From the IMG/VR virus record IMGVR_UViG_3300022664_000329, positions 1-55,526 of that record: a DNA stretch of 55,526 nucleotides; one strand, given 5' to 3'. Source of the stretch: a virus. This document shows, piece after piece, positions 1 through 55,526 of the stretch (the stretch's first letter is position 1; each line of letters opens with the position of its first letter). Made by a program: the position numbers and the translations under genes. Below the pieces are notes generated by a model. The model did not search any database. It had not been told where the DNA came from and was given only the letters and a program-made list of their open reading frames with translations.

Positions 1-127
1 TGTACTGGATCCACCAGGAATGGCTCGACTGGTACATTCTCAAGGAAGGCGAAAAAAAGGGCAAATATAAGAACGTGGACCGTGTCCGCGGCAGCGAGAC
101 GCCATCGCCGTCCAATCCCTGGCTCAC
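1..127. repeat. Terminal overlap identical to 55400-55526; the contig closes into a circle of 55,399 bp unique sequence
   Basis: Direct comparison: the first and last 127 nt (tgtactggatccaccagg...ccaatccctggctcac) are identical. A 127-nt overlap is what a k=127 de Bruijn assembler leaves on circular contigs. Confidence 0.95.
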
Positions 128-1289
128 GCAGGAAGCCATCGCCCGGCGAAAAAAGATGATCTGGGAACGCGCCGCGTTCCGGCCGATGGTGCAGACGGCG
201 GAATTCTGGGGCACGATCCTTTCGCCCAGAGGAGAAATGCTTTTGCCGCACGGCCGCCTGACGTCCGCCGCCGGCTACGTGATCGAACCGCCGACCGCCG
301 ACATTCCCTACCGGACGCTGCGCTGGCCCGGCCTGGCGTTTTCGCCGATTCCCGATCTGCTCAAGTTCAACGGCCGCGGCCTATTGGAAGGCATCATGTC
401 ACTGTGGGAATCGATGTGCAATTTGATGTGCCTCCACAACGACAACATGCAGTGGATCGTCAATCCCATGACGGAAATCAATGTCGACGCCCTGGCCGAT
501 CCGACGGACACGGCCACCTGGCCCGGCAAGGAATTTCTGTCCCGCGATACGGTATCCGGACAGCAGGCGGTCCGGATCGTGCAGCGGCGCAGCACAACCA
601 ACGACATTCTGGCCAACATGCAGTACGCCGACCAGAATTTTCAGCGCGGCTCGTTCGTGACGGACGCGGTGCAGGGGCTCCCCGGATACCGCAAGGACAT
701 GACGTACCGCGAGGCGGCGATGAATCTCGACCAGGCGCTGGGCGTCTACAGTCTGATGGGAGAAAATATCGAGTCCGGCGCCATCCAGTTTGTCTCCGCC
801 GCCGCGGAAATTATCCGGGAATACGCCACGTACGAAGACTATCTGGAAGTCTTCACCGCAGAAGAACTCGCCGCGGCCGGCGTCCGGAAAAATCCGGATG
901 CCCCCAACGGCGTGGAAGGCGTGCCCGTCATCGACGGCACGTTCCACATTTCCGGAATCCAGACGCTCATGAAAGACAACGAAACCCTGACCAATCTCAA
1001 GCAGGTCATTTTGCCGCTGGCCGAGAAGCCCGCCTTTGCCAAGTATATCAATACGTACAAGGCGCTCAAAGCCATCGAGCTGCGCACGAACATGCAGGAT
1101 GAAGGCATCATCATCGATGACAAAACCGCCGCGGACCGCGATCGGCAGGAGCAGGAAGCGGCCCAAAAAGCCGCCCTTGCCGCGGACCGCGCGCAAGACA
1201 CAGACGAAGCGGCCAAGATTGCCAAGATCGTGCAGGCCGTAACCCCATCCGGCGGCGCGCCGCCGGCCGTAAAGGAGACGCCACAATGA
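3..1289 (+). CDS. Portal protein, C-terminal part; continues the ORF that starts at 54772 (about 638 aa once the circle is closed)
   Basis: The reading frame is continuous through the 127-nt overlap. The gene sits directly after terL and before the scaffold and capsid genes, and its size is typical of portals. No motif-level proof. Confidence 0.6.
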   Translation, partial: YWIHQEWLDWYILKEGEKKGKYKNVDRVRGSETPSPSNPWLTQEAIARRKKMIWERAAFRPMVQTAEFWGTILSPRGEMLLPHGRLTSAAGYVIEPPTADIPYRTLRWPGLAFSPIPDLLKFNGRGLLEGIMSLWESMCNLMCLHNDNMQWIVNPMTEINVDALADPTDTATWPGKEFLSRDTVSGQQAVRIVQRRSTTNDILANMQYADQNFQRGSFVTDAVQGLPGYRKDMTYREAAMNLDQALGVYSLMGENIESGAIQFVSAAAEIIREYATYEDYLEVFTAEELAAAGVRKNPDAPNGVEGVPVIDGTFHISGIQTLMKDNETLTNLKQVILPLAEKPAFAKYINTYKALKAIELRTNMQDEGIIIDDKTAADRDRQEQEAAQKAALAADRAQDTDEAAKIAKIVQAVTPSGGAPPAVKETPQ

Positions 1290-1639
1290 GCATGAGGGGA
1301 GCAGACATCGATATTCGCACCGGCCGCCCCCTGGAAGAAGCGGCCGCCGGCAGAAAAGCGGAAGAGCAGGCGCAAGAAGAAGCCATTTTAAAGGCCCAGG
1401 CCCAATGGCTGGGCATTTCCGAAAGCGCCGAGGGACAAAAACTGGTGGAACTGATCTGCCGCCGCCTGGAAGCCCGTCTCCGGACGCTTTTGCAAAACGA
1501 TCCGCAGGCGCAGGCGCTCATCGACCTTTTGTCCGACCTGGGCCTTAAGGACAACGCGGCGCACAGCGCCGTCGCCCAACTGGCGAGCATGAAAGTGGGC
1601 CGCGGAAAGCGCTTTGAGTGGAGATATGACGAAACGTAA
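1286..1639 (+). CDS. Hypothetical protein (117 aa) between portal and scaffold
   Basis: ATGA start/stop overlap with the portal gene suggests translational coupling. G/C-ending codon bias in this frame. Confidence 0.5.
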   Translation: MSMRGADIDIRTGRPLEEAAAGRKAEEQAQEEAILKAQAQWLGISESAEGQKLVELICRRLEARLRTLLQNDPQAQALIDLLSDLGLKDNAAHSAVAQLASMKVGRGKRFEWRYDET

Positions 1640-1668
1640 CGCGACGCCCGCCGATCCCGGGCGCCGCG

Positions 1669-1713
1669 GCAAGAGGGTCCTTCCGATCCGTCCCGGATAT
1701 GCGGCCCTCTTGC
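1669..1713 (+). promoter_or_regulatory. Nested stem-loop in the 158-nt gap upstream of the scaffold gene
   Basis: GCAAGAGGG (1669-1677) pairs with CCCTCTTGC (1705-1713). An inner ATCCG/CGGAT stem is present. No U-run follows. Confidence 0.3.
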
Positions 1714-1797
1714 ACACGACGGACACCGGCCGCAAGGCTGACAATAAACCGGCCCCTCCCGAAAAGAGGACCACGCCGGAACTAAAGGAGAGAGAGT

Positions 1798-2802
1798 ATG
1801 CCTAACACCAATCATTCCGCAGCAGACCACGCCGACGATCTGGATGCCATCATGCGGGAAGGGCTGGAACAGTTCGATATGCCGCAAGGCGACGAAGCAG
1901 CCGCACCCGCCCAGGCAGCCCCCGCCGGCCCTGCTGACGCAAGCGGCCGACCAGCCGATAAATCGCAACCTCCGGCAGGCGGTGATGACGACGACGATGC
2001 CGCCTCGTACCGGTTTAAAACGCATTCGGAAGCGGAAAAGGGGTATAAAAACCTCCAGTCCGAGCATACGCGCATCGCGCAGGAAAACGCCGAGCTCAAG
2101 CGCTCCCTGGAAGCGCGCGAGCGCGAAAAAACCGAAGCCGCCGCCCGCGAGCAGGCGGAAACGGAATTTCGCACATACGCCGCCGATCAGCGACTGGCCA
2201 TGCTCGACGAGATCGACGCGCTGAATCCCGACGACCCGGATTACAAGAAACAGGTCGCCGCGATCCAGGCCAAGACCGATCTGGCCATCTTCACCGCCCG
2301 CCAGAATGCCCCCCTGTCCGCCGCGCAGGCAAAGCCGCCGGTCAAACCCGGCGCGGCGCCGGCGACCGAGCCGGGAGCCGCGACCGCAGCGACGCCACAG
2401 GCCGCCGCCCCGGCCGCGGACAAAGACGCAGTTGTAGCCTACACCCGCGAAAAGATCACCGCGCCGGACATCGGCCTTGCCGCCGATGATCCGCTGTTCT
2501 GGACGTTTGCCCTGCGCGCTCCGAAAGAGGACGACTCCGGCAACACCCTGACGCTCGACGATCAGATTTCCTGGGCCGTAGAGCAAACCAAAAACTACCA
2601 CGCTTCAATCCGCACCGGCGCCGACCCGCAGCAGGCTCAGCAAAAAGCCGAAGCCGCCGCCCGCGAGCGCGCCGCCCGCGAGCAGCCCCTGGGACGCTCC
2701 GGCGCCGCCCGCCCGCCCGCCGAAGCCGCAGCAGGCGGCCAGCCGGCCTACGGCATCGCCGACGCGCTGGCGGATGTGCGCGAGATGAGGCGCATCACCT
2801 AA
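1798..2802 (+). CDS. Putative scaffolding protein (334 aa)
   Basis: Lies immediately upstream of the capsid gene. Ala/Glu/Pro/Gln-rich with coiled-coil-like stretches (EAEKGYKNLQSEHTRIAQENAELKRSLEAREREKTEAAAREQAE). SD aaaggagagagagt precedes the ATG. Confidence 0.5.
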   Translation: MPNTNHSAADHADDLDAIMREGLEQFDMPQGDEAAAPAQAAPAGPADASGRPADKSQPPAGGDDDDDAASYRFKTHSEAEKGYKNLQSEHTRIAQENAELKRSLEAREREKTEAAAREQAETEFRTYAADQRLAMLDEIDALNPDDPDYKKQVAAIQAKTDLAIFTARQNAPLSAAQAKPPVKPGAAPATEPGAATAATPQAAAPAADKDAVVAYTREKITAPDIGLAADDPLFWTFALRAPKEDDSGNTLTLDDQISWAVEQTKNYHASIRTGADPQQAQQKAEAAARERAAREQPLGRSGAARPPAEAAAGGQPAYGIADALADVREMRRIT

Positions 2803-2818
2803 AGAAAGGACCATACCC

Positions 2819-3778
2819 ATGACGTTCACCTGGACTTACGACGCCACCGACGGCGTTTATAAATCGCACGCTCTGTCCAAAGAGCTTTTGAAGCTGGCCG
2901 CGCTCCGGTTCCGCTTCGTTCAGTTCACCAAAAAAGTCAACGGCTACGGCCGGAGACAGGGCGAAACGGTCACGCTGCCCTACTACAAGCCCCTGCCGGA
3001 GCCGACGACCGCGCAGCTCGAAGAGCAGACCCGCATCCCCATCGACAAGCTGGAGATGGGAAAATACACCATCACCATCAAAGAATGGGGTCGCGGCGTT
3101 GAATTCACGTCTCTGGCGAAAGACCTGTCCGCGCTCGATCCGGAAGAAGGCGCGCAGCAGCGGCTCATCGAGCAGATGGACGGCTGCATGGACAGCGCCG
3201 CCGCCGACGCTTTCACGGGCGCCAATGCCAAGATTGCGTTTATTCCGACGTCGCTGACCGGCGGCGTGTTCGACACGGACGGCACGCCTTCGTCCACGGC
3301 CACCTCGCCGCTGACCAAAGACCACATGGCGTGTATCCGCGATTACATGGCCAACACGATTCACACGCCGTTTTTTGAAGGCGATCATTACGTCGGCCTC
3401 TTCTCCACCAAGGCGCTCCGCGGCCTCAAAAACGACCGCGTTCTCCAGGCCTTCAATATGTACCTCCAAAAGGGCGACATTCTGTACCGCAACGAGGTCG
3501 GCCTGGTGGAAAACATCCGCTGCGTGGAAGTCAACCACGAGCGCGCCCTTTCCGACGGCGTCGGCACCAATTCCGTGCTCGGCGAAGGCGTCGTGTTCGG
3601 CGAGGCCGCCGTCGGGCGGCTGGAAATCGAATATCCGCACCTGCGCGCGGATATGAATTACAAGTCCGATTTCGGCCGCAAAAAAGCCGTGGCCTGGTAC
3701 GGGACCGTCGCGTTTGACGTGCTGTTCCAGAGCGCCACCGACCGCGAAGCCCGGATCATCAAGATCACGAGCGCGTAG
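2819..3778 (+). CDS. Major capsid protein (319 aa)
   Basis: Position after portal and scaffold. Size and sequence character are consistent with an HK97-fold coat protein. A very strong hairpin follows the gene. Family not verified. Confidence 0.65.
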   Translation: MTFTWTYDATDGVYKSHALSKELLKLAALRFRFVQFTKKVNGYGRRQGETVTLPYYKPLPEPTTAQLEEQTRIPIDKLEMGKYTITIKEWGRGVEFTSLAKDLSALDPEEGAQQRLIEQMDGCMDSAAADAFTGANAKIAFIPTSLTGGVFDTDGTPSSTATSPLTKDHMACIRDYMANTIHTPFFEGDHYVGLFSTKALRGLKNDRVLQAFNMYLQKGDILYRNEVGLVENIRCVEVNHERALSDGVGTNSVLGEGVVFGEAAVGRLEIEYPHLRADMNYKSDFGRKKAVAWYGTVAFDVLFQSATDREARIIKITSA

Positions 3779-3807
3779 CAGACAACAAGGTTCAAGGACC
3801 ACAACAC

Positions 3808-3833
3808 GCCTTCCTCCCGCCAGGGAGGAAGGC
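3808..3833 (+). terminator. Perfect 11-bp stem hairpin just downstream of the capsid gene (attenuator or RNA-stabilising element; no U-run)
   Basis: gccttcctccc-gcca-gggaggaaggc, read directly. Confidence 0.4.
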
Positions 3834-3855
3834 ACAGAGAAAGGAGCTTACAACT

Positions 3856-4314
3856 ATGTTACAGCAAGGAATCATGGCGCTCCCCTACGACGCCTATATC
3901 GATTACGACGACACGCTGGGTGTCGATCTGGACCAGGCCGCCGCAGACGTGGGATTTTTCAAAATTCCCATGAAGTGCGAGGTCATTGAAGCAGGCGGCA
4001 TCGTGACGGAAACGTGCGGCGGCGCCACCGGAAAGCCGGAGTTCGATTTCGATCTGCGTCCCGTCGCCGGCTCCGACGCGAACCGCGAAGCCGGCGCCAT
4101 CGGCCACCTGGTGCTCGGCGCCACGGCCGCCGGAAAAGTCATGTTCGACAAGGTCGCCCGCGGCACGATCCTCGAACCCGGGCAGGAGATCGTCGCCCAG
4201 GTGCAGACGCGACCGACCGGCGACGGCGCCGCCGGTCACCTGCGACCCTACGTGCTTGTCAAACCGCTCGACGAGGTCAAGGGCAATCTGGCCAACATGA
4301 TCGAGACGACCTAA
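3856..4314 (+). CDS. Hypothetical virion-module protein (152 aa)
   Basis: SD aaaggag lies 9 nt upstream of the ATG. Located in the head module. Confidence 0.5.
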   Translation: MLQQGIMALPYDAYIDYDDTLGVDLDQAAADVGFFKIPMKCEVIEAGGIVTETCGGATGKPEFDFDLRPVAGSDANREAGAIGHLVLGATAAGKVMFDKVARGTILEPGQEIVAQVQTRPTGDGAAGHLRPYVLVKPLDEVKGNLANMIETT

Positions 4315-4386
4315 ACGCCGCCCGCGGCCTCCGGCGCTCCGCACACGGGACACCGGAGATAACGTACCAGTGAAAGGAGTTTTACT

Positions 4387-4857
4387 ATGGCAGTAATAGC
4401 CGCAGCCAATGTCGCCGTCAGTCTCCCGGCGCGCAGCCGTGATCTCGGCGGCATCTCCGCCGTGAAAGAGATCAGCCTCGCGACGATTACTTTCGGCAAT
4501 GGAACGCTGACCTATCCCACCGGCGGCGTCCCCCTGCCCGCGATCGGGCAGTTCGGCTTCAAAAAAGCCATCGACGCCGTGTTTGTCGCGCAGCCGCCCG
4601 GAAACGGCTTTGTCTATAAGTACGACCAGGCCAACCACAAGATGAAGATTTTCACGCAGGGGGCCGTTACCGGCTCCACCGCCGCCGCTGACGCGACGTC
4701 CGGCGCCAAGGCGGAAAACTCCGCCGGTGCGGAAACCAACGTGCGCCTGATGGGCACGGCCGTCGACACCACGTACGACCTGGGTCCGCTCATCGAGCTG
4801 CCCAATACCATCGCGCCGGCGGAAGTCTCGATTCCGCTCCTCATGATCGGAGAATAA
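4387..4857 (+). CDS. Hypothetical virion-module protein (156 aa), possibly a decoration or structural protein
   Basis: SD aaaggag upstream. Gly/Ala/Thr-rich, beta-rich sequence character. Located in the head module. Confidence 0.5.
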   Translation: MAVIAAANVAVSLPARSRDLGGISAVKEISLATITFGNGTLTYPTGGVPLPAIGQFGFKKAIDAVFVAQPPGNGFVYKYDQANHKMKIFTQGAVTGSTAAADATSGAKAENSAGAETNVRLMGTAVDTTYDLGPLIELPNTIAPAEVSIPLLMIGE

Positions 4858-4868
4858 CCCTCAAACCT

Positions 4869-4894
4869 CCGGGCGGGGCGCAGGCTCCGCCCGG
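4869..4894 (+). terminator. GC-rich hairpin after the 156-aa gene (no U-run)
   Basis: ccgggcgg (4869-4876) pairs with ccgcccgg (4887-4894). Confidence 0.3.
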
Positions 4895-4915
4895 ACAAAA
4901 ACGAAAGGATTGAAC

Positions 4916-5437
4916 ATGCCGCAAGTTCTATACGTCAAGTCGAAGGACGAGCAGACCACCACGGCGGTGAAAGTGCTGCGCTCCTGGGCCGAAGCCTCCG
5001 GCCGCGTCATCTTTCTGCACGCGAACGGCGTTTACGGCGACAAGTCCGGCGCGCCCGTGCGCGATCTGGCCGATCTGCAAATCCTTCCCCCGGCCCACCG
5101 CAAACACGCCGAAGCGTGGTGGGAACGCGCCGGACGGAAACTGTCCGAGGAATATTACGCCCGGATTGCGGCCCGCGAAGCGGCCCGCGCCGGAGATTAC
5201 CAGCAGGAACTGGCGCAGGCGGACGCCAACACGGCGCTGGACAGCATTCTGTATTCCCGCCGCCCGATCGTGAAGGGCAAGCCCGCGACCGCCGTTACGG
5301 CGCCGCAGGCCTGGATGGAATTCGGTTTTGCCGCGCGTCCCGACTGGTGGGGCCAGGCCCGAACCATCGCGTTTGCCGATTTCGAATACATCATGCACGA
5401 CGACACCCCCGCCGCCGAGGGTAAGGCGGAGAAGTAA
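4916..5437 (+). CDS. Hypothetical protein (173 aa from the ATG at 4916; the ORF track starts at a TTG at 4910)
   Basis: aaagga SD lies 6-7 nt before the ATG at 4916. Confidence 0.5.
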   Translation: MPQVLYVKSKDEQTTTAVKVLRSWAEASGRVIFLHANGVYGDKSGAPVRDLADLQILPPAHRKHAEAWWERAGRKLSEEYYARIAAREAARAGDYQQELAQADANTALDSILYSRRPIVKGKPATAVTAPQAWMEFGFAARPDWWGQARTIAFADFEYIMHDDTPAAEGKAEK

Positions 5438-5454
5438 ATATAACAGGGTAAACC

Positions 5455-7869
5455 ATGAGTTTTTTGACCGGCTGGACATACCGGAGGTATTTCACCGTTG
5501 TACGAGACGCCGGTGTAGAAGCAGAAACAAATTATCCTGTGCCAATCCGCGTTGGCGAATCGTCCGGAGCGTCCGATTTTGACCTGCATTGCGTCGGGAA
5601 ATGCAAGAGCGATTTTTCGGACCTGCGCTTCACTACCGCCGACGGCGATACGACGATGCCGCTTTGGATCGAGTCCATATCCGGCACGAGCCCAAATCAA
5701 ACCGCCATCATCTGGGTCAAATATCCTTCCGTCGGCGAAAATTCCACAACGGCGTATCTCTATTACGGCAACCCGGAGGCGGAAGGCGTCAGCGACGGAG
5801 CGGAAGTGTTTCAGTTTTTCAGTGATTTTTCGGCCGCGCCGCTCGATACATCGCAATGGACCGCGACACTAGAGGGAAACGGCACGGCCGCAGTGTCCGG
5901 CGGCGTCCTGAGGCTGAATTGCCCGGACGGCGCGACAAACCGCGCCAAGGTGACCAGTACTACAGAGTTTTCATACAACACGGCAATCCGCTTCCGAATG
6001 CGCTACAAAAAATTCGGAGCATCAAAAGCCAATCTCCGGATCGGCTATTTAAAAGACAGCCCGGCAGTTAACAGACTCCATTTTTATTCCAACGAAAATT
6101 CTAGAAGCGTCATCGCCTGGTCATCATACAAAAATGGTGCAGGGTCGCTCACGAATGACAATCCTTTCACGTCTGACGTCTTTGCCATTGTGGATATGAT
6201 CCGCAGTTCCTCAAAATCCGTGTATAAATTTAACGGCACGGTCAAGGCGACGCACACGACGAACGTGCCCGACGGCACATTGCCGATCGTGTTCGACTCA
6301 GACAACGATCAATCCGGAGCTGCGTGGTACATAGAATTGGATTGGCTCGCCGTCCGAAAGTATGCCGACGGCGAACCTCTGTTTGGCGACTGGGGCCGCG
6401 AGGAAGAAAATGGCGTTACCTACAATTCCTGTTGGACAATCGAAGGCTTACCACATACCGGCGAGGTCATCACGGTCGGCCCCAGCGGACGTGACTTCGT
6501 GCACCCGCAAGACGCCTATGCTGCCGCCAGCACGGGGGCACTTCTGCTGGTCTATCCGGGAACGTATGATCTAAAATTCGCCGGTGATCCAGACTGGATA
6601 TTCAAGACATGGAACAAGCGCGTCTACATCCGCGGCCTGGGAGACAACGCGGATGACACCATTTTCATCAACAGCGTTAATTTTTCATCCGGATCGTTTT
6701 TGTTTTGCTTTGCTGTCGTAGAAAATATTACCGTCATACACAACTCCAACAGGCCATGGTCAACTACCGTTGGTTTTGCGCATTCTTTCGCCGCGACGAT
6801 ATTTTCCAAGTGCCATCTCGCCGTCAGCGGCGTTTATGAAAATCAATATGTTTTACTAAGTCTATGGGTCACGACGCATGACGGTTATGTCAAGTTTCGC
6901 TTCTGCAAACTCACACGAGGAAATTATCGTCACTTCTCCGGACAGGATAGTAACACTTATGCCTTAGATTTATCCAAAATTTACCTGGATAAATGCGAAA
7001 CCAACGGCGCGCTGCTGCTGCAATATTACAAAAATGCGTTGGCGCTGGCAGATTATGTAACATCGCCCGCCGCCGGATATGGTTATGATGCTGGTGATTT
7101 TATCATTATGCCCTGCATTCTTCAGGTCTCCACTCAGGCCCCGTCGAATATAACCAGCATTTCCTTTCAGGCCAACGGCACGATAGACGATGAAGGGCTC
7201 CTCCCGGTCACACGCCGCGGTTTTTGCTATATGCCGGGCACATCCGGAGAACCGACGATTGCCGATAGCGTTGTCGACGAAACCGGAGATTTCGATCCCG
7301 GCTCGTTTTCCCTGCCTGTCTCCGAATTAACCAGAGACGTCAATTACCGCGTCCGGGCATTCGTAGAAAATACCGACGGAATCATCTACGGCGCGCCGAC
7401 ATTTACAGTCACAACACTCAAAAGTTCCCCCACCGTCGCCACCGGAAAACCGGTTGACGTTCTTTCCATGTCCGCCACATTTTCCGGCACGCTTCTGGAC
7501 ACGGGCGGGCAGGACGCTTTCCGGCGGGGCTTCTGCTACGTTCAAGCCGCCCTGGCCGAGCCGACGGTAGCCGACACGGTCGCGGCTCTGACCGGCACTT
7601 TCGGCGCCGGCGGGTTTTCTCAGCGGGTTTCCGGCCTGGCCCAGGGGAAGCCTTACCGCGTCCGGGCGTTTGCCGAAAATACGCTCGGCGTCGGATACGG
7701 AGCGACGCAATCCTTCACCACGCAGGACCCGTCGCCGTCAGACGCCATCCGGCTTTGCCGGGTGTGCGAAGCCATGTTCATGGAAGACCCGGCTTTGACG
7801 ATCGGAGAAGTCAGCTGCCCGCAGTGCGGCTCCAAAATGGACGAAGGGCAGCAAAAAGCGAAACGCTAA
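5455..7869 (+). CDS. Tail fibre / receptor-binding protein (804 aa): N-terminal DUF2341/LamG-like region, central beta-helix-like region, two tandem ~70-aa repeats, C-terminal Cys4 zinc ribbon
   Basis: The N-terminus (WTYRRYFTV...YPVPIRV...DLRFTTADG...LWIE...IWVKYPS...YLYYGNP) matches the DUF2341 pattern as I recall it. Two repeats share RRGFCY...EPT[IV]AD...YRVRAF[VA]EN...GYGA. The C-terminus reads CRVCEAMF...CPQCGSKM. Confidence 0.6.
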   Translation: MSFLTGWTYRRYFTVVRDAGVEAETNYPVPIRVGESSGASDFDLHCVGKCKSDFSDLRFTTADGDTTMPLWIESISGTSPNQTAIIWVKYPSVGENSTTAYLYYGNPEAEGVSDGAEVFQFFSDFSAAPLDTSQWTATLEGNGTAAVSGGVLRLNCPDGATNRAKVTSTTEFSYNTAIRFRMRYKKFGASKANLRIGYLKDSPAVNRLHFYSNENSRSVIAWSSYKNGAGSLTNDNPFTSDVFAIVDMIRSSSKSVYKFNGTVKATHTTNVPDGTLPIVFDSDNDQSGAAWYIELDWLAVRKYADGEPLFGDWGREEENGVTYNSCWTIEGLPHTGEVITVGPSGRDFVHPQDAYAAASTGALLLVYPGTYDLKFAGDPDWIFKTWNKRVYIRGLGDNADDTIFINSVNFSSGSFLFCFAVVENITVIHNSNRPWSTTVGFAHSFAATIFSKCHLAVSGVYENQYVLLSLWVTTHDGYVKFRFCKLTRGNYRHFSGQDSNTYALDLSKIYLDKCETNGALLLQYYKNALALADYVTSPAAGYGYDAGDFIIMPCILQVSTQAPSNITSISFQANGTIDDEGLLPVTRRGFCYMPGTSGEPTIADSVVDETGDFDPGSFSLPVSELTRDVNYRVRAFVENTDGIIYGAPTFTVTTLKSSPTVATGKPVDVLSMSATFSGTLLDTGGQDAFRRGFCYVQAALAEPTVADTVAALTGTFGAGGFSQRVSGLAQGKPYRVRAFAENTLGVGYGATQSFTTQDPSPSDAIRLCRVCEAMFMEDPALTIGEVSCPQCGSKMDEGQQKAKR

Positions 7870-7895
7870 ACTTTAAAAAGAAGGAGGACTTTATT

Positions 7896-8207
7896 ATGAA
7901 AGGAATAGCCCCCAGAGACCAATCGGCAGATTCGTACGAAAAACATTCGGAAATCAACTTTCGTTTCGGACCGAAAAGCAAGGTCAAACCCACAGGCGTC
8001 GAAGCGCTGGCGCCCAATGCCGACGTCACGGTCGTCTTGAAAGGCAAGATTACAAGTTTTTCGAGCGGCGAGACCTGGGACAAGAGCGTGCGCTTTGCGC
8101 TCGACATGCAGTCGTGCAGCATTATGCTGCCCCCCAACCGCCGCGCTGAAAACGCGCTGGACGACGCGCTGAACGAAGCCAAAAAGACGCTTAAGAAGGT
8201 GAAATAA
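7896..8207 (+). CDS. Hypothetical protein (103 aa)
   Basis: Strong SD aagaaggagga precedes the ATG at 7896, which lies inside the longer ORF-track entry 7755-8207. Confidence 0.5.
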   Translation: MKGIAPRDQSADSYEKHSEINFRFGPKSKVKPTGVEALAPNADVTVVLKGKITSFSSGETWDKSVRFALDMQSCSIMLPPNRRAENALDDALNEAKKTLKKVK

Positions 8208-9133
8208 TGAACGGGTCGATGCTCAGACGGTGGTTTTACCACTTCCTCGATACAACCGAAGCCAACACGGATTACGCGCCGCTTTTAAAGGCGTACGACT
8301 GCCTGGACATGGCCGCCAGCATCTTTGTCCGCGAAACCCGCGTGCTGCATGATGCGGTCGAGCTCGTCAGCGAAGCCGGACGCCAGAATTACGCGCTCCC
8401 GCCCGATTTTCTCGATCTGTACATCCAAAACCACCGCGGCCGCTTCTGCATCCGCTACGACGACGGCGAAAATCTCAGCACGCCGTTTTGTGTGACGTAC
8501 GAGGAAATCTTTCTGGCGGCGCTCGCCGACGCGCAGGAATCCCCCGATACGTTCGCGATTTCGGAGATCGGTCCGTCGGGCATTCCCGCCGCCGTATCCG
8601 GCACGGTAACGGCGACCACGGCCGCATCCGGCGGCCGGTCGATCCTGACGGATACGGCCAAGGATTTTTCGACGCTCGGCATTTTTCCGCGGGATACCGT
8701 CCGCAACGCCGCCTCCGGAGCGCTCGGCCTGGTGCTGGAGGTGATCGATGCCACACACCTGGCCGTGGCGATTTTTACGGCGGATGGGGCTCCGGCGGGC
8801 TGGACGAGCGGCGATGCCTATACGATCCAGTCGGCGACCAAACATGCTCTGGTGCTCCCCGCGCCCTCCGCCGTATCCGGACACACGCTGACGGTGCCGT
8901 ATATCTGCATGCCCCGGCCGGTGTACACGGACGACGGCGTCTGGCCCCTGTCGTCGCGTTCCTGCGAGGCGATCGCGGCGGGCGCGGCGGCGCTTTTCAA
9001 ACTGCCCAAGACGGAATTTGTCGAATCGCAGGCGCTGGGCGGACTCTTCAATGAGGAAATCCGCCGGCTCAAGATCGAACGCGGACAGCAAACGCTCAAA
9101 CAGGGACACCGGCGCCGGGAAAGGCTTTTGTAA
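8207..9133 (+). CDS. Hypothetical virion protein in the position of a T7 gp11-like tail adaptor (308 aa)
   Basis: TAATG overlap with the upstream gene. The call rests on synteny only. Confidence 0.4.
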   Translation: MNGSMLRRWFYHFLDTTEANTDYAPLLKAYDCLDMAASIFVRETRVLHDAVELVSEAGRQNYALPPDFLDLYIQNHRGRFCIRYDDGENLSTPFCVTYEEIFLAALADAQESPDTFAISEIGPSGIPAAVSGTVTATTAASGGRSILTDTAKDFSTLGIFPRDTVRNAASGALGLVLEVIDATHLAVAIFTADGAPAGWTSGDAYTIQSATKHALVLPAPSAVSGHTLTVPYICMPRPVYTDDGVWPLSSRSCEAIAAGAAALFKLPKTEFVESQALGGLFNEEIRRLKIERGQQTLKQGHRRRERLL

Positions 9134-12100
9134 ATGTCGCACGAAGAAACGAAACGCACTGATCATATTTTCGATTTCCGCGGCTCCTGGCTGCCGTCTA
9201 TCGATCCGCTGAATATCGGCGGCAAGAATTTTTCGGCCATGGCCAATCAGATGCCCTCACCCGACGGACTGGAAGGCGTGCCGGGCTATTCAAAGGTGAC
9301 ATCGGCCGTGTATTCGTCCGTCTATACGGCGGCGCGCAGCGGCATCCAACTGCGCCAGGGATCAGGCACGCTGTCGCGACTGCTCATGCAGGCGCAAAAC
9401 GCCGCCGGGACGCAATCGGCGATTCTGGAAGTCAAAGCAGCAAGCGCCGCGGAAGACGTGCCCAACGTCAAGAATTTCGAGAGCGAACCCCTGCACATCG
9501 ACGCGCCAGGCGCCGGCCTCGGACGCTTCGCCAAATGGCCGCGCAATTCGATCGCCTACACCAACGGCCGCGAAACGCTGATCTACGGCGGCGACGAAGT
9601 GCCGCCCGCCCGATTCATCATCGGCGGAACGCCGCTGCTGGACACGATCAACAACGCGGTGGACTATACGGACGCGGTCACGAACGATCTCACGACGCCC
9701 GGCAACGTCGCCCGCATCGGTTCTTCCATCGACGCCGCGACGCTGCTTTATCTGGCCTGCGACGGGGACCAGGACGCAACGGATTTTATCGACGCCTCGA
9801 ACACGGACGGCGGCCGCGTGGTGCATACCGTCACGGCCAACGGCAGCGTGAAAATCGACCAGAAATACAAGAAATACGGCTCCGGCGCCGCCCTCTTCGC
9901 CTCCGGCGGCTATCTTTCCGCCCCGGACAGCGCCGACTGGCATTTCGGCGCGGGCAATTTCACGATCGACATGCAGACGCGGATGAATTTCGGCTCGCAC
10001 GGCCTGTGCGGTCAGTACGCGGACGCCCAGAATTTCTGGTACGCCAGGCTGACCAACGGGCTGGTGGAGGCGGGCGGCAATTCCTTTTCTGTTTCGTCGG
10101 TGTCGTTTCATGCCGTTTCCGGCGGCACGGCCGTGGCGCACTATGTGTTCACGTTCATCGATCCGATTTTCGAAAATCACTGGTACAACAAGTGGCAACA
10201 TATCGAGATCAGCCGCTCGGGCGCGACGATGCTCTGCTTCCGCGAAGGCCTCGGCCCCTCAAACACCGCGGAGACGACCGCCATCGGGACCAATGCGATG
10301 CCCGATCTGGACGCGCCTCTGACGATCGGCCGGGTCTCCAACGGCGCGTACCAGGCGCTCGGCCGCATGGATGAAATCCGGATATCCAAGGGCGTCGTCC
10401 GCCATCTGACGCCCTTCACGCCGCCCTCGACGGCCTACGGCGTATCCAACAATCTGATGGTGCTTTTCACCAACCGGCCCATCGATCGCGCCAAGATTTA
10501 TCTGACGTCTCTCAATACGGCCGCGGGGGCGGCGCTGTCCGCCATCTACTGGACCGGCGCGGAGTGGACGACGCTCGATCTCACGGACGGCAGCAGCGGA
10601 CTTTCCGTCAATGCCGGCGTCATTTCCTGGCCCGCGACCACGGGCAGCGCCAAACGCAAGCTGATCGCCGGCCAATACCGCTTTGTCTACGGGCTCGTCC
10701 TCTCCGCCGGCACGGCGGAAATCTACAAGGTGACGACGCATCCGCCGCTGCAGCCGATCCAGGATATCTGGGACGGCACGCTCCGGCCGGTGCTGGAGTT
10801 CGGACACTACCATTCGGGCGAGTTTTACGACGACACGAAAAACGTGCTCGAAGAAACGGCCGCAGGCATCGACGCCGACGCTTCCTATGTGGCCAACGTG
10901 GGCGGTCTGACGACGTCCGAGTACATCGATATCGCCGTCGCCGAACGGGCGGCCGGTTTCCGCATCACGATGTTTACGCGCAAGACGCACAAGGTCAACG
11001 TGGTCGTGGCGACGCTCCGGCCGCACTACTGGAACGGCCGGGCCTACGTCGCGCCCGAGGGCATTGTGGACGGCACGCTCGATCCCGACGACGGCACGAA
11101 GACGCTGAATCAGTCCGGCGATCTGTCCTATACGGTGCCGGACCTGTCGCAGGAGTTCCCCAGAACCGAACGCGGCAAAACGGCCTGGCGCTACCGCCTC
11201 ATTCCCAGCGATACGCTGCACTGCTACGGCGGCGGAAACGATGTCTGGATCGACAAGGTGGAGGCGATCCCCGCGCCGCAGCTGCCCAATAATCTCGGTT
11301 ATAAATTTCCGTTCATGCTGCAAAACCGCGCCATGCTCTGCAATCGCATCGCCTCCGGCGAAGGCAACCGCGTGGACTTTCCTCTGTCCGGCTCCACGGA
11401 GGGATGGAACGGCGAAGATTCGTCGTTCGGCGAAGGCAAAGACGCGCTGTTCATCGGCGGCGCGGAAGAGCTGACGTCCGCGTGCGAAATTTTCAACCGC
11501 CTGGGGTCGTCGATTTATGCGTTCGGACTGTTTTTCAAGGCCTATGAGACGTACATTCTGAACGGCTACGACGCGGAAACATTCAAATGGTATCAGATTT
11601 CAGACAAGATCGGCAATCCCGCGCCGCTGTCGCTGGATACGTACCAGATCACGGATTCCCGGCAGCAGGACCAGTCATCTCGCACGGTGGCCTGCTGGCT
11701 TTCCTACCAGGGGCCGTTCATGTATTTTGCGGGCGATATCATGCCCCTGCCCGGCCTGGACTGCTATTTCGATCCCAACGACGCACGCTGCATCAATTTT
11801 TCCGCCATCGAGGCGGCCCGCGGCTGGTTCGATCCGGACAAGCCGCACTATAATATCCAGTTTCCCTCCGGCGCCGGACAGACCGCCAATAATGTCTGGC
11901 TGGCCTACGATTTCGCGTCGAAGCGCTGGTATTCGAAAGCGCCCTCGTGCGCCAGTCCCTATCTATCCGCCCATATCTGCGTGGTGGACGCGGCCGGCCG
12001 GAAATACGTGTACGGCGCGCGCGCCAACGGGTATCTCATGCGCCTGGAGCACGGCACGACCTGGGACGGTTCGGCGATAGCGCAGTATGTGGAAACCGGT

Positions 12101-12415
12101 GAAATCCTGCCCGCGACCATCTGGGATCTGTGCAAGAATACGCTTTTCAAGTTGATGTACCGCCCGATTGCCGAAGACGCCACGCTGACGGTGACGCTGT
12201 ATCGCAACGGCGAAAGCGATCCCAACGGCCAGGTGCTGGCCCAGATTGCGCTGAAGGGCACAGGCCGCTATCTGGTGTACAATAAGAAGTTGTCTGCCGA
12301 TGCGTTTACCGGCTACCGGCTGAGATTTTCCGCGGCCACGTCGGCCACGCCGCGCGGCTTGCAGATGCTGGCCTGGGGCATCAAACATTCGGTGGATCAT
12401 AAGCATGATCAGTAG
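9134..12415 (+). CDS. Large tail (nozzle/tubular-B position) protein with an inserted LamG/concanavalin-like domain (1,093 aa)
   Basis: Synteny, plus a segment (~aa 200-420: LACDGDQDATDFIDAS...GSGAALFASGGYLSAPDSADWHFGAGNFTIDMQ...LTIGRVSNGAYQALGRMDEIRISKG) that is typical of Laminin_G_3-type domains. Confidence 0.45.
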   Translation: MSHEETKRTDHIFDFRGSWLPSIDPLNIGGKNFSAMANQMPSPDGLEGVPGYSKVTSAVYSSVYTAARSGIQLRQGSGTLSRLLMQAQNAAGTQSAILEVKAASAAEDVPNVKNFESEPLHIDAPGAGLGRFAKWPRNSIAYTNGRETLIYGGDEVPPARFIIGGTPLLDTINNAVDYTDAVTNDLTTPGNVARIGSSIDAATLLYLACDGDQDATDFIDASNTDGGRVVHTVTANGSVKIDQKYKKYGSGAALFASGGYLSAPDSADWHFGAGNFTIDMQTRMNFGSHGLCGQYADAQNFWYARLTNGLVEAGGNSFSVSSVSFHAVSGGTAVAHYVFTFIDPIFENHWYNKWQHIEISRSGATMLCFREGLGPSNTAETTAIGTNAMPDLDAPLTIGRVSNGAYQALGRMDEIRISKGVVRHLTPFTPPSTAYGVSNNLMVLFTNRPIDRAKIYLTSLNTAAGAALSAIYWTGAEWTTLDLTDGSSGLSVNAGVISWPATTGSAKRKLIAGQYRFVYGLVLSAGTAEIYKVTTHPPLQPIQDIWDGTLRPVLEFGHYHSGEFYDDTKNVLEETAAGIDADASYVANVGGLTTSEYIDIAVAERAAGFRITMFTRKTHKVNVVVATLRPHYWNGRAYVAPEGIVDGTLDPDDGTKTLNQSGDLSYTVPDLSQEFPRTERGKTAWRYRLIPSDTLHCYGGGNDVWIDKVEAIPAPQLPNNLGYKFPFMLQNRAMLCNRIASGEGNRVDFPLSGSTEGWNGEDSSFGEGKDALFIGGAEELTSACEIFNRLGSSIYAFGLFFKAYETYILNGYDAETFKWYQISDKIGNPAPLSLDTYQITDSRQQDQSSRTVACWLSYQGPFMYFAGDIMPLPGLDCYFDPNDARCINFSAIEAARGWFDPDKPHYNIQFPSGAGQTANNVWLAYDFASKRWYSKAPSCASPYLSAHICVVDAAGRKYVYGARANGYLMRLEHGTTWDGSAIAQYVETGEILPATIWDLCKNTLFKLMYRPIAEDATLTVTLYRNGESDPNGQVLAQIALKGTGRYLVYNKKLSADAFTGYRLRFSAATSATPRGLQMLAWGIKHSVDHKHDQ

Positions 12416-12448
12416 TTTCACGGGAAACACGAGAAAGGAGTCCCAACC

Positions 12449-12979
12449 ATGGCACATTCCGGACATGAATATCTGTTGCGCCGCGCCTCGCTGCGCGAGG
12501 CGGCCAAGGCTTCGGCGACGGGCATGACGCCGTCCAACGACGAGGCAGTGGTCGAAGCGACGTCCGCCCGGGCGGCAGCGGACGCTGACGCGATCCGCCA
12601 CGACGCCGCTTTAAAATTCGACGAACGCCGTTTTGTATCCCATCTGCTCAATACGTACGATCAACTGGCCGCCTGGGGCAAGCAAAACGATCTGGCGACG
12701 CTGATTGCCGGCGCTACGCTGCCGGTGCAAGGCATCGCCGCGGCCAAGCAGATAGACAGCATGAATCGGCAGGAACAAGGCTTGAAGGATGCGGCCGCCT
12801 TGCTCCGGAAGCCCGTGGGGCTCGCTGAGGCGGCCAACGCCGAAGGCCGCGCCTTGTGGAACAATACCCGTCCATTAACCTCCGCCGAGGAAAACGCAGC
12901 GCTCCTGCCCAGAAATGAAATCGGCCGGGTGGTGGACGACTACGCCAATCAACTGAAACGGAGGCCCGTAGTACGATGA
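12449..12979 (+). CDS. Putative internal virion / ejection protein (176 aa)
   Basis: SD aaaggag upstream. Sits between the tail gene and the giant internal protein, analogous to the T7 gp13-15 block. No motif. Confidence 0.35.
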   Translation: MAHSGHEYLLRRASLREAAKASATGMTPSNDEAVVEATSARAAADADAIRHDAALKFDERRFVSHLLNTYDQLAAWGKQNDLATLIAGATLPVQGIAAAKQIDSMNRQEQGLKDAAALLRKPVGLAEAANAEGRALWNNTRPLTSAEENAALLPRNEIGRVVDDYANQLKRRPVVR

Positions 12980-14124
12980 CATCTTTATCTTCCATCGCCG
13001 ACGAACAGTTATCCGGACTGACCGGACGGAAAACCAAATTCAACCGCAATCTGGCCATCATCAGCCAAATCCCCGCCGCCCGGGAAATTGAGAAGGTCCG
13101 GCAAGTAGAGAAAAAACAGGAAAAACAGCTTGCGGCCCAAAACAATCTGCAGCGCCAAAATGCCGAGATCGCGGAGACGCAGGCCAACCGCGCCGCGCTT
13201 TTGCAAGGCGGCACGACGCTGGGCCAGGCGGCTTATCTGACACGCGACTCCTGGCTGCCCGCCGCCAAAAACGCACTGGGGTTAGGCGAAGCGGCGCTGA
13301 ATCCGGACGCAGCAGCCAAGGCGACGCAGACCGCCCTCGACGCCCTGCCCGCTCCATCCTTTGCCAACGTCGCCCCGGCGCCCGGCATCAACGCGACGCC
13401 TGTCCCGCTGGCCGAGGCGGCTCAGACGGCCGTCGCTCCCGCCGCCGAAGCGGCAGCCACAGGACTGGCCGAGGCGGCCGGCGAAGCGATTCCCCAGGCC
13501 GTGATCGACAGCGGCATTGATATTTCCGGCACGATCGTCGGCGAAGGCGCGGCGACCGCGGGCGCGGAAGCCGCCTCCGCCGCCGGAAGCGGCGCGCTTT
13601 CGACGATTTCCTCGGCCGTCAGCACCGCGATTCCCTATGTCGGCATCGCCGCTCTGTCCGACCTGGCGGACAAGTATATCACGCGGCCGATCGTCGATAA
13701 GATCGTGGGCGACGAAGGCACGAAAGAAGCCGTCAATGTCTTTCTGGACATTCACAATCCGATCCGGCCGCTGGCCCGTCTCGGCGGGTGCATCATCATC
13801 ACGGCCTGCACGTCTCCCGACGCGCCGGAAGTGCAGATTGCGCGGGAATACCGCGATGCCTATCTCTCGGTCGAGCAACTGCGCGGCTATTACATCATTG
13901 CGGAGACAGTCGTTCCGCTCATCCAACGACGCCGCGTTGTCAAACGGCTGGTGAAACGGTATCTGGTGGATTCACTGGTGGCCGTCGGGCGCTATGAGTT
14001 GCAGAAATCGCCCGCCCGACCGTCTTTTTTCGCGCGACGCGTCACACGGTCTTTTTTAAAACTCTGCCGTTTCATCGGCCGCCGCCGGACGTCGTTTGTC
14101 CGCGCCAACGGCGAAACTGTCTAA
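12976..14124 (+). CDS. Putative internal virion protein (382 aa), Ala-rich with a Cys-containing basic C-terminal module
   Basis: ATGA overlap with the upstream gene. A long Ala/Gly/Thr-rich low-complexity centre is followed by GCIIITACTSPDAPEVQIAREYRDAYL. Confidence 0.35.
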   Translation: MTSLSSIADEQLSGLTGRKTKFNRNLAIISQIPAAREIEKVRQVEKKQEKQLAAQNNLQRQNAEIAETQANRAALLQGGTTLGQAAYLTRDSWLPAAKNALGLGEAALNPDAAAKATQTALDALPAPSFANVAPAPGINATPVPLAEAAQTAVAPAAEAAATGLAEAAGEAIPQAVIDSGIDISGTIVGEGAATAGAEAASAAGSGALSTISSAVSTAIPYVGIAALSDLADKYITRPIVDKIVGDEGTKEAVNVFLDIHNPIRPLARLGGCIIITACTSPDAPEVQIAREYRDAYLSVEQLRGYYIIAETVVPLIQRRRVVKRLVKRYLVDSLVAVGRYELQKSPARPSFFARRVTRSFLKLCRFIGRRRTSFVRANGETV

Positions 14125-14136
14125 GGAGGTGCCACC

Positions 14137-15411
14137 ATGTACAATCCCTACGGAGCCGTTCCCGAAGCCATCAAAGACGCGCGCGTCTCGCTGCGCGACA
14201 TCACGGCCGATCTTTTGGCCACCAAAAAAATGGAAGGCGAGCTGACGCTGGCCAAAACCAAGGCCGAAACGGAGGCGTCCCTTGCCGCCGCCGCCTCCGA
14301 ACGCTATAAGCTCGAAAACGAAAAGGACATCTCGCGGATGAATATGCAGTCCGATCAGTTCAACCGGCAGCTGGATCAGTCCGGGCGACAGTTCCAGGAT
14401 AACTTTTCCCTGGCCAAAAGCGCCCAGGCGTTTCAGCAGGGGCCGAAGTTCGAGCAGGAAAAAAGACTGACCGACGTGCAAATCGCCGCGTCCCGCGCGC
14501 AGACGGCGCATTCCGCCGCGCAAACCCGCCAGCTCCAGCGCAGCGAGCAGCAGATCACGCCCCGGGCCTATCTGCAGGAGCTCGGCGCTCCGGATGGGCT
14601 CTTTGCACTGTTTCCGAACATCCAGCCGGATAAATCCTACCAACGCTGGCAGCTCGAAGATTTCAAGAATCAGTTTGTCGATTTCAATAAACGCAATCCC
14701 GCCGTGGCGCTGCTTTCGAACATGGCCGCGGTGCAGCAGCAAATCCCCGCCCTGGTGCAGCAGTTCCACGCGGAGCAGGATCCGGCCAAAAAGAAGGTTC
14801 TGGGCGACCGGGTGCGCCAACTGTATGAGGCGCAGGACGTGGGACAGCGCCTGGTGCTGGCGGCCAACGAACCTTCGGCGGTGGAGATCACCCGGGCCGC
14901 GGAAAAACTGGGCGAAGACCCGCAGGAGTTTGCTAAAAAAGTCAATGAGGTCCGTTCAGCGATTCAGCCGAATCTGCGGCAATGGCGGATGGATGCAGCC
15001 ACTTTTGAGATTTCGCCGACATACGGCAGCGATGTGACGCAATACGCCAAGATCATCGAAACGAAAATGCCCGCCGGTCCGCAAAAAACACAGCTGATCG
15101 CCGCACACAAGGCGCTGCAGGATAAGGTCGCGGCAGGCGATCCGGCCGCCGCGAAACAGCTATACGACAATATGAAAGGCTGGGCGCAGCATCTGACCTC
15201 CGGAACGCCCACCGGCAAACAGGCCGGCACCAAACCCGCACCCGGAAAGCCGGCCGGTGAGTCCTCTCTGTCCAAGGCGGCGGTTTCCGCAGTCCATCAT
15301 CCGCTCGATCCCTTCGGCCCGGCCAATCCCGGCAGCACCGGGTATGCGCTGGACGACATCGCCCGCGCGGTTAAGCTGACATTGAACCCAAAAAACGGAG
15401 AAAGCAAATAA
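14137..15411 (+). CDS. Putative internal virion protein (424 aa), coiled-coil rich
   Basis: SD aaggaggt upstream. Gln/Ala/Lys-rich helical sequence. The call rests on synteny. Confidence 0.35.
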   Translation: MYNPYGAVPEAIKDARVSLRDITADLLATKKMEGELTLAKTKAETEASLAAAASERYKLENEKDISRMNMQSDQFNRQLDQSGRQFQDNFSLAKSAQAFQQGPKFEQEKRLTDVQIAASRAQTAHSAAQTRQLQRSEQQITPRAYLQELGAPDGLFALFPNIQPDKSYQRWQLEDFKNQFVDFNKRNPAVALLSNMAAVQQQIPALVQQFHAEQDPAKKKVLGDRVRQLYEAQDVGQRLVLAANEPSAVEITRAAEKLGEDPQEFAKKVNEVRSAIQPNLRQWRMDAATFEISPTYGSDVTQYAKIIETKMPAGPQKTQLIAAHKALQDKVAAGDPAAAKQLYDNMKGWAQHLTSGTPTGKQAGTKPAPGKPAGESSLSKAAVSAVHHPLDPFGPANPGSTGYALDDIARAVKLTLNPKNGESK

Positions 15412-15511
15412 CTGGCCGCAAGATAGAGGATTGATTCCCGCTTGACTTCGCCTGCGAAAATGGCAAAATAAAATAGTCTTTGCCATCAACGCCATAAAAG
15501 GAGCAGCAACT

Positions 15512-16120
15512 ATGAAAAAGATAGGGCTTGTTCTTATCCTCGCAGGATTTTTTCTTCAGCTTGCCGCCATCGCCTTGGTCGGAAACTATGAGCCGAAACT
15601 GGGATTTATCGGCAGCATGGACCGGATGGAAGTGGTTTTACATCAGGGACGTTTCGATCGGGAGGCATTTTTACACGATGCCGCCGTGGCATTCGTTTCC
15701 TCCGGCAACGTGGACCGCATCAACAAAAGCGATCTTACGTATTATCCCGATCGCGTATCCATAGGCTACCGCAGCATGTTCATCATCGCGCTCCTCGTGT
15801 TCTTTTCCGGCGCAACGCTGCTGGTCTTTTCCGGCGGGCGATCTTTTCCGGTAAGGATGCCACTGCAAAAAACACTCAGCCCCCGCGGCAGGACCGCCGC
15901 GATTATTGCGCTTGTGGTTGTGCTGGCGGCGGCTCTGGGCCTGGCCCGGGAATTGTGGCCCAATGCTTTTTGGCTGCGGATCGGCATCAGTATGATCGGC
16001 ATCGCGTTTTTCTGTTTCCTGATCGGTAAGCGCAGATCCGCGCCGCAAAATAATCCGCGGTGGCGCGACGGACTGAGACGTCTCGACGCCCCCGCACACG
16101 GGAACGAAAAAAGGATTTGA
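15512..16120 (+). CDS. Multi-pass membrane protein (202 aa), moron-like
   Basis: Four or five hydrophobic segments (LVLILAGFFLQLAAIALVG; MFIIALLVFFSGATLLVF; AAIIALVVVLAAALGLA; ISMIGIAFFCFLIG). Visibly lower GC than its neighbours. It has its own SD, and a terminator lies downstream. Confidence 0.6.
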   Translation: MKKIGLVLILAGFFLQLAAIALVGNYEPKLGFIGSMDRMEVVLHQGRFDREAFLHDAAVAFVSSGNVDRINKSDLTYYPDRVSIGYRSMFIIALLVFFSGATLLVFSGGRSFPVRMPLQKTLSPRGRTAAIIALVVVLAAALGLARELWPNAFWLRIGISMIGIAFFCFLIGKRRSAPQNNPRWRDGLRRLDAPAHGNEKRI

Positions 16121-16145
16121 TTTGTCAAAAAACTCGCTTTATAAA
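16117..16145 (+). promoter_or_regulatory. Sigma70-like promoter TTGATT-N17-TATAAA overlapping the stop codon of the membrane-protein gene
   Basis: Hexamers read directly. The same arrangement recurs at 34553-34582. Confidence 0.4.
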
Positions 16146-16153
16146 ATGGGCAT

Positions 16154-16172
16154 TCCGGCCTGATCACCCGGA
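16154..16172 (+). promoter_or_regulatory. Dyad-symmetric box TCCGGccTGATCAccCGGA (copy A)
   Basis: Near-identical copy at 34604-34622 (TCCGGatTGATCAccCGGA). Lies between the promoter and the terminator. Confidence 0.4.
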
Positions 16173-16212
16173 TCGACCCACAACATAACCCGCACACAGC
16201 GGGCAAGAACAC

Positions 16213-16249
16213 AAAACCCGGACGGCACCGCAACCGCCCGGGTTTTTTT
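16213..16249 (+). terminator. Rho-independent terminator (copy A) directly upstream of the giant gene's RBS
   Basis: aaaaCCCGGaCGGcaccgcaaCCGcCCGGGttttttt. Near-identical copy at 34634-34669. Confidence 0.6.
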
Positions 16250-16268
16250 ATGCCTGGAGGAAACCGAG

Positions 16269-19200
16269 ATGCCGGACACCGACCGCCGCAATCATCACGA
16301 CATTGGCTATGGAGAGGATTTCTACCGAGCTTTAGACCCGCATTACCACGCGCCCGCCGCCCTTCCCGAAGCAAAATCAAATAACGATGCCGGTTATGGA
16401 GAGGATTTCTACCGGACTTTAGACCCGGATGCGCCGGCAACGCAAAAATCGCCTGCGGTCAAGACACCGTTACAAAACGCCCCCGAGCAACGCGGATTTT
16501 TCAAGGAAGCGGCCTCCGCGCTGGCTTCGGGCGCCGTCTCCACGGCGGAAGCCCTGACGTCCACAGCCGAGATGATCGGCGTGCCGGGCGCCGAGCGCGC
16601 TTCTTCCTATCTGCGCGGCGTGCAGGAATCCGAAGCGCTGGTCCGCCCCGATTATCTGCGCTCAGGCACCGTCCTGGATGAGCCCGCCCGCCTGGCCGAC
16701 TGGCGCTGGTGGACGAGAACAGTCGGAGAAAATATTCCCAATGCGCTGGCGATGCTGGTTCCGGCCGGCGCGGTAAGCAAGCTGGGCCAGATCGGCAAGC
16801 TCGGCACACTGCTCAAGGGCAGCGCAACCGCCCGCCGGGCCGCCGCCCTGGGCGCCGGCTTTTCGGCGTCCTTTCCCCTGGAAGCCGGTTCGGCGTATTC
16901 GAGCGCGAAACAGGAGATGTCGGCCACAGGACAGTATGACGCGGATACGATCGAACGCATTGCCACGGCCGAAGGCCTGGTCGCCGGAACGACAAACGCG
17001 ATTATCGAGCTGCTGCCGATCGACAGCCTGCTTTTCAAGCAGTCCGGCGGCGATCGGCTGCTGCGCCGCATTCTCCGGCAGGCGTACATCGAGGGCGGCA
17101 CGGAAACGGTGCAGGAGGCGGTCAATATTCTGGTGGAGCAGTACGGGCATGCCCCCGACGCCACGCTGAAGGATCAGATCGGCCGCGTGATCGAGGCGGG
17201 ACTGGCCGGCGGGGTGATCGGCGGCGGTTTCGGCGCGACGATCGGCACGGCCGAGCATCGCGCAAAGACCAACGCCTATTTGGCCATCGCGCATAAAACG
17301 GACCTGGATGAAGATATTGTCCGCTGGAAACAGGAGGACCTGCCGGACAAAAACATTGCCGAGCTGGTATCCGCAAGGCTCGATGACTACCGCCGCAGCG
17401 CCGCGCCCGACGAAACAACGCAGATTCCCGCCAAGATCGACGCGGCGGAAATGGTGTCGTTTGTGCTGTACGGCTCCGGCAGATTCCAGCCGGACCGCTC
17501 CGGTGCAAAAAAGAAAGCAGCCGTTTTACGCGCGATGGGCATGAAACCGAAAACGCCGCCCGCGGAAATGCCGATGACGACATCGGCCGCCGACGGCAAG
17601 GCGGTGATCACGGAAGAACAACGCGCCCAGGCGCAAAACGAGCGGGCCGCCGCGAACAGGAAGGCCCAGGGAAAGACGTTGTTCGACGCGGTGGCCAGCG
17701 AGGACCTGGCCGAAACGCAGGCGATCGAACAGGCGCGCCAGGATGACGAGGCCCGCCGCAATGCAGAAACGGTCCGCCTGGCCGCCGCCGAGCAGGCCAG
17801 CCGGGATAAGGCGGTAGCAGACGCCCAGAGCCGGCAAGACGCGCTCATCGCCCGCCTGGCCGGCGCTGATCCGCAAAAGCAGGCCCTCGTCCAAGACGTG
17901 CTGGGGCTTTCGGAACGGGCGCTTTTGTCCGCTGTGCAAAAAGAGCTGAAGCTGACTGTTACGCCCGCCGGCCCGGGAGCTTACACGGTGGAGACGCCCG
18001 GCGGGCCGCAGCCCGCCGATCTGTTCGATTTACGGCAACGCCTGGCCGAAAAGCGCTCGGCCGATTTTACGGCCCGCCAGGACGAGGAAGCGGCAAACGC
18101 GGCCGCGGTCCGCCGAATGGAAGAAGAACAGGCCCGGAAAAAAAGGGAGCGGGAAGCCGCCGCCGCTCTTGATATGTCCCGCCGTTCCCTTGTGGCTTCG
18201 CTTTCCGGCCCGACGCCGCAGCAGTTGGCCCATCTCAATGCCAACCGGCAGCGTTTGACGCCGGACGAGATTGCACGCCTGGACCGCTGGATGAAGAAGG
18301 ACCGCGACTCTGCGCCGGTGTCGCCGCCGCCTGCGCCCCGCCCGCCGGCTGTTATTTCGGAAGAGGTCAATGCCGCCGCCAAAGCGGCGCCACCCCCAAA
18401 GCAGGACAACGGGCAGGATGACGAGGCGGCCCTGGTCGATCTGATGCTGTCCGATGTGGCCAACGCCCGCAAGGGCGGAGAGCTGCGCACGGACGATGCC
18501 GGAGAAACGATACGGGACACGGCGGGCATTGCCTGGCTTACGGCCGCGAACAGAGCGGGCGCGGACGTAACGGTGAAGGACGCTAAAACGGTGCTCAACA
18601 AGGTCAAGACCGGAGAGGACCTGACGGAGCGCCAGCAAAGGCAGCTGACGGCGATTCTGGACGCCATGCGGGCGGCCGGCGGGGCGAAAGTCACGCAGGC
18701 GCTTTCCTGGGCGAAAAAAGGCTATATTCCGGTGGACAATCGCCGCATCGCCGTGCGCGACATGGTGGAAGGCGACTCCTATGTGATCGACAACGAGGAA
18801 TTCCGCGTCACGGATATCGATGACGCAGGAAATGTCACGCTCAAAGACGGAACGATCAAGAAGGTCCGCGACGGCGAGATGCTGACCGGCGTGGATTTTG
18901 TGAAGCCCGTGGAAGGCGCGGAAGATTTCAGCGGCGAATCCTTTGACGACGCCATGAAAAGAGTGGAGAGCGAAGCGGAGCCCCCCCAAGCGCCGCCGGT
19001 TCCCGAGAGCCGAAAGACGCCGCCCGCTTCCGTCGCCGTGACGACGGGGCTGAAAACCAAAGCTCCGGAGAAACGGGATATTTCGCAACTGGCCGGCGAT
19101 CTGGCCGCCGGACGTATCGCGCCCGGGAAATTCACGTTTCCCGCAGATGTTACGCCGCAGGAGATAAACGAGGTCTGGGACGATCTTTCCGCCGCCGTGG

Positions 19201-22200
19201 AAAATATCGCCAAGAAAAATGAGCCTTTCATCCGCGCTCTGCATGAGGAAATTGATGCGCTCGGCCCCGCCCGCACCGCCGCTATCAAGGCGCAAAAGAA
19301 AGCGCTGCTGGATAAGATCCGTGCGCTGCAGGACGAAGCCGATGCACTTGACCGCAAAATTACCAACGCATTTGAAGGCGCCCAGGCGCAGCTCCTGGAC
19401 ACAATCATTGAACGGGCCAAGGCCGAAGGTCTGTTTATTGACGACGCAGAGTCGGAAGAGGTTTATGAGCTGTATTCGACGCTACAGGAAGGACGTTCTC
19501 ACGACCCGCTCTTTATCGACGGGAAAATCCCGGAAGATTACGTCAATACCTGGACTGTCCCGCTGGCCGAGCAGATTCTGGATGAACTGCGCGCCCAGCA
19601 GCCTACCGGCGATGCGTATCCCGTCCCCAACAGTTCCGGCGTGTACAATGAGAAGCAGAAGAAAGCCGAAGTGATTAGCTTCCCGCAAAACAAAGCTTTT
19701 GACGCGGCCGTCTATGTCTTGCAGGTCGGTCCCGAAGAATGGATTTCGGCCGAGGACGTTTCGCTCAAAACCGGCAGCTATGCGGGACAGAGCTCGCCGC
19801 TGACGAAAAATCCGGTTTTCCCGACGCGCAAAGCCGCGCTGGCCGACGCGTTGAAAACGGTGCAGCAGTTCGGCGAAAGCAATGCCCGGGATGCCAGTTC
19901 GCCTGCAACCGACAAATCGCGCAAGGCCGCCGCCCAAATCGCTCAATGGGCCGAAAAGCAATACCTGGAGCTTTATCCGCCGTCGCAGGCGCCGTCGCAG
20001 GCGGTCGCCGTGACGACGGGGCTGAAGAAGACTCCGGAAACGGCGCCGCCGCCAATAATCAAACGGATTCTTGATATTTACGGGAGATATCATTACGTCG
20101 ACCAAAACGAATTGCAGGGCGATAGAACCATTCTTAAAACTTATAATAGCCGCGGAGAGCGCCTGCTCGCCGGAGGCGGAATCCACAGAGGATATATCGT
20201 TAATCAGGAAGACACCAGCGCCGTCGAGAAGGCAAGGAAAGTGGCGAGGTTGAGGAGTCTCGAAACCAAGGCGCAGAAAGAAATGTTGACGGATGGGGAA
20301 ATAAAAGAAACCAAAAGTCTCATTGCGGAAATCTACAACAAACCGGTTGAAAAACCCTCCGAACCTGCTACAATCCCCGACGTGACACCCCCCAAGGGGA
20401 CGGCCGACATACCCGCCAAGATAACCCCACAGGCCGAGGCGTGGAAAGACAAAATAGAAGCAGATGTAAAAGACGGTTGGTATATTCATGGTAGAAGGGG
20501 CACGGATGATCTTCTTTCTGAATTTAAAAAGCATGAAATATTTGTGTCAAAAGAGGCCGATGTTGCAGAAGATTATGCTGGCAACAAAGGTTCAATTTGG
20601 CAGCTAAGACCAAAGAAAACGGCAAACATCTTAGATGCGACCGACGACATTCAACGAACCGAAGTTGTCGATAGGTTAAAAGAACAGTATGAAAGCGGTG
20701 ATCTTAACAACGGCGCATATACTAAGCTCTCGCAAGAGATTGATGACGAAATTGAATCCTACGGCGAAGGCAAAGCATGGGAAAGAATATCTGAATCACT
20801 AAATCCGAAGGATATCGTTGAAGATGAGGGATTTTATAGCGATACTGACTTTGTAAATTGGCTTTACGAAAACTTTGAATACGATTTTGTTTCAACAAAT
20901 CGCGGAGGCGTTGCCTATAATCCAGATGCTTTCGATCTAAAGAAATTCAACCCTAACCCATCCCGCCCCCCGGAGGTTGGGGGGCAGTCTGTAAACCTGT
21001 CCACTGAAGATCTGTTTGGGGCCGTTGAAAAAGCCGTGACGACGGGGCTGAAACCGAAAAAGGCCGCCGCCCTGCCGCCCGAAATGCCGATCATCCGCGC
21101 CCGCCTTCAACACCTGAAAAGCCTGGGCGTAAACACCGCCGGATATGATGAATGGGTAAAGGTTATGGAATCCGGCGACGCCGCGGCGCTGGCCAACGAA
21201 CCGCCGGCACAAGATACCCTGCGCGCCATCAATCTGACCATTGCCGAGGAAGAAAAAATATTAAAGGCCCAGGCCCAGGAGAAAGGATTCGGCGCGGGCA
21301 ATACGCTCTTTACCGAGGACAAGGCGGCTAAGGCCCGGGCGATTCTCAAGGCCAAGTTGTCCGGCGCGCAGCTCAATGCCGGCATTGATCCGGAAATCCT
21401 CACGGCCGGCATCGACCTGGCCGGGTATTACATCGAAGGCGGCGTGCGCAAGTTTGCGGACTTCACTGCAAAAATGGTGGAGGATATCGGCGAGCAAATC
21501 CGGCCCTATCTCAAGTCGCTTTACCTGGCCGTGCGCAATTATCCCGGCTTCGACAATGCGGGAATGGAGACGGAAGCCGATATCGAAAAGTCCTTGACCG
21601 CCGCCGCCGCCACAGATAAAATCGCCGCGAAGGGAGAAAAAAGCCATGCCGATTCATCTGACCTTGACGCCGGAGCAGCAGGAAACGCTCCAGCGGTTGC
21701 AGCCTCTGCTCGACAAGCAGAACAAAACGCCGGAAGATTACCGGAAGATGTCCGAGCTGTTGTATCCGGAATTGAAGGCCAAGCTCGCCGCGAAGGGAGT
21801 GAAGTTCCCCAAGGCGTAAATCTCCCGGCGGAGATCCAGGCGCACGCCGAGCAGTACCTCTACCATGCCACTTACGCGGAAAAAATCGCCGGCATCAACG
21901 CCGCCGGCCTCGATCCGACCAAATCCAACCAATACATTTACGGCAACGACACGACGAAAAGGGTGTACCTTTCCCCGGACCAGGAGTTGTCTCTCGCGTT
22001 CGGCGACGTGCTTTTGCGCGTCCGGCGCAGCGCTCTGAATCAAAAGCTCCTCAAGGAAATCGCACGCCAGGGCGGTCAGGAAGTCTGGTATTTCGACCGC
22101 ATCGCCCCGTCGCTGATCGAACGCCTCACCCCCCGCGGCGAATGGGCCGCCCTGTCTGCGCAAACGGAGAAGATTCCGCAAAGCGTGGCCGTGACGACGG

Positions 22201-25200
22201 GTGCCAAAACGCCGAAAACAAAAGAATCCCCCTACATGGCCGCGGTCGGACTGATTTCCGGCGGCCGCGCGGACCGCGCCGTTGCCCGCGGTTATGTTTT
22301 TGCCTATGGCCCGGCGGACGCCGCCACCCAAAGTGAAATGGTAGGCCTCTTTTCGGGTCTGGCCGCCGATAAGCTCATCGAGGCGGGGATTACGATAGAA
22401 CGCAAAACGCCCGCCGCCTTCAAGAAAGGCGACCGCGTGGTGATGAAAAACGGCCGCCACGGTGAAATTATCGCCGATGAAAGCTACACGATGATCGCGG
22501 CCACGATCTTCGGTGGGCAGAGAAACGTCGAGCGCTACGAAAATTACCGCGTCCGCACCGACGCCGGCGCAGAATTCGGGATGATCAAACCGGAGGACCT
22601 GACGAAGGAAACGGAAAAACCGGCCGAACCGGTGGTTCCGGACATAAAACTCATAGACGGTCATTTTAACGAACCGGACCGTGTTTTAAACCGAATCGCC
22701 CTGCATCAAAGCAATGAACAGAAAAAACGTGCTTCCGCACAACGGGCGCGAAAGCAGGATAACATTGATAAATTATTAGAAGCCGCAGAAAAAGAAAAGC
22801 GAATCGCTGCTGGTTTGCGCGCCCGCTATGACGAATGGGCCGCAAAGTATCCGGACGAAGCGGCCAAGCACGCCCCGGCCAAGACGCTGCCGCCCATCGG
22901 CCAGGTGCATCCGTCGATCCGGGAGAAGTATGCGGCAAAGCCGACTGCCGCAGCAGCAAAAGCATATCCGGACTTGACCGTGTCCGGTCACCCCAAACCC
23001 GTGCCGGATCATCCGGATGCCTCTTATGTGGTTCATATCCGCAAGCCGGACTTGATCCCTGACACTTTCCGCGTCGTTGTGTCTGCACAACGCGCGGCAG
23101 GCGGCGGTTTCCTGACGCAGGCCGGAACGGGCATGACTCCGGAACAGGCGTATGACAATGCCCTGGCCAACTACGACAGGACCATTGAAACGCGGCGATC
23201 CTCCACCAACCAGGACGCTGAGAGCGTCACGAACACAACCACACCCGTTGACAACGAAAAAACAAACGATTATAATAAGATTGAACAGGAGGCCCAAGAT
23301 GCCCCATCTGACCGACACGATACAGACGAAACATCGTCTGAAGATGATCGAGCAGGCGCTCAAGGACCAGGCACCCGAGATGTATCAGCAACTTCAGACG
23401 AAAGGTCAACTTCCGGAGTATCTCAAGGAACGCGACGCGCTGATGATGAACACGTTCGAGGTCCTGTTCGTGGAACTCTGCAAGCTGCCATCCGACACGA
23501 ATCCGACCTATCAGGAACAAGTCCAGCACCTGACTTCCGCACGCAACCGGGCGTGGGAAGAAACAATGGCGACGTGGCTGACGTTCAGCGATCCGCAGCC
23601 GGAGAGCGAACCGACCATGTCATCACCCCCGGCGCCATAGACCGTACCGGTTCCTGGTTCCAGACCGCCAAAAACAATCTCGACATCATCGAACTGGCAA
23701 AAAAAATCCAGACGGAAAACCGTCCGGCAACGCCCACCGAACAGGCGCTGCTTGCCCGCTATACGGGCTTCGGCGCGTCGGAAATCGCCAACCGGATGTT
23801 TCCCGGCTGGGCCGAAGCGGGCGAGATTCAACTCTGGCGCGCCGATCAAAAATGGAAGCCGCTGGTGGAACGCATGCAAAAGCTGTTTTCACCCGCGGAG
23901 ATCGCCACGGCCGCCCGCTCTACGCAATACGCGCATTACACCAGCCCGGCCATTATCGATTCGATCTACAAAGCGCTTGACGGCTTCGGCTTTCCCGGCG
24001 GCCGCGTCCTGGAACCGGGCATGGGCGTGGGCTCGTTTTTCGGTCTGATGCCGGAATCGATGCGGACGACAACAAAATATACCGGCATCGAAATGGACGG
24101 GATTACGGCGCAGATCGCCAAGCTCTTATATCCTCGCCAGAATATTATTGAAGGCGATTACACCAAGGCGCAGTTTCCAAATAATTATTTCGACCTGGCT
24201 ATCGGCAATCCTCCGTACGCCAAAACGATGATATTGGCCGATCCGGATTACAAGAAGCTGCGGTTGTCGCTGCATGACTTCTTTTTCGTCAAATCCCTGG
24301 ATAAAATCCGCCCCGGCGGGCTCATGGTGTTCATCACGTCGCGCTATACGATGGACAAGGTGGACAGCCGCGTGCGCAAAATCCTCAATGAAAAGTCCGA
24401 CCTCCTGGGCGCCGTCCGCCTGCCGCAAACGGCATTTGCAAAAAACGCCGGCACGGAAGTGGTAACAGACGTGATTTTTCTGCGCAAGAAAGTCCCCGGC
24501 GAAAAAAGCGCCGGGATGATGTGGGGCGAAGTCGCCCCGGTTACTACGCCGGAAGGCGATTTCCGCATCAATGAGTATTACCTGGCCCACCCCGAAATGG
24601 TTCTCGGCGATCATTCCGGCCGCGGCACAATGCAAAATTCCCGCGATCCGCAATACACGGTCCTGCCCCGCGAAGGCAATATCGAAGAGGCGTTTGCCCA
24701 GGCCGTCACCCATCTGCCCAAAGCCGTCTATTCCCTGATCAAAGCCGCGCCGGCGGTGCAGGAAGCCGCCGCGATCGAAAGGGACTTCAATCCACAAAAC
24801 AAGAAAGAAGGCGGCTTGTATCTGTCCCCCAACGGCCAGGTGATGGTCACGGAGTCCGGAGCCGGTGTGCCGATTACCGCTATCGCCCCGAAACTGTCAG
24901 ATAAAGACAGGCGCTGGTTGACGTCCTATATCACGCTCCGGGACGCGGTGAAGCAATGCCAGTATGACCAGCTCACCGACGGAGACTGGGAGTCGTCGCT
25001 CAAGGAACTCAACAGGGTGTACAAGGCCTTTAAAATGGCCTGGGGCCGCATCAATGCGTTTACGATCACTGAACGCAAATCCACGGACGAAGACGGAAAG
25101 GAAATCACCATCCATCTGCGCAAATTCGCCAACAGCCGCCTTTTGCGCCTGGATGTCGAATCGCCGCTGGTCATGGCGCTCGAAAAGGTGACGGAAGATT

Positions 25201-28200
25201 TCCAGATCGCCGACGGCCCGTTTCTTTCCAGCCGCACGATTAAAAAACCGGAACCGCCGCAAATCTCCACGGTCGCCGACGCCCTGGCCGTTTCGCTGAA
25301 TGAAAAGGGCCGGCTCGATCTCGCGCATATCGCGTCTCTCATGGGCGCCAGCGAAGCCGATGTCTTCGAGCAGCTGGGCGATCTGGTCTATGACACTCCG
25401 GATAAAGGCATTCAACTTGCCGACGCCTATCTGTCCGGCAATGTGGTGAAAAAGCTGGAGGAAGCCAAGGCCGCCGCGAAAATCGATCCCAAGTACGAAC
25501 GCAATGTGCAGGCGCTGATCGCGTCTTTGCCCAAGCCGCTGACCGCTAAAGACATTACGCCTTCTCCCGGCGCAACCTGGATTCCGCTGCCCGTGTATAA
25601 CGATTTTTTGCACGAGGTGCTTGAACTGCCCGAAAGCGCAGCCGCCGATCATTCCCCCGCCGACAACCAATGGACAATTTCCGGCCTGCCCGTGCAGTCG
25701 CAGCGCGGCCGCGCCTCCGCATGGTCATCACCCGACCGCGGCGCAAATGAAATTTTCTCTGCCGTTCTCAATAATGCGACGCTGAAGGTCTATAAGACGG
25801 AAAAAGTCGCCGGCGTTGAGAAGACGTATCTGGACCCGGCCGCGACGGCGCAGGTCAACGATATCGCCAAGAAGATGAAAATCCGTTTTCGCAACTGGGT
25901 ATGGGAAAACGCCGGCCGCGCGCACGAGCTCCTGAATATCTACAATTCCACCCGCAATAATATCGTGCCGCGGCGCTTTGACGGTTCGCACCTGACGCTG
26001 CCCGGCGTCTCTTTGCGCTTTAAGCTCATGCCGCACCAGAAAAACGCGATCTGGCGCATCATCCAGGACGGCAATACCTATATCGCCCACGCCGTCGGCG
26101 CAGGCAAGACGTATGAGATGGTCGCCGCCGGCATGGAAATGAAACGCCTGAGCCTGATTTCCAAACCGCTCTATGTGGTGCCCAACCATATGCTCCAGCA
26201 GTTTGCCAACGAGTTTCAGGAACTCTATCCGCTGGCGCATGTGATGGTGGCGGACGAGGAAAACTTCCATACGACGAACCGCCGCCGTTTCATGGCGCAA
26301 GCCGCCCTCAATAATCCCGATGCGATTGTGATCACGCATTCCGCTTTCGGTCTGTTAAAAATGAAGCAGGAAAACATCCTGCCGGTGCGCAATGACGTCG
26401 TCTCTGAAATGCAAGCCGCACTGGATGATCTCGAAGGCGATAAAAAAGCCAACCGCATCCGCATTAAACAGATGGAGGCGCGCATCGAACAGACCGAACA
26501 ACGTTTTGAATCCATGATCGCCCAGGGCGACAACGTCATTACGTTTGAAGATATGGGCGTTGATTTTCTGTTTGTGGACGAAGCCCACCAATTCCGCAAG
26601 CTGGATTTTACGACCAACCGCCAGGCCAAGGGCGTCGATCCGTCCGGGTCGGTCCGCGCTATGATGCTCTACATTAAAACACAATGGCTGGACCGTCAGA
26701 ACCCCGGCCGGTCCCACGTATTTGCCTCCGGCACGCCGATTACCAACACGATGGGAGAACTCTACACGGTAATGAAGTTTTTCGACATGGACGGGCTCCG
26801 GCGCGACGGCCTGGACTATTTCGATTCCTGGGCCGCGGAATACGGAGACATGAACTCCGCGCCCGAGATGAACGCCGCCGGCCGCTATGAGATTGTCGAT
26901 CGCTTTTCCCGTTTTGTGAATGTGCCGGAATTGATGAGCCGGGTCCGGTCGTTTATGGACGTTCTGACGTCCTCGCAGCTCGGCGCTTTTGTGAAACGGC
27001 CGAAAGTGCGCGGCGGACAGCCGACGATCGTGGTGACGCCGGCATCCCCCGCCCTCAAAAACTACCAGACGAATGTCCTGCTGCCGCGCATTGAGAGCAG
27101 CAAGAACTGGAAACCGAGTAAGGAGGAGCCCGGTAACCCCGACCCGCTCATCAATATCATCACGGACGGCCGCCTGGCGTCGATCGATATGCGGTTCGTC
27201 GCCCCCGGTTCTCCCAATGATCCGGACAGCAAACTCAATAAGTACATCGACAAGATTATTGAGCATTACAAGGAAACCGCAGGCCATACCTATCTGGACC
27301 CGGCCACGGGCCAGAAAAGCCCCGTTCGCGGCGCGGCGCAAATCTGTTTCTACAATCACGGATTCGGGCGCGGTGTGGCCTCCAGCCGCGGATTTGACGC
27401 CCGCGCCTGGGCCATGCGCCGCTTCAAGGAGGCGGGCATCCCGGTCGATGAAATCGCCTGGATTGACGATTTCGACACGGCCGCCAAAAAAGAAGCGGTG
27501 ATGAAAGAGGTCCGCAACGGCCACAAACGCATCCTGATCGGTTCGGCGAAGAAAATGGGCACGGGCATGAATGTGCAAACCAGGCTTTCTCACATGACGT
27601 ATCTGGATCCGCCCTGGTATCCGTCCGACGTCGAACAGCCGGTCGGCCGCATTCTGCGCCAGGGAAACCAAAACGAAGAAGTCGGCATTTTCTATTTTTC
27701 GACCAAGGGCAGCTATGACGCCACCATGTGGCAGATGGTGACGCGCAAGGCCAAATTCATTGAAGACGCTTTGGCCGGCGGCGGCGCCCGCGCCATCGAG
27801 GATATTTCCGAGTCGTCGCTTTACGAAATGGCCGCCGCCCTGGCCTCCGGCGATGAGCGCGCCATCCGTCTGGCCGGACTCAGAAACGAGATTGAAGGGC
27901 TGGAAAATCTGCGCTCCGCGCACTATCACACGCAGACGAATCTCCAACGTGAAAAACGTCTGTATGAAATCGGCCATCCGGGAAAAAAAGCGTATGTCGC
28001 CAAACTGGAAGCGGCGATGCAAAAAGTACCGTTCGATCTGCGATATTTATCCGCTCAGCATCCGATCAAGGCCAAACTCGGCCACCGGGACTATACGGAC
28101 CGCAAAGCTTTCGCCCAGGATCTCCTGGCGAAGATCGTGGCTCTGCGCAATGCCGGCACGGCAGGCACGACACCGATCGGCCATTTCTTCGGGCTGGAGT

Positions 28201-31200
28201 TGCGTGTTGTGCAGGCGCAGGGCGGAAACACGGAAGTGTGGGACCGCAGCGGACAGACGGAATTAATCCCCGGAAAGGTGGTCAATCAGCTCCAACTGCG
28301 CATTACGGATGATGTGATCTATGACGTCGCCAGCGATATCACGGATACGTCCGACGCGCCGGGCCTCGTGACCCGGCTCACGAACCGCGCTAAAGCCGTG
28401 CCTTCCGATCTGGCTCAGGCGAAACAATCACTGGAAGAAACCGAAACGGAACTTAAAAAGATCAACGCCCGTCTCGGCGCGCCTTTTGAGCTGGCGCGTG
28501 AACTGGAAGAAAAAATCGCCGAAGCGGCGCAGATTGACGCCGATCTGGTCCGCGAAGGACAGGCCACCGCCGCCGCACAACAACAGCAGCACACTGCGCC
28601 GGCGCAAACACCCGATCAGACTCCGCCCGACACTTCCGGGCCGATGCTTTCGCTCGAAGAAACTCCGATATTTTTCTCGCAGATGTCCCGCGTGCTCCAG
28701 GCGAAGCTCCCCGGCTCCGGAACGCCCGAACAGTACCGCTCCGCGATTGTCTCCTGGGCCAACAAGGGCGAATTCAAGGCCGACGAGTTGAAATGGTCCG
28801 GGCTCACCGACTGGCTGGTGGCGCAAAAAGGGAAGCTCGCCAAACAGCAGGTGCTCGATTATCTGGCGGCCAACGAAGTGCAGCTCCGGGAAGTGCATCT
28901 CTCCGACACCCCCTCCGATCCGCAGCTGGACCGTCTGAAAAACGCCTTTGCACAAGCCGAGGAGGGCGTACGGGCTATCGAGCAGGCGCTGGGCGCCCGT
29001 CCCTATATGTCCGGTGCGCCTCTGCGCTGGATGTACCGGCCGGACGACGAAGCGCCCCGGAATGTGCCGAAGCAGTATTTCGACACGCTGGACCGCTGGT
29101 CGGAAGCAAGACTCGACCTGGATGATTACCAGGCCACCCATGAAGGATTTTTTGAAGAAGATGAGGAAAGCACCGGCCGTACGCAATACTCTAATCAACA
29201 ACTTCCCGGCGGAAAGAATTACCGGGAACTGCTTTTGACGCTGCCGGAAAAGAAAACCGTCCCCACATTGAAGCACTCTTACCGTTCCGCCCATTGGAAC
29301 ACGCCCAATGTTCTGGCGCATGTGCGCTATAACGACCGGACGGATGCCAACGGGAACCGCGTCTTGTTTCTGGAGGAAGTCCAATCCGACTGGCATCAGG
29401 AAGGCAGAAAAAAAGGGTATGCTGACGACAAAATTACCAGGACGCCGCCGACCCGGGACGAAATAGCGCAAGAGATTTATGGTGCGCGATATGCGGACCT
29501 GGACACGGTAACGCAAAGCGCCGTCGATGGAGAACTTGACGCCAGAATTCATGGCACCGGCGGCGCCGCGCCTGCGACCAGCGGCATCAGTTACGTTCCG
29601 CCTGCGCCGTTTGCCAAGACCTGGCATGAGCTGGCCATGAAGCGGATGCTGCGCTATGCGGCTGAAAACGGCTACGACAAGGTGGCTTGGACCACGGGCG
29701 AACAGCAGAACGAGCGATACAATTTGAGTAAGCATATCGAGAGTATTGGTTACCACAAAAGGGGCGATTTGTTCGCGCTCACCGTTTGGGATAAAAAAGG
29801 CAAGGCTATATACCAAAATCAATCAACCACGAAGCAAGAGGTTGAGAACACCATCGGCAAAGAAATGTTGCAAAAGATGGAAGCCAATGTCGGACGCCGG
29901 GAAAATGGGAATTTTTACATTGAAGGTCTCGACCTGAAAGTCGGCGGCGAAGGAATGAAGGGCTTTTACGATACGATCCTGCCCGCCTTCGTGAATAAGT
30001 ATGCGAAAAAGTGGGGGGCGAAAGTCGGTACAGCGGATATCCGGACGGAAGCATTAAACAGGACGCCTGGAGCAGCTAAAGCTGATACGGTATCCGTGCA
30101 CGCGATCGACGTCACGCCCGCGATGAAAGAGTCCGTCCTGACCGGGCAGCCGATGTTTTCGCGCCAGGATAAAACAGCCCACCGGCGCCCCCATCGTCTG
30201 GGCGACGTGGAGCTGGATGAGATGGTGCAGCAGCTCGCGGCGCTGCTCAAGGGCGTGAAAATTGTCAAACACGGAAACGAAATCCGGCTCAAAACCCGAT
30301 CCGGTGAGGAAGTCCGGATCGAATCCGCCGAGCAGATCGATCCGGACACCATCGCGCTGGCCATCAAGAAGCATTATTCGCAGGATAAGAAGCAGACGCC
30401 GCAATCCGGCGCAGGCGTGGCCGGTATGTATTCGGCGGGCAAGATCACGCTGGTGGAGGATGTGGCGGGCATCTGGACGCTGTCCCATGAGTTTTATCAT
30501 TTCCTCGAAGACATCGGCGCGATATCCAACGCCGACAAGGCAACGCTGAACCGCAAAATTGCATATCTCGTCACGTCTCAACCCGAAACCTATGGCTATC
30601 TGCAGGAGCGGTCGCTCCCCGAACAGCGGGCCGATTACGTGGGCCGCACGCTCACGGGCATGTATGACGCGACGACGCCGACCGGCACGATCCTGGCGCG
30701 CATCCGCGAAGTCATCGACCGCATTCTCAACGCGCTCGGCATCCGGACGGCCCGCGGCATCCTGCGCGATATTGAAACCGGGAAGATTTATAAGGACCAA
30801 GGGGAAAGGAACAAGGGGCAAGAGAAAGGGAAAACTCCCCTCCTCCGGCAGGATATTGACAACATCCGGGAACGGGCTTATACTTATGGTGAAGGAGGTA
30901 AGCATGAGACATCTGTATCCGATTCCGGATTCGACGGAGAAGGTAGCCGGCAGTATCCCGGACGAGACGCCGCCTTACGGTTCCAGCCGACCGTCGTCGG
31001 CCGCGAAAAGAAAGGCTCCATCCCGGCCGCAGGACGCATCGTCCGAACACCACACGACGCCGCGAAAATCGCAGCAACGTATCTAAACAAGTATCCAGAT
31101 GAACACATGATTTCCCTTGTCCTTGATGCCAAGGGCAAGGTCATCTCCGTGTATCATCACACCAGCGGCCTGCCCGGAAACTCCCAGGCATCGATGCCGA

Positions 31201-34200
31201 TTCTCGCCGGCGAAGCCATGAATACCCCCGGCGCGTCATCTATTATTGTTGCCCATAACCATCCGTCCCAAAACGCTGAATTTTCGCCAGAAGACCGTGC
31301 ATTTGCCCGCCAACTGAACAACTTATTGACCGGCTCCGGCGTGACCATGCGGGATTTTCTGGCAGTTGCACAGAAACAATATTCTTCTTACAGCGAAAAT
31401 ATGCTCGTTTATGTCGACGACAGCGTTGACATAAACAGCGCCAGATCAGGAGTAAAAATCCCTATTGTTGGCCGAATCTTTGAATCGGTACGCTCTCCCC
31501 TCCTCAAGGTTTCGTCCGCCGAGGATGCCTTGCCGCTGGCGCAGCAGTATATCCCCGACGGTGGAACATTGATATTGGATGGCCAAAACGCCCTTGCCGG
31601 TTTTTCCACTATTCAGAACTATGGACGAATTCGCGGCGACGCGCAGCGGGCTATTTTGCAGGATATCGAAAAACGAAACGGCCGCGCCATGATCGTCTAT
31701 TCCCCCGGTCGTATCGTCGGCACAGCCGAATCTTTTAATCTCGGGAAGTTTATTGCTGCAACCGGCGGCCAGGTCCGCCTGTTAGATATTATTGATTCGT
31801 CCGGCTCTCACGCGGACAATGGGGATATGCCCGCGATTCCCACGGCAGATTCCAGCTTGTTTTTGTCCGTTGCCGAAGATGTCACCGAAAAAGCGGCAGA
31901 CGCCGTCGGGCGCAAAGTCTCCCGCGCGGTCGATCTGATCACGGGGCGCGTATCTCCCGAAAAACGGGAGACGCTTTCCGCCCTGCGCAAAAGCTGGGCG
32001 GAATTCTGGCGGCCGTTTTCGACGGTGACAAACGGCGAGGAGGTCCTGGCCCGCCGCTATGAATCGATGGGCAATGTGGCCAAGGCGGTGCGGTTTATCG
32101 AGACGATGAAGGCGGAACTGGATCAGTTCCCGCCGGAAACGAAGAAAGATATTTTCTGGTATCTGAACGGCGACATTCCGCTGACCGTCCTGCCGGAAGA
32201 CGCCCAGACTTTTGCGAAAAATATTCATCGCCGGACGGAAATTATCGGTGAAATGCTGGTGGACCGCGGGCTCCTGACGGAAGAAACCTTTGAGGCACAC
32301 AAAGGCACGTACGTTCACTACCTTTACGCCAAGCATATCGTGGGCGAAGATGCGCCCGTGGGCATTACGTCGTCGGGCAAGCTGGATCTGTCCTACACGC
32401 TCCGGCGCAATCCCGATCTGACGATGCAGCAACGCAAGGAGCTGGGCCTGATCGACGATGCTTCCGTCGCCGTGCCGGTGGGCATGGGCAAGGCGCTCAC
32501 GGATATTGCGAAGTTCGATTACCTGGAGACGATCGCGGAAAATCCCGACTGGGTCTGGCAGCCGTCCGTGGTGCGTGTGGCCGTGGGCAAAAAGCTCAAG
32601 ACGCCGGTGATGGGCCGGACGCGGCGCTATGTGATGATGGGCATCGGCAAACTCCAGGAACAGGTCCGCACGTATGACGAGATGATGCGGACGCGGCCGA
32701 CTACCGAAGTGGCGGAGATCCACAAAATCCTCACGGACGCCTGGCAAAAAGAGCAGGCCAAGACGCAAAACGCGCCCGCCGACTTCGTGCAGCTGCCCAA
32801 CACGCGCGGCTACGGGCCGCTCGCGGGCGCCTTCGTCAAAAAGCCGATCGCGGACGATCTGCGCCCGGTGATGGATGTCAATACGGACCGCGGCAAACTG
32901 CTCAACACGGTTCTGGAAATCGAACGCCAGGGCATGGCGGCGTTCAAGATGGGGAAAGTCGCGCTCAATATTCCGACGGCCTGCCGTAATATCGTGTCCA
33001 ACATCATTCAGAACAACATGCGCGGCCGCGCGCTGGCGAAGATCCCCGGCGATATCGTGGCCGCCTGCCAGTCGATGAAAGCCAGGGACGCTCATTATGA
33101 AGAGGCGTTCGGCATGGGGCTGTTCCATACGAATTGGTTCGTGACGGAAATCAACGATGTGCTCCAGGAATTCCGCAAGATCGAGTCCGGCCGGATCGAT
33201 CAAATCCTGTCTGCGGTGAAAAACGTGGCGAAGTATTACGGCCGGATTGACGATATCAGCAAGTTTGCGATCTTTCTGCAGATGCGCAAAGCCGGCGCTC
33301 CGATCGACAAGGCCGCGATCGAAGCCATGAAATGGGGAATGGACTATTCGCTCACGTCGCGCTCGATCAAGGGGCTGCGCCAGACGATCATGCCGTTTGC
33401 GACGTACCAGTATAAGATCGCTCCGCTCATCGCCGAATCGCTGCGCAAGCGGCCCTGGGTGCTCGCCAAGTTCGCGCTGATTTATCCGGCGGCCAAGCTC
33501 GCGGCGATGGCGCTGCACGATCTGGACGACGATGACTGGGAGGACCTGGAAAAACAGCTGCCGGCCTATATCAAGAAGTCCGGCTCGATGATGATTCTGC
33601 CCTGGAAGACGGATCAGGATCAATGGCAGTGGGTGAATCTGGAGTATTATTTCCCGTTCGGCAATATGCTGGCGATTTTCCGCGATGCCAAGGCGCTGGA
33701 TTCCGGCGAGGCGCTGCGCGATCTGGGCATTTCCAATCCGTTTCTATCCATGTTCTACACCGGGCTTTCGGCCCGCGAGGATTCTCCGCCCTTGCATGCG
33801 TATTCCGGCATTCCGATTTACAATGAGCTCGATCCGGGATGGATGAAGGCGGCAAAATATCTGGAGTACATGGCCAATACGTGGCTGCCCGGCATGCTCA
33901 CGCGCCAGGGCGCCCTGGGCTACACGGGCAAAGCGATTGCCGGCGGCGAGGACCGCTGGGGCCGCGAGGTGTCGTTCGGCCAGGCGCTCGGCCGCTGGTT
34001 CGGTTTCAATATTGTCTCGGTGTCGCCCGAGCAGTCCCGCGCGCAGGTGGCGGTGAAGATCCAGGATCTGCACAAGGAGATGGCCCGGATCGAGGCCGAT
34101 CCGTCCCGCAGCGACGAAGCTAAGGCGGAATACCGCGCCCGGATGAATGAAGAGTTGTCGCAGATGGCCGAGCAGGCGCCGGCCGCCGTGCTGCCGATCA

Positions 34201-34556
34201 CGAAGGCCAAGGGGCCCGATCCGGTTTATGACGCGCTGCGCACCATGGCCGCCCGCGGCATTCTGCACACCGGTCCGCCGTCGCGGACGCTGGAGATCGG
34301 CGGCATTCCGCGAAAAATGACGCTGGAGCAGTACCGGGAATATCTGGACCGCTCAAGCGATATCGCGCGGCGCAAACTGGCTGCGCTGGTGACGTCGCCG
34401 TCGTGGGAGACGATGACGGATGAACGAAAAACGCAGGTGGTCTCCGGCATTGTCGCCAACGCCCGCAAGGCGATCCGGCAAAAAATAAAGGCGCAGCTGG
34501 CCCGCGAATTCCGCGGACAACAGTTCCGGCCGCAAAATAGCGAAAAAAGGAGTTGA
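16269..34556 (+). CDS. Giant polyvalent virion-associated protein (6,095 aa): DarB-like N6-adenine DNA methyltransferase + SNF2/DEAH helicase core, flanked by many other modules including HExxH peptidase-like and RadC/JAB domains
   Basis: Uninterrupted 18,288-nt ORF with a GGAGG SD 8 nt upstream. Motifs read in the translation: EPGMGVGSFFG and NPPY (MTase I/IV); AHAVGAGKT, FVDEAH and QPVGRILRQGN (SF2 helicase I, II, VI); SHEFYH (HExxH); IIVAHNHPS...SPED (JAB/RadC). Position corresponds to T7 gp16. Confidence 0.85.
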   Translation: MPDTDRRNHHDIGYGEDFYRALDPHYHAPAALPEAKSNNDAGYGEDFYRTLDPDAPATQKSPAVKTPLQNAPEQRGFFKEAASALASGAVSTAEALTSTAEMIGVPGAERASSYLRGVQESEALVRPDYLRSGTVLDEPARLADWRWWTRTVGENIPNALAMLVPAGAVSKLGQIGKLGTLLKGSATARRAAALGAGFSASFPLEAGSAYSSAKQEMSATGQYDADTIERIATAEGLVAGTTNAIIELLPIDSLLFKQSGGDRLLRRILRQAYIEGGTETVQEAVNILVEQYGHAPDATLKDQIGRVIEAGLAGGVIGGGFGATIGTAEHRAKTNAYLAIAHKTDLDEDIVRWKQEDLPDKNIAELVSARLDDYRRSAAPDETTQIPAKIDAAEMVSFVLYGSGRFQPDRSGAKKKAAVLRAMGMKPKTPPAEMPMTTSAADGKAVITEEQRAQAQNERAAANRKAQGKTLFDAVASEDLAETQAIEQARQDDEARRNAETVRLAAAEQASRDKAVADAQSRQDALIARLAGADPQKQALVQDVLGLSERALLSAVQKELKLTVTPAGPGAYTVETPGGPQPADLFDLRQRLAEKRSADFTARQDEEAANAAAVRRMEEEQARKKREREAAAALDMSRRSLVASLSGPTPQQLAHLNANRQRLTPDEIARLDRWMKKDRDSAPVSPPPAPRPPAVISEEVNAAAKAAPPPKQDNGQDDEAALVDLMLSDVANARKGGELRTDDAGETIRDTAGIAWLTAANRAGADVTVKDAKTVLNKVKTGEDLTERQQRQLTAILDAMRAAGGAKVTQALSWAKKGYIPVDNRRIAVRDMVEGDSYVIDNEEFRVTDIDDAGNVTLKDGTIKKVRDGEMLTGVDFVKPVEGAEDFSGESFDDAMKRVESEAEPPQAPPVPESRKTPPASVAVTTGLKTKAPEKRDISQLAGDLAAGRIAPGKFTFPADVTPQEINEVWDDLSAAVENIAKKNEPFIRALHEEIDALGPARTAAIKAQKKALLDKIRALQDEADALDRKITNAFEGAQAQLLDTIIERAKAEGLFIDDAESEEVYELYSTLQEGRSHDPLFIDGKIPEDYVNTWTVPLAEQILDELRAQQPTGDAYPVPNSSGVYNEKQKKAEVISFPQNKAFDAAVYVLQVGPEEWISAEDVSLKTGSYAGQSSPLTKNPVFPTRKAALADALKTVQQFGESNARDASSPATDKSRKAAAQIAQWAEKQYLELYPPSQAPSQAVAVTTGLKKTPETAPPPIIKRILDIYGRYHYVDQNELQGDRTILKTYNSRGERLLAGGGIHRGYIVNQEDTSAVEKARKVARLRSLETKAQKEMLTDGEIKETKSLIAEIYNKPVEKPSEPATIPDVTPPKGTADIPAKITPQAEAWKDKIEADVKDGWYIHGRRGTDDLLSEFKKHEIFVSKEADVAEDYAGNKGSIWQLRPKKTANILDATDDIQRTEVVDRLKEQYESGDLNNGAYTKLSQEIDDEIESYGEGKAWERISESLNPKDIVEDEGFYSDTDFVNWLYENFEYDFVSTNRGGVAYNPDAFDLKKFNPNPSRPPEVGGQSVNLSTEDLFGAVEKAVTTGLKPKKAAALPPEMPIIRARLQHLKSLGVNTAGYDEWVKVMESGDAAALANEPPAQDTLRAINLTIAEEEKILKAQAQEKGFGAGNTLFTEDKAAKARAILKAKLSGAQLNAGIDPEILTAGIDLAGYYIEGGVRKFADFTAKMVEDIGEQIRPYLKSLYLAVRNYPGFDNAGMETEADIEKSLTAAAATDKIAAKGEKSHADSSDLDAGAAGNAPAVAASARQAEQNAGRLPEDVRAVVSGIEGQARREGSEVPQGVNLPAEIQAHAEQYLYHATYAEKIAGINAAGLDPTKSNQYIYGNDTTKRVYLSPDQELSLAFGDVLLRVRRSALNQKLLKEIARQGGQEVWYFDRIAPSLIERLTPRGEWAALSAQTEKIPQSVAVTTGAKTPKTKESPYMAAVGLISGGRADRAVARGYVFAYGPADAATQSEMVGLFSGLAADKLIEAGITIERKTPAAFKKGDRVVMKNGRHGEIIADESYTMIAATIFGGQRNVERYENYRVRTDAGAEFGMIKPEDLTKETEKPAEPVVPDIKLIDGHFNEPDRVLNRIALHQSNEQKKRASAQRARKQDNIDKLLEAAEKEKRIAAGLRARYDEWAAKYPDEAAKHAPAKTLPPIGQVHPSIREKYAAKPTAAAAKAYPDLTVSGHPKPVPDHPDASYVVHIRKPDLIPDTFRVVVSAQRAAGGGFLTQAGTGMTPEQAYDNALANYDRTIETRRSSTNQDAESVTNTTTPVDNEKTNDYNKIEQEAQDAPSDRHDTDETSSEDDRAGAQGPGTRDVSATSDERSTSGVSQGTRRADDEHVRGPVRGTLQAAIRHESDLSGTSPAPDFRTQPGVGRNNGDVADVQRSAAGERTDHVITPGAIDRTGSWFQTAKNNLDIIELAKKIQTENRPATPTEQALLARYTGFGASEIANRMFPGWAEAGEIQLWRADQKWKPLVERMQKLFSPAEIATAARSTQYAHYTSPAIIDSIYKALDGFGFPGGRVLEPGMGVGSFFGLMPESMRTTTKYTGIEMDGITAQIAKLLYPRQNIIEGDYTKAQFPNNYFDLAIGNPPYAKTMILADPDYKKLRLSLHDFFFVKSLDKIRPGGLMVFITSRYTMDKVDSRVRKILNEKSDLLGAVRLPQTAFAKNAGTEVVTDVIFLRKKVPGEKSAGMMWGEVAPVTTPEGDFRINEYYLAHPEMVLGDHSGRGTMQNSRDPQYTVLPREGNIEEAFAQAVTHLPKAVYSLIKAAPAVQEAAAIERDFNPQNKKEGGLYLSPNGQVMVTESGAGVPITAIAPKLSDKDRRWLTSYITLRDAVKQCQYDQLTDGDWESSLKELNRVYKAFKMAWGRINAFTITERKSTDEDGKEITIHLRKFANSRLLRLDVESPLVMALEKVTEDFQIADGPFLSSRTIKKPEPPQISTVADALAVSLNEKGRLDLAHIASLMGASEADVFEQLGDLVYDTPDKGIQLADAYLSGNVVKKLEEAKAAAKIDPKYERNVQALIASLPKPLTAKDITPSPGATWIPLPVYNDFLHEVLELPESAAADHSPADNQWTISGLPVQSQRGRASAWSSPDRGANEIFSAVLNNATLKVYKTEKVAGVEKTYLDPAATAQVNDIAKKMKIRFRNWVWENAGRAHELLNIYNSTRNNIVPRRFDGSHLTLPGVSLRFKLMPHQKNAIWRIIQDGNTYIAHAVGAGKTYEMVAAGMEMKRLSLISKPLYVVPNHMLQQFANEFQELYPLAHVMVADEENFHTTNRRRFMAQAALNNPDAIVITHSAFGLLKMKQENILPVRNDVVSEMQAALDDLEGDKKANRIRIKQMEARIEQTEQRFESMIAQGDNVITFEDMGVDFLFVDEAHQFRKLDFTTNRQAKGVDPSGSVRAMMLYIKTQWLDRQNPGRSHVFASGTPITNTMGELYTVMKFFDMDGLRRDGLDYFDSWAAEYGDMNSAPEMNAAGRYEIVDRFSRFVNVPELMSRVRSFMDVLTSSQLGAFVKRPKVRGGQPTIVVTPASPALKNYQTNVLLPRIESSKNWKPSKEEPGNPDPLINIITDGRLASIDMRFVAPGSPNDPDSKLNKYIDKIIEHYKETAGHTYLDPATGQKSPVRGAAQICFYNHGFGRGVASSRGFDARAWAMRRFKEAGIPVDEIAWIDDFDTAAKKEAVMKEVRNGHKRILIGSAKKMGTGMNVQTRLSHMTYLDPPWYPSDVEQPVGRILRQGNQNEEVGIFYFSTKGSYDATMWQMVTRKAKFIEDALAGGGARAIEDISESSLYEMAAALASGDERAIRLAGLRNEIEGLENLRSAHYHTQTNLQREKRLYEIGHPGKKAYVAKLEAAMQKVPFDLRYLSAQHPIKAKLGHRDYTDRKAFAQDLLAKIVALRNAGTAGTTPIGHFFGLELRVVQAQGGNTEVWDRSGQTELIPGKVVNQLQLRITDDVIYDVASDITDTSDAPGLVTRLTNRAKAVPSDLAQAKQSLEETETELKKINARLGAPFELARELEEKIAEAAQIDADLVREGQATAAAQQQQHTAPAQTPDQTPPDTSGPMLSLEETPIFFSQMSRVLQAKLPGSGTPEQYRSAIVSWANKGEFKADELKWSGLTDWLVAQKGKLAKQQVLDYLAANEVQLREVHLSDTPSDPQLDRLKNAFAQAEEGVRAIEQALGARPYMSGAPLRWMYRPDDEAPRNVPKQYFDTLDRWSEARLDLDDYQATHEGFFEEDEESTGRTQYSNQQLPGGKNYRELLLTLPEKKTVPTLKHSYRSAHWNTPNVLAHVRYNDRTDANGNRVLFLEEVQSDWHQEGRKKGYADDKITRTPPTRDEIAQEIYGARYADLDTVTQSAVDGELDARIHGTGGAAPATSGISYVPPAPFAKTWHELAMKRMLRYAAENGYDKVAWTTGEQQNERYNLSKHIESIGYHKRGDLFALTVWDKKGKAIYQNQSTTKQEVENTIGKEMLQKMEANVGRRENGNFYIEGLDLKVGGEGMKGFYDTILPAFVNKYAKKWGAKVGTADIRTEALNRTPGAAKADTVSVHAIDVTPAMKESVLTGQPMFSRQDKTAHRRPHRLGDVELDEMVQQLAALLKGVKIVKHGNEIRLKTRSGEEVRIESAEQIDPDTIALAIKKHYSQDKKQTPQSGAGVAGMYSAGKITLVEDVAGIWTLSHEFYHFLEDIGAISNADKATLNRKIAYLVTSQPETYGYLQERSLPEQRADYVGRTLTGMYDATTPTGTILARIREVIDRILNALGIRTARGILRDIETGKIYKDQGERNKGQEKGKTPLLRQDIDNIRERAYTYGEGGKHETSVSDSGFDGEGSRQYPGRDAALRFQPTVVGREKKGSIPAAGRIVRTPHDAAKIAATYLNKYPDEHMISLVLDAKGKVISVYHHTSGLPGNSQASMPILAGEAMNTPGASSIIVAHNHPSQNAEFSPEDRAFARQLNNLLTGSGVTMRDFLAVAQKQYSSYSENMLVYVDDSVDINSARSGVKIPIVGRIFESVRSPLLKVSSAEDALPLAQQYIPDGGTLILDGQNALAGFSTIQNYGRIRGDAQRAILQDIEKRNGRAMIVYSPGRIVGTAESFNLGKFIAATGGQVRLLDIIDSSGSHADNGDMPAIPTADSSLFLSVAEDVTEKAADAVGRKVSRAVDLITGRVSPEKRETLSALRKSWAEFWRPFSTVTNGEEVLARRYESMGNVAKAVRFIETMKAELDQFPPETKKDIFWYLNGDIPLTVLPEDAQTFAKNIHRRTEIIGEMLVDRGLLTEETFEAHKGTYVHYLYAKHIVGEDAPVGITSSGKLDLSYTLRRNPDLTMQQRKELGLIDDASVAVPVGMGKALTDIAKFDYLETIAENPDWVWQPSVVRVAVGKKLKTPVMGRTRRYVMMGIGKLQEQVRTYDEMMRTRPTTEVAEIHKILTDAWQKEQAKTQNAPADFVQLPNTRGYGPLAGAFVKKPIADDLRPVMDVNTDRGKLLNTVLEIERQGMAAFKMGKVALNIPTACRNIVSNIIQNNMRGRALAKIPGDIVAACQSMKARDAHYEEAFGMGLFHTNWFVTEINDVLQEFRKIESGRIDQILSAVKNVAKYYGRIDDISKFAIFLQMRKAGAPIDKAAIEAMKWGMDYSLTSRSIKGLRQTIMPFATYQYKIAPLIAESLRKRPWVLAKFALIYPAAKLAAMALHDLDDDDWEDLEKQLPAYIKKSGSMMILPWKTDQDQWQWVNLEYYFPFGNMLAIFRDAKALDSGEALRDLGISNPFLSMFYTGLSAREDSPPLHAYSGIPIYNELDPGWMKAAKYLEYMANTWLPGMLTRQGALGYTGKAIAGGEDRWGREVSFGQALGRWFGFNIVSVSPEQSRAQVAVKIQDLHKEMARIEADPSRSDEAKAEYRARMNEELSQMAEQAPAAVLPITKAKGPDPVYDALRTMAARGILHTGPPSRTLEIGGIPRKMTLEQYREYLDRSSDIARRKLAALVTSPSWETMTDERKTQVVSGIVANARKAIRQKIKAQLAREFRGQQFRPQNSEKRS
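16305..16427 (+). repeat. Two copies of a 12-aa / 36-nt repeat, GYGEDFYR[AT]LDP, at the N-terminus of the giant protein
   Basis: 16305-16340 and 16392-16427 are nearly identical at the nucleotide level. Confidence 0.8.
19032..19055 (+). repeat. Linker motif VAVTTGLK, copy 1
   Basis: gtcgccgtgacgacggggctgaaa. The 14-nt core gccgtgacgacggg is shared by all four copies. Confidence 0.9.
20004..20027 (+). repeat. Linker motif VAVTTGLK, copy 2
   Basis: gtcgccgtgacgacggggctgaag. Confidence 0.9.
21033..21053 (+). repeat. Linker motif AVTTGLK, copy 3
   Basis: gccgtgacgacggggctgaaa. Confidence 0.9.
21646..21819 (+). CDS. Embedded 57-aa ORF in the +1 frame of the giant ORF (MPIHLTLTPEQQETLQRLQPLLDKQNKTPEDYRKMSELLYPELKAKLAAKGVKFPKA)
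   Basis: GGGAG SD lies 9 nt upstream. By hand count, 47 of 57 codons end in G/C in this frame, against 18 of 57 in the giant frame over the same nucleotides. The giant-frame translation here is Ala/Gly/Ser-rich shadow-like sequence. Confidence 0.5.
   Translation: MPIHLTLTPEQQETLQRLQPLLDKQNKTPEDYRKMSELLYPELKAKLAAKGVKFPKA
22185..22208 (+). repeat. Linker motif VAVTTGAK, copy 4
   Basis: gtggccgtgacgacgggtgccaaa. Confidence 0.9.
23299..23640 (+). CDS. Embedded 113-aa ORF in the +1 frame of the giant ORF, TnpV-like by recollection
   Basis: Perfect AGGAGG (23287-23292) lies 6 nt before the ATG and is preceded by an AT-rich intergenic-looking stretch. About 73% of codons end in G/C in this frame. 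The pattern LKDQAPEMYQQLQTKGQLPEYLKERD resembles the LKEHxPxLYxxLxxxGKLxEHLxExD core of TnpV-type proteins. The giant-frame translation here is S/T/D/R/G-rich. Confidence 0.6.
   Translation: MPHLTDTIQTKHRLKMIEQALKDQAPEMYQQLQTKGQLPEYLKERDALMMNTFEVLFVELCKLPSDTNPTYQEQVQHLTSARNRAWEETMATWLTFSDPQPESEPTMSSPPAP
24012..24218 (+). other. N6-adenine DNA methyltransferase catalytic motifs within the giant ORF
   Basis: Motif I EPGMGVGSF at 24012-24038. Motif IV NPPY at 24207-24218. Confidence 0.8.
26097..26589 (+). other. SF2 (SNF2/DEAH) helicase motifs I and II within the giant ORF
   Basis: GAGKT at 26097-26111. DEAH at 26578-26589. Motif VI QPVGRILRQGN lies further downstream, near 27640. Confidence 0.8.
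30486..30500 (+). other. HExxH (HEFYH) zinc-metallopeptidase-like motif within the giant ORF
   Basis: Codons cat gag ttt tat cat, read directly. Context: TLSHEFYHFLEDIG. Confidence 0.5.
30856..30906 (+). promoter_or_regulatory. Near-consensus promoter + SD + ATG inside the giant ORF, with the ATG in the +1 frame
   Basis: TTGACA (30856-30861), 17-nt spacer, TATACT (30879-30884), AGGAGG (30893-30898), 5 nt, ATG (30904-30906). Confidence 0.45.
31254..31268 (+). other. RadC/JAB (JAMM-type) HNHPS motif within the giant ORF
   Basis: IIVAHNHPSQNAEFSPEDRAFARQL, preceded by the typical RadC core (ISLVLDAKGKVISVYHHTSG). Confidence 0.7.
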
Positions 34557-34582
34557 TTTGGAGTTTTTTTTTACGCTATAAT
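34553..34582 (+). promoter_or_regulatory. Sigma70-like promoter TTGATT-N18-TATAAT overlapping the stop codon of the giant gene
   Basis: Hexamers read directly. Paralogous to 16117-16145. Confidence 0.4.
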
Positions 34583-34603
34583 ATTTCAACAATTAGATGA
34601 TGT

Positions 34604-34622
34604 TCCGGATTGATCACCCGGA
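34604..34622 (+). promoter_or_regulatory. Dyad-symmetric box TCCGGatTGATCAccCGGA (copy B)
   Basis: Copy of 16154-16172. Confidence 0.4.
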
Positions 34623-34633
34623 TAACCCAACCC

Positions 34634-34669
34634 AAAACCCGGACGGCACCGCAGCCGCCCGGGTTTTTT
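34634..34669 (+). terminator. Rho-independent terminator (copy B)
   Basis: aaaaCCCGGaCGGcaccgcagCCGcCCGGGtttttt. Differs from copy A by one loop base. Confidence 0.6.
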
Positions 34670-34695
34670 GATTAACCGAACCCAGGGAGGTCAAT

Positions 34696-34947
34696 ATGAT
34701 TAACGCCCGCACCATTCATTTTCCGTTCGACGGCGACGATCTGCAAACCGCCGTCGCCTACGACGCCAGCAAGCGGCCCGAATATGTCGGCCGCGCTCCC
34801 GCCGGTGTCGCGACCAGTGTCGCGCAGTGGCAAATCCGCAAGATCGCGTATAACGCCGACTCTCAGGTCGTATCCGTCAAGTTCGCAGCCGGCGCCAACG
34901 ATTATAACCAAATATGGGATAACCGATCCCTGCTGACGTACGCATAA
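34696..34947 (+). CDS. Hypothetical protein (83 aa)
   Basis: GGGAGG SD upstream. First gene after terminator copy B. Confidence 0.5.
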   Translation: MINARTIHFPFDGDDLQTAVAYDASKRPEYVGRAPAGVATSVAQWQIRKIAYNADSQVVSVKFAAGANDYNQIWDNRSLLTYA

Positions 34948-34961
34948 AGGAGGGCCCAGCC

Positions 34962-35975
34962 ATGAAGGTTTTTGCGAATATTCTGGCGCTCTATGCGCAG
35001 ATCTGCGGAGGGTCGATCAATAATACGCCGATCGGCAATGTCACCCCGGCCCCGGCCGCTTTTTCGTCTCTGTCCATTCCCGCGGGCACGCCGGTTAATG
35101 CCGTCGCCGCAACGGGAACGCTGACGGCGGACGCCAATCCGTCTCCCGCCGCCCAGGCGAGCGGCATTCTGACGTCCAATGAGTCCCTGGTCGCCGACGG
35201 CGCAACGGTGACGATCGGCACGACGGTTTATACGTTTAAGACGGCGTTGTCCGCCGAGCCGTCGGTCGCCTATGAGGTCCTGATCGGCGAAAATTACAGC
35301 GCGCAACTGGCCAATCTGGCCGCGGCCATCAACGGCGGCGCAGGCGCAGGCGTTACGTACGGCACGGGCACGGCCGCGCATCCGGATGTGCAGTCCTCCG
35401 AACCGTTCAACGCCGCCATCACGATCACGGCAAAGGTCGCCGGCGACGCGGGAAACCTGATCGCCAAGGATACCGACAGCGGCAATCTGGATTGGGACGG
35501 CACCGGCGATTTTCTGACGGGCGGACTGGATACGGAAACGGTGACGATCGGTGCGAAGACGTATGCGTTTGTCGCGGCGCTCACGCCCGCAGAAGGCGAG
35601 GTGCTGATCGGCGAAACGCTGGAAGCCACGCTCACGAATCTGAAAAACGCGATCAATCACACGGGCACGCCGGACACGGATTACAGCTGCGCCGAGGCTC
35701 ACCCGTCTGTCTCCGCGACGGCCGACGCAACACACCTGGTCGCCACGGCAAAGGTGAAAGGCGCGGCCGGCAATGCGATCGCGACAAGCGACGCCGAGGC
35801 GGGCGAAGAAACGCATATGGCGTGGGCGGCGGAAACGCTGGAAGACGGCATCGACGGCACGGCCGCGCCCGCCCGGGCGATCTGCGCGGATAACAGTTAC
35901 ATCTACTATTGCATCGCAGCCAATACGGTCGCGGACGCAAACTGGAGACGGATCAGCATCGGCACGGTCTATTAA
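34962..35975 (+). CDS. Fibre/spike-like structural protein with two internal ~110-aa repeats (337 aa)
   Basis: AAGGAGG SD upstream. Repeats: TVTIGTTVYTFKTALS...YEVLIGEN...LANLAAAING...AAHPDVQS...ITAKVAGDAGNLIA versus TVTIGAKTYAFVAALT...GEVLIGET...LTNLKNAINH...EAHPSVSA...ATAKVKGAAGNAIA. Confidence 0.45.
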   Translation: MKVFANILALYAQICGGSINNTPIGNVTPAPAAFSSLSIPAGTPVNAVAATGTLTADANPSPAAQASGILTSNESLVADGATVTIGTTVYTFKTALSAEPSVAYEVLIGENYSAQLANLAAAINGGAGAGVTYGTGTAAHPDVQSSEPFNAAITITAKVAGDAGNLIAKDTDSGNLDWDGTGDFLTGGLDTETVTIGAKTYAFVAALTPAEGEVLIGETLEATLTNLKNAINHTGTPDTDYSCAEAHPSVSATADATHLVATAKVKGAAGNAIATSDAEAGEETHMAWAAETLEDGIDGTAAPARAICADNSYIYYCIAANTVADANWRRISIGTVY

Positions 35976-35987
35976 CGGAGGCGCCCC

Positions 35988-36197
35988 ATGAACGGCATCA
36001 CGCGCGATACTTTTGCGAGCATGAACACGGACAGCAAGCTCATGGTGCTGTACGATCTGGTGCAGGAAAATCATCAGTGCTCCTGTGAGATTCAAAAACA
36101 GCTGCAGTTTAAAAAGAAAGTGGATTGGTCATTGTCCGCCGCGCTGGGTCTGATCGGCGGAATGATTTCCGGGGCCGGCATCCGGATTATCAAGTAA
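35988..36197 (+). CDS. Small protein with a C-terminal transmembrane helix (69 aa), lysis-cassette associated
   Basis: GGAGG SD upstream. C-terminus reads WSLSAALGLIGGMISGAGIRII. Directly upstream of the holin and endolysin. Confidence 0.4.
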   Translation: MNGITRDTFASMNTDSKLMVLYDLVQENHQCSCEIQKQLQFKKKVDWSLSAALGLIGGMISGAGIRIIK

Positions 36198-36211
36198 TAA
36201 GGAGGAAGAAG

Positions 36212-36688
36212 ATGGAAGCCATTATCGGCGGCCTGATCGGCGGCATTTTCCGCGTCATCCCGGAGTTGATCAAACTGTTTGACGCCAAAAGCGAACGCAA
36301 GCACGAACTCGACATGCAGGATAAGGCGCTGGAGTTCCAGAAGCTCACGGGATCTCAGAAGCTGAACGAGATTACCGCGCAGGGGCAAGTGGAATGGGAT
36401 AAGCGCGCGCTCGATGCGCTGAAAGGCGCGATCGAGGGCCAGGATAAACCGAGCGGCGTAGCCTGGATCGACGGCCTCAGCAAGCTGATGCGGCCGGTCA
36501 TCACGCTGCAATGGGTGATTATTTTGTATCCCGCGGTGATCGTATCGCAGATTATTTTGCTGGTCGTGAGCGGAACTCCCGCCCCCGAGGCGGTGATCCG
36601 GATTTTCGGGACGGAGGAAAAGGCCATTACGGCGGGCATTCTGAATTTCTGGTTTTTGGGCCGCGTTTTTGATCATGTGAGACGATGA
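36212..36688 (+). CDS. Holin (158 aa), GTA/3-TM holin-like
   Basis: AAGGAGG SD before the ATG at 36212. The N-terminus MEAIIGGLIGGIFRVIPELIKLFD...ERKHELDMQ and later hydrophobic segments resemble the GTA_holin_3TM pattern. ATGA overlap with the endolysin gene. Confidence 0.55.
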   Translation: MEAIIGGLIGGIFRVIPELIKLFDAKSERKHELDMQDKALEFQKLTGSQKLNEITAQGQVEWDKRALDALKGAIEGQDKPSGVAWIDGLSKLMRPVITLQWVIILYPAVIVSQIILLVVSGTPAPEAVIRIFGTEEKAITAGILNFWFLGRVFDHVRR

Positions 36689-37122
36689 GTATTCTGGATC
36701 GCGCAAAAATACTGTGCAAGCGCCTGGCCCGCGCCTTCGAAGGCCTGGCGCTTGCCGTTTATTTCTGTCCCGCGAAAAAACCGACGATCGGTTACGGGCA
36801 TGTCTGTGCGCCGGATCATCCGCCGATCACGGCGGCCCAGGCAGAGGTCTATCTCGACGTGGATGTGATGGTCGCGCTGGCCGGCGCACTGAAATACTGC
36901 CCCGGTCTGGCCAGGCATCCGGCAAAACTCGGCGCGATTGCGGACTTCTGCTTGAACCTCGGCGTCGGCAGGCTCCAGACGTCCACGCTCCGCCGGCGCA
37001 TCAACCAGGGCGACTGGGAAGCAGCGCGCCGGGAACTCGCCAGATGGGTGTATGGCGGCGGTCGCGTGCTGCCGGGACTGGTCCGCCGGCGGGCGGCCGA
37101 AGCAAAGTTGTTCGGGGAATGA
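36685..37122 (+). CDS. Endolysin, glycoside hydrolase family 24 (phage lysozyme), 145 aa
   Basis: Signature FEGLALAVYFCPAKKPTIGYGH (catalytic Glu followed by the TIGYGH block) and LNLGVG...F further on. Confidence 0.85.
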   Translation: MSILDRAKILCKRLARAFEGLALAVYFCPAKKPTIGYGHVCAPDHPPITAAQAEVYLDVDVMVALAGALKYCPGLARHPAKLGAIADFCLNLGVGRLQTSTLRRRINQGDWEAARRELARWVYGGGRVLPGLVRRRAAEAKLFGE

Positions 37123-37232
37123 TTATTCCGGCAAAATCAGGGCGATTTTTTGCTGCAATGCTTTAGCGCCGAATGATCCGTCGAAATCGGCGCGTATCAG
37201 GTTTCCACTCACCCGGTATTCGACAACGCGCC

Positions 37233-37757
37233 CTAGTCGATACCGGTATGTGCTCCCAGGCTCCCGGTCTCCGATAACCTCCGGACCGCCTCCTTCAATT
37301 CTTTCAATTCGTTTTTCAGGGATTCGCTGCTTTGTTTTAACTCGCTGATTTTATTATCTTGTTCCTGCTTATCCTCAAAACGATCCAATGATAATGAGAA
37401 GGCTTCCAGGTTCGAGAGTAGAGCTTTGGCCGTTTTTTTGTCCGGGGATTCAATGATGCGTTTGACGGTGCGGCACGCTTCCTGCGTCTCCACCGCCCAC
37501 GATTCCATTTCCCCGGTTTTGTTTTTTTCGTCCGTCAACAGCCGGTCAAGTGATACATTGTAAATTCTGTGTAATTCCAGCATCTGCGCGCCATCCGGCA
37601 GGTTGTTGCCCAGACACCACCGCCGCACAGTTTCGTACGAGCATCCTATTTTGCGAGCAAATTCTTCTTTACTACCCCCTTCCCTTTCATCAATCAACAT
37701 ATTGATTTTAGAGGCAAATTGCAAGTATTCTACTTTGGGAGTAATTTTTCTTGACAT
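37233..37757 (-). CDS. CI-like repressor, XRE-family HTH with a coiled-coil C-terminus (174 aa from the ATG at 37757; the ORF track extends to a GTG at 37820)
   Basis: HTH segment SKEEFARKIGCSYETVRRWCLGNNLPDGAQMLELHRIYNVSLDRLL. One of only three minus-strand genes. Divergent from the early operon. Confidence 0.7.
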   Translation of the reverse strand: MSRKITPKVEYLQFASKINMLIDEREGGSKEEFARKIGCSYETVRRWCLGNNLPDGAQMLELHRIYNVSLDRLLTDEKNKTGEMESWAVETQEACRTVKRIIESPDKKTAKALLSNLEAFSLSLDRFEDKQEQDNKISELKQSSESLKNELKELKEAVRRLSETGSLGAHTGID

Positions 37758-37825
37758 TGTACTACTTTGTGTGTTATTTGCTACCCCGTCATACAAAATA
37801 AACATTGTAAGGAGTGTCACTGGTC

Positions 37826-38155
37826 ATGACGGCTCCACCCGAAATCACCACCTACTACCATTCGCTGCGCCGCGCGGTCCTCCATCTGCTCGTTGATCTG
37901 GACCTGGCCGGTCCCAAATTCAGCAACCTTCCGAAACTCGCCGCCGAACTTTCGGAATATTCCGGGCGGCGCATTTCCCGCGCGTCGCTGTCGCTGGCCC
38001 TTTCCGGCGGCCGCCAAGGGAAGAAATACGTCGAGTATCTGGCAACGTTGCAATGGATGCTCAGGCGTCAAGGCACGTCCATCCCTGTTTCAAATAACAC
38101 AATTTGCGAAAAACAACAAGAAAAGGAGGCTCATGATGATGTCGTCAAACGATGA
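37826..38155 (+). CDS. Cro-like / early regulator candidate (109 aa)
   Basis: Divergently transcribed from the repressor across a ~70-bp AT-rich gap. HTH-like stretch LPKLAAELSEYSGRRISRASLSLALSG. Confidence 0.4.
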   Translation: MTAPPEITTYYHSLRRAVLHLLVDLDLAGPKFSNLPKLAAELSEYSGRRISRASLSLALSGGRQGKKYVEYLATLQWMLRRQGTSIPVSNNTICEKQQEKEAHDDVVKR

Positions 38156-38348
38156 AGTCTATTTGTCGGTGGAAACAGATCCTCTGAATGAGCAGTATGC
38201 GCTGCGCATTCCCACAGTGACAAAACGAAAACTGGATAAGCTCAGCCGGGCGCAAAAAAAAGCGCTGAACGAGCAACTGCTGATCACGATCGCCCGAGCC
38301 ATCCACGAATCCGAATTCACACCGTCCGAATATCTGAAGGAGGAATGA
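38133..38348 (+). CDS. Small early protein (71 aa), possible ribbon-helix-helix
   Basis: AAAGGAGG SD before the ATG at 38133. Overlaps the 3' end of the upstream gene. Confidence 0.4.
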   Translation: MMMSSNDEVYLSVETDPLNEQYALRIPTVTKRKLDKLSRAQKKALNEQLLITIARAIHESEFTPSEYLKEE

Positions 38349-38349
38349 C

Positions 38350-38577
38350 GTGCGGGAAGTGATCACTCAGTCCGACGACAAGAAAACAACCGTGGCGATC
38401 AAGTCGCCATGGCTCTCGTCGTCGGAGGCGTGCGTTTACCTGGGCATCGCCCGCGCTGAGTTTTATGCGTCGGTCGCCAATGCGGTCCCTTTTCGGAAGG
38501 TCGGCCGCCGTCGGCTTTACAACTGTCACGATCTTGATGATTTCGGCAAGGAGGAAAAATATGAGCGCATCCGATGA
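38350..38577 (+). CDS. Excisionase-family / HTH_17-like DNA-binding protein (75 aa, GTG start)
   Basis: WLSSSEACVYLGIARAEFYASV...VPFRKVGRRRLYNCHDLDDF fits the AlpA/Xis-type HTH pattern. Confidence 0.5.
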   Translation: MREVITQSDDKKTTVAIKSPWLSSSEACVYLGIARAEFYASVANAVPFRKVGRRRLYNCHDLDDFGKEEKYERIR

Positions 38578-38839
38578 TGACGATATCACGTTGGCCGCCA
38601 AGGCTATGGCGCAGGCCGCACTGGCCGCGTTTGTGCTCTTCCTGGTGGTGCTGATCTGCCAACTGGCCGCGCCGACAACACGGCCGGCCCAGAACGCCGC
38701 CTCGTCGCGCAACGAACAAACATTCGCCGCGCTTTCCGCCCGGCATGGCAGGGACGCGGCCCGGCAGGTGGTCTATGAGCGCGATGGGCGCCGCTTCTAT
38801 TATCCGACCGCACAATCCGGCGAGGAGGAAATACCATGA
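38561..38839 (+). CDS. Small membrane protein (92 aa)
   Basis: AAGGAGG SD before the ATG at 38561. One transmembrane segment, AALAAFVLFLVVLICQLAA. Confidence 0.4.
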   Translation: MSASDDDDITLAAKAMAQAALAAFVLFLVVLICQLAAPTTRPAQNAASSRNEQTFAALSARHGRDAARQVVYERDGRRFYYPTAQSGEEEIP

Positions 38840-39105
38840 GGGACAGACCTGCGTCTTACGCCAAAGATAATGTGCCGGTCCCGCCCGGCATGTTCGTCGT
38901 GACAAAATTCGTCACGAGCCCGGACGCGCTCGCAGACTGGCGGGCGCACTTCACGCGCAAAGGGATCGCGACGGCGATCGTCGCGACGAAAAGCGGCAAG
39001 TATGTCTTGTGCCGGGCAGGCACGGAAGCAAACCATGACCGACTGGAACGGCAAATCTATCAGTCGGCAAAAACCAAAAGGAGGGCGGCCGCATGCTCGG
39101 GCTAA
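38836..39105 (+). CDS. Hypothetical early protein (89 aa)
   Basis: GAGGAGG SD upstream. ATGA overlap with the upstream gene. Confidence 0.4.
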   Translation: MRDRPASYAKDNVPVPPGMFVVTKFVTSPDALADWRAHFTRKGIATAIVATKSGKYVLCRAGTEANHDRLERQIYQSAKTKRRAAACSG

Positions 39106-39374
39106 TCGTCAAGATCACGAACCCGCGCGCCTCCCGCGCCGGGTCCTATCATCAGTTGGTGATTTTCAAGGACATGCTCACAGGACAATATCTGCCGATG
39201 TGTCTGCCGCACTCGGCCGACATTCTCAAACACTGGGACGGCGCACTGCAACGCGGCGCGGTCCTCGATGATCTCAATGTGGTGCTTCGCGGCAAAACGC
39301 CGATGGTGGACGCAAAATCACGCCCGCACCTGGTGACGCATATCGATCTGCATAACAGGCGCTGTAACGCCTGA
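39093..39374 (+). CDS. Hypothetical early protein (93 aa)
   Basis: AAGGAGGG SD upstream. Confidence 0.4.
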   Translation: MLGLIVKITNPRASRAGSYHQLVIFKDMLTGQYLPMCLPHSADILKHWDGALQRGAVLDDLNVVLRGKTPMVDAKSRPHLVTHIDLHNRRCNA

Positions 39375-39520
39375 TTGACCGCGGCCTGGCCAGCGGCAGG
39401 GAAACGATTCATCCCAACGAGAAAGGAGTTACTGAAAACACTGCATACACATGCCCGTTATGATCGCCGGTCCGCTGGCCGGCGCTGTAACGGATGAATC
39501 ATCAAAGGGAGGTTAAAAAG

Positions 39521-39754
39521 ATGGGAAAAGAATGTTCATTACCCGTACCTTGGAAATTGGATTTTGACGACACCGGTCTGCCGCGCGCCATCAAGGACGC
39601 CGATGGGGAGCACATTGGGTACTGCCTGCTGCGCGACGCCCGATACCAGAAGGCGCTGTTTCTCTACGGCTCGGGCGCGAACGGCAAATCCACGTTCCTG
39701 GATGTGCTGTGCGCGATGGTGGGCGAGGAAAACACGTCGTCTACTTTTACCTGA
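39521..39754 (+). pseudogene. Fragment of a D5/P4-type helicase gene (77-aa ORF carrying only the Walker A region)
   Basis: 39617-39741 is ~97% identical (about 4 mismatches in 125 nt by eye) to 41981-42105 inside the intact primase-helicase. The ORF reads ...GYCLLRDARYQKALFLYGSGANGKSTFLDVLCAMVGEENTSS and then stops. Confidence 0.6.
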
Positions 39755-39905
39755 CGCTGAGTTGTCTTCTGCTTCGTTCGGCGACGTGTTTCTTTGGGAG
39801 CTTTTGCAGGCTGCGCCGGAAAGGCGGTTGATCGATGCCGCCATTGCTCTGGCGGAACTCAAATAGACGACTCCGGCTGAATCACGAGAAAGGGAGGTTG
39901 TTGAT

Positions 39906-40184
39906 ATGACTGAGGCATCCATTATCGGCATCAATGATGCCGGAAGCACGGACATACGCGATAAGAGCGGCCAGGCTTACCGCGTGGGCCTGCTCGTCTT
40001 TTTTGTGTCGATCAACGAGGCTGCGCCGGTCCCGGTGACGGCCTATTATCCGCTTTGCTACCAGGATAGTGTTTTTAAGATGCTGAACCGCATTACGTTC
40101 GTGCAGCCGCAAAAGCCCGGCGACACGTCGGAGACGGAGCAGATCCAGATCCGGCATAATCCAGGGCTGAAAGTACGGTCATGA
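39906..40184 (+). CDS. Hypothetical protein (92 aa)
   Basis: AAGGGAGG SD upstream. ATGA overlap with the primase gene. Confidence 0.45.
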   Translation: MTEASIIGINDAGSTDIRDKSGQAYRVGLLVFFVSINEAAPVPVTAYYPLCYQDSVFKMLNRITFVQPQKPGDTSETEQIQIRHNPGLKVRS

Positions 40185-42865
40185 CGGCTACTGCTATTTC
40201 TCTGTACTCCACTTTTTTCCATCCCGGCGAGGTGGTCGAGCTGCGCGCCATGGGGCTGCGCGGTAAAAATTCCGCCTGGTCGGGATTCGCCGGCGGCAAG
40301 GCGGGTATTGTCGCCGGATATTTCGACGACGCCGATAAGTTCCAGGCCGCCGCCCTGGCGCTCGATCGCTCCGGCGCCCGCGGCGTCTATTTCACGGCCA
40401 ATCCCGTGCACCCCGCGCTCCTGGCCCGCGCGGCCAACCGACTCACCTGCCCGTCCGACGGCGAAATCACGAACGATCTCCATACGGCCTGCCTGCGCTG
40501 GTTCCTGGTCGACCTGGACGCGCCCATGCTGGACGGCTCCCGCCGCCCGAAGGGCATTTCGGCGTCGAACGAGGAAATGCAGTTGTGCATGGCCCGCGCG
40601 GAAGAGGTTGCCCGTTACCTGGAAGGCGAGCACGGTTTCGCGCGCGCGCTCCGCGGCATGAGCGGCAACGGGTATCATCTGAATTACCGCCTGCCGGATT
40701 TGCCCAACGACGACGAGCACCGATTCCTGATCCGGGACGCGATGGCGGCGCTGGCGGAGAAATTCGGCCCCGTCACGATCGATGTTTCGGTGGTCAACCC
40801 GTCGCGGATATGGAAATTCTACGGCACAACCGCGCGCAAGGGGGACTCGACCGCGGACCGGCCGCACCGCGTGGCGTATCTGTACCCGAATCAACCTGCT
40901 GTACTGGATGATATACCCAGCACGGATATCGAGACGTTTCGAAAATTCGCGTCGCTTACCGCCGCAGCGGAATCAGCGACGCATGCCGCCGGCTCCGCCC
41001 GCCAGGACCAACCTCCTCCTGCGCAGGCGTCGCAGTCGGCGGCACCTTCTCCTGTCGCCAAAACCACACGGATGAAACCCAATGAACTGGGTCCGCTCGA
41101 CATGGAAAAATATCTGTCCCATTTCGGCGTTAAACACTCGGTCAAGGAAATCACTCATTCGAAGTACGGGCCGGCGACGGCGTACGTGCTCAATCAATGT
41201 CTGTTTAACGCCGATCACACGGACGGCGAAGCGGCCATTATTGTTCCCCATAATGGTGCGTTCAAGTATCAATGTTTTCATGCGTCGTGCAAGGGGAAGA
41301 CCTGGAAGGACGCTAAATCGACAATTTCGGGCGGAAAAAATCTGGCGGAATTCTGCCGCGGCTACGATCCCGCCTGGACACCGCCCAAGGACACCGGCAC
41401 GGGCATGATGGCGGCGCTGCCGACGCCGATGACGAATGCGACGGCGCTCCAAAACGGTCTGGGCTCGCCTACCCCTGTGCCCCAGCCGACGGAAGTGGAC
41501 CCGACGGAATTCTACGAGCGCCGCGGGAAACGTCCGGCGTTCGTGCCTCTGTATCTGGCGAAATATCTTGCCGCGTATCTGCATCCGATTTGCTCCACTA
41601 ACGGCGTGTTTTATCATTATTCGAACGGACTCTGGAAGGAGTTTCCCAAGACGCAGATCGCGCAGATCTGCGTACACGCGATGCGCGAACACATCCAGGC
41701 GGCCTGGATCGACAATACGTTTAAAATCCTCGCCGGGCTCTGCAATCGGGAAGAGGCGGAATGGCCGGATAACCCCCACGTTGTCAATGTCAAAAACTGC
41801 ATGCTGGATATGGTCACGCGCGAAGTGTTCCCGCACGATCCAAAATGGGGCAGCCGCACGCAGCTGCCGGTGGAGTATCACCCGGAGTTGGACTGGTCGC
41901 CCCGCTTTATTCAATTTCTGGAGGATATTTTCCCCGAAGACGCCAAAAGCGAAAAAAAGTTTATGCTCATGCAGTTCTTCGGGTACTGCCTGCTGCGCGA
42001 CGCCCGATATCAGAAGGCGTTATTTCTCTACGGCTCGGGCGCGAACGGCAAATCCACGGTCCTGGATGTGCTGTGCGCGATGGTGGGCGAGGAAAACACG
42101 TCGTCGCTCACGCTCACGGACCTGGCCAAGCAATTCCGCGCGCATTTTCTCCAAAATAAGCTGGTCAATATTTCAACAGAAACGGAAACCCGCGATCCGC
42201 TGACGACGTCGACGTTCAAGGCGGTCGTGGACGGCTCGCCGATTACCGCTGAACGGAAATACGGAGAGGCGTATCAGTACCGGTCTTTCGCAAAGTGGAT
42301 TGTGGCGATGAATGACCCGCCGGTGATTCCCGACAAATCTCACGGTTTCGGCCGCCGTGTGATTGTTCTCGATTTCAACCGCCGGTTCGAGGAACACGAG
42401 ATTAAGGACCGGATGGCGGAGTACCTCATCGAGGAGCTGTCCGGCGTGTTCAACTGGGCGCTCGACGGCCTCAAAATGCTCCTGGCCAACAAGGGGTTTA
42501 AGCTGGGGTCGCTGGTGCGCCGAGACACGGACAAGCTGATGGAACGGATGAATCCGCTGATTTCGTTCGTCAAAGATTGCTGCGAGATCAATGACAACGC
42601 CGATCTGGACTGGTACGAGCACGTCAAACCCATGTGGCTCGCCTACACGGAATGGTGCACGGAAGGCCACAACCGCGCGATGGGCCGGAATAATTTCTAC
42701 GAGCAACTGCAATCGACGTTTTTAAGAATCAAGAAGGACCGAAAGACGATGAAGGATGGAAGTCAACCCTATGTTTTAAAGGGCATCCGGCTGACGGACG
42801 CCGGCCGCGAATACGCGGAACGCGGGCAACAACGCCTGGACCGCGGCCGCGAGAAAAAATACTGA
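40181..42865 (+). CDS. Bifunctional primase-polymerase (AEP-type) / D5-P4 family helicase (894 aa)
   Basis: N-terminal prim-pol-like region (VYFTANP...WFLVDLDAP...MSGNGYHLNYRL...NPSRIWKFYGT). Zn-binding KYQCFHASCKGKTW. D5_N-type middle region. Walker A FLYGSGANGKST with downstream VAMNDPP. C-terminal FVKDCCE...YTEWC module. Confidence 0.85.
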   Translation: MTATAISLYSTFFHPGEVVELRAMGLRGKNSAWSGFAGGKAGIVAGYFDDADKFQAAALALDRSGARGVYFTANPVHPALLARAANRLTCPSDGEITNDLHTACLRWFLVDLDAPMLDGSRRPKGISASNEEMQLCMARAEEVARYLEGEHGFARALRGMSGNGYHLNYRLPDLPNDDEHRFLIRDAMAALAEKFGPVTIDVSVVNPSRIWKFYGTTARKGDSTADRPHRVAYLYPNQPAVLDDIPSTDIETFRKFASLTAAAESATHAAGSARQDQPPPAQASQSAAPSPVAKTTRMKPNELGPLDMEKYLSHFGVKHSVKEITHSKYGPATAYVLNQCLFNADHTDGEAAIIVPHNGAFKYQCFHASCKGKTWKDAKSTISGGKNLAEFCRGYDPAWTPPKDTGTGMMAALPTPMTNATALQNGLGSPTPVPQPTEVDPTEFYERRGKRPAFVPLYLAKYLAAYLHPICSTNGVFYHYSNGLWKEFPKTQIAQICVHAMREHIQAAWIDNTFKILAGLCNREEAEWPDNPHVVNVKNCMLDMVTREVFPHDPKWGSRTQLPVEYHPELDWSPRFIQFLEDIFPEDAKSEKKFMLMQFFGYCLLRDARYQKALFLYGSGANGKSTVLDVLCAMVGEENTSSLTLTDLAKQFRAHFLQNKLVNISTETETRDPLTTSTFKAVVDGSPITAERKYGEAYQYRSFAKWIVAMNDPPVIPDKSHGFGRRVIVLDFNRRFEEHEIKDRMAEYLIEELSGVFNWALDGLKMLLANKGFKLGSLVRRDTDKLMERMNPLISFVKDCCEINDNADLDWYEHVKPMWLAYTEWCTEGHNRAMGRNNFYEQLQSTFLRIKKDRKTMKDGSQPYVLKGIRLTDAGREYAERGQQRLDRGREKKY

Positions 42866-42880
42866 TCCGATCGAGAGGAA

Positions 42881-43468
42881 ATGATGAGCAAAAAAAGTGA
42901 AGTTAAAAACGGTTCGTTCGTGCAGTTTCTCAATGACTGCTGCATATTAGTCAGTAGAGATCAAAAGCATTCTTTTTACCGTGAAATATCCGCAGCTTAT
43001 TTCTTATGGTGTGACACACATTCCGTCACAAGCCGCCTATGTCCTGCCATGCTCCGGGCCAAAATGGAAGAATATCCTTATCTGCGCCTGAATGAGACGG
43101 GATGGAAATATGCGGATCGCCTGCTGCACCTTTCCCGTATCAAAGTATTCGGGCATCACTATCAGCATATCCAGGACGACCAACTGACAATGGCCGCAGG
43201 CACGCCCGGACAGATTTGCTCACGACTGCACTGGATCAAAACCGACCCAACCGCACCCCGAACACGACAGGAAGAGGCGCTGCTGCATGAGATCTTCGAG
43301 GCGCTGCGCTATCATCTGAATCTGGAAGAAGTCATCAGCCACCAGGTCATGTCGTCACTTAGTGAAGGTTTGTTTGCCGTAATGAAGGACAATCCAGCAT
43401 ACTTTACTATCCGCATCCCGCCGTTGCCCGCGCCGACCGAACTGGGCGGAAGCGATATACCGTTTTGA
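42881..43468 (+). CDS. Hypothetical protein (195 aa) whose N-terminus resembles the C-terminal module of the primase-helicase
   Basis: SFVQFLNDCCILVSRDQKHSFYREISAAYFLWCDTH compared with ISFVKDCCEINDNADLDWYEHVKPMWLAYTEWCTEGH. Lower GC than the flanks. Confidence 0.45.
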   Translation: MMSKKSEVKNGSFVQFLNDCCILVSRDQKHSFYREISAAYFLWCDTHSVTSRLCPAMLRAKMEEYPYLRLNETGWKYADRLLHLSRIKVFGHHYQHIQDDQLTMAAGTPGQICSRLHWIKTDPTAPRTRQEEALLHEIFEALRYHLNLEEVISHQVMSSLSEGLFAVMKDNPAYFTIRIPPLPAPTELGGSDIPF

Positions 43469-43642
43469 AAGGAGAGGAAGATGATGAAGGATGGAAGTCA
43501 TCCCCATGTTTTCAAAAAGCGGCCGCTCAATATGGACCGGTCGCGTTAAAAAAAAGCTGATGCCGCTCAGTTGCGTGCACGATTATCCGCGATTATAGGC
43601 AGTGGCAAGGCCTGTAAAATACTGAAACCAAAGGAGATAAAA

Positions 43643-44422
43643 ATGAAAAATCTGAAAATCGAAAGAAAATGGCCGGATGATGTCATGATGATTCCGGTGG
43701 CCAACGGGATATTTGACGCAGAAAATAGGACCTTCACAGAATGTCAGCATGACCCGGAAACGGATTATTATATCCCTGTAAGCTACAAATTATCCGCCGG
43801 TGCCATCATGGTGGATGACTGGATCACTTTTCTGGATGAGGTTTTGCCTCACCAGCAACACCAGGACCTGCTGCAAAAGATGTTCGGGTATTGCCTGTTA
43901 CGCGACAATCGTTTTTCCCGCGCTTTTTATCTGTGCGGACCCGGAAACGGGAAATCGACCATCATCAATGTATTAATTCACATACTCGGCCATGAGAATG
44001 TTACGGCACTCAACACACAGCAACTACTACATAGTTCGTTTCGCCGGGCGATGCTACATAATCGGCTGGTTAATGTTTACGGTCAGGACGAGCTGTTCAT
44101 TACCACCACAGGTAAACCTATGGGAACCCTCGGAATCTTCAAGGCAATGGTGCAAGGTGATATCTGTACGGCTAAACACAAATATGGCAACACCTTCCAG
44201 TTTGTTCCCTTTGCAAAATGGGTAGGGAGCGGTTCCGAGATCCCGCGCATGATGGAAAATACAAGCATCGGGAGAAGAATGCAGATGATCGCTTTTAACG
44301 AGATTATCCCGCCGGAAAAAATACAGATGAATTACCACCACGTCCTGCTTCGGTCCGCGCCCGCGATTCTTTCCTGGGCGCTCGATGGTTTAGGCATGTT
44401 GATTGTAGATCAAGGATTTTAA
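43643..44422 (+). CDS. Diverged D5/P4-type helicase ATPase-domain paralogue without a primase domain (259 aa)
   Basis: AAAGGAG SD before the ATG at 43643. MFGYCLLRDNRFSRAFYLCGPGNGKSTIINVL parallels the intact gene. Lower GC. Confidence 0.6.
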   Translation: MKNLKIERKWPDDVMMIPVANGIFDAENRTFTECQHDPETDYYIPVSYKLSAGAIMVDDWITFLDEVLPHQQHQDLLQKMFGYCLLRDNRFSRAFYLCGPGNGKSTIINVLIHILGHENVTALNTQQLLHSSFRRAMLHNRLVNVYGQDELFITTTGKPMGTLGIFKAMVQGDICTAKHKYGNTFQFVPFAKWVGSGSEIPRMMENTSIGRRMQMIAFNEIIPPEKIQMNYHHVLLRSAPAILSWALDGLGMLIVDQGF

Positions 44423-44454
44423 TAAAATAATTTCTGAAAAGGAGAATAATAATC

Positions 44455-45366
44455 ATGTCCGAAGTCACGAACTCGAATGCCCGCGATCCGATTATCCACA
44501 TTATTCACCATGATGACCCCGACGGAATCTGCGCCGCCGCCATTGTTTTATTGGCTCTGAACAGCCACCCTTCCGGAAATTCGCCGCGGTTCATGTTATA
44601 TCCGGTCAACTATAACCACCCGGTCGACGTTTCCCGGATGGCCGATGGCGATAGGGTGGTGATTGTCGATTTTTCGTACCCGCCTGCGGAAATGGCGAAG
44701 ATTGAAGCGATCATCATGCCGCAAAGTATTTACTGGATTGATCACCACAAGACGGCAGAAGCCTATGGTTATCAGTACAAGGGCCTGCGCGATTTTTCCG
44801 ACAAAGGGCAGTCAGGCTGCGAGCTGGCCTGGGCGTATTTTTTCCCGAACAGACCGTTTCCGCTCGCGGTGCGACTCATCGGCGATTATGATTCCTGGCG
44901 GCTTTCGCTGACCGAATCCAAATGCTTCCACGAGGGGATCAAGATGCTCTGCCCTACTCCCAGGGCTGAGTTGTGGCATGAATTGCTGTACAAGAATTCC
45001 TCCGGCGCCCGAAGCTATGTCCAAAATGTCGGTTCCTACGCCATGCAGTACCGCGACGCCTACTGCGCCCGGATGCGTCAGTCGCACGGGTATCCGACCA
45101 CGCTGGCCGGTCATCCGGCGTACGCGCTCAATGTGTACGGTTTCGGCTCGCAGGCTTTCGGCGATCTGTTTACCTGTTTTCCTCTCGTCATTGCCTATGT
45201 GCACGACGGCCGGCGCTTCACGTGCTCGCTCTATTCGGAGACGGTCGACGTAGGGGCTATCGCTAAAAAACTGGGCGGCGGCGGACATAAAGGTGCGGCG
45301 GGCTTTGTCTGCGATGTGCTGCCGTTCAAACCCGAAGCTCTGTTTGCAGCAGGAGTCACAGAATGA
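44455..45366 (+). CDS. DHH/DHHA1-family phosphoesterase (303 aa)
   Basis: Motifs HHDDPDG, VVIVDFS, WIDHHKT and GGGGHKGAAGF. Confidence 0.8.
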   Translation: MSEVTNSNARDPIIHIIHHDDPDGICAAAIVLLALNSHPSGNSPRFMLYPVNYNHPVDVSRMADGDRVVIVDFSYPPAEMAKIEAIIMPQSIYWIDHHKTAEAYGYQYKGLRDFSDKGQSGCELAWAYFFPNRPFPLAVRLIGDYDSWRLSLTESKCFHEGIKMLCPTPRAELWHELLYKNSSGARSYVQNVGSYAMQYRDAYCARMRQSHGYPTTLAGHPAYALNVYGFGSQAFGDLFTCFPLVIAYVHDGRRFTCSLYSETVDVGAIAKKLGGGGHKGAAGFVCDVLPFKPEALFAAGVTE

Positions 45367-45947
45367 GCGAGAATAAAGGATTCGACTGGAAAACATTGAT
45401 TGCAGGCAATGTTACGAATACCCCACATCTGATGTATGGCACGTTCCTGTTATTTCTGGCCGCCTGCCGAGATGCAAAAACGGCAATCATCCTCGGAGAT
45501 GATTACGTCATCATGGATGCCCGTTCGTACACGGATCTGTGCGCTAAGGTGGACCAGACCCAGAGCCTGCTGGAAGCACAACGCGCCCAGGCGGTACCAA
45601 CTCCTGATCTTTCCTTCATCAGGAGGAACGCTGGGCCAGGAAAAGGCGTCCGCCCCTTTGATTATCTCATCGACTTGTCTGCCCGCGGGCAGGAGTGGGT
45701 GCGCTTTTGCGAGCGCGTGCTCGATCACATTGAAGGTTATACCGTCCCGCAATATGGCGACCTGCCGAATGATCAGATTTCGTCCTGGTCGGTCGATGAC
45801 GTTATGCAGGCGATCCGGAAACGCACGCACCGCCACGGCAAAAACAGCCGCGGACCCGACGAGGATCTGCGCGATTGCCTGAAAATAGCTCACGAGGCGT
45901 GTATCGCGTATTTCAAGATTGTGCAGCAACAAGGGAGGAAAAAATAA
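45363..45947 (+). CDS. Hypothetical protein (194 aa)
   Basis: ATGA overlap with the DHH gene. The C-terminal half (IRKRTHRHGKNSRGPDEDLRDCLKIAHEACIAY) is reminiscent of DUF3310-like phage proteins. Unverified. Confidence 0.45.
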   Translation: MSENKGFDWKTLIAGNVTNTPHLMYGTFLLFLAACRDAKTAIILGDDYVIMDARSYTDLCAKVDQTQSLLEAQRAQAVPTPDLSFIRRNAGPGKGVRPFDYLIDLSARGQEWVRFCERVLDHIEGYTVPQYGDLPNDQISSWSVDDVMQAIRKRTHRHGKNSRGPDEDLRDCLKIAHEACIAYFKIVQQQGRKK

Positions 45948-45949
45948 TC

Positions 45950-46141
45950 ATGTCAAAAACAAGGTCGGCGCGTAAGCAGAACCGCAGGGACTTGATTTTC
46001 GCCGGAAAAAAGACTTTTTTTACTGGACAGAGAACCAGCGCGGCCCGGCAGGAAAAAAATCGCATCATGTCCGAGCAAGGGCTGAAAACCGGAAAGCAGT
46101 ACCGCCGATGGGTGAAAGATCACCGGAGGATAATCACATGA
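45950..46141 (+). CDS. Small basic protein (63 aa)
   Basis: GGGAGG SD before the ATG at 45950. Arg/Lys-rich. Confidence 0.4.
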   Translation: MSKTRSARKQNRRDLIFAGKKTFFTGQRTSAARQEKNRIMSEQGLKTGKQYRRWVKDHRRIIT

Positions 46142-46343
46142 ATATTGAACAGGCCTATGCGCTCATCTGGGCGGAACTGGTGGCCGCGGAAAAAAAGCAT
46201 CCCGGATGGCCGACCGATCTGATTCACGCTGACGGCATTGCTCCAAGATGGGCGAAAACGTGGACGGGTATATTATCGGCCTAAAACGTTACGCACTGGA
46301 AAACGGTATTGATATTAGTGGCAGCATCTACCTGAGTCGATGA
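46138..46343 (+). pseudogene. Disrupted MazG-like (all-alpha NTP pyrophosphohydrolase) gene: GC-rich N-terminal piece (46138-46284, frame 1) and AT-richer C-terminal piece (46248-46343, frame 3)
   Basis: The N-terminal piece MNIEQAYALIWAELVAAEKKHPGWPTDLIHA matches the usual start of phage MazG/DUF550-like proteins but lacks the EExxE block. The second piece, GYIIGLKRYALENGIDISGSIYLSR, resembles the MazG C-terminal helix and ends at attC1. Base composition changes near 46240. Confidence 0.4.
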
Positions 46344-46344
46344 T

Positions 46345-46406
46345 GCCCAACGCCGAGGTAAGCCGGAGGTGCGTAGCACCGATCGGCTTGAGCGCCATTG
46401 TTGGGC
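46345..46406 (+). repeat. attC1 (62 bp): R'' GCCCAAC ... R' GTTGGGC
   Basis: GCCCAACgccgaggtAAGCCGgaGGTGCgtaGCACCgatCGGCTTgagcgccattGTTGGGC. Inner stems AAGCCG/CGGCTT and GGTGC/GCACC. Confidence 0.7.
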
Positions 46407-46443
46407 GCTTGTGTAAAACAAATTAACAAGAAAGGATATAATA

Positions 46444-46614
46444 ATGCAACGAATAGAAAAATTAGATTCGTGGGATTTTCCAGATACAAGACCTTTGCGC
46501 GACGGATATGATGTTAAAACTGTTCCTGATATGAGCGCGGCAAATATTTTAGTTCTTATGGATAAGATAAACGAAATCATAGATACGGTAAACCAGTTAT
46601 TGCCGCCGGGTTAA
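46444..46614 (+). CDS. Cassette ORF (56 aa), unknown function
   Basis: aaaggat SD-like sequence upstream. The stop lies 3 nt before the GCCCAAC inverse core. Confidence 0.45.
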   Translation: MQRIEKLDSWDFPDTRPLRDGYDVKTVPDMSAANILVLMDKINEIIDTVNQLLPPG

Positions 46615-46617
46615 TAA

Positions 46618-46728
46618 GCCCAACTGAAAAACTATTTTGCGTAGCAATTATTAAAAACTGTTCATCGTACCAACGCCGGAGCTGAGGCGGAGCGCGTAAG
46701 CGCGATCGGCTCTAGCGTTTTGTTAAGT
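46618..46728 (+). repeat. attC2 (111 bp if R'' is GCCCAAC at 46618; a second AAC box, TACCAAC, lies at 46668): R' GTTAAGT
   Basis: ...taCCAACgccggagctGAGGCGgaGCGCgtaaGCGCgatCGGCTCtagcgttttGTTAAGT. Confidence 0.6.
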
Positions 46729-46759
46729 GGTTTTTAATTTTTATTAAACGGAGGGCAGG

Positions 46760-47041
46760 ATGACAAAAGAAGAAGCAATAAGTCTGTATGACTCTAAATT
46801 CTGGGAAGCAATGACGTATGCAGAAAGGGCAAAATTCCAGATGTTTGAACCTCTGCTTTGTATGCCTTTTGATATTTTCCATGAAGCAGTAGAAAAAACA
46901 CTTGGTCGCCCGGTATGGACTCATGAGTTTGTGGGAGATAATCTTAAAAAAGAATTGCTTGGTCAATCTCCTGCTCCTTCAATGGAAGATATTATTAATA
47001 TGATACCGGAAGACAAGCGCATGATTGTTGTTCACACTTAA
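46760..47041 (+). CDS. Cassette ORF (93 aa), unknown function
   Basis: GGAGGG SD upstream. The TAA stop lies inside the inverse core ACTTAAC. Confidence 0.6.
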   Translation: MTKEEAISLYDSKFWEAMTYAERAKFQMFEPLLCMPFDIFHEAVEKTLGRPVWTHEFVGDNLKKELLGQSPAPSMEDIINMIPEDKRMIVVHT

Positions 47042-47091
47042 CGCAAAAATCACCCGGAGCGCAGCGATCGGGTGGATTGCCCTTGTTGGGC
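47036..47091 (+). repeat. attC3 (56 bp): R'' ACTTAAC ... R' GTTGGGC
   Basis: ACTTAACgcaaaaatCACCCGgagcgcagcgatCGGGTGgattgcccttGTTGGGC. Confidence 0.7.
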
Positions 47092-47122
47092 TTTCTATGT
47101 CTGCGCAGAAAGTTTATAAGCA

Positions 47123-47305
47123 ATGCATACCATATCTACTGGTGATCCATCTACCCTCGGAACATATAAAAAGCTTGCTACTATTTTCGGAGAAAAGGCC
47201 GTCAAATTTATACAGGATAAAATTGACGAATCCCCTGACGGAGAAAACGAAGAAGTGATTGCAGATGAACGGCAGATGATGTTTTTGCTCATGTCGATGA
47301 TGTAA
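47123..47305 (+). CDS. Cassette ORF (60 aa, acidic), unknown function
   Basis: Ends 8 nt before attC4. No clear SD. Confidence 0.35.
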   Translation: MHTISTGDPSTLGTYKKLATIFGEKAVKFIQDKIDESPDGENEEVIADERQMMFLLMSMM

Positions 47306-47313
47306 TTTTGTAT

Positions 47314-47380
47314 GCCCAACGCCGGAGATAAGCCGGAGCGGCACATAGTGCCGCGATCAGCTTGAGCGACTTTGTTATCT
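47314..47380 (+). repeat. attC4 (67 bp): R'' GCCCAAC ... R' GTTATCT
   Basis: GCCCAACgccggagatAAGCCGgagcgGCACatagTGCCgcgatCaGCTTgagcgactttGTTATCT. Confidence 0.65.
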
Positions 47381-47598
47381 GATTTTTTAATTTAGTGGCG
47401 AGAGGATTATCAAAGCAAATGCCAGGAATAAAGGAAACACTGATCCTCAATCTTTATTCCCGCCGACAGAAAGGGGATATGTCGGGACGCTTTAAATAGC
47501 CCCGTATGCTGGATAAATATCTGGCGCTGACAGGCATAAACTCCATATGGTGGAGAGTGCGCAAAACATGTCGTCGGAGCGAGTAACCGATTATTAAC

Positions 47599-47654
47599 AG
47601 ATAACGCGCGAATCAGCCGGAGCGTAGCGATCGGCTGTATGGGCCTTGTTAGGC
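47599..47654 (+). repeat. attC5 (56 bp): R'' AGATAAC ... R' GTTAGGC
   Basis: AGATAACgcgcgaatCAGCCGgagcgtagcgatCGGCTGtatgggccttGTTAGGC. Confidence 0.7.
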
Positions 47655-47680
47655 CCAATATTAAAAAGGAGAAAAAATAA

Positions 47681-47842
47681 ATGGAAAATAAAACATCTTC
47701 ACTTTCACCGACACATAAATATTTTTTTAGTACGGGACAACTACCCCGGAAACCATTACCCGGTGAACAAACATATGAATCATTTTGGCAACGAGTCAAG
47801 GCAATCCATTTTAAGAGAAAGTTTAAGCGAACTGTAGCCTAA
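47681..47842 (+). CDS. Cassette ORF (53 aa, basic), unknown function
   Basis: AGGAG SD 9 nt upstream. The TAA stop lies inside the inverse core GCCTAAC. Preferred over the TTG-initiated track ORF 47646-47837. Confidence 0.45.
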   Translation: MENKTSSLSPTHKYFFSTGQLPRKPLPGEQTYESFWQRVKAIHFKRKFKRTVA

Positions 47843-47843
47843 C
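47837..47843 (+). repeat. Orphan inverse core GCCTAAC (truncated attC6), right edge of the array
   Basis: Exact reverse complement of the attC5 core GTTAGGC. The conserved GCCGGAGCG...GCGATCGGC interior does not follow it. Confidence 0.5.
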
Positions 47844-47856
47844 AATTAAGCAGCAA

Positions 47857-48180
47857 ATGAATGATATGACTCCCAATGAACTAGAAACCCTGGCCGCCCT
47901 GGTAGCAAAAGAACTGGCTCCGCTGCTGCAGAAAAAGCCGTGGCTTACTCTGCGTGAGGCCGCGTCGGAGTATCATATCGGAGAGCATCGACTCATTCAC
48001 CTGGCCAAGACAGAAAAGAAAATAAAAGGGTTCCAGGATCCGGACAGTAAACGCAACGATTGGTTGTTTGAACGTAAATCGTTGGATCGATACCGTGACG
48101 ACCAGGCTCCTGCAGTCATCACGCCCCGTGAAAAAGCGCTTGCAATAATCTCAGGCCGGCGTATAGGAAAAGTGGCATGA
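47857..48180 (+). CDS. xis: Excisionase / HTH_17-like DNA-binding protein (107 aa)
   Basis: PWLTLREAASEYHIGEHRLIHLAKTEKKIKGF...WLFERKSLDRY. ATGA overlap with the integrase gene. Confidence 0.6.
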   Translation: MNDMTPNELETLAALVAKELAPLLQKKPWLTLREAASEYHIGEHRLIHLAKTEKKIKGFQDPDSKRNDWLFERKSLDRYRDDQAPAVITPREKALAIISGRRIGKVA

Positions 48181-49184
48181 GAATCTTTCAGAAACGTGGC
48201 TGGTATCACGTGGAGATTGATCGCAATCACTCCAGGGCACTCGGTACGCGCGATCCGGCCGAGGCCGCTAGAATTGTCGATGAGATCATTAAAGCGGAAG
48301 CCCGACAAAAAGTTTCCGAGATCGAATCCGCGTCCCGCATTAAACTCAAAAACTTCGCAGAAAAATATATCGAATACCGGGAAGGGCTAAAGGACCTGTC
48401 CGAAGAAACCATCAAAAAAGACAAATTATCTCTAAAACTCCTGGCCGGTGCAATCGGAGACGACACGTTAATGGCCGCGATCGTCCGAAAGAAATCAAAA
48501 AAGCTGGAAGATTTTAAGAAAATTGCACTTGCCGCCGGCGCATCGCCAATCACGATTAACGGCTACCTGCGTCATCTAAAAACAGCATTTAAGTGGGGCA
48601 AAGAAGACGAGGATCTGATCGATCGATTACCGAAGATCGTCATGTACAAGCGGATAAAAAAAGACGAAGAGGCTATGCTGGACCGCATCCTGATGCCCGA
48701 GGAAATTAAAAAGGCCCTGGCTAAAGCAGATGAATTCAACCCTAAGTTTGGATTGTATGTCCTAACATTGCTCTGGACAGGAGGCCGCCGCCGTGAGGCA
48801 CTGGGCCTGGAATATCAGCGCATGGATTTCACGCATAATCTAATCACACTGATCGGGAAAACCGGTAAACGCATCATTCCCATGCTGGCCCCGGTAAAAG
48901 AGGCACACAAGCCGTTTAAGAAGGACATCGGCCGAGTTTTTCCAGACTGGCATCCTGACACCGTTTCTCACTGGCTAAAAAAGGTATTGCGCGATTGCGG
49001 GATAGAAGACCATCGGCTGCATGATTTACGCCACACCTGCGCCACCTACCTACTCAAGAATGGTGTTGAATTGGCAGTTGTACAACGCATCATGGGCCAC
49101 GCCCAAATGTCGACGACACAGATTTATGCCAAGGTCCTACCAGATATCATGGCCAGCCAGATGGAAAAATTGAATTTTGATTGA
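48177..49184 (+). CDS. int: Tyrosine recombinase, phage integrase (335 aa)
   Basis: Catalytic signature TGGRRREAL ... HDLRHTCATYLL ... GHAQMSTTQIYAKV. Followed by an attP-like site. Confidence 0.9.
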   Translation: MRIFQKRGWYHVEIDRNHSRALGTRDPAEAARIVDEIIKAEARQKVSEIESASRIKLKNFAEKYIEYREGLKDLSEETIKKDKLSLKLLAGAIGDDTLMAAIVRKKSKKLEDFKKIALAAGASPITINGYLRHLKTAFKWGKEDEDLIDRLPKIVMYKRIKKDEEAMLDRILMPEEIKKALAKADEFNPKFGLYVLTLLWTGGRRREALGLEYQRMDFTHNLITLIGKTGKRIIPMLAPVKEAHKPFKKDIGRVFPDWHPDTVSHWLKKVLRDCGIEDHRLHDLRHTCATYLLKNGVELAVVQRIMGHAQMSTTQIYAKVLPDIMASQMEKLNFD

Positions 49185-49192
49185 CATCCCTC

Positions 49193-49213
49193 TGCGGTAC
49201 ATCTGCGGTACAT
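49193..49213 (+). repeat. Arm-type repeat TGCGGTACATCTGCGGTACAT (left arm of attP)
   Basis: Identical 21-mer at 49379-49399. Each is a tandem TGCGGTACA dimer. Confidence 0.7.
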
Positions 49214-49252
49214 CGTTCGTAAGTAGTTATTATCATTCATATGGGCAATCAA

Positions 49253-49297
49253 CTTTTAATCCGTTGGCCGCGGGTTCAATCCCCGCACGGCCCACCA
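49253..49297 (+). other. attP core: 3' 45 nt of a tRNA-Lys(UUU) gene (anticodon loop to CCA); not a complete tRNA
   Basis: CTTTTAA-TCCGT-TGGCC-GCGGGTTCAATCCCCGC-ACGGCCC-A-CCA has the anticodon loop, variable loop, T-arm and acceptor 3' strand. The upstream sequence cannot supply the matching 5' acceptor or anticodon stem. Confidence 0.65.
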
Positions 49298-49306
49298 AGA
49301 AAAACA

Positions 49307-49342
49307 AGGGTTTTCGGTGTTTACAGCCGAAAACCCTTTTTT
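49307..49342 (+). terminator. Rho-independent terminator
   Basis: AAGGGTTTTCGGtgtttacagCCGAAAACCCTTtttt. Perfect 12-bp stem plus a U-run. Confidence 0.6.
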
Positions 49343-49378
49343 CATACCTCCTCAAATCTCCTCATTTTGGGCCAGTTT

Positions 49379-49399
49379 TGCGGTACATCTGCGGTACAT
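49379..49399 (+). repeat. Arm-type repeat TGCGGTACATCTGCGGTACAT (right arm of attP)
   Basis: Identical to 49193-49213. Confidence 0.7.
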
Positions 49400-49441
49400 T
49401 TTACTAGCGATATACTAGTTATTCCGTTGAATAATGCTTGA

Positions 49442-50026
49442 TTAATGGGCTTTTAGGCCGTCAAACCACCGGCTAATTCTAGCCCCCAGACATACTCGAC
49501 TTCCCCCCTTGGCCGATATTTCCTCGACGACATCTGATGACGCCACACTGATGACGATGCACGGGGTCAGCGTCTTGCCGCGATATGCCCGCCCAGCGAT
49601 GATGGATGTGATGGCTATACCCTCCGGGATGGAGACGTGCTCTGCGATGTACCTATCCATCACCCTATCGGCAGCAGCCGGAGCGACCGGCGATCCGTCA
49701 AACATACCAGAGCCGTACTCCCCGATGTAATATGTAGGCCACGGGATATGGACTGATAGGACGCCGTTTATGGGTATCAATTTAGTGTTCAGTGAATATT
49801 TTTCGGACCCATCCACGGTAATTCCTCTTGGGCGGCCGCCAAGCTTTCCGTTTGCCTTGCTTGATGCGGCTTTCTTCTCTGTTTTTTTTTGCCCCATGAG
49901 ATAGGCCGCATAGTCCACGAATTTTCCTCCACAGTTTCCGTGACTCATGCCCTGTGTTGCGAGACTAAAACCGACATCCAGATCGTCCTGGATTGCCCCA
50001 CACTTGTTGCATATTGATTTTCCCAT
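49442..50026 (-). CDS. Hypothetical protein (194 aa from the ATG at 50026) with an N-terminal Cys-rich region; att-adjacent moron
   Basis: AAGGAGGAG SD on the minus strand before MGKSICNKCG...HGNCGG. Contains a GGRPRG motif. One of three minus-strand genes. Confidence 0.5.
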   Translation of the reverse strand: MGKSICNKCGAIQDDLDVGFSLATQGMSHGNCGGKFVDYAAYLMGQKKTEKKAASSKANGKLGGRPRGITVDGSEKYSLNTKLIPINGVLSVHIPWPTYYIGEYGSGMFDGSPVAPAAADRVMDRYIAEHVSIPEGIAITSIIAGRAYRGKTLTPCIVISVASSDVVEEISAKGGSRVCLGARISRWFDGLKAH

Positions 50027-50237
50027 GATTTCTCCTCCTTCTTTATTTTTTGTTAAGCATAATATAAAGCTAGCGCTAGGTTTTGTCAAGCATTATTTTA
50101 ATTATTTTTTATGTGTAATGTTGTTATTAAGTATTTGGATGATGTTAGATGTTTTTCAGGAAGGCCTAGAGCGTACCTTTTTTCCGCCTCCCCCCTCCCC
50201 TTTTTCTTTTTTGTCCCCTTTTTCATCTTCCAAAAAC

Positions 50238-50579
50238 GGCAGCAAAACCGGCAAGCAGATCCCGGAATACGCATTTTCCCTACGCCACAACATGCCGCCC
50301 CGGCTCCCGCCGCCCCTATATTTTTAAGTTCATTACTATTCCCCTGCCAGTTTTTGAGGGTGGCTGCCGGTTTTGCTGCCAGTTTTTGAGGGTGGGCTTG
50401 TCGTTTATTATTTAATATAATCAAATACCTATCCAGTTTTGCCGGTTTTGCCAACTTTTTTTACAAACTTATTTTATAATTGATCACACGTGCGTCGCGT
50501 TATAATAAATATAATGTAATAGGGGTCATAGGGGATTAATTAATAAATAGTTCCGTTAAAAAGTTGGCAGAACTGGCAG
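50238..50579. repeat. Cluster of CTGCC(A/G)GTTTT-type iteron-like repeats in an AT-rich non-coding region
   Basis: CTGCCAGTTTTTGAGGGTGG at 50344-50363 and 50376-50395, bridged by CTGCCGGTTTTG. Related copies lie at 50433-50455 and, inverted, at 50238-50258 and 50563-50579. Confidence 0.5.
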
Positions 50580-50844
50580 TTCACAGCCGCCCGGATTCGC
50601 TGTCGATGACTAAAATGGATATACCTGGGCGGGGGATTTTGAATTTTTGGTCATCCTGGTGACTCGGGGATGGGCCAGCAGCTGCCGTATTCACCCAGAC
50701 GCAGCGCAGCTTTAACTGGTCTTGGCTTCCAGTTGCCGGGGGGAAGGGGCTCCCGGGAGGATAACGTAATGATATTTGCAGAGTATAATATTTTGACTTA
50801 ACGACGGCTTTGGCGGGCGTAAATCGTTTATGCGCCGCGATCGG

Positions 50845-50876
50845 AGCCCGGCCGGTAGGATCGACCGGGCTTTTTT
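50845..50876 (+). terminator. Hairpin plus T-run between the iteron region and the 3' end of the recombinase gene
   Basis: AGCCCGGccggtaggatcgaCCGGGCTttttt. Confidence 0.5.
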
Positions 50877-50921
50877 CGGTGAAAATGGATTTAATTTGAA
50901 AGGCGCCGGAAGGAAAGACGG

Positions 50922-51536
50922 CTATTTCTGCCGGGCGGTCCGGATGCCACGTTTCCGCATCCAGTTGGCCAGGTTCGCTTCGGTGGTATCATACATCGCC
51001 GCGATGGACTTCTGGGGAACCTTGAGGGCGATCAATTCCCGGATCCGGGCGTCGTTGGCATCGAGTTTCGATTTGCCGGGTCCGGTCGGGCGGCCGAGGC
51101 GGACGCCCTGGGCTTTTTTGGTCGCCAGAGCGCTGCGGGTGCGTTGGCTGATCAGGTCGCGCTCGATTTCGGCCGCCATCGCCAGCACCATGGCCATGAT
51201 CTTGGATTGGAGGCTGCCGTCGAGTTTCCACCCGCCCTTGGCCGCGTAAACCCTGATGCCGCGCTGGGCGCACTGGGACAGCATTTCCATGATCTCCAGC
51301 ATGGACCGGCCGAGGCGGGATAATTCGGCGACGATCAGGGCGTCGCCCTTCTGCAAATCCTCCCGGATGATCGGCGCGATGGACCGCTCGCGCCATGCCT
51401 TGCGGCCGGAGACCACTTCGTCGACCATCTTCACCTGGCCAAGATTCAGATCGTTGGCCAGCTTCAGGATTTCCAGGCGCTGGTTTTCGACGTCCTGGCC
51501 GTCCGTGGATACCCTCACATACGCGATCGTTTTCAT
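50922..51536 (-). CDS. Small serine recombinase (resolvase/invertase family), 204 aa
   Basis: N-terminal MKTIAYVRVSTDGQ catalytic-Ser motif, GDALIVAELSRLGRS, and a C-terminal HTH. Confidence 0.9.
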   Translation of the reverse strand: MKTIAYVRVSTDGQDVENQRLEILKLANDLNLGQVKMVDEVVSGRKAWRERSIAPIIREDLQKGDALIVAELSRLGRSMLEIMEMLSQCAQRGIRVYAAKGGWKLDGSLQSKIMAMVLAMAAEIERDLISQRTRSALATKKAQGVRLGRPTGPGKSKLDANDARIRELIALKVPQKSIAAMYDTTEANLANWMRKRGIRTARQK

Positions 51537-51729
51537 TCCCTGACCTCCTGATTTAATGTAAACCGCTATTTTGTAGTTTTAATATCATTATTGTTATCAA
51601 TATGTCAAGTGCTTTCATTATTATTTATATAGCCGCCTAAACGTTCGTTTATTCTATCATTTAATACGTTTTTCGGAGCCCGGCCCGCCGACCGGCGCCG
51701 GCGGGAACTCTCGGCAAGCAACGCCGGCG

Positions 51730-51768
51730 ACCATATTGAGGCCGTGGGCAGACCGGCCTCAATATGGT
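51730..51768. repeat. Perfect 14-bp inverted repeat (ACCATATTGAGGCC ... GGCCTCAATATGGT)
   Basis: Read directly. 11-nt loop. Confidence 0.6.
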
Positions 51769-51950
51769 GATCATCGGGCGGCGGCCCGGCCGACCGCCGG
51801 AAGGCAAAACCGGAGACGGACGGCGGCGGAGATTCCGGGCGCGGCGGCAGCCGGACGCCGGCCTGCCTAGCGCCGCGGGCAGGTCGGCGCGGCCCGGCCG
51901 GTCGACCAGACGCGCGACCCCCGGGAAACGAAAACCCCGGGACCGGGACT

Positions 51951-51960
51951 CCCCCCCCCC
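51951..51960. repeat. C10 homopolymer tract
   Basis: act-cccccccccc-tgg, read directly. Confidence 0.9.
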
Positions 51961-52191
51961 TGGTGATGGTGGTTGCCGTGTAATTTTTTCAGTCCACTGC
52001 TCTATGCCGGATTTATTGCCAGGGGACGCGGGGTTGCCTTTTTGGTCTGTTTGCGAAATTGCGCAAGTTTATATCGACAAGTGTTTTTCTCTGACGATCA
52101 GGGGGGCGGGGTTGCCTTTTTTAGCAGGTGAATATTATGACTTCGGATCGTCTTTTTATTCCCTGTCAAGTTTTTTTTTGCATATTTCCAT

Positions 52192-52224
52192 ACACGTATG
52201 GACACGTATGGACACGTATGGACA
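52192..52224. repeat. Tandem 10-bp repeat (ACACGTATGG) x3.3, ~160 bp upstream of terS
   Basis: acacgtatggacacgtatggacacgtatggaca, read directly. Confidence 0.9.
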
Positions 52225-52383
52225 ATCCACGGAAGTATTTTCGTCCGCCGACCCTCTTTAAAAAAAACCGATGCTATGATTGCCGCGCTCATCGTTATCT
52301 CCTTTTCTTGCGGTGAGGCGGCACCGGGATACTGACCAACCCTGCCGCTTCACCCCTGAAATCCCAACGCTGGGCAGCAAAGG

Positions 52384-53022
52384 ATGACAGGACAGATGGC
52401 GACCAATAAAATCGTACGCAAAAAACTGGAGAAGACCGTCGAGGATCTGATTGCCGCGGGAATCTCCACGTCATCCGCCATCGCCGACGCGCTCAAGGCT
52501 CAGGGCCATTCCGTATCCCAGCCGACTGTTTCGCGCTATCTGCGGACCCTGGAGGAGCAGCGCCGGGACGAGACGATAAAACTCGTTTCCGACCACGTCC
52601 AAAAGAATGTCCCGGCCGATCTCACCGCCCTGGAGACGATGGAGGCGCAATGCCTGGACTGGGCTGGCGAAAAACAGGACGCCTTTGCGCATCGCCTGGC
52701 CGCCAAACACATTCAGGAAGCAGCGCAAGAATGGTCCGACGCCATCTTGCAACTGACCGACGCAGACCCGAAGGCGCGCGCCGAAGCCCTGGAAGTCATC
52801 GCCGGCCAATGCCTGTTGTGGATCGCCGACGATCTCAAGTTGCAGTCCGCCCGGATCGCGGCCATGAAGCAGGCGGCGGCGATCATTCAACTCAAGCTCC
52901 ACTTTGCCCTCGGCGATAAATCGGAGGGCAATATCTATTTTCTCGACGCAGAACGCGGCGACCGGATCGAACGCGACGACCAAACCGGCCGCGTCATGGT
53001 ATTTCCGGGAGGAAAAGACTGA
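52384..53022 (+). CDS. terS: Terminase small subunit (212 aa)
   Basis: Directly upstream of terL and overlapping it (TGATG). N-terminal HTH-like segment SSAIADALKAQGHSVSQPTVSRYLRTL. Confidence 0.55.
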   Translation: MTGQMATNKIVRKKLEKTVEDLIAAGISTSSAIADALKAQGHSVSQPTVSRYLRTLEEQRRDETIKLVSDHVQKNVPADLTALETMEAQCLDWAGEKQDAFAHRLAAKHIQEAAQEWSDAILQLTDADPKARAEALEVIAGQCLLWIADDLKLQSARIAAMKQAAAIIQLKLHFALGDKSEGNIYFLDAERGDRIERDDQTGRVMVFPGGKD

Positions 53023-54476
53023 TGGCGGGCGATATTGTTTTCCAGCTTTCGCAGACGCAAAGCGCCTTCGTTCATTCTCCGGCCCACATCAATCACCTGA
53101 CCGGGCCGATGGGCGAAGGAAAAACCCACTGCGCCGTGGCCCGGATGATCGCCCACGCCAACCGCTGCAAACTTTCCGTGCCGCTGCGCGCCGCGATTAT
53201 CCGCGACACGCACGTCAACATCAAGACCAGCACGGCCGTCAGCATCAAGGAAATCCTGGGCGACCGGGCGATTTTCAAGGACGACTACAAAAAACTGTTC
53301 ATCAAGGCGCGCTATCCGATCGAAGCCGACCTGTTCGGCATCGACGACGAAGCCTCCATCTCAAAACTCCAGGGTCCCCAATACGGGACCATCTGGCTGG
53401 AGGAGCCGGCGCCGATTTACGAAAAGGCCAACGCCGGACTGCCCTATGAAGTTTTCACTCTCTCCATTGCACGCTGCGGGCGCCAGTCCGGCAGCATTCC
53501 CAACCTGCAAATCACACAAAACCCGGCCGACGAGGAGCACTGGACATCCCAGTTAATCGACGAGCCCGAAGAATTCATGATCGCGGCCGACGGCACCGTC
53601 ATCACCAAAAAGACGTTTCACATCCGCCGCGGCGAAAACACCTTTCTTTCGGCCGTGCAGCGGGCCATGAACATGGCCGCGTTCAAGAACGATCCGGCCA
53701 AATACGCGCGCTATGTGGAAGGGAAAACCGCTTCCGTCATCCGCGGCAAGGCCGTGACGCCGAATTATAACGCCGATCTGCACTATGCGCAGCAGATCCA
53801 GCCCTTCTTTCCGAAGCTGGAGGCATTCCGCTGGTGGGACGGCTACCAGCATCCCTCCTGCGTCATCGCGCAGTGGAACCCGTTCGGCCAGTTGGTGATT
53901 CACGACGTGCTCACGATGGACGGCCACGGGGTGGTAGAGCTGATCACCGAAAAGCTCAACCCGCTTTTAAAAACCCCCAAATATCGCGACAAGGATGCCC
54001 CCTGGCGCGATATCGGCGACCCGAGCATGCAGACCCCCGACCAAAGCACCAGCTCCACCACAGCGGCCCGGCGCGTAGCGCAGCTGCTGTCGACACGGTT
54101 CGAGCCGGGGCCGACGCGCTGGCAACCCCGGATTCAGCCGCTCAACCACGCTTTGACCCGCCTGGTCGGCAGCGGGCGGCCGCTGATTCTGATTTCCGCC
54201 TCCGCGGCCGCGGCGCACCGCGCGCTCAAGGGCGGCTGGCACTATAAAATCGACAATAACGGGCATCAGATGGGCGATCTGCCGGTTAAAAACGAGCACG
54301 ACCACGTCGGCATGGCGATGGCCTACGGGACGGCGGTTGTGCTGCCGTACAACGCCCGCGAGCTCATCAATCCGGCCAAGAAAGGCCCGCGCGCCGACGC
54401 CGCCCTGCGCATGTCCCGGGCTCTGTCCTACGGAGCCGGCGCGCCCGCGAGCGGCGCCCGAAGGAGTTTTATATGA
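53022..54476 (+). CDS. terL: Terminase large subunit (484 aa)
   Basis: Walker A LTGPMGEGKTH, Walker B-like GTIWLEEPAP, and a C-terminal nuclease-type region. Followed by the portal gene. Confidence 0.85.
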   Translation: MAGDIVFQLSQTQSAFVHSPAHINHLTGPMGEGKTHCAVARMIAHANRCKLSVPLRAAIIRDTHVNIKTSTAVSIKEILGDRAIFKDDYKKLFIKARYPIEADLFGIDDEASISKLQGPQYGTIWLEEPAPIYEKANAGLPYEVFTLSIARCGRQSGSIPNLQITQNPADEEHWTSQLIDEPEEFMIAADGTVITKKTFHIRRGENTFLSAVQRAMNMAAFKNDPAKYARYVEGKTASVIRGKAVTPNYNADLHYAQQIQPFFPKLEAFRWWDGYQHPSCVIAQWNPFGQLVIHDVLTMDGHGVVELITEKLNPLLKTPKYRDKDAPWRDIGDPSMQTPDQSTSSTTAARRVAQLLSTRFEPGPTRWQPRIQPLNHALTRLVGSGRPLILISASAAAAHRALKGGWHYKIDNNGHQMGDLPVKNEHDHVGMAMAYGTAVVLPYNARELINPAKKGPRADAALRMSRALSYGAGAPASGARRSFI

Positions 54477-54772
54477 CAGCCGTAAAAGTCAAAGCCGGGA
54501 AAGCGTCCCGCAAAAACGACCCGTTCTGGGAAATGCGGACCGGCGGGCCTTATTCCGCGGCGGAAGGCGACGCCCGGGAAATTTTCAAATGCACGTCCTG
54601 CGGCGCCGAGACCGCGCCGGACAAAGGCTGGAACGGCGCGCCGGATAAGCATCGGTGCTCCGCCGGTTGCGCCTGCCGGACGTCGGACTGGAAGCCGGGC
54701 GGCGGCTATTCCGCCCAGGGACGAAAAAACTTTGACCGCATTTTCCCCAATGCGCCGGGAGCAGGACTGTAA
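54473..54772 (+). CDS. Small Cys-rich protein (99 aa)
   Basis: GAAGGAG SD upstream. ATGA overlap with terL. Contains CTSCG...HRCSAGCAC. Confidence 0.5.
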   Translation: MTAVKVKAGKASRKNDPFWEMRTGGPYSAAEGDAREIFKCTSCGAETAPDKGWNGAPDKHRCSAGCACRTSDWKPGGGYSAQGRKNFDRIFPNAPGAGL

Positions 54773-55526
54773 TGCCTATCTTCGACCCCATCGATCCCTC
54801 CGCCGACCTGATGAAACGCATCCGCGCCGTCCTGCGCCGGGTGTCCGCCGCCGCTCAGGGCATCGATCCCCGGGAACTTACCGAGCGCGAGGAAGCGGCC
54901 CGGGCCTACGCCGGAGAAAACGAGCAACACTTTTCGGACTATGTGCAGGACTGCATCAACCAATCGGTGAAAGCCAACGAAAACATCCGCAGCGTGCAGG
55001 CGCACTGCTGGCGGGTGTACAACGAGGACGAACCGGTCAATTACGCGCGCAAGGAAGCCTGGCAGAGCCGCATCGTCATCCCCAAACCGTTCGGCACGGT
55101 CCAATACGGCGCAAGCGCCATCAAACGCGCTTTCACGCCGAAGTTTCTCTCGGTGACGAACGCCCGCAACACGGCCGCGGGCGAGTTCTGGAAGCGGATC
55201 ATGGAGTACCAACTCAACGAGCAGCACGCGAAATTCGTGATCCGCTTTACCGACGCGACCACCATGGCGCTCGCCGTCGGCCTCAGCATGGAGATGATTC
55301 CGCGCTTTATCCCCGGCCAAGGCCTGGCGATCGAGCTGATTCCTCCCTGGCACATTCACCGCGATCCGGACGCGTCGCCGCGCGATCCGCAAAGCGGACT
55401 GTACTGGATCCACCAGGAATGGCTCGACTGGTACATTCTCAAGGAAGGCGAAAAAAAGGGCAAATATAAGAACGTGGACCGTGTCCGCGGCAGCGAGACG
55501 CCATCGCCGTCCAATCCCTGGCTCAC
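54772..55526 (+). CDS. Portal protein, N-terminal part (runs off the window end and continues at position 3 via the circular junction)
   Basis: The ATG at 54772 overlaps the upstream TAA. The frame stays open to the window end (MPIFDPIDPSADLMKRIRAVL...). It is absent from the ORF track because it has no stop inside the window. Confidence 0.6.
   Translation, partial: MPIFDPIDPSADLMKRIRAVLRRVSAAAQGIDPRELTEREEAARAYAGENEQHFSDYVQDCINQSVKANENIRSVQAHCWRVYNEDEPVNYARKEAWQSRIVIPKPFGTVQYGASAIKRAFTPKFLSVTNARNTAAGEFWKRIMEYQLNEQHAKFVIRFTDATTMALAVGLSMEMIPRFIPGQGLAIELIPPWHIHRDPDASPRDPQSGLYWIHQEWLDWYILKEGEKKGKYKNVDRVRGSETPSPSNPWL
55400..55526. repeat. Terminal overlap, identical to 1-127
   Basis: See the first feature. 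Confidence 0.95.

Follow-up and report, generated by a model that had tools for sequence, protein, structure and literature searches.

In the PR'-qut-tR' region of lambda, the source of the 6S RNA, the promoter is of the sigma-70 type and looks constitutive; its transcription meets a strong intrinsic terminator less than about 100 nt on, and the essential late genes beyond the terminator have no other promoter. In the nutL/nutR sites of lambda and the putL/putR sites of HK022, a conserved hairpin is present in two copies per genome just past the promoters, its spacing to promoter and terminator varies, and the logic is that of cis-acting antitermination. DapZ and MicL are type-I 3'-UTR-derived sRNAs, and lambda oop is a phage short RNA. 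The PeSL of T4-type phages are mobile regulatory cassettes in which a promoter is combined with a stem-loop terminator and which extend up to the ribosome-binding site of the gene that follows (PMC2839356, PMC4122927).

We analysed a window of 55,526 nucleotides, the whole of positions 1 to 55,526 of the IMG/VR virus record IMGVR_UViG_3300022664_000329. On its plus strand, two copies of a cassette (copy A, 16105–16249; copy B, 34541–34669) bracket a giant gene of 18 kb. The cassette is real, conserved and undescribed, and it is probably a genuine but modest regulatory element. We regard A and B as paralogues in a small, undescribed family of portable transcription cassettes.

Two cassettes around a giant gene

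The first and last 127 nt of the window are identical; the assembly is therefore circular, with a genome of about 55.4 kb. Among its products are a portal/adaptor, a major head protein, tail proteins and a large terminase, the last with only about 23% identity to the terminases of isolated podoviruses (for example Burkholderia phage BcepC6B); a lysozyme, a D5-type primase-helicase and a tyrosine integrase are encoded as well. The minus strand has the genes for a small serine recombinase (50922–51536) and for a CI-like HTH_3 repressor. From this gene content the phage is temperate and podovirus-like. No resemblance at the DNA level to any isolated phage was found, and near-identical copies of the phage are present in biofilm, digester, sludge and wastewater metagenomes; the lineage is one of uncultivated temperate podovirus-like phages of digesters and wastewater.

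Copies A and B have four parts in common: an A-tract and -35 element containing the stop codon of the upstream gene, a -10 element, a hairpin and a terminator. They were compared block by block; a MAFFT pairwise alignment misplaces the dyad. Everything that a preliminary description had said of the sequence of the two copies was found in place. The parts of its module stand, but the shared block begins about 8 nt earlier than it had proposed, with CGAAAAAAGGA at 16105 and 34541, and so includes the last codons of both upstream genes. In the shared -35 block, CGAAAAAAGGAnTTGATTTG, the TGA stop of the upstream gene is inside TTGATT.

In copy A, the UP-like A-tract and the -35 element (16105–16122; TTGATT, 16117–16122) agree with copy B at 19 of 20 bases, and the stop codon within TTGATT (16118–16120) is that of a 202-aa gene. 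After a 17-nt spacer, the -10 region (16140–16147) reads TATAAA (16140–16145), or alternatively TAAAAT two bases further on, with a 9/12 match, and transcription would start near 16152. Hairpin 1 (dyad TCCGGCCTGATCACCCGGA, 16154–16172) consists of a UCCGG stem, the 9-nt loop CCUGAUCAC and CCGGA. A small hairpin that is absent from copy B (CCCGCacacaGCGGG, CCCGC-acaca-GCGGG, 16189–16203) precedes the predicted intrinsic terminator (AAAACCCGGACGGCACCGCAACCGCCCGGG and T7, 16213–16249), which has an A-tract, a 5+3 bp GC stem and U7. The Shine-Dalgarno sequence GGAGG (16256–16260) and the ATG (16269) of the giant gene follow (16256–16271). In copy B, the A-tract and -35 element (34541–34558; TTGATT, 34553–34558) enclose the TGA of the giant gene (34554–34556), the -10 element TATAAT (34577–34582) follows after 18 nt with a 10/12 match, and the putative start is near 34589. 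Hairpin 1 (34604–34622) has the same UCCGG stem and CCGGA around the loop AUUGAUCAC. The predicted terminator (34634–34669) is identical to that of copy A at 35 of 36 bases, the sole difference being in the loop, and is followed by the Shine-Dalgarno sequence GGGAGG (34685–34690) and the ATG (34696) of an 83-aa gene. All these features are on the plus strand.

The two copies also share the dyad TTCCGGnnTGATCACCCGGAT, a short AACCC and the terminator sequence AACnCAAAACCCGGACGGCACCGCA(A/G)CCGCCCGGG, then 6–7 T, and the general form of hairpin 1 is UCCGG-[N-Y-UGAUCA-N]-CCGGA. The terminator stem has a conserved A.C mismatch on the plus strand and an uninterrupted helix on the minus strand, and from this fold it may act in both directions. 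A chance origin of the repeat is excluded: the -35 block occurs twice in the genome against 0.58 expected from shuffles, the dyad twice against 0.10 and the terminator twice against 0.00. There is no third copy of the cassette in the genome, even with looser regular expressions.

The predicted RNAs, of about 97 nt (A) and 80 nt (B), fold into the 5' hairpin and the terminator. They are more stable than shuffled sequences (z = -3.6 and -3.8), which is due to the terminator (stem energies of -13 to -17 kcal/mol, U runs of 6–8); the stability of the dyad hairpin alone is ordinary (z = -0.4 and -0.9). When nascent transcripts were folded, no alternative fold was shared between the RNAs, and a riboswitch-like intrinsic antiterminator was rejected because no common antiterminator structure appeared. 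Leader-peptide attenuation was also rejected, since the small ORFs in A (5 codons) and B (24 codons) are not conserved in the relative L011, described below. No Rfam family matched at its gathering threshold; the best score, 21.8 bits against a threshold of at least 40, came from generic terminator-bearing models.

The 202-aa gene upstream of copy A (15512–16120, plus strand) is an accessory gene for a hydrophobic ORFan, and its last codons and stop are inside the cassette. Among 5.8 billion proteins its product had no homologue but itself, and it had no Pfam or PHROG match. A promoter-like sequence, TTGACT-16-CAAAAT with an upstream TG (15442–15469, plus strand), is found ahead of it; the TTGACT block is also conserved in the relative L010, but before a different hydrophobic ORF. 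Together with terminator A, this site would give the 202-aa gene the promoter-gene-terminator layout of the lambdoid morons. Morons have their own promoter on one side and their own terminator on the other, whereas the giant gene is bracketed by two promoter-then-terminator units.

The giant gene (16269–34556, plus strand) encodes a DarB-like polyvalent protein of 6095 aa with Eco57I-type methyltransferase, ResIII/SNF2 helicase and RadC/JAB domains. The P1 DarB and Bcep22 gp75 proteins are injected anti-restriction proteins, and we take the giant protein to resemble these virion proteins, since the cargo between the cassettes has the same methylase/helicase/RadC polyvalent character. Giant proteins of this sort belong to the class of polyvalent proteins that Iyer and colleagues described (PMC5512222). 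The N-terminal domain is 57–60% identical in the relatives L011 and L023, and the L011 protein carries LPD1 and MuF_C domains. Metagenome populations are set apart by indels of 1026 nt and 1509 nt in this gene, both of which keep the reading frame.

The block behind copy B consists of the 83-aa gene (34685–34947, with its Shine-Dalgarno sequence), a fibre-like gene (34962–35975), a gene for a small membrane protein and the lysozyme gene (36685–37122), all on the plus strand. Between terminator B and these genes no promoter able to serve the 83-aa/fibre/lysis genes was found; the sole promoter-like site after terminator B overlaps the start codon and cannot serve the genes downstream.

The cassette in relatives and its conservation

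Searches of IMG/VR and GTDB genomes with the 202-aa protein, the 424-aa tail protein and the N-terminal part of the giant protein gave no close relatives, and the exact terminator had no match in IMG/VR. Distant relatives were reached via the 424-aa tail gene that neighbours the 202-aa gene. In L011, where the tail gene is 33% identical and the gene order is the same, a cassette is located upstream of the giant gene. It contains TTGACT-16-TATAAT, then AUCCGGA-CUGAUCA-UCCGGAU, and the terminator AAAAACCCGGUCGGCA...UGCCUGCCGGG with U8; after the cassette come a ribosome-binding-site block nearly the same as GGAGGAAACCGAnATGCCGGACACCGAC and the first five codons of the giant gene. The slot after the tail gene is a hot spot for accessory genes: it holds the ORFan in this phage, another ORF in L010, and in L011 four extra genes (for a PLD-like, a 218-aa, a Rha-family and a 91-aa protein) together with the Rfam family sRNA-Xcc1. 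In L023, whose giant protein is 57% identical at the N-terminus and whose gene order is the same, the giant gene comes 29 nt after the tail gene, and there is neither an accessory gene nor a cassette at this junction.

A pattern scan of JGI metagenomes gave 18 matches, of which two, L154 and L151, were further true members. In L154, the cassette follows the C-terminal end of a giant-gene homologue and precedes a gene homologous to the 83-aa gene, which makes it the counterpart of copy B. In L151, it is found 150 nt past a tRNA-Arg gene, before an HTH_17 gene and a D5 primase gene whose product is 44% identical to that of this phage; because of these adjoining genes, we place it at the start of the early operon in a related prophage. 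The same 20-nt hairpin is also present in L016, a Mu-like head operon from IMG/VR, directly before a different terminator and without a promoter. The membership of L016 is uncertain, with about two chance matches expected in that collection; if it is a true member, the hairpin and terminator would be the core of the unit. The module, which the preliminary description expected in close relatives with the same gene order, is thus absent from L023 but present in L011, L154 and L151.

In the relatives the order of the parts is the same and the cassette is on the same strand as the downstream gene, at three types of junction: before the giant gene, after the giant gene and at the head of an early operon. 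Conservation drops sharply beyond its edges. Three IMG/VR contigs that share only the C-terminal part of the fibre-like protein contain no cassette. L166, considered as a different context of the 83-aa gene, was rejected as it is the same phage with frameshifting assembly errors. The dyad alone is unspecific: it occurs at eight IMG/VR loci, mostly coding, and at 120 or more loci in bacterial and archaeal genomes, none with the terminator; in bacterial genomes this is the level of chance. The terminator pattern alone retrieves terminators of unrelated phages, so that the conservation of its 5' arm is informative in this lineage only.

All six sequences (A, B, L011, L151, L154 and L016) have the same hairpin stem, (U)CCGG/CCGG(A), and the same loop core, UGAUCA, and the loop reads N-Y-UGAUCA-N in every member. 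The 5' arm of the terminator, AAAACCCGG(N)CGGCA, is conserved in sequence; its loop and 3' arm vary, with pairing retained through wobbles and register shifts. In the five-sequence alignment none of the 20 pairs was changed on both sides: hairpin 1 never varies, and the terminator changes on one side or by a shift of the pairing register. With no compensatory change, the support for the structure is conservation, by which an RNA role and a DNA role are inseparable. In every copy half a base pair separates the axis of the inner TGATCA from that of the outer TCCGG/CCGGA dyad, which would argue weakly against a single dimeric DNA-binding protein.

Upstream of the hairpin, promoter-like scores of 9, 10, 11 and 10 out of 12 were obtained for four of the five cassettes, while only 4% of the 90-nt windows of this genome score 9 or more. 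The spacers are not conserved between cassettes. The order of promoter, then terminator is kept in five instances, so the product of the promoter is expected to be a short RNA or a leader that normally terminates. The terminator of copy A is more similar to that of copy B than to its positional counterpart in L011, and for this reason we consider the pair to be recently duplicated or homogenised by gene conversion. Among the variants listed for four runs, those in the cassettes fell in the promoter spacer, in the -10 element of copy B, in the copy A spacer and at the base that follows the U-tract, and none was in the hairpin or the terminator stem.

Comparison with described systems

The preliminary description had likened the cassettes to lambda PR'-tR' read through by Q-type antitermination. 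The architecture of a promoter running into a terminator is present and conserved in relatives, and at the sequence level the cassettes show what is expected of a Q-dependent unit: a sigma-70 promoter, an intrinsic terminator within about 200 nt, and late genes, including the lysis genes behind copy B. A Q-family gene, however, was not found. Pfam and PHROGs recognised neither a Q nor an N family among about 45 ORFs, and the genes upstream of the cassettes are the ORFan and the giant gene; this result covers families recognisable by Pfam and PHROGs, whose detection a divergent antiterminator could escape. A basic ORF of 63 aa (45950–46141), the one conceivable candidate for an N-like protein, had no family match. 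Moreover, the two copies are inside the late region and not, like the single lambda unit, at its head, lambda qut has no counterpart to their conserved transcribed hairpin, and no pause element resembling a -10 box was shared, as judged by eye, by the initial transcribed regions. A Q-type logic is thus supported, whereas membership in the Q-dependent units is not. A candidate sigma-54 promoter at 50563 was rejected because of its wrong spacing.

The nut and put sites are alike in other respects: a promoter-proximal hairpin, invariant in A, B, L011, L151 and L154 (and L016), is present in two copies in this genome, at variable distances from the promoter and the terminator. The cassettes differ from nut in having no boxA in common (an rrn-type boxA, UUUAACAA, was seen in L011 only), in their 9-nt UGAUCA loop in place of a GNRA-like pentaloop, and in that no N-like protein was identified. 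They differ from put in having a single conserved hairpin per cassette where put has two, and from both in that the terminator itself is conserved and only 11–40 nt away.

With PeSL the cassettes share their composition: each is a composite, about 100 bp long, in which an AT-rich tract and a sigma-70 promoter are joined to a stem-loop terminator. Both flank ORFans or accessory genes and are regarded as a source of homology for modular shuffling (PMC2839356, PMC4122927). The order of the parts is different. The stem-loop of PeSL overlies the promoter boxes or sits between them, so that their own transcripts escape it, whereas in all five cassettes the terminator is 60–100 nt downstream of the -10 element and the cassette's own transcript would contain the whole of it. 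Furthermore, PeSL occur in dozens of copies, while this temperate podovirus-like genome has two, and neither recombinant forms between the copies nor mini-circles were seen in eight assemblies.

The cassettes also resemble the genes for DapZ, MicL and oop, with a predicted promoter over the end of the upstream ORF, a shared terminator, a length of about 80–100 nt, a 5' hairpin and a U-tail; in sequence, they have the promoter, the terminator as 3' end and the conserved structure of an sRNA gene, all of them predicted. They differ in having no conserved linear seed and in that a dependent gene always directly follows.

Possible functions of the cassette

The best explanation that we can offer is that the cassette is a portable transcription gate, which emits an RNA of about 80–100 nt and uses the hairpin as a licence signal; we would give this a probability of roughly 0.4. 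The gate would begin with the A-tract and a sigma-70-type promoter whose -35 element abuts or overlaps the stop codon of the upstream gene. The transcript would start 0–15 nt before a 5-bp hairpin with the 9-nt loop, a variable spacer of 11–40 nt would lead to the strong intrinsic terminator, and the ribosome-binding site of the next gene would come 17–70 nt beyond it. Placed at module junctions, the gate would halt transcripts arriving from upstream and also those from its own promoter, the latter giving the short RNA. The genes behind the gates, the giant polyvalent anti-defence gene at copy A and the 83-aa/fibre/lysis block at copy B, would be made only through read-through, supplied during lytic growth and with the conserved hairpin as the obvious candidate for the recognition element, a logic closer to lambda N/boxB or HK022 put than to Q. 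The giant gene would be an accessory cargo at such a junction, hence its bracketing by a pair, and intragenomic duplication or gene conversion would keep the copies similar. No other promoter serves the essential genes behind copy B, so terminator B must be read through in lytic growth. Against the gate stand the giant gene of L023, which is expressed without any cassette, the promoter score of L151, which is only 8/12, and the -10 element of copy B, which reads TATAAC in some populations and should then be a weaker promoter. Sequence conservation of the terminator, especially of its 5' arm, is likewise not needed for a simple gate and fits a functional RNA better. RNA-labelled public runs gave only sparse, scattered fragments of about single-read length, possibly derived from DNA.

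The main rival, which is possible but on the doubtful side, is that the cassettes encode two small regulatory RNAs, about 97 and 80 nt long, each with a promoter of its own over the 3' end of the upstream ORF and a terminator shared with that ORF, in the manner of type-I 3'-UTR sRNAs. Two small paralogous RNAs had also been suggested in the preliminary description, and the data are fully compatible with them. The loop (C/U-U-G-A) fits the YUNR pattern known from antisense-RNA recognition loops, and with its self-complementary UGAUCA it would contact a target or the sister RNA, the downstream genes being expressed merely by leaky read-through. The layout of promoter, 5' hairpin, single-stranded spacer and terminator with a U-tail is the classic one, the terminator is conserved in both sequence and shape as in sRNA families, the loop is the same in all members, and a bona fide sRNA occupies the same slot of L011. 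The spacer, however, which is the usual seed region, is not conserved, Rfam contains no matching family, and in L016 the hairpin and terminator have no promoter. The cassette is, in addition, always placed directly before a same-strand gene that has no other promoter, a placement that an autonomous sRNA does not need. An sRNA and a gate are compatible with each other. Passive punctuation, in which the cassettes are linkers for recombination like PeSL or moron boundaries and the hairpin has no specific role, seems unlikely to us. Here the terminator would act only as an attenuator that keeps the dose of the costly giant gene low, the promoter would top transcription up again, and the main value of the repeat would be as homology by which phages exchange accessory cargo. 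The three types of junction, the absence of the cassette from L023, which also has no accessory gene there, the flanking of accessory cargo (the ORFan and the polyvalent gene) and the sharp end of conservation outside the cassette are what such linkers would show, and PeSL offer a precedent as recombining promoter and stem-loop cassettes that flank ORFans (PMC2839356, PMC4122927). Hitch-hiking nevertheless does not explain a stem and loop that are invariant while the neighbouring proteins are only 33–60% identical, and a promoter before a terminator, the reverse of PeSL, is wasteful for simple punctuation. The genome has only two copies, and eight assemblies yielded neither recombinants nor deletions. 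The earlier suggestion that the direct repeats mediate deletion or exchange of the giant gene fares accordingly: the three junction types and the absence from L023 fit a cassette-like mobility, but no joint deleting 16250–34669 was present in the contigs of eight metagenome runs, in which rare forms cannot be revealed.

The least supported of the readings, and a very improbable one, is that the dyad acts as DNA, either as an operator through which a dimeric phage or host regulator shuts the cassette promoter or as a crossover site of the serine recombinase, for which two direct copies could allow excision of the giant gene as a circle. The dyad is invariant without covariation and located between +1 and +35 of the putative promoters, the genome has a resolvase-family gene, and the central AT of TGATCA resembles, as we assume, the crossover dinucleotide of serine recombinases. 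Yet the two palindromes have no common axis of symmetry, no similar dyad is found at the switch region of the CI-like repressor near 37750–37830, and no excision joint was seen in contigs. Recombinase sites usually adjoin the recombinase gene, and a separate family of inverted repeats does so here and is the likelier target. In bacterial genomes, too, the dyad alone is at chance level and never beside the terminator. Rather unlikely, but less so than a role as DNA, is a more far-reaching form of the gate, in which the UGAUCA hairpin is the signal of a new cis-acting antitermination system on a self-contained unit of promoter, licence and terminator, working through a phage RNA-binding factor or as a put-like RNA that acts on RNA polymerase, or else in which the self-complementary loops of the two RNAs kiss and couple expression across the giant gene. 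If either were true, the regulatory RNAs of phages would gain a new class.

If the transcription gate works as proposed, it would show how a very large and probably toxic anti-defence gene is insulated and timed, and such cargo could move between genomes together with its own control element. It would also add a compact gate of hairpin plus terminator to the few antitermination and short-RNA devices of phages. Should the cassettes be mere punctuation, they would still be a clean example, outside the T4-type phages, of promoter-terminator linkers at mosaic junctions.

Genome ends and internal repeats

The window is a complete, circularly assembled genome of ~55.4 kb, since its 127-nt ends are identical (1-127 and 55400-55526). 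Across metagenome populations, the giant gene encoding the DarB-like polyvalent protein carries two in-frame indel polymorphisms, one of 1026 nt (20006-21033) and one of 1509 nt (28647-30157). The shorter one corresponds to the loss of one unit from a ~1-kb repeat internal to the gene (19015, 19987 and 21013). Further downstream, a 125-nt direct repeat, 97% identical between its copies, is found at 39617-39741 and 41981-42105. A small ORF at 39494-39754 is a duplicated piece of the D5 primase-helicase gene, and a second D5-like gene, which is truncated, lies at 43571-44422.

The serine recombinase region

A small serine recombinase with a Resolvase domain is encoded on the minus strand (50922-51536), next to inverted repeats (TGCCGGTTTTGCC...) clustered at 50224-50578. 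One inverted-repeat pair of this cluster bounds a 97-nt AT-rich segment with many TATAAT-like boxes, and this segment could be an invertible promoter. When four metagenome sequencing runs were checked, two of them diverged from the window by roughly 8% between ~50290 and ~50990; no inversion joint was present in the contigs of the two diverging runs. In the AT-rich regulatory gap at 50475-50489, TATAAT is directly followed by TGATCAC, and the resulting ATTGATCAC is identical to the 9-mer hairpin loop of copy B, the promoter-hairpin-terminator cassette downstream of the giant gene. The match may be a coincidence, because the genome contains 19 TGATCA sites compared with 9 expected.

Hairpin array and other intergenic features

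At 46670-47660, small low-GC plus-strand ORFs, one of which encodes a DUF7736 protein, are set apart by about four intergenic copies of a hairpin repeat (roughly CCGGAGCG-N-AGCGATCGG). The array adjoins the integrase gene and the HTH_17 gene and resembles a second group of accessory cassettes. At 45950-46141, a very basic ORF of 63 aa with an arginine-rich N-terminus (MSKTRSARKQNRRD) gave no family match; speculatively, it is a candidate RNA-binding antiterminator. Upstream of the small terminase gene, ACACGTATGG is repeated three times in tandem (52192-52221), a putative array that could bind a late activator or packaging protein.

Features in relatives and other viruses

L011, a relative with the same gene order, has an Rfam sRNA-Xcc1 match at 12892-12977 (57.4 bits, above the gathering score), which falls within the slot for accessory genes that separates its tail gene from its giant gene. 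Two more of its spacers, 11339-11428 and 12764-12870, contain a promoter and a hairpin. L151 carries a related, prophage-like element (463-12000) adjoining tRNA-Arg(CCT), with genes for a D5 primase, a ResIII/endonuclease protein, a DUF4062/Fic-like protein and an N6/N4 methylase. In IMG/VR, L171-L175 and L180 share a conserved unit in which the promoter TTGCGC-N17-GCTACAAT is followed after ~90 nt by the terminator AAACCCGGTCGGCAAAACCGGG and T8. This unit, which is absent from Rfam, looks like an sRNA gene.

Follow-up and report, generated by a model that had tools for sequence, protein, structure and literature searches.

An 18,288-nt phage gene for a 6,095-aa protein with probable N4-type carrier domains and a DarB-type core

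The stretch of DNA analysed here (the window; 55,526 nucleotides, IMG/VR record IMGVR_UViG_3300022664_000329) possessed a single giant gene whose product is probably packaged in the virion and injected into the host, as a carrier constructed like N4 gp50 and Bcep22 gp75 and loaded with a putative anti-restriction methylase-helicase and further exchangeable modules. New here are the link to N4-type carriers, a conserved junction peptide between cargo modules, the swapping of cargo as cassettes, and the placement of the protein's size in the tail of a distribution. The features are listed in Table 1.

Table 1. Features of the giant gene and its surroundings (positions in the window)
Feature	Residues (aa)	Position	Strand	Description
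Upstream genes		8207..16120	+	308, 1,093, 176, 382, 424 and 202 aa
Upstream non-coding cassette		16108..16250	+	sigma-70-like hexamers, small hairpin 16153-16173, terminator-like hairpin 16213-16246; then GGAGG and ATG
Giant ORF	1-6095	16269..34556	+	ATG start, 6,095 aa, 671.7 kDa, pI 6.07, one terminal stop
Two GYGEDFYRxLDP copies	13-24, 42-53	16305..16427	+	extreme N-terminus
N-terminal carrier domain	~56-919	16434..19025	+	matches N-terminal domains of N4-like virion polymerases and Bcep22 gp75
Junction peptide 1	920-929	19026..19055	+	PPASVAVTTGLKTK
Cargo module 1	930-1245	19056..20003	+	weak relative in P0121 only
Junction peptide 2		19998..20027	+	SQAVAVTTGLKKT
Cargo module 2	1254-1587	20028..21029	+	no homologue found
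Junction peptide 3		21024..21053	+	AVEKAVTTGLKPK
Cargo module 3	1596-1972	21054..22184	+
Junction peptide 4		22179..22208	+	PQSVAVTTGAKTP
Cargo module 4	1981-2440	22209..23588	+	with acidic Ser/Thr-rich low-complexity stretch
DarB-type core	2449-4096	23613..28556	+	LPD36-like, N6-adenine methylase, SNF2/ResIII-type helicase, then post-helicase region
Module G	4121-4640	28629..30188	+	VLFLEEVQSDWHQEG at 4365
HExxH zincin-like module	4641-4900	30189..30968	+	HEFYH at 4740
RadC-like JAB domain	4926-5044	31044..31400	+	PF04002
C-terminal carrier domain	5191-6095	31839..34553	+	weakly matches C-terminal end of N4-like virion polymerases
Second copy of non-coding cassette		34541..34672	+	hexamers, hairpin 34603-34623, terminator-like hairpin 34634-34667

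Results

Integrity, size and genomic context of the giant gene

The giant ORF accounted for 33.0% of a circularly assembled genome, whose unit length is taken as 55,399 bp because a 127-bp direct repeat closes the window. As an earlier reading made from the sequence alone (the sequence-only reading) had stated, the frame was unbroken from start to stop over one third of the genome, and all the motifs listed by that reading were located in the translation. An open frame of 6,095 codons cannot have arisen by chance (by our own estimate, stop codons would make up ~4% of random sequence of the same composition). A GGAGG ribosome-binding site was present 8 nt 5' of the ATG, and the N-terminus MPDTD was common to the giant protein and its relatives P0001 and P0121, with MPDTT in the IMG/VR relative 3300028640_000030. 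The intactness of the frame was also backed from outside, by independent IMG/VR contigs with the same ends that carried unbroken ORFs of 4,626, 5,520 and 5,651 aa, and by P0132, a separate database protein with 98-99% identity to the giant protein across ~3,400 aa. A nucleotide search with the giant ORF among 50,697 phage records returned no match, and no contig was matched in an exact-sequence search with P0132. The giant ORF is a single genuine late gene, and the phage is podovirus-like and, as deduced from the presence of an integrase, temperate. Its product is the longest of its kind found and belongs to the upper tail of a size distribution. The size had been called exceptional, which is borne out by this rank and by the share of the genome (22-24% in Bcep22-like phages), but has to be softened for relatives that reach 5,520 and 5,651 aa.

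Terminase, portal, major capsid and tail genes were found on the same strand within the window, and an endolysin gene downstream of the giant gene, which therefore stands in the late, packaging-gene neighbourhood typical of polyvalent proteins. Homologues of five of the six upstream genes occurred in the same order 5' of the giant gene in the related locus L004, and of three of them in L005; the 202-aa upstream product contained 4-5 transmembrane segments. The order and sizes of the upstream products (308, 1,093, 176 and 382+424 aa) parallel those of N4 gp54 (tube, 299 aa), gp53 (plug, 885 aa), and the ejection proteins gp52 (150 aa) and gp51 (644 aa), a likeness limited to order and size because the other structural proteins of the window showed no BLAST similarity to those of N4. 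The second copy of the upstream non-coding cassette was located directly past the stop codon of the giant ORF, ahead of the next gene.

Putative carrier domains and their matches in N4-like virion polymerases

Three regions of the giant protein (N-terminal, HExxH and C-terminal) matched their counterparts in N4-like virion RNA polymerases, and did so collinearly. In profile-profile comparisons (hhalign) against nine N4-like virion polymerases, the N-terminal region was matched with P=2.8e-5 (prob 74%), the HExxH region with P=4.3e-4 and HExxH aligned on HExxH, and the C-terminal region with P=1.1e-3. The last two matches (prob 20-34%) are weak singly and rest on their collinearity and on the 18 non-cognate or reversed controls, all of which had P>=0.03. 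The signal was obtained only with the nine-sequence profile, the comparison with the single N4 gp50 sequence not being significant. The N-terminal domain is in addition linked to N4 transitively, since the N-terminus of Bcep22 gp75 and Gamede gp42 matched both the giant-protein profile (prob 95.5%, P=1.5e-8) and the N4 profile (prob 98.2%, P=3.8e-14). Iyer et al. (PMC5512222) describe searches with the gp50 N-terminus as having recovered nothing beyond related phages.

A family of proteins of 2,700-5,651 aa shared the N-terminal, HExxH and C-terminal regions only, their middles being variable. Pfam and PHROG scans detected no RNA polymerase family in the giant protein, which is therefore not a virion polymerase and shares only the carrier with these proteins; likewise, the three carrier profiles, from which the central cargo was excluded, had no match in the N4 polymerase segment. 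As the three regions match N4-like polymerases in the same order, the giant protein is most likely a gp50-type ejected carrier in which the polymerase cargo has been replaced.

The N-terminal carrier domain, conserved across this family, contained a Gly-rich hydrophobic segment (aa 307-325). The GYGEDFYRxLDP repeats announced by the sequence-only reading were found ahead of it (starting at aa 13 and 42), and relatives possessed at the same place two copies of other, lineage-specific short motifs. When IMG/VR was scanned with the N-terminal region, relatives were recovered with an alignment-based query and none with a single-sequence query. The C-terminal carrier domain was all-alpha, with a family of 2,558 cluster representatives, and was located at the C-terminus of full-length relatives or a few dozen residues from it. 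A C-terminal region of ~1,150 aa with hydrophobic segments had been proposed; the conserved module spans ~900 aa and has one strong hydrophobic segment (aa 5731-5749), the second being the N-terminal one mentioned above. Structure modelling of the modules had also been suggested at that stage; the model of this domain (pLDDT 74) resembled the C-terminal parts of numerous viral polyvalent proteins in BFVD (E down to 6e-20) and had no Foldseek match at E<1 in the PDB (library to April 2026, which full-length N4 structures may postdate). The N4 gp50 structures 9PNR and 9PNT were not returned.

DarB-type core and C-proximal modules

The domain HMM searches proposed with the sequence-only reading detected an Eco57I/N6 methylase, a ResIII/SNF2/Helicase_C helicase and a RadC domain in Pfam, and a match of 1,717 bits to PHROG 10089 ('DarB-like antirestriction') that covered profile positions 1224-3230 of 4,647 only. 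The core possessed, in the order of the DarB unit, an LPD36-like segment (TGFGA, aa 2499), a gamma-class N6-adenine methylase (GVGSF, aa 2586; NPPY, aa 2647) and an SNF2-type SF2 helicase (GAGKT, aa 3277; DEAH, aa 3437; motif VI QPVGRILRQGN, aa 3790). P1 DarB aligned with it in three collinear BLASTP segments (E 5e-20, 4e-15 and 1e-10), so that the assignment of the methylase-helicase pairing to the P1 DarB architecture was upheld. The core was 46% identical to Bcep22 gp75 and Gamede gp42, with BLASTP alignments restricted to aa 1676-1827 and 2449-4096, and 46-49% identical to giant 'DarB-like' proteins of Bcep22-like and Ralstonia podophages.

The three further modules that had been read behind the helicase were all found. 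Of the C-terminal third, module G was the part that recurred in most to nearly all of the best 120 polyvalent-protein matches listed, where it was sometimes present in tandem copies; it had no Pfam match and no solved fold. A model of module G with the HExxH module (pLDDT 71) had no Foldseek match in the PDB at E<0.01, and its GNAT-like alignments (probability ~0.5) are a hint that was not relied on. The HExxH module occurred in most family members and aligned with the HExxH of the N4 gp50 metallopeptidase region. The RadC domain scored 65.2 bits (cut-off 22.1; E=6.7e-18), and HNHPSQNAEFSPED at aa 4996 constituted an intact JAMM motif (HxHx7Sx2D). With a methylase, a helicase, HExxH and RadC/JAB domains and at least five uncharacterised modules, the protein is, as had been recognised, a multi-domain fusion of the polyvalent type.

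Outside the core, ten segments of ~300-600 aa yielded nothing significant in Pfam, PHROGs or NCBIfam for the N-terminal region, modules 1, 2 and 4, the HExxH module and the C-terminal domain. Sequence and profile searches of the PDB returned only noise for the N-terminal region, modules 1-4, the G, HExxH and RadC modules taken together, and the C-terminal domain.

N-proximal cargo modules and junction peptides

The four N-proximal modules of ~330-380 aa separated by VAVTTGLK linkers that had been described were recovered, the junction motif being located at aa 922, 1246, 1588 and 1973 (spacings of 324, 342 and 385 aa). BLASTP of the giant protein against itself found no internal repeats, which rules out the modules as paralogues and leaves the junction peptides as the only repeated element. 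Module 2 had a GC content of 46% and a GC3 of 46%, compared to a GC3 of 75-78% in the carrier domains, and on this basis looks like a recent foreign acquisition. Module 3 contained a ~150-aa domain (aa 1669-1827) common to Bcep22 gp75, Gamede gp42 and other polyvalent proteins, and parts of module 4 were also present in IMG/VR relatives, there too after a junction peptide.

The junction motif had the form [PA]-[QA]-S-V-x-[AV]-T-T-G-L-K with variants (SVAVTTGLK in the window). In addition to the four copies of the window, 1-5 copies were present in each of seven relatives, and at least two in six of these, which are non-redundant, a recurrence of variants that points to peptide-level selection; none of the shuffled sequences had two or more copies. 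As synonymous codons varied between the copies of relative L009, selection acts on the peptide and not on the DNA, and the repeats were set aside as DNA-level recombination sites. The peptides were embedded in Pro/Lys/Ala-rich linkers exactly at module borders, and homologous modules started straight after them in different relatives. They were confined to the N-proximal cargo zone, with none between the methylase-helicase, G, HExxH and RadC modules. The motif was absent from N4-like virion polymerases, and a keyword search of Iyer et al. 2017 did not retrieve it.

P0132 lacked the 493-aa module G and contained an extra mini-module. As a protein that is otherwise 98-99% identical differs by whole modules, cargo is swapped as cassettes.

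Discussion

Proposed mode of action and alternatives

By analogy with N4 gp50, the giant protein can be divided into a putative carrier, made of the N-terminal domain (aa ~56-900) and a C-terminal pair (the metallopeptidase-like HExxH module and the ~900-aa all-alpha domain), and a cargo that would occupy the place where N4 holds its RNA polymerase. In N4 gp50, encapsidation requires the C-terminal region and injection the N-terminal one (PMC5512222); the N-terminal domain inserts into membranes and is followed by a ~100-aa linker, with 4+/-1 copies per virion and a beads-on-a-string model of threading (PMC13434306). The C-terminal region of the giant protein may accordingly direct encapsidation, and the N-terminal domain may be the first part ejected and become anchored in the inner membrane. 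The cargo chain (four N-proximal modules, the DarB-type LPD36/N6-adenine methylase/SNF2-type helicase unit, module G and the RadC/JAB domain) would consist of independently folding modules on low-complexity linkers, 'beads on a string'. A small number of copies would enter the capsid together with the DNA and, once the smaller ejection proteins of the upstream genes have left, be threaded through the tail channel, an extrapolation for a protein nearly twice the size of N4 gp50. The activity of the protein would fall in the first minutes of infection, when the methylase-helicase may shield incoming DNA from restriction in the manner of P1 DarB. The earlier proposal that the protein is packaged and ejected is supported by homology and context: 51 unique peptides of JC1 gp69, a relative of Bcep22 gp75, were detected by mass spectrometry of CsCl-purified virions (PMC9144972), and the carrier modules match N4-like polymerases.

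The most serious competing view, compatible with the carrier explanation, is that of a self-processing polyprotein, in which a protease, the HExxH module of the chain itself or another one, would cut at the junction peptides (SVxxTTGLK and variants), in the capsid or after injection, to give an N-terminal anchor and free effectors. This remains a minority view in our assessment. The recurrence of the peptides at module borders, their rarity in shuffled sequences and the synonymous differences in L009 would fit a selected cleavage signal, and every full-length protein with the motif also possessed the HExxH module. Processing of polyvalent proteins into units by metallopeptidase domains was predicted by Iyer et al., and P1 DdrB is known to be processed (PMC5512222). 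The same paper, however, describes N4 gp50, with its putatively homologous HExxH region, as packaged unprocessed, and gp50 purifies intact (PMC13434306). Furthermore, at least four family members had the HExxH module without the motif, the motif is restricted to the N-proximal cargo zone, and no known protease specificity fits it. The narrower proposal that the junction peptide is a processing signal of phage polyvalent proteins, cut after packaging or injection by their own HExxH module or a partner protease to free the N-proximal cargo from the membrane-anchored N-terminal domain, and also marks the borders of cassette exchange, is put forward more tentatively still.

The remaining alternatives are all improbable. 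A late cytoplasmic enzyme of the producing cell that is never packaged, for instance one methylating progeny DNA before packaging, would agree with the intact methylase and helicase motifs, as a stand-alone methylase could protect DNA at that stage. Against this, the gene closes the structural module, its immediate predecessors being of tail and ejection type, and both the core and the N-terminal domain have homologues among virion proteins (JC1 gp69, N4 gp50). Moreover, the conserved ~900-aa terminal domains, the N-terminal one with its hydrophobic segment, are common to proteins with unrelated cargo, and it is hard to see what they would do in a cytoplasmic enzyme. Marginally less credible is an internal core protein of the T7 gp16 type, an ejectosome subunit with an enzymatic N-terminus in a core stack on the portal. 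The sequence-only reading had placed the gene where T7 encodes gp16, and its position after adaptor-/nozzle-like and small internal-protein-like genes does resemble T7 gp11-gp16, as do the mostly alpha-helical content and the hydrophobic segments. Yet Pfam and PHROG scans found no lytic transglycosylase/SLT domain, N-terminal or other, and the C-terminal model matched no solved fold in the PDB, which includes T7 gp16 structures, so that the analogy is positional only; profile matches favour N4 gp50 and Bcep22 gp75, and N4 gp50 appears to be the better analogue. The least credible alternative, to which we give almost no weight, is an assembly chimera or a fusion of several genes through sequencing errors. 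The genome does come from an assembly with a 127-bp overlap and GC differs from module to module, but the unbroken ORFs of the independent contigs, the near-identity of P0132 and the position of the conserved domains at the extreme ends, as in all relatives, speak against it. The packaged and injected carrier thus remains the preferred explanation.

Significance

One carrier design with exchangeable cargo may link three groups of giant proteins that were mostly discussed separately before: the virion polymerases of N4, the 'DarB-like' giants of the Bcep22 type, and the large metagenomic family whose 2,558 cluster representatives share the C-terminal module. One third of a genome spent on a single injected protein would indicate strong selection for effectors that arrive before phage gene expression, and the P0132 variant points to cargo turnover on very short time-scales. 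The junction peptide is a testable candidate for the processing sites predicted in polyvalent proteins since 2017; if confirmed, its cleavage would provide a defined cleavage code, the first for any polyvalent protein, and the peptide a means to load chosen cargo into a phage-injected carrier. Modules 1, 2, 4 and G are candidates for new anti-defence activities.

Comparison with known systems

The closest known giants are those of the Bcep22 gp75 group (PHROG 10089; Burkholderia Lessievirus, Ralstonia Cimandefvirus and Gervaisevirus). They are likewise encoded by giant single genes (4,515-4,639 aa) that close the virion module of a ~60-kb podophage, a few small genes 5' of the lysis genes, and they share the LPD36-methylase-helicase core at 46-49% identity, a homologous ~150-aa upstream domain and, in Bcep22 gp75, an N-terminal domain homologous at the profile level. 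In contrast, only ~1,800 of the 6,095 aa of the giant protein were BLAST-alignable, and it adds modules 1, 2, 4, G and RadC, is 1,450-1,580 aa longer, and takes up 33% of its genome against 22-24%. The C-termini of gp75 and Gamede gp42 had no match to its C-terminal domain, and the family's whole-profile match, including the N-terminal transglycosylase annotated in GenBank for phages DC1 and CSP3, was not obtained.

P1 DarB possesses a homologous methylase and helicase, but is 2,255 aa long and lacks the other modules, whereas the unit of the giant protein is embedded in a gp50-type carrier. DarB is head-packaged and protects DNA from type I restriction (PMC5512222). Its packaging in P1 requires DarA, Hdf and DdrA, which are separate proteins (PMC9144972); for the giant protein, its carrier domains suggest another packaging route. 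The giant protein also conforms to the polyvalent proteins of phages and conjugative elements (Iyer, Burroughs, Anand, de Souza, Aravind 2017): many unrelated effector-type domains lie in one chain, the gene stands among late genes, and a metallopeptidase-like domain accompanies the methylase/SNF2/LPD36 triad.

Compared to N4 gp50 and the other Schitoviridae virion polymerases, the giant protein (672 kDa, nearly twice the size of gp50) lacks the RNA polymerase and carries the DarB unit and other modules instead, belongs to a temperate phage whose other structural proteins have no detectable similarity to those of N4, and possesses a junction peptide that N4-like proteins lack. The plan nevertheless appears alike: a membrane/ejection domain at the N-terminus is followed by a low-complexity linker, the cargo and, as more weakly matched parts, an HExxH region and a large alpha-helical C-terminal domain, and the gene follows those for tube, plug and ejection proteins (by order and size). 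In some N4-like proteins, too, the linker past the N-terminal domain contains small extra domains.

The giant reading frame

The 127-bp direct repeat at the two ends of the window lies within the portal gene region and reflects overlapping assembly ends of a circular or circularly permuted genome rather than a biological repeat, so the window represents a circular assembly of 55,399 bp. A single ATG-started ORF of 6,095 codons, with GGAGG 8 nt 5' of its ATG and one stop at its end, occupied 33.0% of this genome and encoded a product of 671.7 kDa (pI 6.07). The sequence-only reading had described this frame as uninterrupted, which was confirmed, and all the motifs that it listed were located where expected, the catalytic ones being intact. 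Unbroken relatives of 4,626, 5,520 and 5,651 aa with N- and C-terminal domains in common were present on independent IMG/VR contigs, and a separate database protein (P0132) was 98-99% identical to the giant protein across about 3,400 aa, which argues that the reading frame is not an artefact. The giant protein was the longest in all searches run, followed by the 5,651-aa and 5,520-aa relatives.

Features of the window and of the giant protein (window coordinates unless marked aa)
Feature	Position	Strand	Remark
Terminal direct repeat	1-127; 55400-55526		127 bp
Portal	ends 1289	+	spans assembly junction
Major capsid protein	2819-3778	+	
Tail-type protein	5455-7869	+	804 aa; DUF2341 domain (E=2e-22)
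Tail-type protein	8207-9133	+	weak SU10-adaptor match
Tail-type protein	9134-12415	+	
Four small or medium proteins	12449-16120	+	last one (15512-16120) with 4-5 transmembrane segments
Flanking non-coding cassette	16108-16250; 34541-34672		two copies
Giant ORF	16269-34556	+	6,095 aa
GYGEDFYRxLDP	16305-16427		two copies
Junction peptides	aa 922, 1246, 1588, 1973		PPASVAVTTGLKTK, SQAVAVTTGLKKT, AVEKAVTTGLKPK, PQSVAVTTGAKTP
Module 2	20028-21029 (aa 1254-1587)		
Methylase motifs			GVGSF, NPPY
Helicase motifs			GAGKT, DEAH, QPVGRILRQGN
Further listed motif			VLFLEEVQSDWHQEG
HExxH motif			HEFYH
Further listed motif			HNHPSQNAEFSPED
DAS[VI]AVPVGMGKAL	32460-32500 (aa 5398-5411)		C-terminal domain
Endolysin	36685-37122		after giant gene
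Primase-helicase	40181-42865		
Tyrosine integrase	48177-49184		
Large terminase	53022-54476	+	

DarB-type core

Only three Pfam matches were obtained on the giant protein (Eco57I/N6 methylase, ResIII/SNF2/Helicase_C, and a RadC-like JAB domain with 65 bits, E=6.7e-18), and PHROG 10089 ('DarB-like antirestriction') covered aa ~2310-4115 with 1,717 bits. The best core matches in the phage collection were the giant genes of Bcep22-like Burkholderia and Ralstonia phages (~48% identity), including Bcep22 gp75 (4,602 aa) and Gamede gp42 (4,639 aa); by BLASTP, gp75-type proteins were alignable only at aa 1676-1827 and 2449-4096. Three collinear segments aligned with P1 DarB, one in the methylase (30% identity, E=5e-20) and two in the helicase (E=4e-15 and E=1e-10). 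These matches bear out the polyvalent, DarB-like character proposed earlier, and the giant protein carries a true DarB-type unit. The remainder had no match in Pfam, PHROGs, NCBIfam or PDB sequence searches. In P1, the DarB unit guards entering DNA against restriction (PMC5512222). The sole experimental anchor on the DarB side concerns a relative, JC1 gp69, which is virion-associated with 51 unique peptides (PMC9144972).

Proposed carrier regions and their probable relation to N4 gp50

Word-index searches of 5.8 billion proteins, one using the C-terminal third as query and one the N-terminal 2,440 aa, followed by hit mapping, delineated a family of 2,700-3,830-aa proteins (up to 5,651 aa with stitched IMG/VR ORFs). 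Its members had the N-terminal region (aa ~56-900), the HExxH region (aa ~4645-4845) and the C-terminal ~900 aa in common with the giant protein, the last lying at the C-terminus or a few dozen residues short of it in full-length relatives, and differed in their middle regions. P0001 (3,274 aa), for example, was 75% identical in the C-terminal domain and had neither modules 1-4, the N-proximal cargo, nor the DarB unit or RadC. When the C-terminal domain was used in an exhaustive HMMER search, 2,558 cluster representatives were recovered, 473 of them at E<=1e-30; those that were full-length spanned ~900 to 5,651 aa and again had this domain at their C-terminal end. The model of the domain (pLDDT 74, all-alpha) had no counterpart among solved structures, and in BFVD it matched the C-terminal parts of numerous viral 'large polyvalent protein' entries (E down to 6e-20).

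The duplicated GYGEDFYRxLDP motif had counterparts in relatives' N-termini. Among P0001, P0121, P0122, P0124, P0125, P0127, P0129, P0131 and three IMG/VR relatives, nearly every protein possessed exactly two copies of another short motif (6-18 aa, often aromatic or acidic) right at the N-terminus, before the conserved RGFxxExASALG with which the carrier domain begins. The motif sequence changes fast while its duplication is retained.

Iyer et al. (PMC5512222) distinguish three parts of N4 gp50: an N-terminal region required for injection, a polymerase in the centre, and a C-terminal stretch of 1,400 aa that is required for encapsidation and includes an HExxH metallopeptidase-like domain. A nine-member alignment of N4-like virion polymerases was compared by segment (hhalign) with three alignments of the giant-protein family. 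The N-terminal segments matched each other (P 2.8e-5, probability 74%, 285 aligned columns), the HExxH region weakly matched the gp50 metallopeptidase region with HExxH on HExxH (P 4.3e-4, 34%, 250 columns), and the C-terminal region weakly matched the extreme C-terminus of gp50 (P 1.1e-3, 20%, 426 columns), with conserved strings including FDYSLV / FVNYDxL and RNxxSN...GVP. All 18 non-cognate or reversed controls gave P>=0.03. As the N-termini of Bcep22 gp75 and Gamede gp42 matched both the giant-protein profile (95.5%, P=1.5e-8) and the N4 profile (98.2%, P=3.8e-14), the three-way link is closed for the N-terminal domain; their C-termini gave no match in the profile comparison.

The gene order supports a gp50-type reading. 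In N4 it runs gp54 tube (299 aa), gp53 plug (885), gp52 (150), gp51 (644) and gp50 (3,500), and in the window 308, 1,093, 176, 382+424, (202) and 6,095 aa. Of the six upstream genes, five had homologues ahead of the giant gene in one relative's locus (L004) and three in another (L005). The window's structural proteins had no BLAST similarity to those of N4, so only order and size are parallel. Given the profile matches and this order, N4 gp50 replaces T7 gp16, the analogue first proposed from gene position; otherwise the sequence-only interpretation is supported.

Genome setting

The gene content and order point to a temperate, podovirus-like phage with the giant gene as the last of the virion module. 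The nearest contigs in genome collections were in metagenome bins labelled Syntrophaceae, Verrucomicrobiota and Deltaproteobacterium NaphS2. The 804-aa DUF2341 protein, whose gene precedes the adaptor-like gene, is a possible tail fibre or receptor-binding protein. Directly upstream of the giant gene, the 202-aa protein with strongly hydrophobic segments had no homologue at the equivalent place in L004 or L005; its gene could be a moron, e.g. for superinfection exclusion.

A non-coding cassette of ~130-150 nt was present in only two copies, flanking the giant gene, and consisted of a promoter-like pair, CGAAAAAAGGAnTTGATTTG and TATAA[AT]AT separated by 17-18 nt, a small hairpin TTCCGGnnTGATCACCCGGAT and a strong terminator-like hairpin AAAACCCGGACGGCACCGCAnCCGCCCGGGTTTTTT, followed by an RBS and ATG. 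This promoter-terminator-gene order recalls lambdoid late-promoter antitermination units. Recombination between both copies would cleanly remove the 18.3-kb giant gene.

Cargo turnover and the junction peptide

Module G (aa 4121-4640) was the part most widely common to other polyvalent proteins, sometimes in tandem copies; it had no recognisable fold, and a weak GNAT-like hint was not relied on. Module 4 was common only to a few IMG/VR relatives, and module 2 had no homologue in the word-index search. Module 2 appears to have been acquired recently from a low-GC source, as its GC3 was 46% compared with 75-78% in the carrier domains (46% GC overall, against 57% for the genome); GC3 was also lowered in module 4 and the RadC region (0.57-0.59).

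P0132, compared over aa 1633-6095, was 98-99% identical at aa 2190-4131 and 4625-6095, whereas the first 578 aa of this variant were only 90% identical, so that divergence was uneven along the protein. P0132 lacked exactly module G (aa 4132-4624) and had an additional ~75-aa module behind an additional junction peptide, PPASVSATTGIP. Small folded-looking inserts, one GNAT-like by eye, were observed in the N4-like polymerases of Stenotrophomonas phage Pokken and Ruegeria phage vB_RpoP-V12, within the low-complexity linker that joins the N-terminal domain to the polymerase, the position equivalent to that of modules 1-4. The P0132 differences and these linker inserts show that cargo is gained and lost as cassettes.

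The junction peptide separating the N-proximal modules recurred as PQSV[QT]ATTGLKP in the 5,520-aa IMG/VR protein (five copies), AIE[SA]TTGLKK in P0001 (two), P[AQ]SVQTLTGK in the relatives P0126 (two) and P0122 (one), AAQGVTTAIGKPAEKAK in the 5,651-aa protein (three), and PQSVAVTTGIK along with the additional peptide in P0132 (two in total). At least two copies were found in 8 of the 282 collected proteins (6 non-redundant) and in none of 20 shuffles. The motif occurred only in the close family, and there only in the zone directly behind the N-terminal domain; it was absent from the N4-like and Bcep22-like proteins examined. Synonymous codons differed between the copies in the record L009, so the constraint is on the peptide, and homologous modules began right behind junctions in different relatives.

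A cleavage or recognition signal is the most interesting reading of this peptide. Cutting of the giant protein at the junctions would agree with Iyer et al. (PMC5512222), who predicted that polyvalent proteins are split into units by metallopeptidase domains, but N4 gp50 is packaged uncut, and we regard cleavage as rather unlikely. In the C-terminal domain, DAS[VI]AVPVGMGKAL, kept with V/I at one position in 11 of 11 close family members checked, resembles the junction ASVAVTTGLK (ASVAV in common, then G and K), which may be coincidence or reflect the same partner recognising both.

Proposed mechanism and comparison with known systems

N4 gp50 is reported to be present in 4+/-1 copies per virion, with an N-terminal domain that inserts into membranes and a ~100-aa low-complexity linker; once gp52 and gp51 have formed a trans-envelope conduit, its beads-on-a-string domains would permit passage through the tail channel of ~35 A (PMC13434306, PMC13492108). 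By analogy, the giant protein would take the same ejection route: its C-terminal region would direct encapsidation; its N-terminal domain, which has a hydrophobic segment at aa 307-325, would be ejected first and attach to the inner membrane; and the cargo beads would regain their fold once in the cytoplasm, where the DarB unit would methylate or shield entering DNA against restriction as in P1. RadC, module G and modules 1-4 would be further putative early effectors. We hold this carrier-plus-cargo explanation with reasonable confidence.

Judged from its sequence, the giant protein is one of the phage polyvalent proteins, a known class. New are a probable gp50-type carrier with DarB cargo, the record length and genome share, the conserved junction peptide and direct evidence of cassette exchange. 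As it has no polymerase, it is not a member of the N4 virion polymerase family, and its membership of the Bcep22 gp75 family is only partial; the giant proteins of the latter take up 22-24% of the genome compared with 33.0% here.

Follow-up and report, generated by a model that had tools for sequence, protein, structure and literature searches.

Small genes embedded out of frame in larger genes are familiar to annotators from the Rz/Rz1 spanins. In lambda and numerous other phages, Bcep22-like ones among them, a larger gene contains an entire small gene in its +1 frame, with a separate ribosome binding site (RBS) and start codon. A second relevant system is the DarB protein of phage P1, whose accessory proteins DarA, Hdf, DdrA, and DdrB are encoded by separate genes. 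A third is TnpV (PF14198), a small protein of unknown function carried by clostridial and other conjugative transposons. For the Bcep22-like group, the absence of a DarA homolog has been noted (PMC10269572, PMC6630229). In the literature on these phages, the term "embedded" is applied to Rz1 only.

Here we describe a candidate embedded gene in 55,526 nucleotides of viral DNA, referred to below as the window. The original prediction placed a 57-codon gene in the +1 frame of a giant open reading frame (ORF), at what appeared to be a junction between two protein domains. Its coordinates, ATG, TAA, and +1 offset are all as proposed.

A 57-codon ORF in a linker of a DarB-like giant gene

The giant gene, the 57-aa ORF, and the flanking domains are arranged as follows.

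16269–34556, + strand: giant ORF of 6,095 aa, DarB-like polyvalent virion protein (ORF listing, phrog_10089, Pfam)
21234–21596, + strand: conserved helical domain of the giant protein (...GIDPEILTAGIDLAGYYIEGG...IRPYLKSLYLAVRNYPGFDNAGMETEADIEKSL); start coordinate approximate
21646–21819, + strand: embedded ORF of 57 aa (MPIHLTLTPEQQETLQRLQPLLDKQNKTPEDYRKMSELLYPELKAKLAAKGVKFPKA) in the +1 frame inside the giant ORF; TAA at 21817–21819
21819–23290, + strand: "domain Y," extra giant-frame domains between the helical domain and the methylase; frame-0 codon usage normal

The product of the giant gene, which is 18.3 kb long, matches PHROG phrog_10089, "DarB-like antirestriction," in a profile search (E = 2e-165), and carries the Pfam domains Eco57I methylase, ResIII/SNF2/Helicase_C, and RadC. 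Structural genes lie upstream, and the phage context includes matches to a major head protein, a virion protein, and a primase. The combination of N6-adenine methylase and SNF2/DEAD helicase modules within a phage virion gene block is that of a DarB-like polyvalent protein. The helical domain corresponds to positions 1224–1354 of phrog_10089, is 49%–67% identical to proteins P0001–P0004 by best local alignment, and has 114 matches among viral contigs.

Domain Y is absent from most relatives of the giant gene. Close relatives that carry it were sought so that selection on the 57-aa ORF could be measured, and the sole relative found was a distant locus (L014) that is 39% identical over part of the region. 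An exact-protein look-up with a neighboring gene gave no close relative, and no near-identical DNA was found among GenBank phages or PLSDB plasmids.

The 57-aa ORF begins with the ATG at 21646 and lies wholly inside 16269–34556 on the same strand, in frame +1. Its product has the N terminus MPIHLTL and the C terminus FPKA. Frame 0 of the giant ORF stays open across this ORF and across a second embedded ORF farther downstream, according to the ORF listing.

Coding signature of the 57-aa ORF

The base composition of the ORF has the periodicity of a coding sequence in the +1 frame. G+C content by codon position is 0.58/0.32/0.82 in this frame versus 0.83/0.57/0.31 in the giant frame. The third-position values reproduce a hand count of G/C-ending codons in the original prediction. 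For comparison, third-position G+C in 171-nt windows of the giant ORF has a mean of 0.69 (sd 0.117).

A codon-usage log-likelihood, with nine other window genes as the training set, gives +21.3 bits for the +1 frame over the ORF versus −17.5 bits for the giant frame. The difference has a z of 5.2 against the remaining 5,729 giant-ORF windows, and the +1 score is on par with the true frame of the phage's other genes (23.2 ± 9.3 bits). The computed coding potential thus favors the +1 frame over the giant frame. Within the giant ORF, such a flip occurs in just two segments (21618–21831 and 23289–23619), each of which terminates exactly at a +1 stop codon. For the 57-aa ORF, the boundaries of the flip coincide with an ATG preceded by an RBS and with the stop codon. 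The ORF therefore has the coding signature of an embedded gene; purifying selection was measured in the embedded ORFs of relatives, as described below.

By itself, a +1 frame that stays open for this length is unremarkable, since 22% of 58-codon +1 windows in the phage's genes are open. The least probable explanation is that the segment is not a gene at all, but reflects chance base composition in a low-complexity linker, or two frameshifts that compensate each other in a linker tolerant of them: Open frames of such length are common and the product lacks homologs, but the codon score lies 5.2 sd from the rest of the giant gene and equals that of real genes, the edges of the signal are an RBS-preceded ATG and a stop codon, a promoter-like site lies upstream, relatives have real, selected genes at the same position and frame, and a compensated frameshift needs no start, RBS, or stop.

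Start signals and repeated elements

Several short elements surround the ORF.

21594–21622, + strand: sigma-70-type promoter-like site, TTGACC-17 nt-TAAAAT, 10/12 matches; ends 24 nt (start to end) before the ATG at 21646
21622–21636, + strand: copy 1 of a 15-nt exact direct repeat, TCGCCGCGAAGGGAG; giant-frame translation IAAKG; includes the RBS AAGGGAG
21632–21636, + strand: RBS core GGGAG of the 57-aa ORF; 9-nt spacer to the ATG at 21646
21637–21643, + strand: AAAAAAG run between RBS and ATG (sequence)
21785–21799, + strand: second copy of the 15-nt direct repeat, within the 57-aa ORF; +1-frame translation LAAKG
21820–21835, + strand: palindrome ATCTCC-cggc-GGAGAT, directly after the stop codon of the 57-aa ORF

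The ORF has its own start signals, in that the Shine–Dalgarno sequence GGGAG is followed after 9 nt by the ATG, as originally noted. On the + strand of the 55.5-kb window, seven promoter-like sites match at 10 or more of 12 positions, and three of these seven sit 20–24 nt upstream of the three proposed +1 ATGs (21646, 23299, and 30904). The promoter geometry at the 57-aa ORF matches that of a perfect site located before the second embedded ORF.

Copy 2 of the repeat follows copy 1 by 163 nt (1 mod 3) and lies 18 nt before the stop codon. An ancestral two-gene arrangement, which the repeat might imply, is not supported, as frame 0 provides no start codon for a downstream gene. The palindrome is present where it had been reported, but carries no demonstrable signal: It is not terminator-like, with a folding energy that is ordinary relative to shuffled sequence (z = −0.08) and no T-run after it. 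Nor were RNA elements found at the ORF, where there is no stable structure (z = 0.34), no Rfam family, and no tRNA. Because both the ORF length and the palindrome are within chance expectation, the signal consists of the reversed codon periodicity together with the start signals.

Embedded +1 ORFs are common in related phages

A total of 71 unique related loci were compared, and an embedded ORF was scored when a +1 ORF of at least 60 codons started with ATG no more than 450 nt after the end of the helical-domain alignment. Such an ORF is present just after the helical domain in 59 of the 71 loci, versus one locus for the +2 frame. The ATG at 21646 lies 50 nt past the end of this alignment, which is inside the range of the relatives, and uses the same +1 frame. 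The relatives diverge immediately past the end of the helical domain (...GMxTEAxxE). Of 72 loci, 71 keep the giant frame open, 19 of them with a G+C content of 55% or less.

In these relatives, the embedded frame has a dN/dS of 0.37 and the giant frame, read over identical bases, one of 0.98; the embedded frame has the lower value in 56 of 59 pairs. This pattern indicates that the embedded ORFs of the relatives evolve under purifying selection. The A/G/S-rich segment of the giant frame is not conserved in homologs, with dN/dS ∼1 across the equivalent stretch in relatives. This result and the coding potential of the 57-aa ORF are both opposite to the outcomes that would have refuted the original prediction. 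An RBS motif precedes 33 of 55 embedded starts versus 7.7% of control ATGs (p = 3.5e-23). No slippery motif is common to the relatives' embedded ORFs, which have their own starts instead. Internal promoters were rejected as a family-wide feature, since the upstream regions in relatives score like controls.

The embedded ORFs form at least two families. One, represented by a TnpV-like HMM, comprises 45 ORFs from related loci plus the second embedded ORF of the window, and the other (family B) comprises 19. A tblastn search locates the embedded ORF in 21 GenBank phage records. The annotation under the match is the giant CDS alone, save in the older record of phage PBC5, which lists "orf33: unknown." A one-base frame difference in PBC5 (L040) fuses the embedded ORF to the part upstream. 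This in-frame fusion was rejected as the ancestral state because PBC5 is one base out of frame with all relatives. Gene callers suppress ORFs that are nested in a longer ORF, and therefore the conserved small gene is unannotated across this podophage group, several members of which have been studied as therapy or biocontrol candidates.

The second embedded ORF of the window and its start signals are as follows.

23248–23276, + strand: sigma-70 consensus TTGACA-17 nt-TATAAT, perfect 12/12, upstream of ORF 23299
23287–23292, + strand: RBS AGGAGG of ORF 23299
23299–23640, + strand: second embedded ORF, 113 aa, +1 frame; member of a conserved embedded family; ends where the methylase module begins

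ORF 23299 scores 54.8 bits against the TnpV-like embedded-family HMM. With the TnpV profile (PF14198), it scores 21.1 bits and embedded relatives score 18–19 bits, which does not reach the Pfam gathering threshold of 27. The matches of ORF 23299 and several embedded relatives share a consistent register, with E-values from 3e-4 to 3e-3. These values hint at a weak resemblance of this family to TnpV. A structure model of the 113-aa protein gave no significant PDB match.

The original prediction held that the +1 pattern recurs along the giant gene. The occurrence of embedded ORFs in 59 of the 71 related loci and the membership of ORF 23299 in a conserved family bear this out and extend the pattern well beyond this one gene, but a third proposed site, the +1 ATG at 30904, has start signals without coding-like composition.

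The 57-aa product has no detectable relatives

Searches with the 57-aa product gave no credible homolog in a word-indexed protein database, no tblastn match among phages, and no match in back-translated scans of viral and genome contigs. An exhaustive phmmer search over 1.84 billion representatives returned five weak matches, all of which are artefacts from internally repetitive proteins scored over 3–7 stretches. The product is not detectably a member of either embedded family (2.0 bits with the TnpV-like HMM, 2.9 bits with that of family B), and TnpV itself (PF14198) does not match it even at E = 10. By hhalign, the probability of a relationship to the embedded family is 0.7%, over a 13-column motif only. 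The possibility that the ORF is a truncated TnpV-like paralog was not supported: The similarity is limited to this motif and is not significant, and the ORF regions share no DNA similarity.

The 57-aa product is about half the usual length of embedded proteins. AlphaFold2, run with the single sequence, models it as a helix-loop-helix with a mean pLDDT of 76.6. It contains no cysteine and no hydrophobic N terminus, so there is no lipobox signal as would be expected for an Rz1 spanin.

Where sampled relatives have inserted domains following the helical domain, no short ORF is present, so the arrangement with the 57-aa ORF is unique to this window among ∼90 loci.

A model for the probable embedded gene

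The best explanation for these data is that the 57-aa ORF is probably a real small protein-coding gene that lies in the +1 frame within a linker between domains of a DarB-like giant gene. This reading draws on the observed coding signature, start signals, and positional equivalence of the ORF, along with the conservation of the relatives' embedded ORFs and the purifying selection on them. Interpretation of positions 21646–21819 as an embedded gene is thus supported. Most likely, its product is a small helical protein translated independently of the giant gene; we infer its expression and any function.

If this model is correct, then translation would initiate at the ORF's own GGGAG-N9-ATG and terminate at the TAA at 21817 to yield a 57-residue helix-loop-helix protein. 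The template would be either the long late mRNA or a short RNA made from the promoter-like site at 21594–21622. Ribosomes in the giant frame would read the same bases one position earlier, such that the purine-rich first codon position of the small gene becomes their second position. This register would produce a hydrophilic stretch rich in A, G, S, D, and R that lacks hydrophobic residues. The stretch may serve only as a flexible linker, with the absence of stop codons as its sole constraint.

A small conserved gene in the linker after the helical domain appears to be the rule in this phage family. The standard embedded gene of this phage (23299–23640) may have been moved 1.7 kb downstream by the extra domains, leaving the 57-aa ORF to occupy the original slot. 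The embedded proteins are probably cis-linked accessory factors of the giant protein, perhaps a chaperone, a packaging partner, or a regulator.

Alternative explanations

The main rival to the gene reading is that the ORF is a recently stranded, functionless remnant of a full-length embedded gene, an explanation that is possible but on balance doubtful. Recombination would have imported the domains at 21819–23290 along with the full embedded gene at 23299–23640, and the old gene would have been reduced to its promoter, RBS, and first ∼50 codons. The codon signature would be retained because the event was recent. The exact 15-nt direct repeat, with copy 2 near the stop codon, suggests a rearrangement junction, and the half-usual length of the ORF, the complete family member downstream, and the uniqueness of the arrangement fit the same history. 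In addition, the C-terminal motif YPELKAKLAAKG resembles a family motif (APEMYQQLQTKG) that lies ∼25–35 residues into full-length members, and the 57-aa ORF and ORF 23299 both start with MP(I)HLT and have CATCTGACC in common. However, this resemblance to the family lacks statistical significance, and at the DNA level the ORF does not resemble the 5′ part of ORF 23299. Moreover, the segment is intact from the promoter-like site to the stop codon, its codon score is like that of a live gene along the whole ORF, and AlphaFold2 predicts a compact helical hairpin.

A far less probable explanation is that recoding, rather than internal initiation, gives access to the +1 frame. Ribosomes translating the giant frame would slip by +1 within the AAAAAAG run, where AAA_A is a candidate slip site, moving on GAA_AAA_A (21636–21642) under stimulation by the GGGAG two nucleotides upstream; tRNA-Lys can re-pair perfectly one base downstream, and the Shine–Dalgarno-like element is at prfB-like spacing. 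Alternatively, ribosomes would hop between the two identical ...AAG GGA G... copies, which stand in frames 0 and +1 with GGA in both, although a 163-nt bypass is without precedent. Either event would yield a truncated N-terminal giant protein ending in the 57-aa tail or in ...AAKGVKFPKA, and the PBC5 ORF offers an instance of an embedded ORF fused upstream. Against recoding, the A-site codon is AGC, which is neither slow nor a stop, and there is neither a stimulatory RNA structure nor an Rfam match. The embedded ORFs of the family have their own ATG and strongly enriched RBS with no common slippery motif, and ORF 23299 has no slip site.

Significance and comparison with known systems

If the embedded proteins are real, then the unusual G/S/R/D-rich composition of polyvalent-protein linkers is explained as a small gene read out of frame. 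The embedded ORFs would offer an uncomplicated example of dual coding in nature, with selection on one of the two frames limited to keeping it open. The 57-aa ORF suggests that the slot can accommodate orphan genes restricted to one lineage, or recent remnants, making it a site at which to watch gene birth or decay. The proteins are also candidates for the DarB-type accessory factors that are required yet not found in this phage group.

A broader proposal, which we advance tentatively, is that the "disordered linkers" of DarB-like proteins generally are small out-of-frame genes. At least two families plus orphans such as the 57-aa ORF would then have been missed in the cultured phages PEp14, PBC5, Atu_ph08, Pavtok, LASTA, VvAW1, and others. 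These genes might encode the missing accessory factors of the injected giant protein, either DarA-like chaperones or packaging partners, or early regulators. In this phage, each could be uncoupled from late transcription by its own sigma-70 promoter.

Among known systems, P1 DarB and the giant protein are both of the virion-packaged antirestriction methylase-helicase type that needs small partner proteins. No sequence relation was found between the P1 accessory proteins and the embedded ORFs, and the functional parallel that we hypothesize is drawn by analogy. TnpV and the embedded ORFs both encode small helical proteins of mobile elements, but TnpV genes stand alone. The 57-aa ORF is like the members of the TnpV-like family and family B in its position, +1 frame, Shine–Dalgarno-ATG start, and read-through by the giant frame, whereas it differs in matching neither HMM, in its length, and in its lack of relatives.

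As in the prfB +1 frameshift, the 57-aa site has a Shine–Dalgarno-like element upstream of a codon that can re-pair in +1 (GGGAG-AA-AAA_A, 21632–21642), and as in T4 gene 60 bypassing, identical GGA-containing strings occur at two sites. In contrast to both systems, the shift site lacks a stop or hungry codon (the A site holds AGC), relatives show no conserved signal, and the ORFs have their own starts.

In architecture, the ORF resembles Rz/Rz1. Unlike Rz1, the 57-aa product lacks a lipoprotein signal and is not linked to lysis. The overlap here falls between domains, in a linker of a polyvalent virion protein of 6,095 aa. Judging from relatives (dN/dS ∼1), the host frame is seemingly unconstrained save for staying open, and this one gene holds two embedded ORFs.

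Codon signature of the 57-aa ORF

Matches to a major head protein, a virion structural protein, and a primase identify the window as a phage genome segment. Its giant ORF, in which G+C content averages 0.62/0.43/0.69 by codon position, encodes a protein that matches phrog_10089 ('DarB-like antirestriction') with E = 2e-165 in the methylase part and carries Eco57I-type methylase, ResIII/SNF2/Helicase_C, and RadC-JAB domains (Pfam). Two papers on this phage group state that it has no recognized DarA homologue (PMC10269572, PMC6630229). The coding features are as follows.

16269–34556, + strand: giant ORF, 6,095 aa (ORF listing)
21646–21819, +1 frame: 57-aa ORF
21819–23290, + strand: extra giant-frame domains, ~1.5 kb, separating the helical domain from the methylase; absent from most relatives
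23299–23640, + strand, +1 frame: 113-aa ORF (family A), ATG at 23299 preceded by AGGAGG
30856–31086, + strand: third cassette, SD GAAGGAGG at 30891–30898, ATG at 30904, +1 frame, 60 aa, MRHLYPIPDST...

The 57-aa ORF is exactly as originally described, with ATG at 21646, TAA at 21817–21819, and GGGAG at 21632–21636. The reported excess of codons ending in G or C is also real: over the same bases, the three codon positions have G+C contents of 0.58/0.32/0.82 in the +1 frame versus 0.83/0.57/0.31 in the giant frame. Coding potential, computed as a codon-usage log-likelihood trained on nine other genes in the window, favors the +1 frame (+21.3 bits) over the giant frame (−17.5 bits); for comparison, real genes reach 23.2±9.3 bits per 57 codons. 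The gap between the two frames lies 5.2 sd above that in the 5,729 other giant-ORF windows. Across the 18.3-kb gene, a frame other than the giant one is preferred only at 21618–21831 and 23289–23619; in both segments this is the +1 frame, and both stop at the +1 stop codon. The length of the 57-aa ORF alone is not significant, because the +1 frame is open in 22% of 58-codon windows in genes of this phage. The palindrome noted after the TAA is present (21820–21835) but unremarkable. For the product, AlphaFold2 (single sequence) predicts a helix-loop-helix with a mean pLDDT of 76.6.

Start signals of three +1 cassettes

In a scan for sigma-70-type promoters, with sites scored out of 12 consensus bases, only seven + strand sites reach at least 10/12 across the whole 55.5-kb window. 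These include one promoter-like site ahead of each +1 ATG.

21594–21622, + strand: TTGACC-17-TAAAAT, 10/12, ends 24 nt ahead of ATG 21646
23248–23276, + strand: TTGACA-17-TATAAT, 12/12 (perfect consensus), ends 23 nt ahead of ATG 23299
30856–30884, + strand: TTGACA-17-TATACT, 11/12, ends 20 nt ahead of ATG 30904

The three upstream regions align with a common geometry (-35/-10/SD/ATG-x-(x)-CAT-CTG); all three ORFs start M-x-(x)-H-L, and CATCTG falls 3–6 bases past the ATG. The third cassette adjoins the RadC/JAB domain, just upstream. Compared with the other two ORFs, the one at 30904 has strong start signals but a P/S-rich product, and its codon score of −2.0 bits is ambiguous, although still the top value elsewhere in the giant ORF. 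The proposed recurrence of the +1 pattern is upheld for the 23299 ORF, which is coding-like and belongs to a conserved family, whereas at 30904 strong start signals accompany an ambiguous codon score.

Embedded ORFs in related phages

Related giant proteins share the helical domain (end 21596) and then diverge at once; the A/G/S-rich segment is not kept. In the first metagenomic relative (L001, 53% G+C), the stretch from helical domain to methylase is G/R/D/S-rich with likewise reversed periodicity, and its +1 frame reads as a well-formed protein.

A methylase query fetched 11 viral loci, eight of which hold a +1 ORF of 105–125 codons (from ATG). Every one of these has a clear ribosome-binding site ahead of its ATG and ends at the methylase module or no more than ~80 nt from it. 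A helical-domain query fetched 80 further loci, 72 of them unique, and the giant frame stays open for at least 300 codons past the helical domain in 71 of the 72. A +1 ORF of at least 60 codons, with an ATG no more than 450 nt past the domain end, is found in 59 of these 71 loci, whereas an equivalent +2 ORF is found in one. Where G+C content is 55% or lower (19 loci), ORFs of at least 80 codons number 12 in the +1 frame versus 0 in the +2 frame.

An iterated HMM seeded with the 113-aa ORF gathers 46 embedded ORFs (family A). The 113-aa ORF and several relatives give recurrent, sub-threshold matches to Pfam TnpV (PF14198; 18–21 bits versus a threshold of 27), and the 113-aa model has no significant match in the PDB. 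A second family of 19 embedded ORFs (family B), unrelated to family A and with no Pfam match, likewise lies in the slot that follows the helical domain.

Family B members, about 3800–4200, +1 frame, ~120–140 aa, MYQVPxxVWNEIAxxQxL...LLVENEAISxYL...: fetched loci L019, L027, L031, L038, L041, L073, L077, L078, L083, L090–L092, L094, and others

Selection was estimated by the Nei-Gojobori method for 59 pairs of embedded ORFs from relatives. For identical bases, median dN/dS is 0.37 in the embedded frame versus 0.98 in the giant frame, and the embedded value is the lower in 56 of the 59 pairs. Diversity peaks at the third codon position of the embedded frame. With starts picked blind to ribosome-binding sites, such a motif still preceded 33 of 55 embedded starts versus 7.7% of control ATGs (p = 3.5e-23). 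By these sequence measures, the embedded ORFs of the relatives are genuine, independently initiated genes, and the giant frame over them appears to be selected only to stay open.

Position and relatives of the 57-aa ORF

ATG 21646 sits 50 nt past the end of the helical-domain alignment, which is the canonical position and frame. Compared with most relatives, the 113-aa ORF of this phage comes after the extra domains, directly ahead of the methylase. No short ORF follows the helical domain in sampled relatives with domains inserted there, nor in the closest helical-domain relative. Directly after the 57-aa ORF, the giant-frame subdomain at 21819–22253 (..YLYHATYAEKIAGINAAGLDP...VYLSPDQELSLAFGDVLLRV..) returned no homologues in a word-indexed protein search; judged by its motifs, it may have an ADP-ribosyltransferase-like fold.

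Separately, (V)AVTTG(L/A)K, a peptide motif with P/K/T-rich flanks, is present in four copies in the giant protein (19035–19055, 20007–20027, 21033–21053, and 22188–22208), where modules appear to meet. The motif is rare among fetched relatives (2 of 95 loci); it may serve for processing or be a scar left by recombination.

No credible homologue of the 57-aa product was found among word-indexed proteins, by tblastn against phages, or in back-translated scans of viral and genome contigs. An exhaustive phmmer search gave five weak matches (TPR, MIF4G, and similar), which are not credible because these proteins are internally repetitive and their scores are summed over 3–7 stretches. The ORF falls outside both embedded families by HMM (2.0 bits for family A, 2.9 bits for family B), has no TnpV (PF14198) match in a Pfam search, and in hhalign shares only a 13-column motif with the family alignment (YPELKAKLAAKG against APEMYQQLQTKG).

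Mechanism and alternatives

Codon score, start signals, and a canonical slot among the relatives' selected ORFs support an embedded +1 gene at 21646–21819, and on balance we favor the view that it is live. The 57-aa ORF would be translated independently as a small gene, and the A/G/S-rich stretch of the giant frame would be its out-of-frame shadow. First codon positions of the small gene are purine-rich; these bases fall at codon position 2 of the giant frame and give hydrophilic residues there. Giant-frame stops are easily avoided, since the corresponding frame of ordinary genes in the window is open in 30% of 58-codon windows.

The main alternative, which we regard as less likely, is that the ORF is a fresh remnant: an embedded gene once present at full length would have left only its 5′ part stranded here. 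The junction contains a direct repeat.

21622–21636 and 21785–21799: exact 15-nt direct repeat TCGCCGCGAAGGGAG, spacing 163 nt (1 mod 3)

Copy 1 contains the ribosome-binding site and encodes IAAKG in the giant frame; copy 2 encodes LAAKG in the +1 frame. If one copy and the spacer were deleted, the giant frame would terminate at TAA 21817 (...AAKGVKFPKA). The exact two-copy repeat suggests that the sequence was rearranged here. Recoding, by a +1 slip on GGGAG-AA-AAA_A or by bypass between the repeat copies, is possible on paper, but there is no slow A-site codon, no RNA stimulator (structure test, Rfam), and no support from relatives.

Annotation and comparison with known embedded genes

By tblastn, a family-A embedded protein is present in 21 GenBank phage records, with matches in Agrobacterium Atu_ph08; Sinorhizobium PBC5; Ochrobactrum POI1126; Erwinia PEp14, Pavtok, and Stean; Klebsiella LASTA, SJM3, and SopranoGao; Pseudomonas Itty13; Vibrio VvAW1; and Microcystis Mwe-JY07. 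The giant gene is the only annotated feature under the match in all records but the older PBC5 record (AF448724), which lists 'orf33: unknown'. There the family-A ORF (L040, 3760–4150) shares its reading frame with the upstream portion of the giant gene; the frame differs by one base from all related loci, and the giant gene is split and annotated 'orf33'. This difference is either a sequencing error in the 2001 record or a natural truncation.

The searchable literature holds no description of embedded ORFs in DarB-like genes. The polyvalent-protein survey (PMC5512222) does not mention TnpV, frameshifting, or overlapping genes, and in the Atu_ph08, JC1, Parlo, and CSP3 papers 'embedded' refers only to Rz1 spanins or to unrelated matters (network layout). 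The 57-aa ORF exposed a wider pattern, in which the linkers of giant DarB-like phage genes contain conserved +1 genes that annotation has missed. This pattern is well supported by sequence comparison and apparently undescribed. The architecture is the one known from embedded genes such as Rz/Rz1. Relative to embedded genes of that type, the host gene, the overlap in an inter-domain linker, and the family-wide conservation appear to be new.

Follow-up and report, generated by a model that had tools for sequence, protein, structure and literature searches.

A live TnpV-like small gene is probably nested out of frame inside a giant DarB-like phage gene

Within the window, the whole 55,526-nucleotide stretch of viral DNA analysed here (IMG/VR record IMGVR_UViG_3300022664_000329), positions 23299-23640 very probably hold a live, separately expressed gene, nested in a giant ORF whose own frame (frame 0) reads the same DNA as a disorder-prone linker. 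The initial annotation of this interval had left three possibilities standing: an overprinted gene, with a disordered linker encoded by the alternative frame, the fossil of a gene fusion, or a set of separate genes mistaken for one. Selection, free-standing homologues, the Shine-Dalgarno (SD) sequence and start codon, and a promoter-like site in this clade all point to the first. The features discussed below are the following.

16269..34556, + strand: giant ORF from the ORF list, DarB-like polyvalent protein, 6,095 aa
23248..23276, + strand: candidate sigma-70-type promoter, TTGACA at 23248-23253, 17-nt spacer, TATAAT at 23271-23276
23280..23612, + strand: frame-0 linker of about 110 residues, rich in D/R/G/S/T/A/E, recognized by composition, dN/dS and lack of stops
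23287..23292, + strand: Shine-Dalgarno sequence AGGAGG, 6 nt upstream of the nested ATG
23299..23640, + strand: nested gene, +1 frame, 113 aa, ATG to TAG, recognized by translation, codon signal, homologues and dN/dS
23613..24620, + strand: start of the methyltransferase module in frame 0 (DHVITPGAIDRTGSWFQTAKNNLDIIELAKK...), with 52-83% amino acid identity to related loci and cultured phages

The nested ORF runs in the +1 frame of the giant ORF from the ATG at 23299 to a TAG ending at 23640, and its translation is the protein originally quoted. The codon signal was said to leave the giant frame and then return to it, and it does so, favouring the +1 frame instead of frame 0 over about 23260-23620 and frame 0 again thereafter. 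With a log-odds table trained on the remainder of the giant ORF, in 50-60-codon windows starting at 23259-23469, frame 0 drops to -0.2 to -0.7 and the +1 frame climbs to +0.1 to +0.5. A frame-specific GC3 plot gives 0.25-0.37 for frame 0 and 0.72-0.75 for +1, in agreement with an earlier count by hand (about 73%). Elsewhere in the 18 kb, a frame-0 codon deficit occurs in just two other short places. The length of the ORF was rejected as evidence for a nested gene, because this G+C-rich giant ORF has several other alternative-frame ORFs of 110-175 aa on the + strand.

The window genome is podophage-like, with the giant ORF placed after the tail and virion genes. Pfam found no match in the N-terminal ~2,340 aa of its product; in the part after 23640 the domain order is an Eco57I-type N6-methyltransferase, a ResIII/SNF2 helicase with Helicase_C, and a RadC-like JAB domain, with Eco57I, ResIII and Helicase_C above the Pfam cut-offs and SNF2-rel_dom slightly short of its own (23.2 bits against 24.9). 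At both DNA and protein level the ORF resembles genes labelled "DarB-like antirestriction" in Burkholderia, Ralstonia and Erwinia phages; tblastn gave 52-55% against "DarB-like" phage genes and 27% identity (E=7e-16) against darB of P1/P7. Judged by its sequence, the giant ORF fits the DarB-like polyvalent class, with an N6-adenine methyltransferase and a SNF2/ResIII helicase on one polypeptide and homology to P1 DarB. A relative of the giant protein, gp69 of phage JC1 (4,515 aa), is virion-associated, with 51 unique peptides detected by proteomics searched against annotated proteins only (PMC9144972). The start of the methyltransferase module, within which the stop codon of the nested gene falls (23638-23640), has a dN/dS of 0.08-0.16 and a normal third-position substitution bias.

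Comparison of homologous loci, which had been proposed as a way to tell a fusion from separate genes, showed that the same nested layout recurs in relatives. It was found in at least 14 distinct metagenomic loci (the window, L002-4, L010/11, L012, L014-L018, L022, L031 and L033), even where the small proteins share only about 30% identity, and in 62 phage records of GenBank (Bcep22-like, Ralstonia, Erwinia, Klebsiella and others). Among these cultured phages, CSP3, Eline and 41 Burkholderia and Ralstonia records carry the layout, and a second subfamily of the small protein occupies the same place in 21 records from Erwinia, Klebsiella, Pseudomonas, Vibrio, Agrobacterium, Ochrobactrum, Sinorhizobium and Microcystis phages; the two subfamilies align with each other (hhalign E=4e-5). 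In each nested locus the small +1 ORF lies immediately upstream of the methyltransferase module and the giant frame is open. A family HMM run on six-frame translations brought up the copies in cultured phages, as did searches seeded with those copies; the small protein of the window itself had given no match when run by tblastn against the phage collection. The small gene is annotated in none of the 62 GenBank records, in which the giant ORF is called as one CDS, and in the Bcep22 records the giant CDS alone is annotated. It has been overlooked because annotation pipelines discard ORFs embedded in longer ones, so that a conserved gene is missing from the annotation of 62 or more phage records in GenBank, among them those of the founders Bcep22 and BcepIL02 and of several candidates for phage therapy. 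That the arrangement is widespread was not known to the initial annotation. The GenBank record of phage PBC5 differs: there one reading frame runs through the upstream part and the small ORF and terminates at the stop of the latter (orf33, 2,185 aa); if real, this in-frame arrangement indicates that other configurations are viable.

Across the nested ORF no stop interrupts the giant frame, whose translation is DAPSDRHDTDETSSEDDRAGAQGPG...ERTDHVITPGAIDRTGSWFQTAKNNLDIIELAKK, as first described. Disorder-promoting residues make up 86% of this linker (70% of the remaining giant protein) and hydrophobic residues 11% (28%); across loci the peptide is 81-95% disorder-prone, with the same composition in 22 loci. 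No giant-frame stop occurs over the small gene in any of the 22 distinct nested loci tabulated, where about three would be expected given the protein and the codon usage of the giant ORF (probability of an open frame 0.01-0.04 per locus); the third frame of the nested loci contains 6-11 stops. When synonymous codons were permuted, the probability of an open frame ranged from 0.01 to 0.5 per locus, with 0.5 at one locus. The corresponding alternative frame is also free of stops in three of about seven free-standing homologues (L013, L027 and L032), and the openness is therefore partly intrinsic to the sequence family. In the relatives as a whole, both frames appear to be kept open beyond chance, as would be found in an embedded overlapping pair.

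These figures bear on the idea that the 6,095-aa ORF is really an upstream gene, the small gene and a methylase/helicase gene, with frame 0 free of stops by chance. Gene callers on short contigs do call two genes here, the small one and one downstream of it, P1 darB is free-standing with a promoter of its own, and both the open alternative frame of some free-standing homologues and the locus at which permutation gave 0.5 speak for this idea. Chance would nevertheless have had to operate in all 22 tabulated loci, at a small-protein identity of only about 30%, and since frame 0 contains no stop, ribosomes translating the upstream part must continue into the methylase part. Moreover, no conserved frame-0 start codon was found after or near the stop of the small ORF, the 62 phage records are annotated as one CDS, and JC1 gp69 is present in virions. 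With a giant frame free of stops in all lineages and one virion-associated giant protein in cultured relatives, we consider separate genes, as the initial annotation had allowed, quite unlikely.

The nested ORF carries translation initiation signals of its own. The perfect SD reported earlier is in place, AGGAGG at 23287-23292 being followed by 6 nt and the ATG, and an SD of the GGAG/GAGG type, 5-9 nt before the start, is present in most nested loci and weaker in a few. The nested ATG is invariant in nine aligned loci, at canonical SD spacing. The initiation region shows a GC dip of -0.16 to -0.20 at -45..-15, and its structure is below background in most loci (median percentile 0.12). The initial annotation had described an AT-rich, intergenic-looking stretch ahead of the SD; the region is AT-rich, and the description had missed a perfect sigma-70 promoter within it. 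This candidate matches the consensus at 12 of 12 positions (TTGACA-17-TATAAT), ends 22 nt upstream of the nested ATG, and has no equal anywhere in the 55.5-kb window, the giant ORF included, with 0.01 expected by chance. The giant-frame translation of the site forms part of the peptide VDNEKTNDYN. Both hexamers are likewise perfect in L003, L022 and L033, where the spacer has diverged, and in L002, where it is identical; phage CSP3 and loci L011, L014, L016, L017 and L018 have near-consensus sites at a matching distance. Homology to relatives starts exactly at the -35 hexamer, with no conserved sequence upstream of it. The promoter was not found in the second subfamily and is weak in Ralstonia phage Eline, and a separate transcript is therefore not a general feature of the layout; at 23248..23276 in the window the promoter is probably functional. 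A frame-0 restart by the stop of the small ORF, which would let the internal promoter also express the methylase part, was considered and rejected, none being conserved.

The same signals could be read as those of a programmed +1 frameshift upstream of 23299, with AGGAGG as the stimulator, which would fuse the N-terminal part to a TnpV-like domain ending at 23640. prfB offers a precedent for an internal SD that stimulates +1 frameshifting, the window's +1 frame is open from 23137, and PBC5 orf33 has its upstream part in frame with the small ORF. In other loci, however, the +1 frame opens only seven (L005/L006) or three (L007) codons before the ATG, so that no conserved shift site would fit, and we found no conserved shift-prone site with an upstream-open +1 frame, nothing being conserved upstream of -35. 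The invariant ATG at canonical SD spacing, a consensus promoter directly upstream that points to a separate transcript, and free-standing homologues that start at the same Met likewise make a frameshift highly improbable.

A search for homologues of the 113-aa product, on whose outcome the nested gene had been said to depend, was successful, and free-standing copies were among them. There are 19 word-indexed homologues of 84-141 aa and, at E<=1e-3, 197 representatives of the family at 50% identity; nearly all of the 150 representatives listed are 85-140 aa long and none exceeds 500 aa. The small gene is free-standing in L001, L013 and L032, and free-standing homologues begin at the same Met as the nested ORF. 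The nested protein is acidic (pI 4.9), is predicted to form four helices and belongs to a TnpV-like family; its AlphaFold2 model (pLDDT 82) has helices at residues 7-24, 26-34, 38-61 and 71-93. Its last ~13 residues are predicted to be disordered, and this tail coincides exactly with the overlap onto the conserved methylase lead-in. Foldseek searches with the model against PDB and BFVD gave no match better than E of about 1, and the structure therefore gives no functional lead.

The resemblance to TnpV suggested at first sight proved to be real (PF14198, E=3e-4) and that of a distant relationship only, at a sub-threshold 21.1 bits against a cut-off of 27. Seven of eight members of the small-protein family match PF14198 at E<0.1 (best E 3e-4, below threshold), TnpV being the only meaningful Pfam family, and the second subfamily scores 20.7 and 18.0 bits, also below 27. 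A profile built from the window protein and four homologues retrieves a distant member, P0140 (E=1.4e-6), which passes the PF14198 cut-off with 35.7 bits, and five of nine other sampled profile matches have sub-threshold TnpV scores. Profile comparison thus links the small-protein family to bona fide TnpV through intermediate sequences. In PHROGs the nested protein of the window matches no family, the CSP3 copy matches phrog_6126 weakly (E=0.008), and the PEp14 copy matches only the C-terminal end of phrog_938; since the length of that profile equals that of PBC5 orf33, the PEp14 match probably reflects the fused reading.

The dN/dS of the small frame is 0.10-0.51 in 11 pairs, which are saturating at synonymous sites, and that of the same bases read in the giant frame is 1.3-2.2. 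Substitutions peak at small-frame third positions, and the giant-frame third positions are the least variable. By this measure purifying selection acts on the small frame, and the giant frame over it shows no amino acid constraint, yet is kept open. This pattern already disfavours a dead relic of a gene swallowed by fusion, in which the codon signal would be fading and only the giant protein would be made. No database record annotates the small ORF, as might be expected of a relic. However, low small-frame ratios hold over pairs that saturate synonymous sites, over 20 lineages, with identities as low as 30%, retain the full-length ORF, its ATG and mostly its SD, the promoter hexamers are conserved despite diverged spacers, and a confident fold is predicted, all of which leaves a relic with a very slim probability. 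An assembly artefact, in which two compensating indels shift an originally in-frame TnpV domain, could draw on the flanking homopolymers (aaaaaa at 23259-23264, aaaaaaaa at 23700-23707) and on PBC5, where a single indel can alter the configuration, but its probability is negligible, as the same +1 relation recurs in metagenomes assembled independently and in dozens of isolates sequenced by different laboratories on different platforms, and the family lacks an in-frame copy inside a giant protein, none of the 150 representatives listed exceeding 500 aa.

If the nested gene is live, ribosomes on the giant gene would read frame 0 through the nested region and produce a sequence-unconstrained linker of ~110 residues, coupling the N-terminal ~2,340 residues covalently to the methyltransferase-helicase-RadC part, and separate initiation at the SD and ATG of the small gene would yield the small protein. 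In this clade the small gene probably also has its own transcript from the consensus sigma-70 promoter. Both products are probably made. The small frame is probably the older, with the linker overprinting it later: a promoter, the small gene and a darB-like methylase/helicase gene were probably joined to upstream virion-protein genes, the joining would amount to read-through of the small gene in another frame, and selection would then have preserved both the small-protein sequence and the stop-free giant frame. The gene fusion proposed at the outset probably did happen, since the -35 hexamer is exactly where homology to relatives sets in, but the small gene is not its fossil, and that reading fails for the locus as it stands today.

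More broadly, giant polyvalent virion proteins might be built by alternative-frame read-through of small genes that survive live and equipped with promoters, with the TnpV-like protein as an obligatory partner or regulator of the DarB-like methylase-helicase; we put this forward tentatively, and expect it to fail more readily than to hold. If read-through is the correct reading, a host-type promoter would drive the TnpV-like protein, with timing unlike that of the late giant gene, as many as three cassettes may lie in the giant ORF (21646-21819, 23299-23640 and 30904-31086), and the 5' edge of the cassette, at the -35 hexamer, would be a point of module exchange between phages. The second nested candidate, of 57 aa, matches neither TnpV-like profile and has no word-indexed homologue, and the surrounding giant-frame protein had no relative in a scan of viral contigs. 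Because the small gene invariably sits directly before the DarB-like module, our guess, and a doubtful one, is that its product is an accessory or regulatory partner of that antirestriction module. Its fixed place directly before an antirestriction methylase-helicase therefore gives a practical handle on how DarB-like proteins are controlled or helped, and mutations silent in one frame and disruptive in the other can be designed. The locus would also be an evolutionary example in which a younger linker, laid over an older small gene, fused neighbours into a polyvalent protein, suggesting one route by which such giant proteins grow. In practice, frame-specific codon plots over giant phage ORFs can expose hidden genes.

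Among known systems, TnpV of Tn4451/Tn4453 (PF14198) is a small helical mobile-element protein of ~100-120 aa, with a postulated Xis-like role (PMC3158075), and is the only consistent Pfam match of both nested subfamilies, which score 17-22 bits against the gathering threshold of 27. The TnpX-type recombinase context of TnpV is not found here: the window copy lies inside a phage structural/antirestriction gene, and among free-standing homologues only L001 has a resolvase/recombinase gene nearby. P1 DarB and the polyvalent proteins of Bcep22-like phages (Iyer et al. 2017, PMC5512222; JC1 gp69, PMC9144972) share the methyltransferase and SNF2-type helicase core with the giant ORF, whereas P1 darB has neither the fused upstream part nor the small ORF; a term search of the polyvalent-protein survey (PMC5512222) turned up TnpV, overlapping genes or frameshifts nowhere.

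Embedded out-of-frame genes are known from the same Bcep22-like phages, where Rz1 lies inside Rz (PMC9144972), and viral overprinting has been reviewed (PMC8227390, PMC3494269). As in those cases, the window has a complete +1 ORF with its own initiation signals wholly inside another ORF, and as is typical of overprinted pairs, in which the younger frame is disorder-prone and compositionally biased, one of its frames is likewise so. In contrast to them, the embedded gene would here be the older, constrained frame and the host gene would supply the younger one, which would serve as a linker fusing giant polyvalent domains and not as a new protein; the embedded gene has a promoter-like site of its own, and functional coupling of the two products is not known. 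The out-of-frame remodelled gene families, as presented in the part of PMC8788219 considered here, also involve an existing coding stretch read in a different frame within another protein; in that part of the account the frame change replaces a portion of a protein, whereas here both readings coexist and are conserved across many phage genera.

Within the window, the giant ORF, which encodes a DarB-like polyvalent protein, contains a small TnpV-like ORF in another reading frame:

16269..34556, + strand: giant ORF, 6,095 aa (ORF list)
23248-23276: predicted sigma-70 promoter, TTGACA-17 nt-TATAAT, perfect hexamers, ending 22 nt before the small-ORF ATG
23287-23292: Shine-Dalgarno (SD) sequence AGGAGG, 6-nt spacer to the same ATG
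23299 (ATG) to 23640 (TAG): small ORF, 113 codons, +1 frame of the giant ORF

The initial annotation had described this ORF with its AGGAGG, 6-nt gap and ATG, all of which match the sequence and its translation. It had also reported that the giant frame (frame 0) stays open there; the translation indeed has no stop across the small ORF and yields an S/T/D/R/G-rich peptide, with recognisable giant-protein sequence back from DHVITPGAIDRTGSW on. The claim that the codon signal leaves the giant frame and then returns was borne out using a codon log-odds table trained on the giant ORF minus the small-ORF region: in windows starting at 23259-23469, the score per codon fell to -0.2 to -0.7 in frame 0 and rose to +0.1 to +0.5 in frame +1. 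GC3 across the interval was 0.72-0.75 in +1 versus 0.25-0.37 in frame 0, +1 being favoured across the small ORF. The description was right in each detail checked; the AT-rich stretch it noted is present, but what had been called intergenic-looking is a perfect consensus sigma-70 promoter sequence, predicted to act as such.

The genome looks podophage-like from its sequence. Upstream of the giant ORF lie a large terminase, a D5-type primase, tail-like proteins and a weak, sub-threshold match to an SU10-type adaptor. From 23640 on, Pfam detects an Eco57I-type N6-methyltransferase, a ResIII/SNF2 helicase with Helicase_C and a RadC-like JAB domain in the giant ORF, whereas no Pfam family matched residues 1-2,343. 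Similarity of the methylase region is to giant genes labelled 'DarB-like antirestriction' in phages of Burkholderia (Bcep22 group), Ralstonia and Erwinia and, more distantly, to P1 DarB. In the N-terminal half, the motif (V)AVTTG(L/A)K, with a K/P/T-rich stretch after it, occurs in four copies (19035-19055, 20007-20027, 21033-21053 and 22188-22208) spaced 324-385 residues apart, which might represent recurring linkers or sites of processing. Region 16269-34556 carries 41 terminator-like hairpin-plus-T-run sites, an excess over shuffles (27.8 +/- 5.6), most of them on the minus strand, antisense to the giant ORF; two antisense terminators have been predicted inside the giant gene of Burkholderia phage JC1 (PMC9144972).

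Homologues of the small protein numbered four in a word-indexed search and 19 in a profile search, all of 84-141 aa, and an exhaustive HMM search with a profile of the 113-aa product and four homologues across 1.84 billion representatives gave 197 matches at E<=1e-3; of the 150 listed, almost all measure 85-140 aa and not one is longer than 500 aa. Free-standing copies occur next to resolvase and SIR2 genes (L001), in a Syntrophorhabdaceae MAG (L013) and near a small terminase in the Geobacter sp. AOG1 chromosome (L032). The TnpV resemblance first noted stands in part: Pfam TnpV is the sole consistent match (7 of 8 family members), but every one of these scores is below cut-off. Because these matches are sub-threshold and one distant member passes the cut-off, we label the family TnpV-like rather than TnpV. 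AlphaFold2 with 19 sequences gave a confident four-helix prediction (pLDDT 82, pTM 0.66) with the last ~13 residues disordered, and Foldseek found no neighbour of this model. The family is acidic (pI mostly 4.4-5.6). TnpV itself is only postulated to be Xis-like (PMC3158075); the fixed position of the small ORF ahead of the methylase module hints that its product may be a partner or regulator of that module. One homologue, P0019 (141 aa, L009 10001-10426), begins as the small protein and runs on as giant-frame peptide (..RNPRNVAGVRGTDYRIGEGE..); the surroundings are not phage-like, and this protein is what a frameshift has left of the nested arrangement.

Comparison of homologous loci revealed the same nested layout in metagenomic loci and phage isolates. 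In L002, L003 and L004 (small protein 55-73% identical) the methylase-continuous frame is open through the entire small ORF, and the layout recurs in further IMG/VR, metagenome and MAG loci (L005-7, L010-12, L014-19, L022-25, L030, L031, L033, L034), down to about 30% small-protein identity. The open giant frames of these further loci are ended only by contig or locus edges, and extend beyond 2,600 aa where the retrieved flank is long enough. The family HMM detected 107-aa ORFs in Burkholderia phage CSP3 (E=3e-11) and Ralstonia phage Eline (E=1e-8), each in the +1 frame of that phage's one annotated giant CDS and with a GC3 (0.88-0.89) equal to that of the giant gene downstream; by tblastn, the CSP3 copy matched 41 records, including Bcep22, BcepIL02, BcepMigl, DC1, JC1 and 31 Ralstonia phage records. 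A second subfamily (MNLNNW..HWKEHQP...EAWEM.RE.YLFPP) also sits upstream of the methylase in the +1 frame; its 21 records come from phages of Erwinia, Klebsiella, Pseudomonas, Vibrio, Agrobacterium, Ochrobactrum, Sinorhizobium and Microcystis. This subfamily immediately precedes the methylase module in most phages and lies about 0.6 kb upstream in Agrobacterium Atu_ph08 and Sinorhizobium PBC5, matches Pfam TnpV weakly and aligns with the first subfamily (hhalign E=4e-5, probability 69%). P1 darB lacks both the fused upstream part and the small ORF, and a low-GC faecal phage relative also has no small ORF. In L029 (1131-2816), a TnpV-like ORF (2128-2385) is nested in an alternative frame of a 561-aa ORF with no methylase and no Pfam match, which may be another host gene for this arrangement.

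In 62 of 62 GenBank records, the annotation under the match is the giant CDS only. A term search of a polyvalent-protein survey returned nothing on TnpV, overlap or frameshift, and literature searches yielded no description of the small gene. It is unusual for a nested gene to be so widespread yet unannotated. In Pseudomonas phage Itty13 (L047, MW460249.1 5545-8823), 'hypothetical proteins' are annotated on the strand opposite that of the giant methylase frame and nested ORF, probably a wrong-strand gene call.

No other site, either within the giant ORF or anywhere else in the window, matches the promoter consensus at 12/12 (0.01 expected). Identical perfect hexamers occur with different spacers in L003, L022 and L033 and with the window's own spacer in L002, while in L011, L014, L016, L017, L018 and CSP3 a site at this distance matches 8-11 of 12 positions; neither the second subfamily nor Eline shows an evident promoter. 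In the locus alignment similarity starts at the -35 hexamer, with unalignable sequence upstream, and the conserved giant-frame peptide (V/I)DN..K..DYN reads as merely the two putative hexamers. A GGAG/GAGG-type SD precedes the start by 5-9 nt in most nested loci. GC drops by 0.16-0.20 at -45..-15, and structure around the initiation site is weaker than background (median percentile 0.12). Two further cassette-like sites lie within the giant ORF:

21594-21622: TTGACC-17-TAAAAT (10/12), followed by AAGGGAG
21646 (ATG)..21819: second nested +1 candidate, 57 aa, MPIHLTLTPEQQETLQRLQPLLDKQNKTPEDYRKM...
30856-31086: third site, TTGACA-17-TATACT (11/12), AGGAGG, 5 nt, ATG 30904, 60-aa +1 ORF ending at 31086

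For the 57-aa candidate, codon log-odds favour +1 over frame 0 (windows starting 21609-21699), but no homologue was found and the TnpV-like profiles do not match it. It directly follows a conserved domain (AGYYIEGG..PYLKSLY). Cultured phages carry this domain upstream of their TnpV-like ORF, and in CSP3, Eline, Atu_ph08 and PBC5 the two are immediate neighbours. At the third site the coding signal is marginal and the peptide low-complexity.

Substitutions in the overlap are commonest at small-frame third positions and least common at giant-frame third positions; the giant gene on either side shows the opposite pattern. Nei-Gojobori dN/dS was 0.10-0.51 for the small frame (11 pairs), 1.3-2.2 for the same bases read in the giant frame, and 0.08-0.16 for the giant frame just downstream (6 usable pairs). 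Disorder-promoting residues make up 81-95% of the giant-frame peptide in the overlap and hydrophobic residues 4-19%, versus about 30% hydrophobic in the flanks. Given these substitution positions, ratios and compositions, the small protein is conserved in sequence and the giant frame is kept only open and hydrophilic. The last ~10 small-ORF codons, its predicted disordered tail, overlap the conserved methylase lead-in. A fusion fossil, as proposed initially, is contradicted as a present state by dN/dS <1 and the conserved signals.

The giant frame has no stops over the small ORF in 22 of 22 distinct nested loci tabulated, against 6-11 in the third frame. With the small proteins fixed and synonymous codons resampled with giant-ORF usage, about 3 stops were expected (P(open) 0.01-0.04 per locus); permuting synonymous codons within each gene gave 0.01-0.5. 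Since 3 of about 7 free-standing homologues are likewise stop-free in the corresponding frame, openness is partly intrinsic to the K/E/D-rich, C/G-ending small-gene sequence; at a baseline of 0.4, the chance of ten deeply divergent lineages all being open is about 1e-4. The earlier suggestion that the giant ORF is really separate genes rather than one protein is opposed by the absence of a frame-0 stop in every lineage. The one exception to the layout is the record of PBC5 (L046, AF448724.1 26155-26700 region), in which the upstream portion of the giant gene shares the frame of the TnpV-like ORF: orf33 (2,185 aa) stops at the small ORF's stop, and the methylase frame opens 575 nt upstream. Relative to Atu_ph08, which has the usual nested layout, PBC5 differs by a 1-nt indel just before the small-ORF ATG, due either to a sequencing error or to natural variation. 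Programmed frameshifting into the small frame is disfavoured, as in some loci the +1 frame opens just 3-7 codons before the ATG, and an assembly artefact by recurrence in many independent assemblies.

The best-supported reading is a live nested gene with a read-through linker, the overprinted gene and disordered linker of the initial annotation, on which selection, openness and signals agree. As the sequence shared among relatives starts only at the -35 hexamer, the ancestral unit would have comprised a promoter, the small gene and a gene for the methylase/helicase; a sigma-70 promoter is predicted for P1 darB too. The ancestral unit was probably joined to various upstream virion-protein modules, the small gene being read across in another frame. 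The giant protein of JC1, a relative of the window's, is virion-associated (PMC9144972), which would explain selection for covalent linkage if linked parts are packaged and delivered together.

In the overlapping frames described here, the embedded gene would be the older one, and the cassette appears to keep its own predicted promoter. Phages offer well-known cases of genes embedded out of frame, such as Rz1 in Rz, and overprinted pairs typically have a disordered younger frame; unusual in the present case are these two features and a younger frame that would serve as a linker fusing polyvalent-protein domains.
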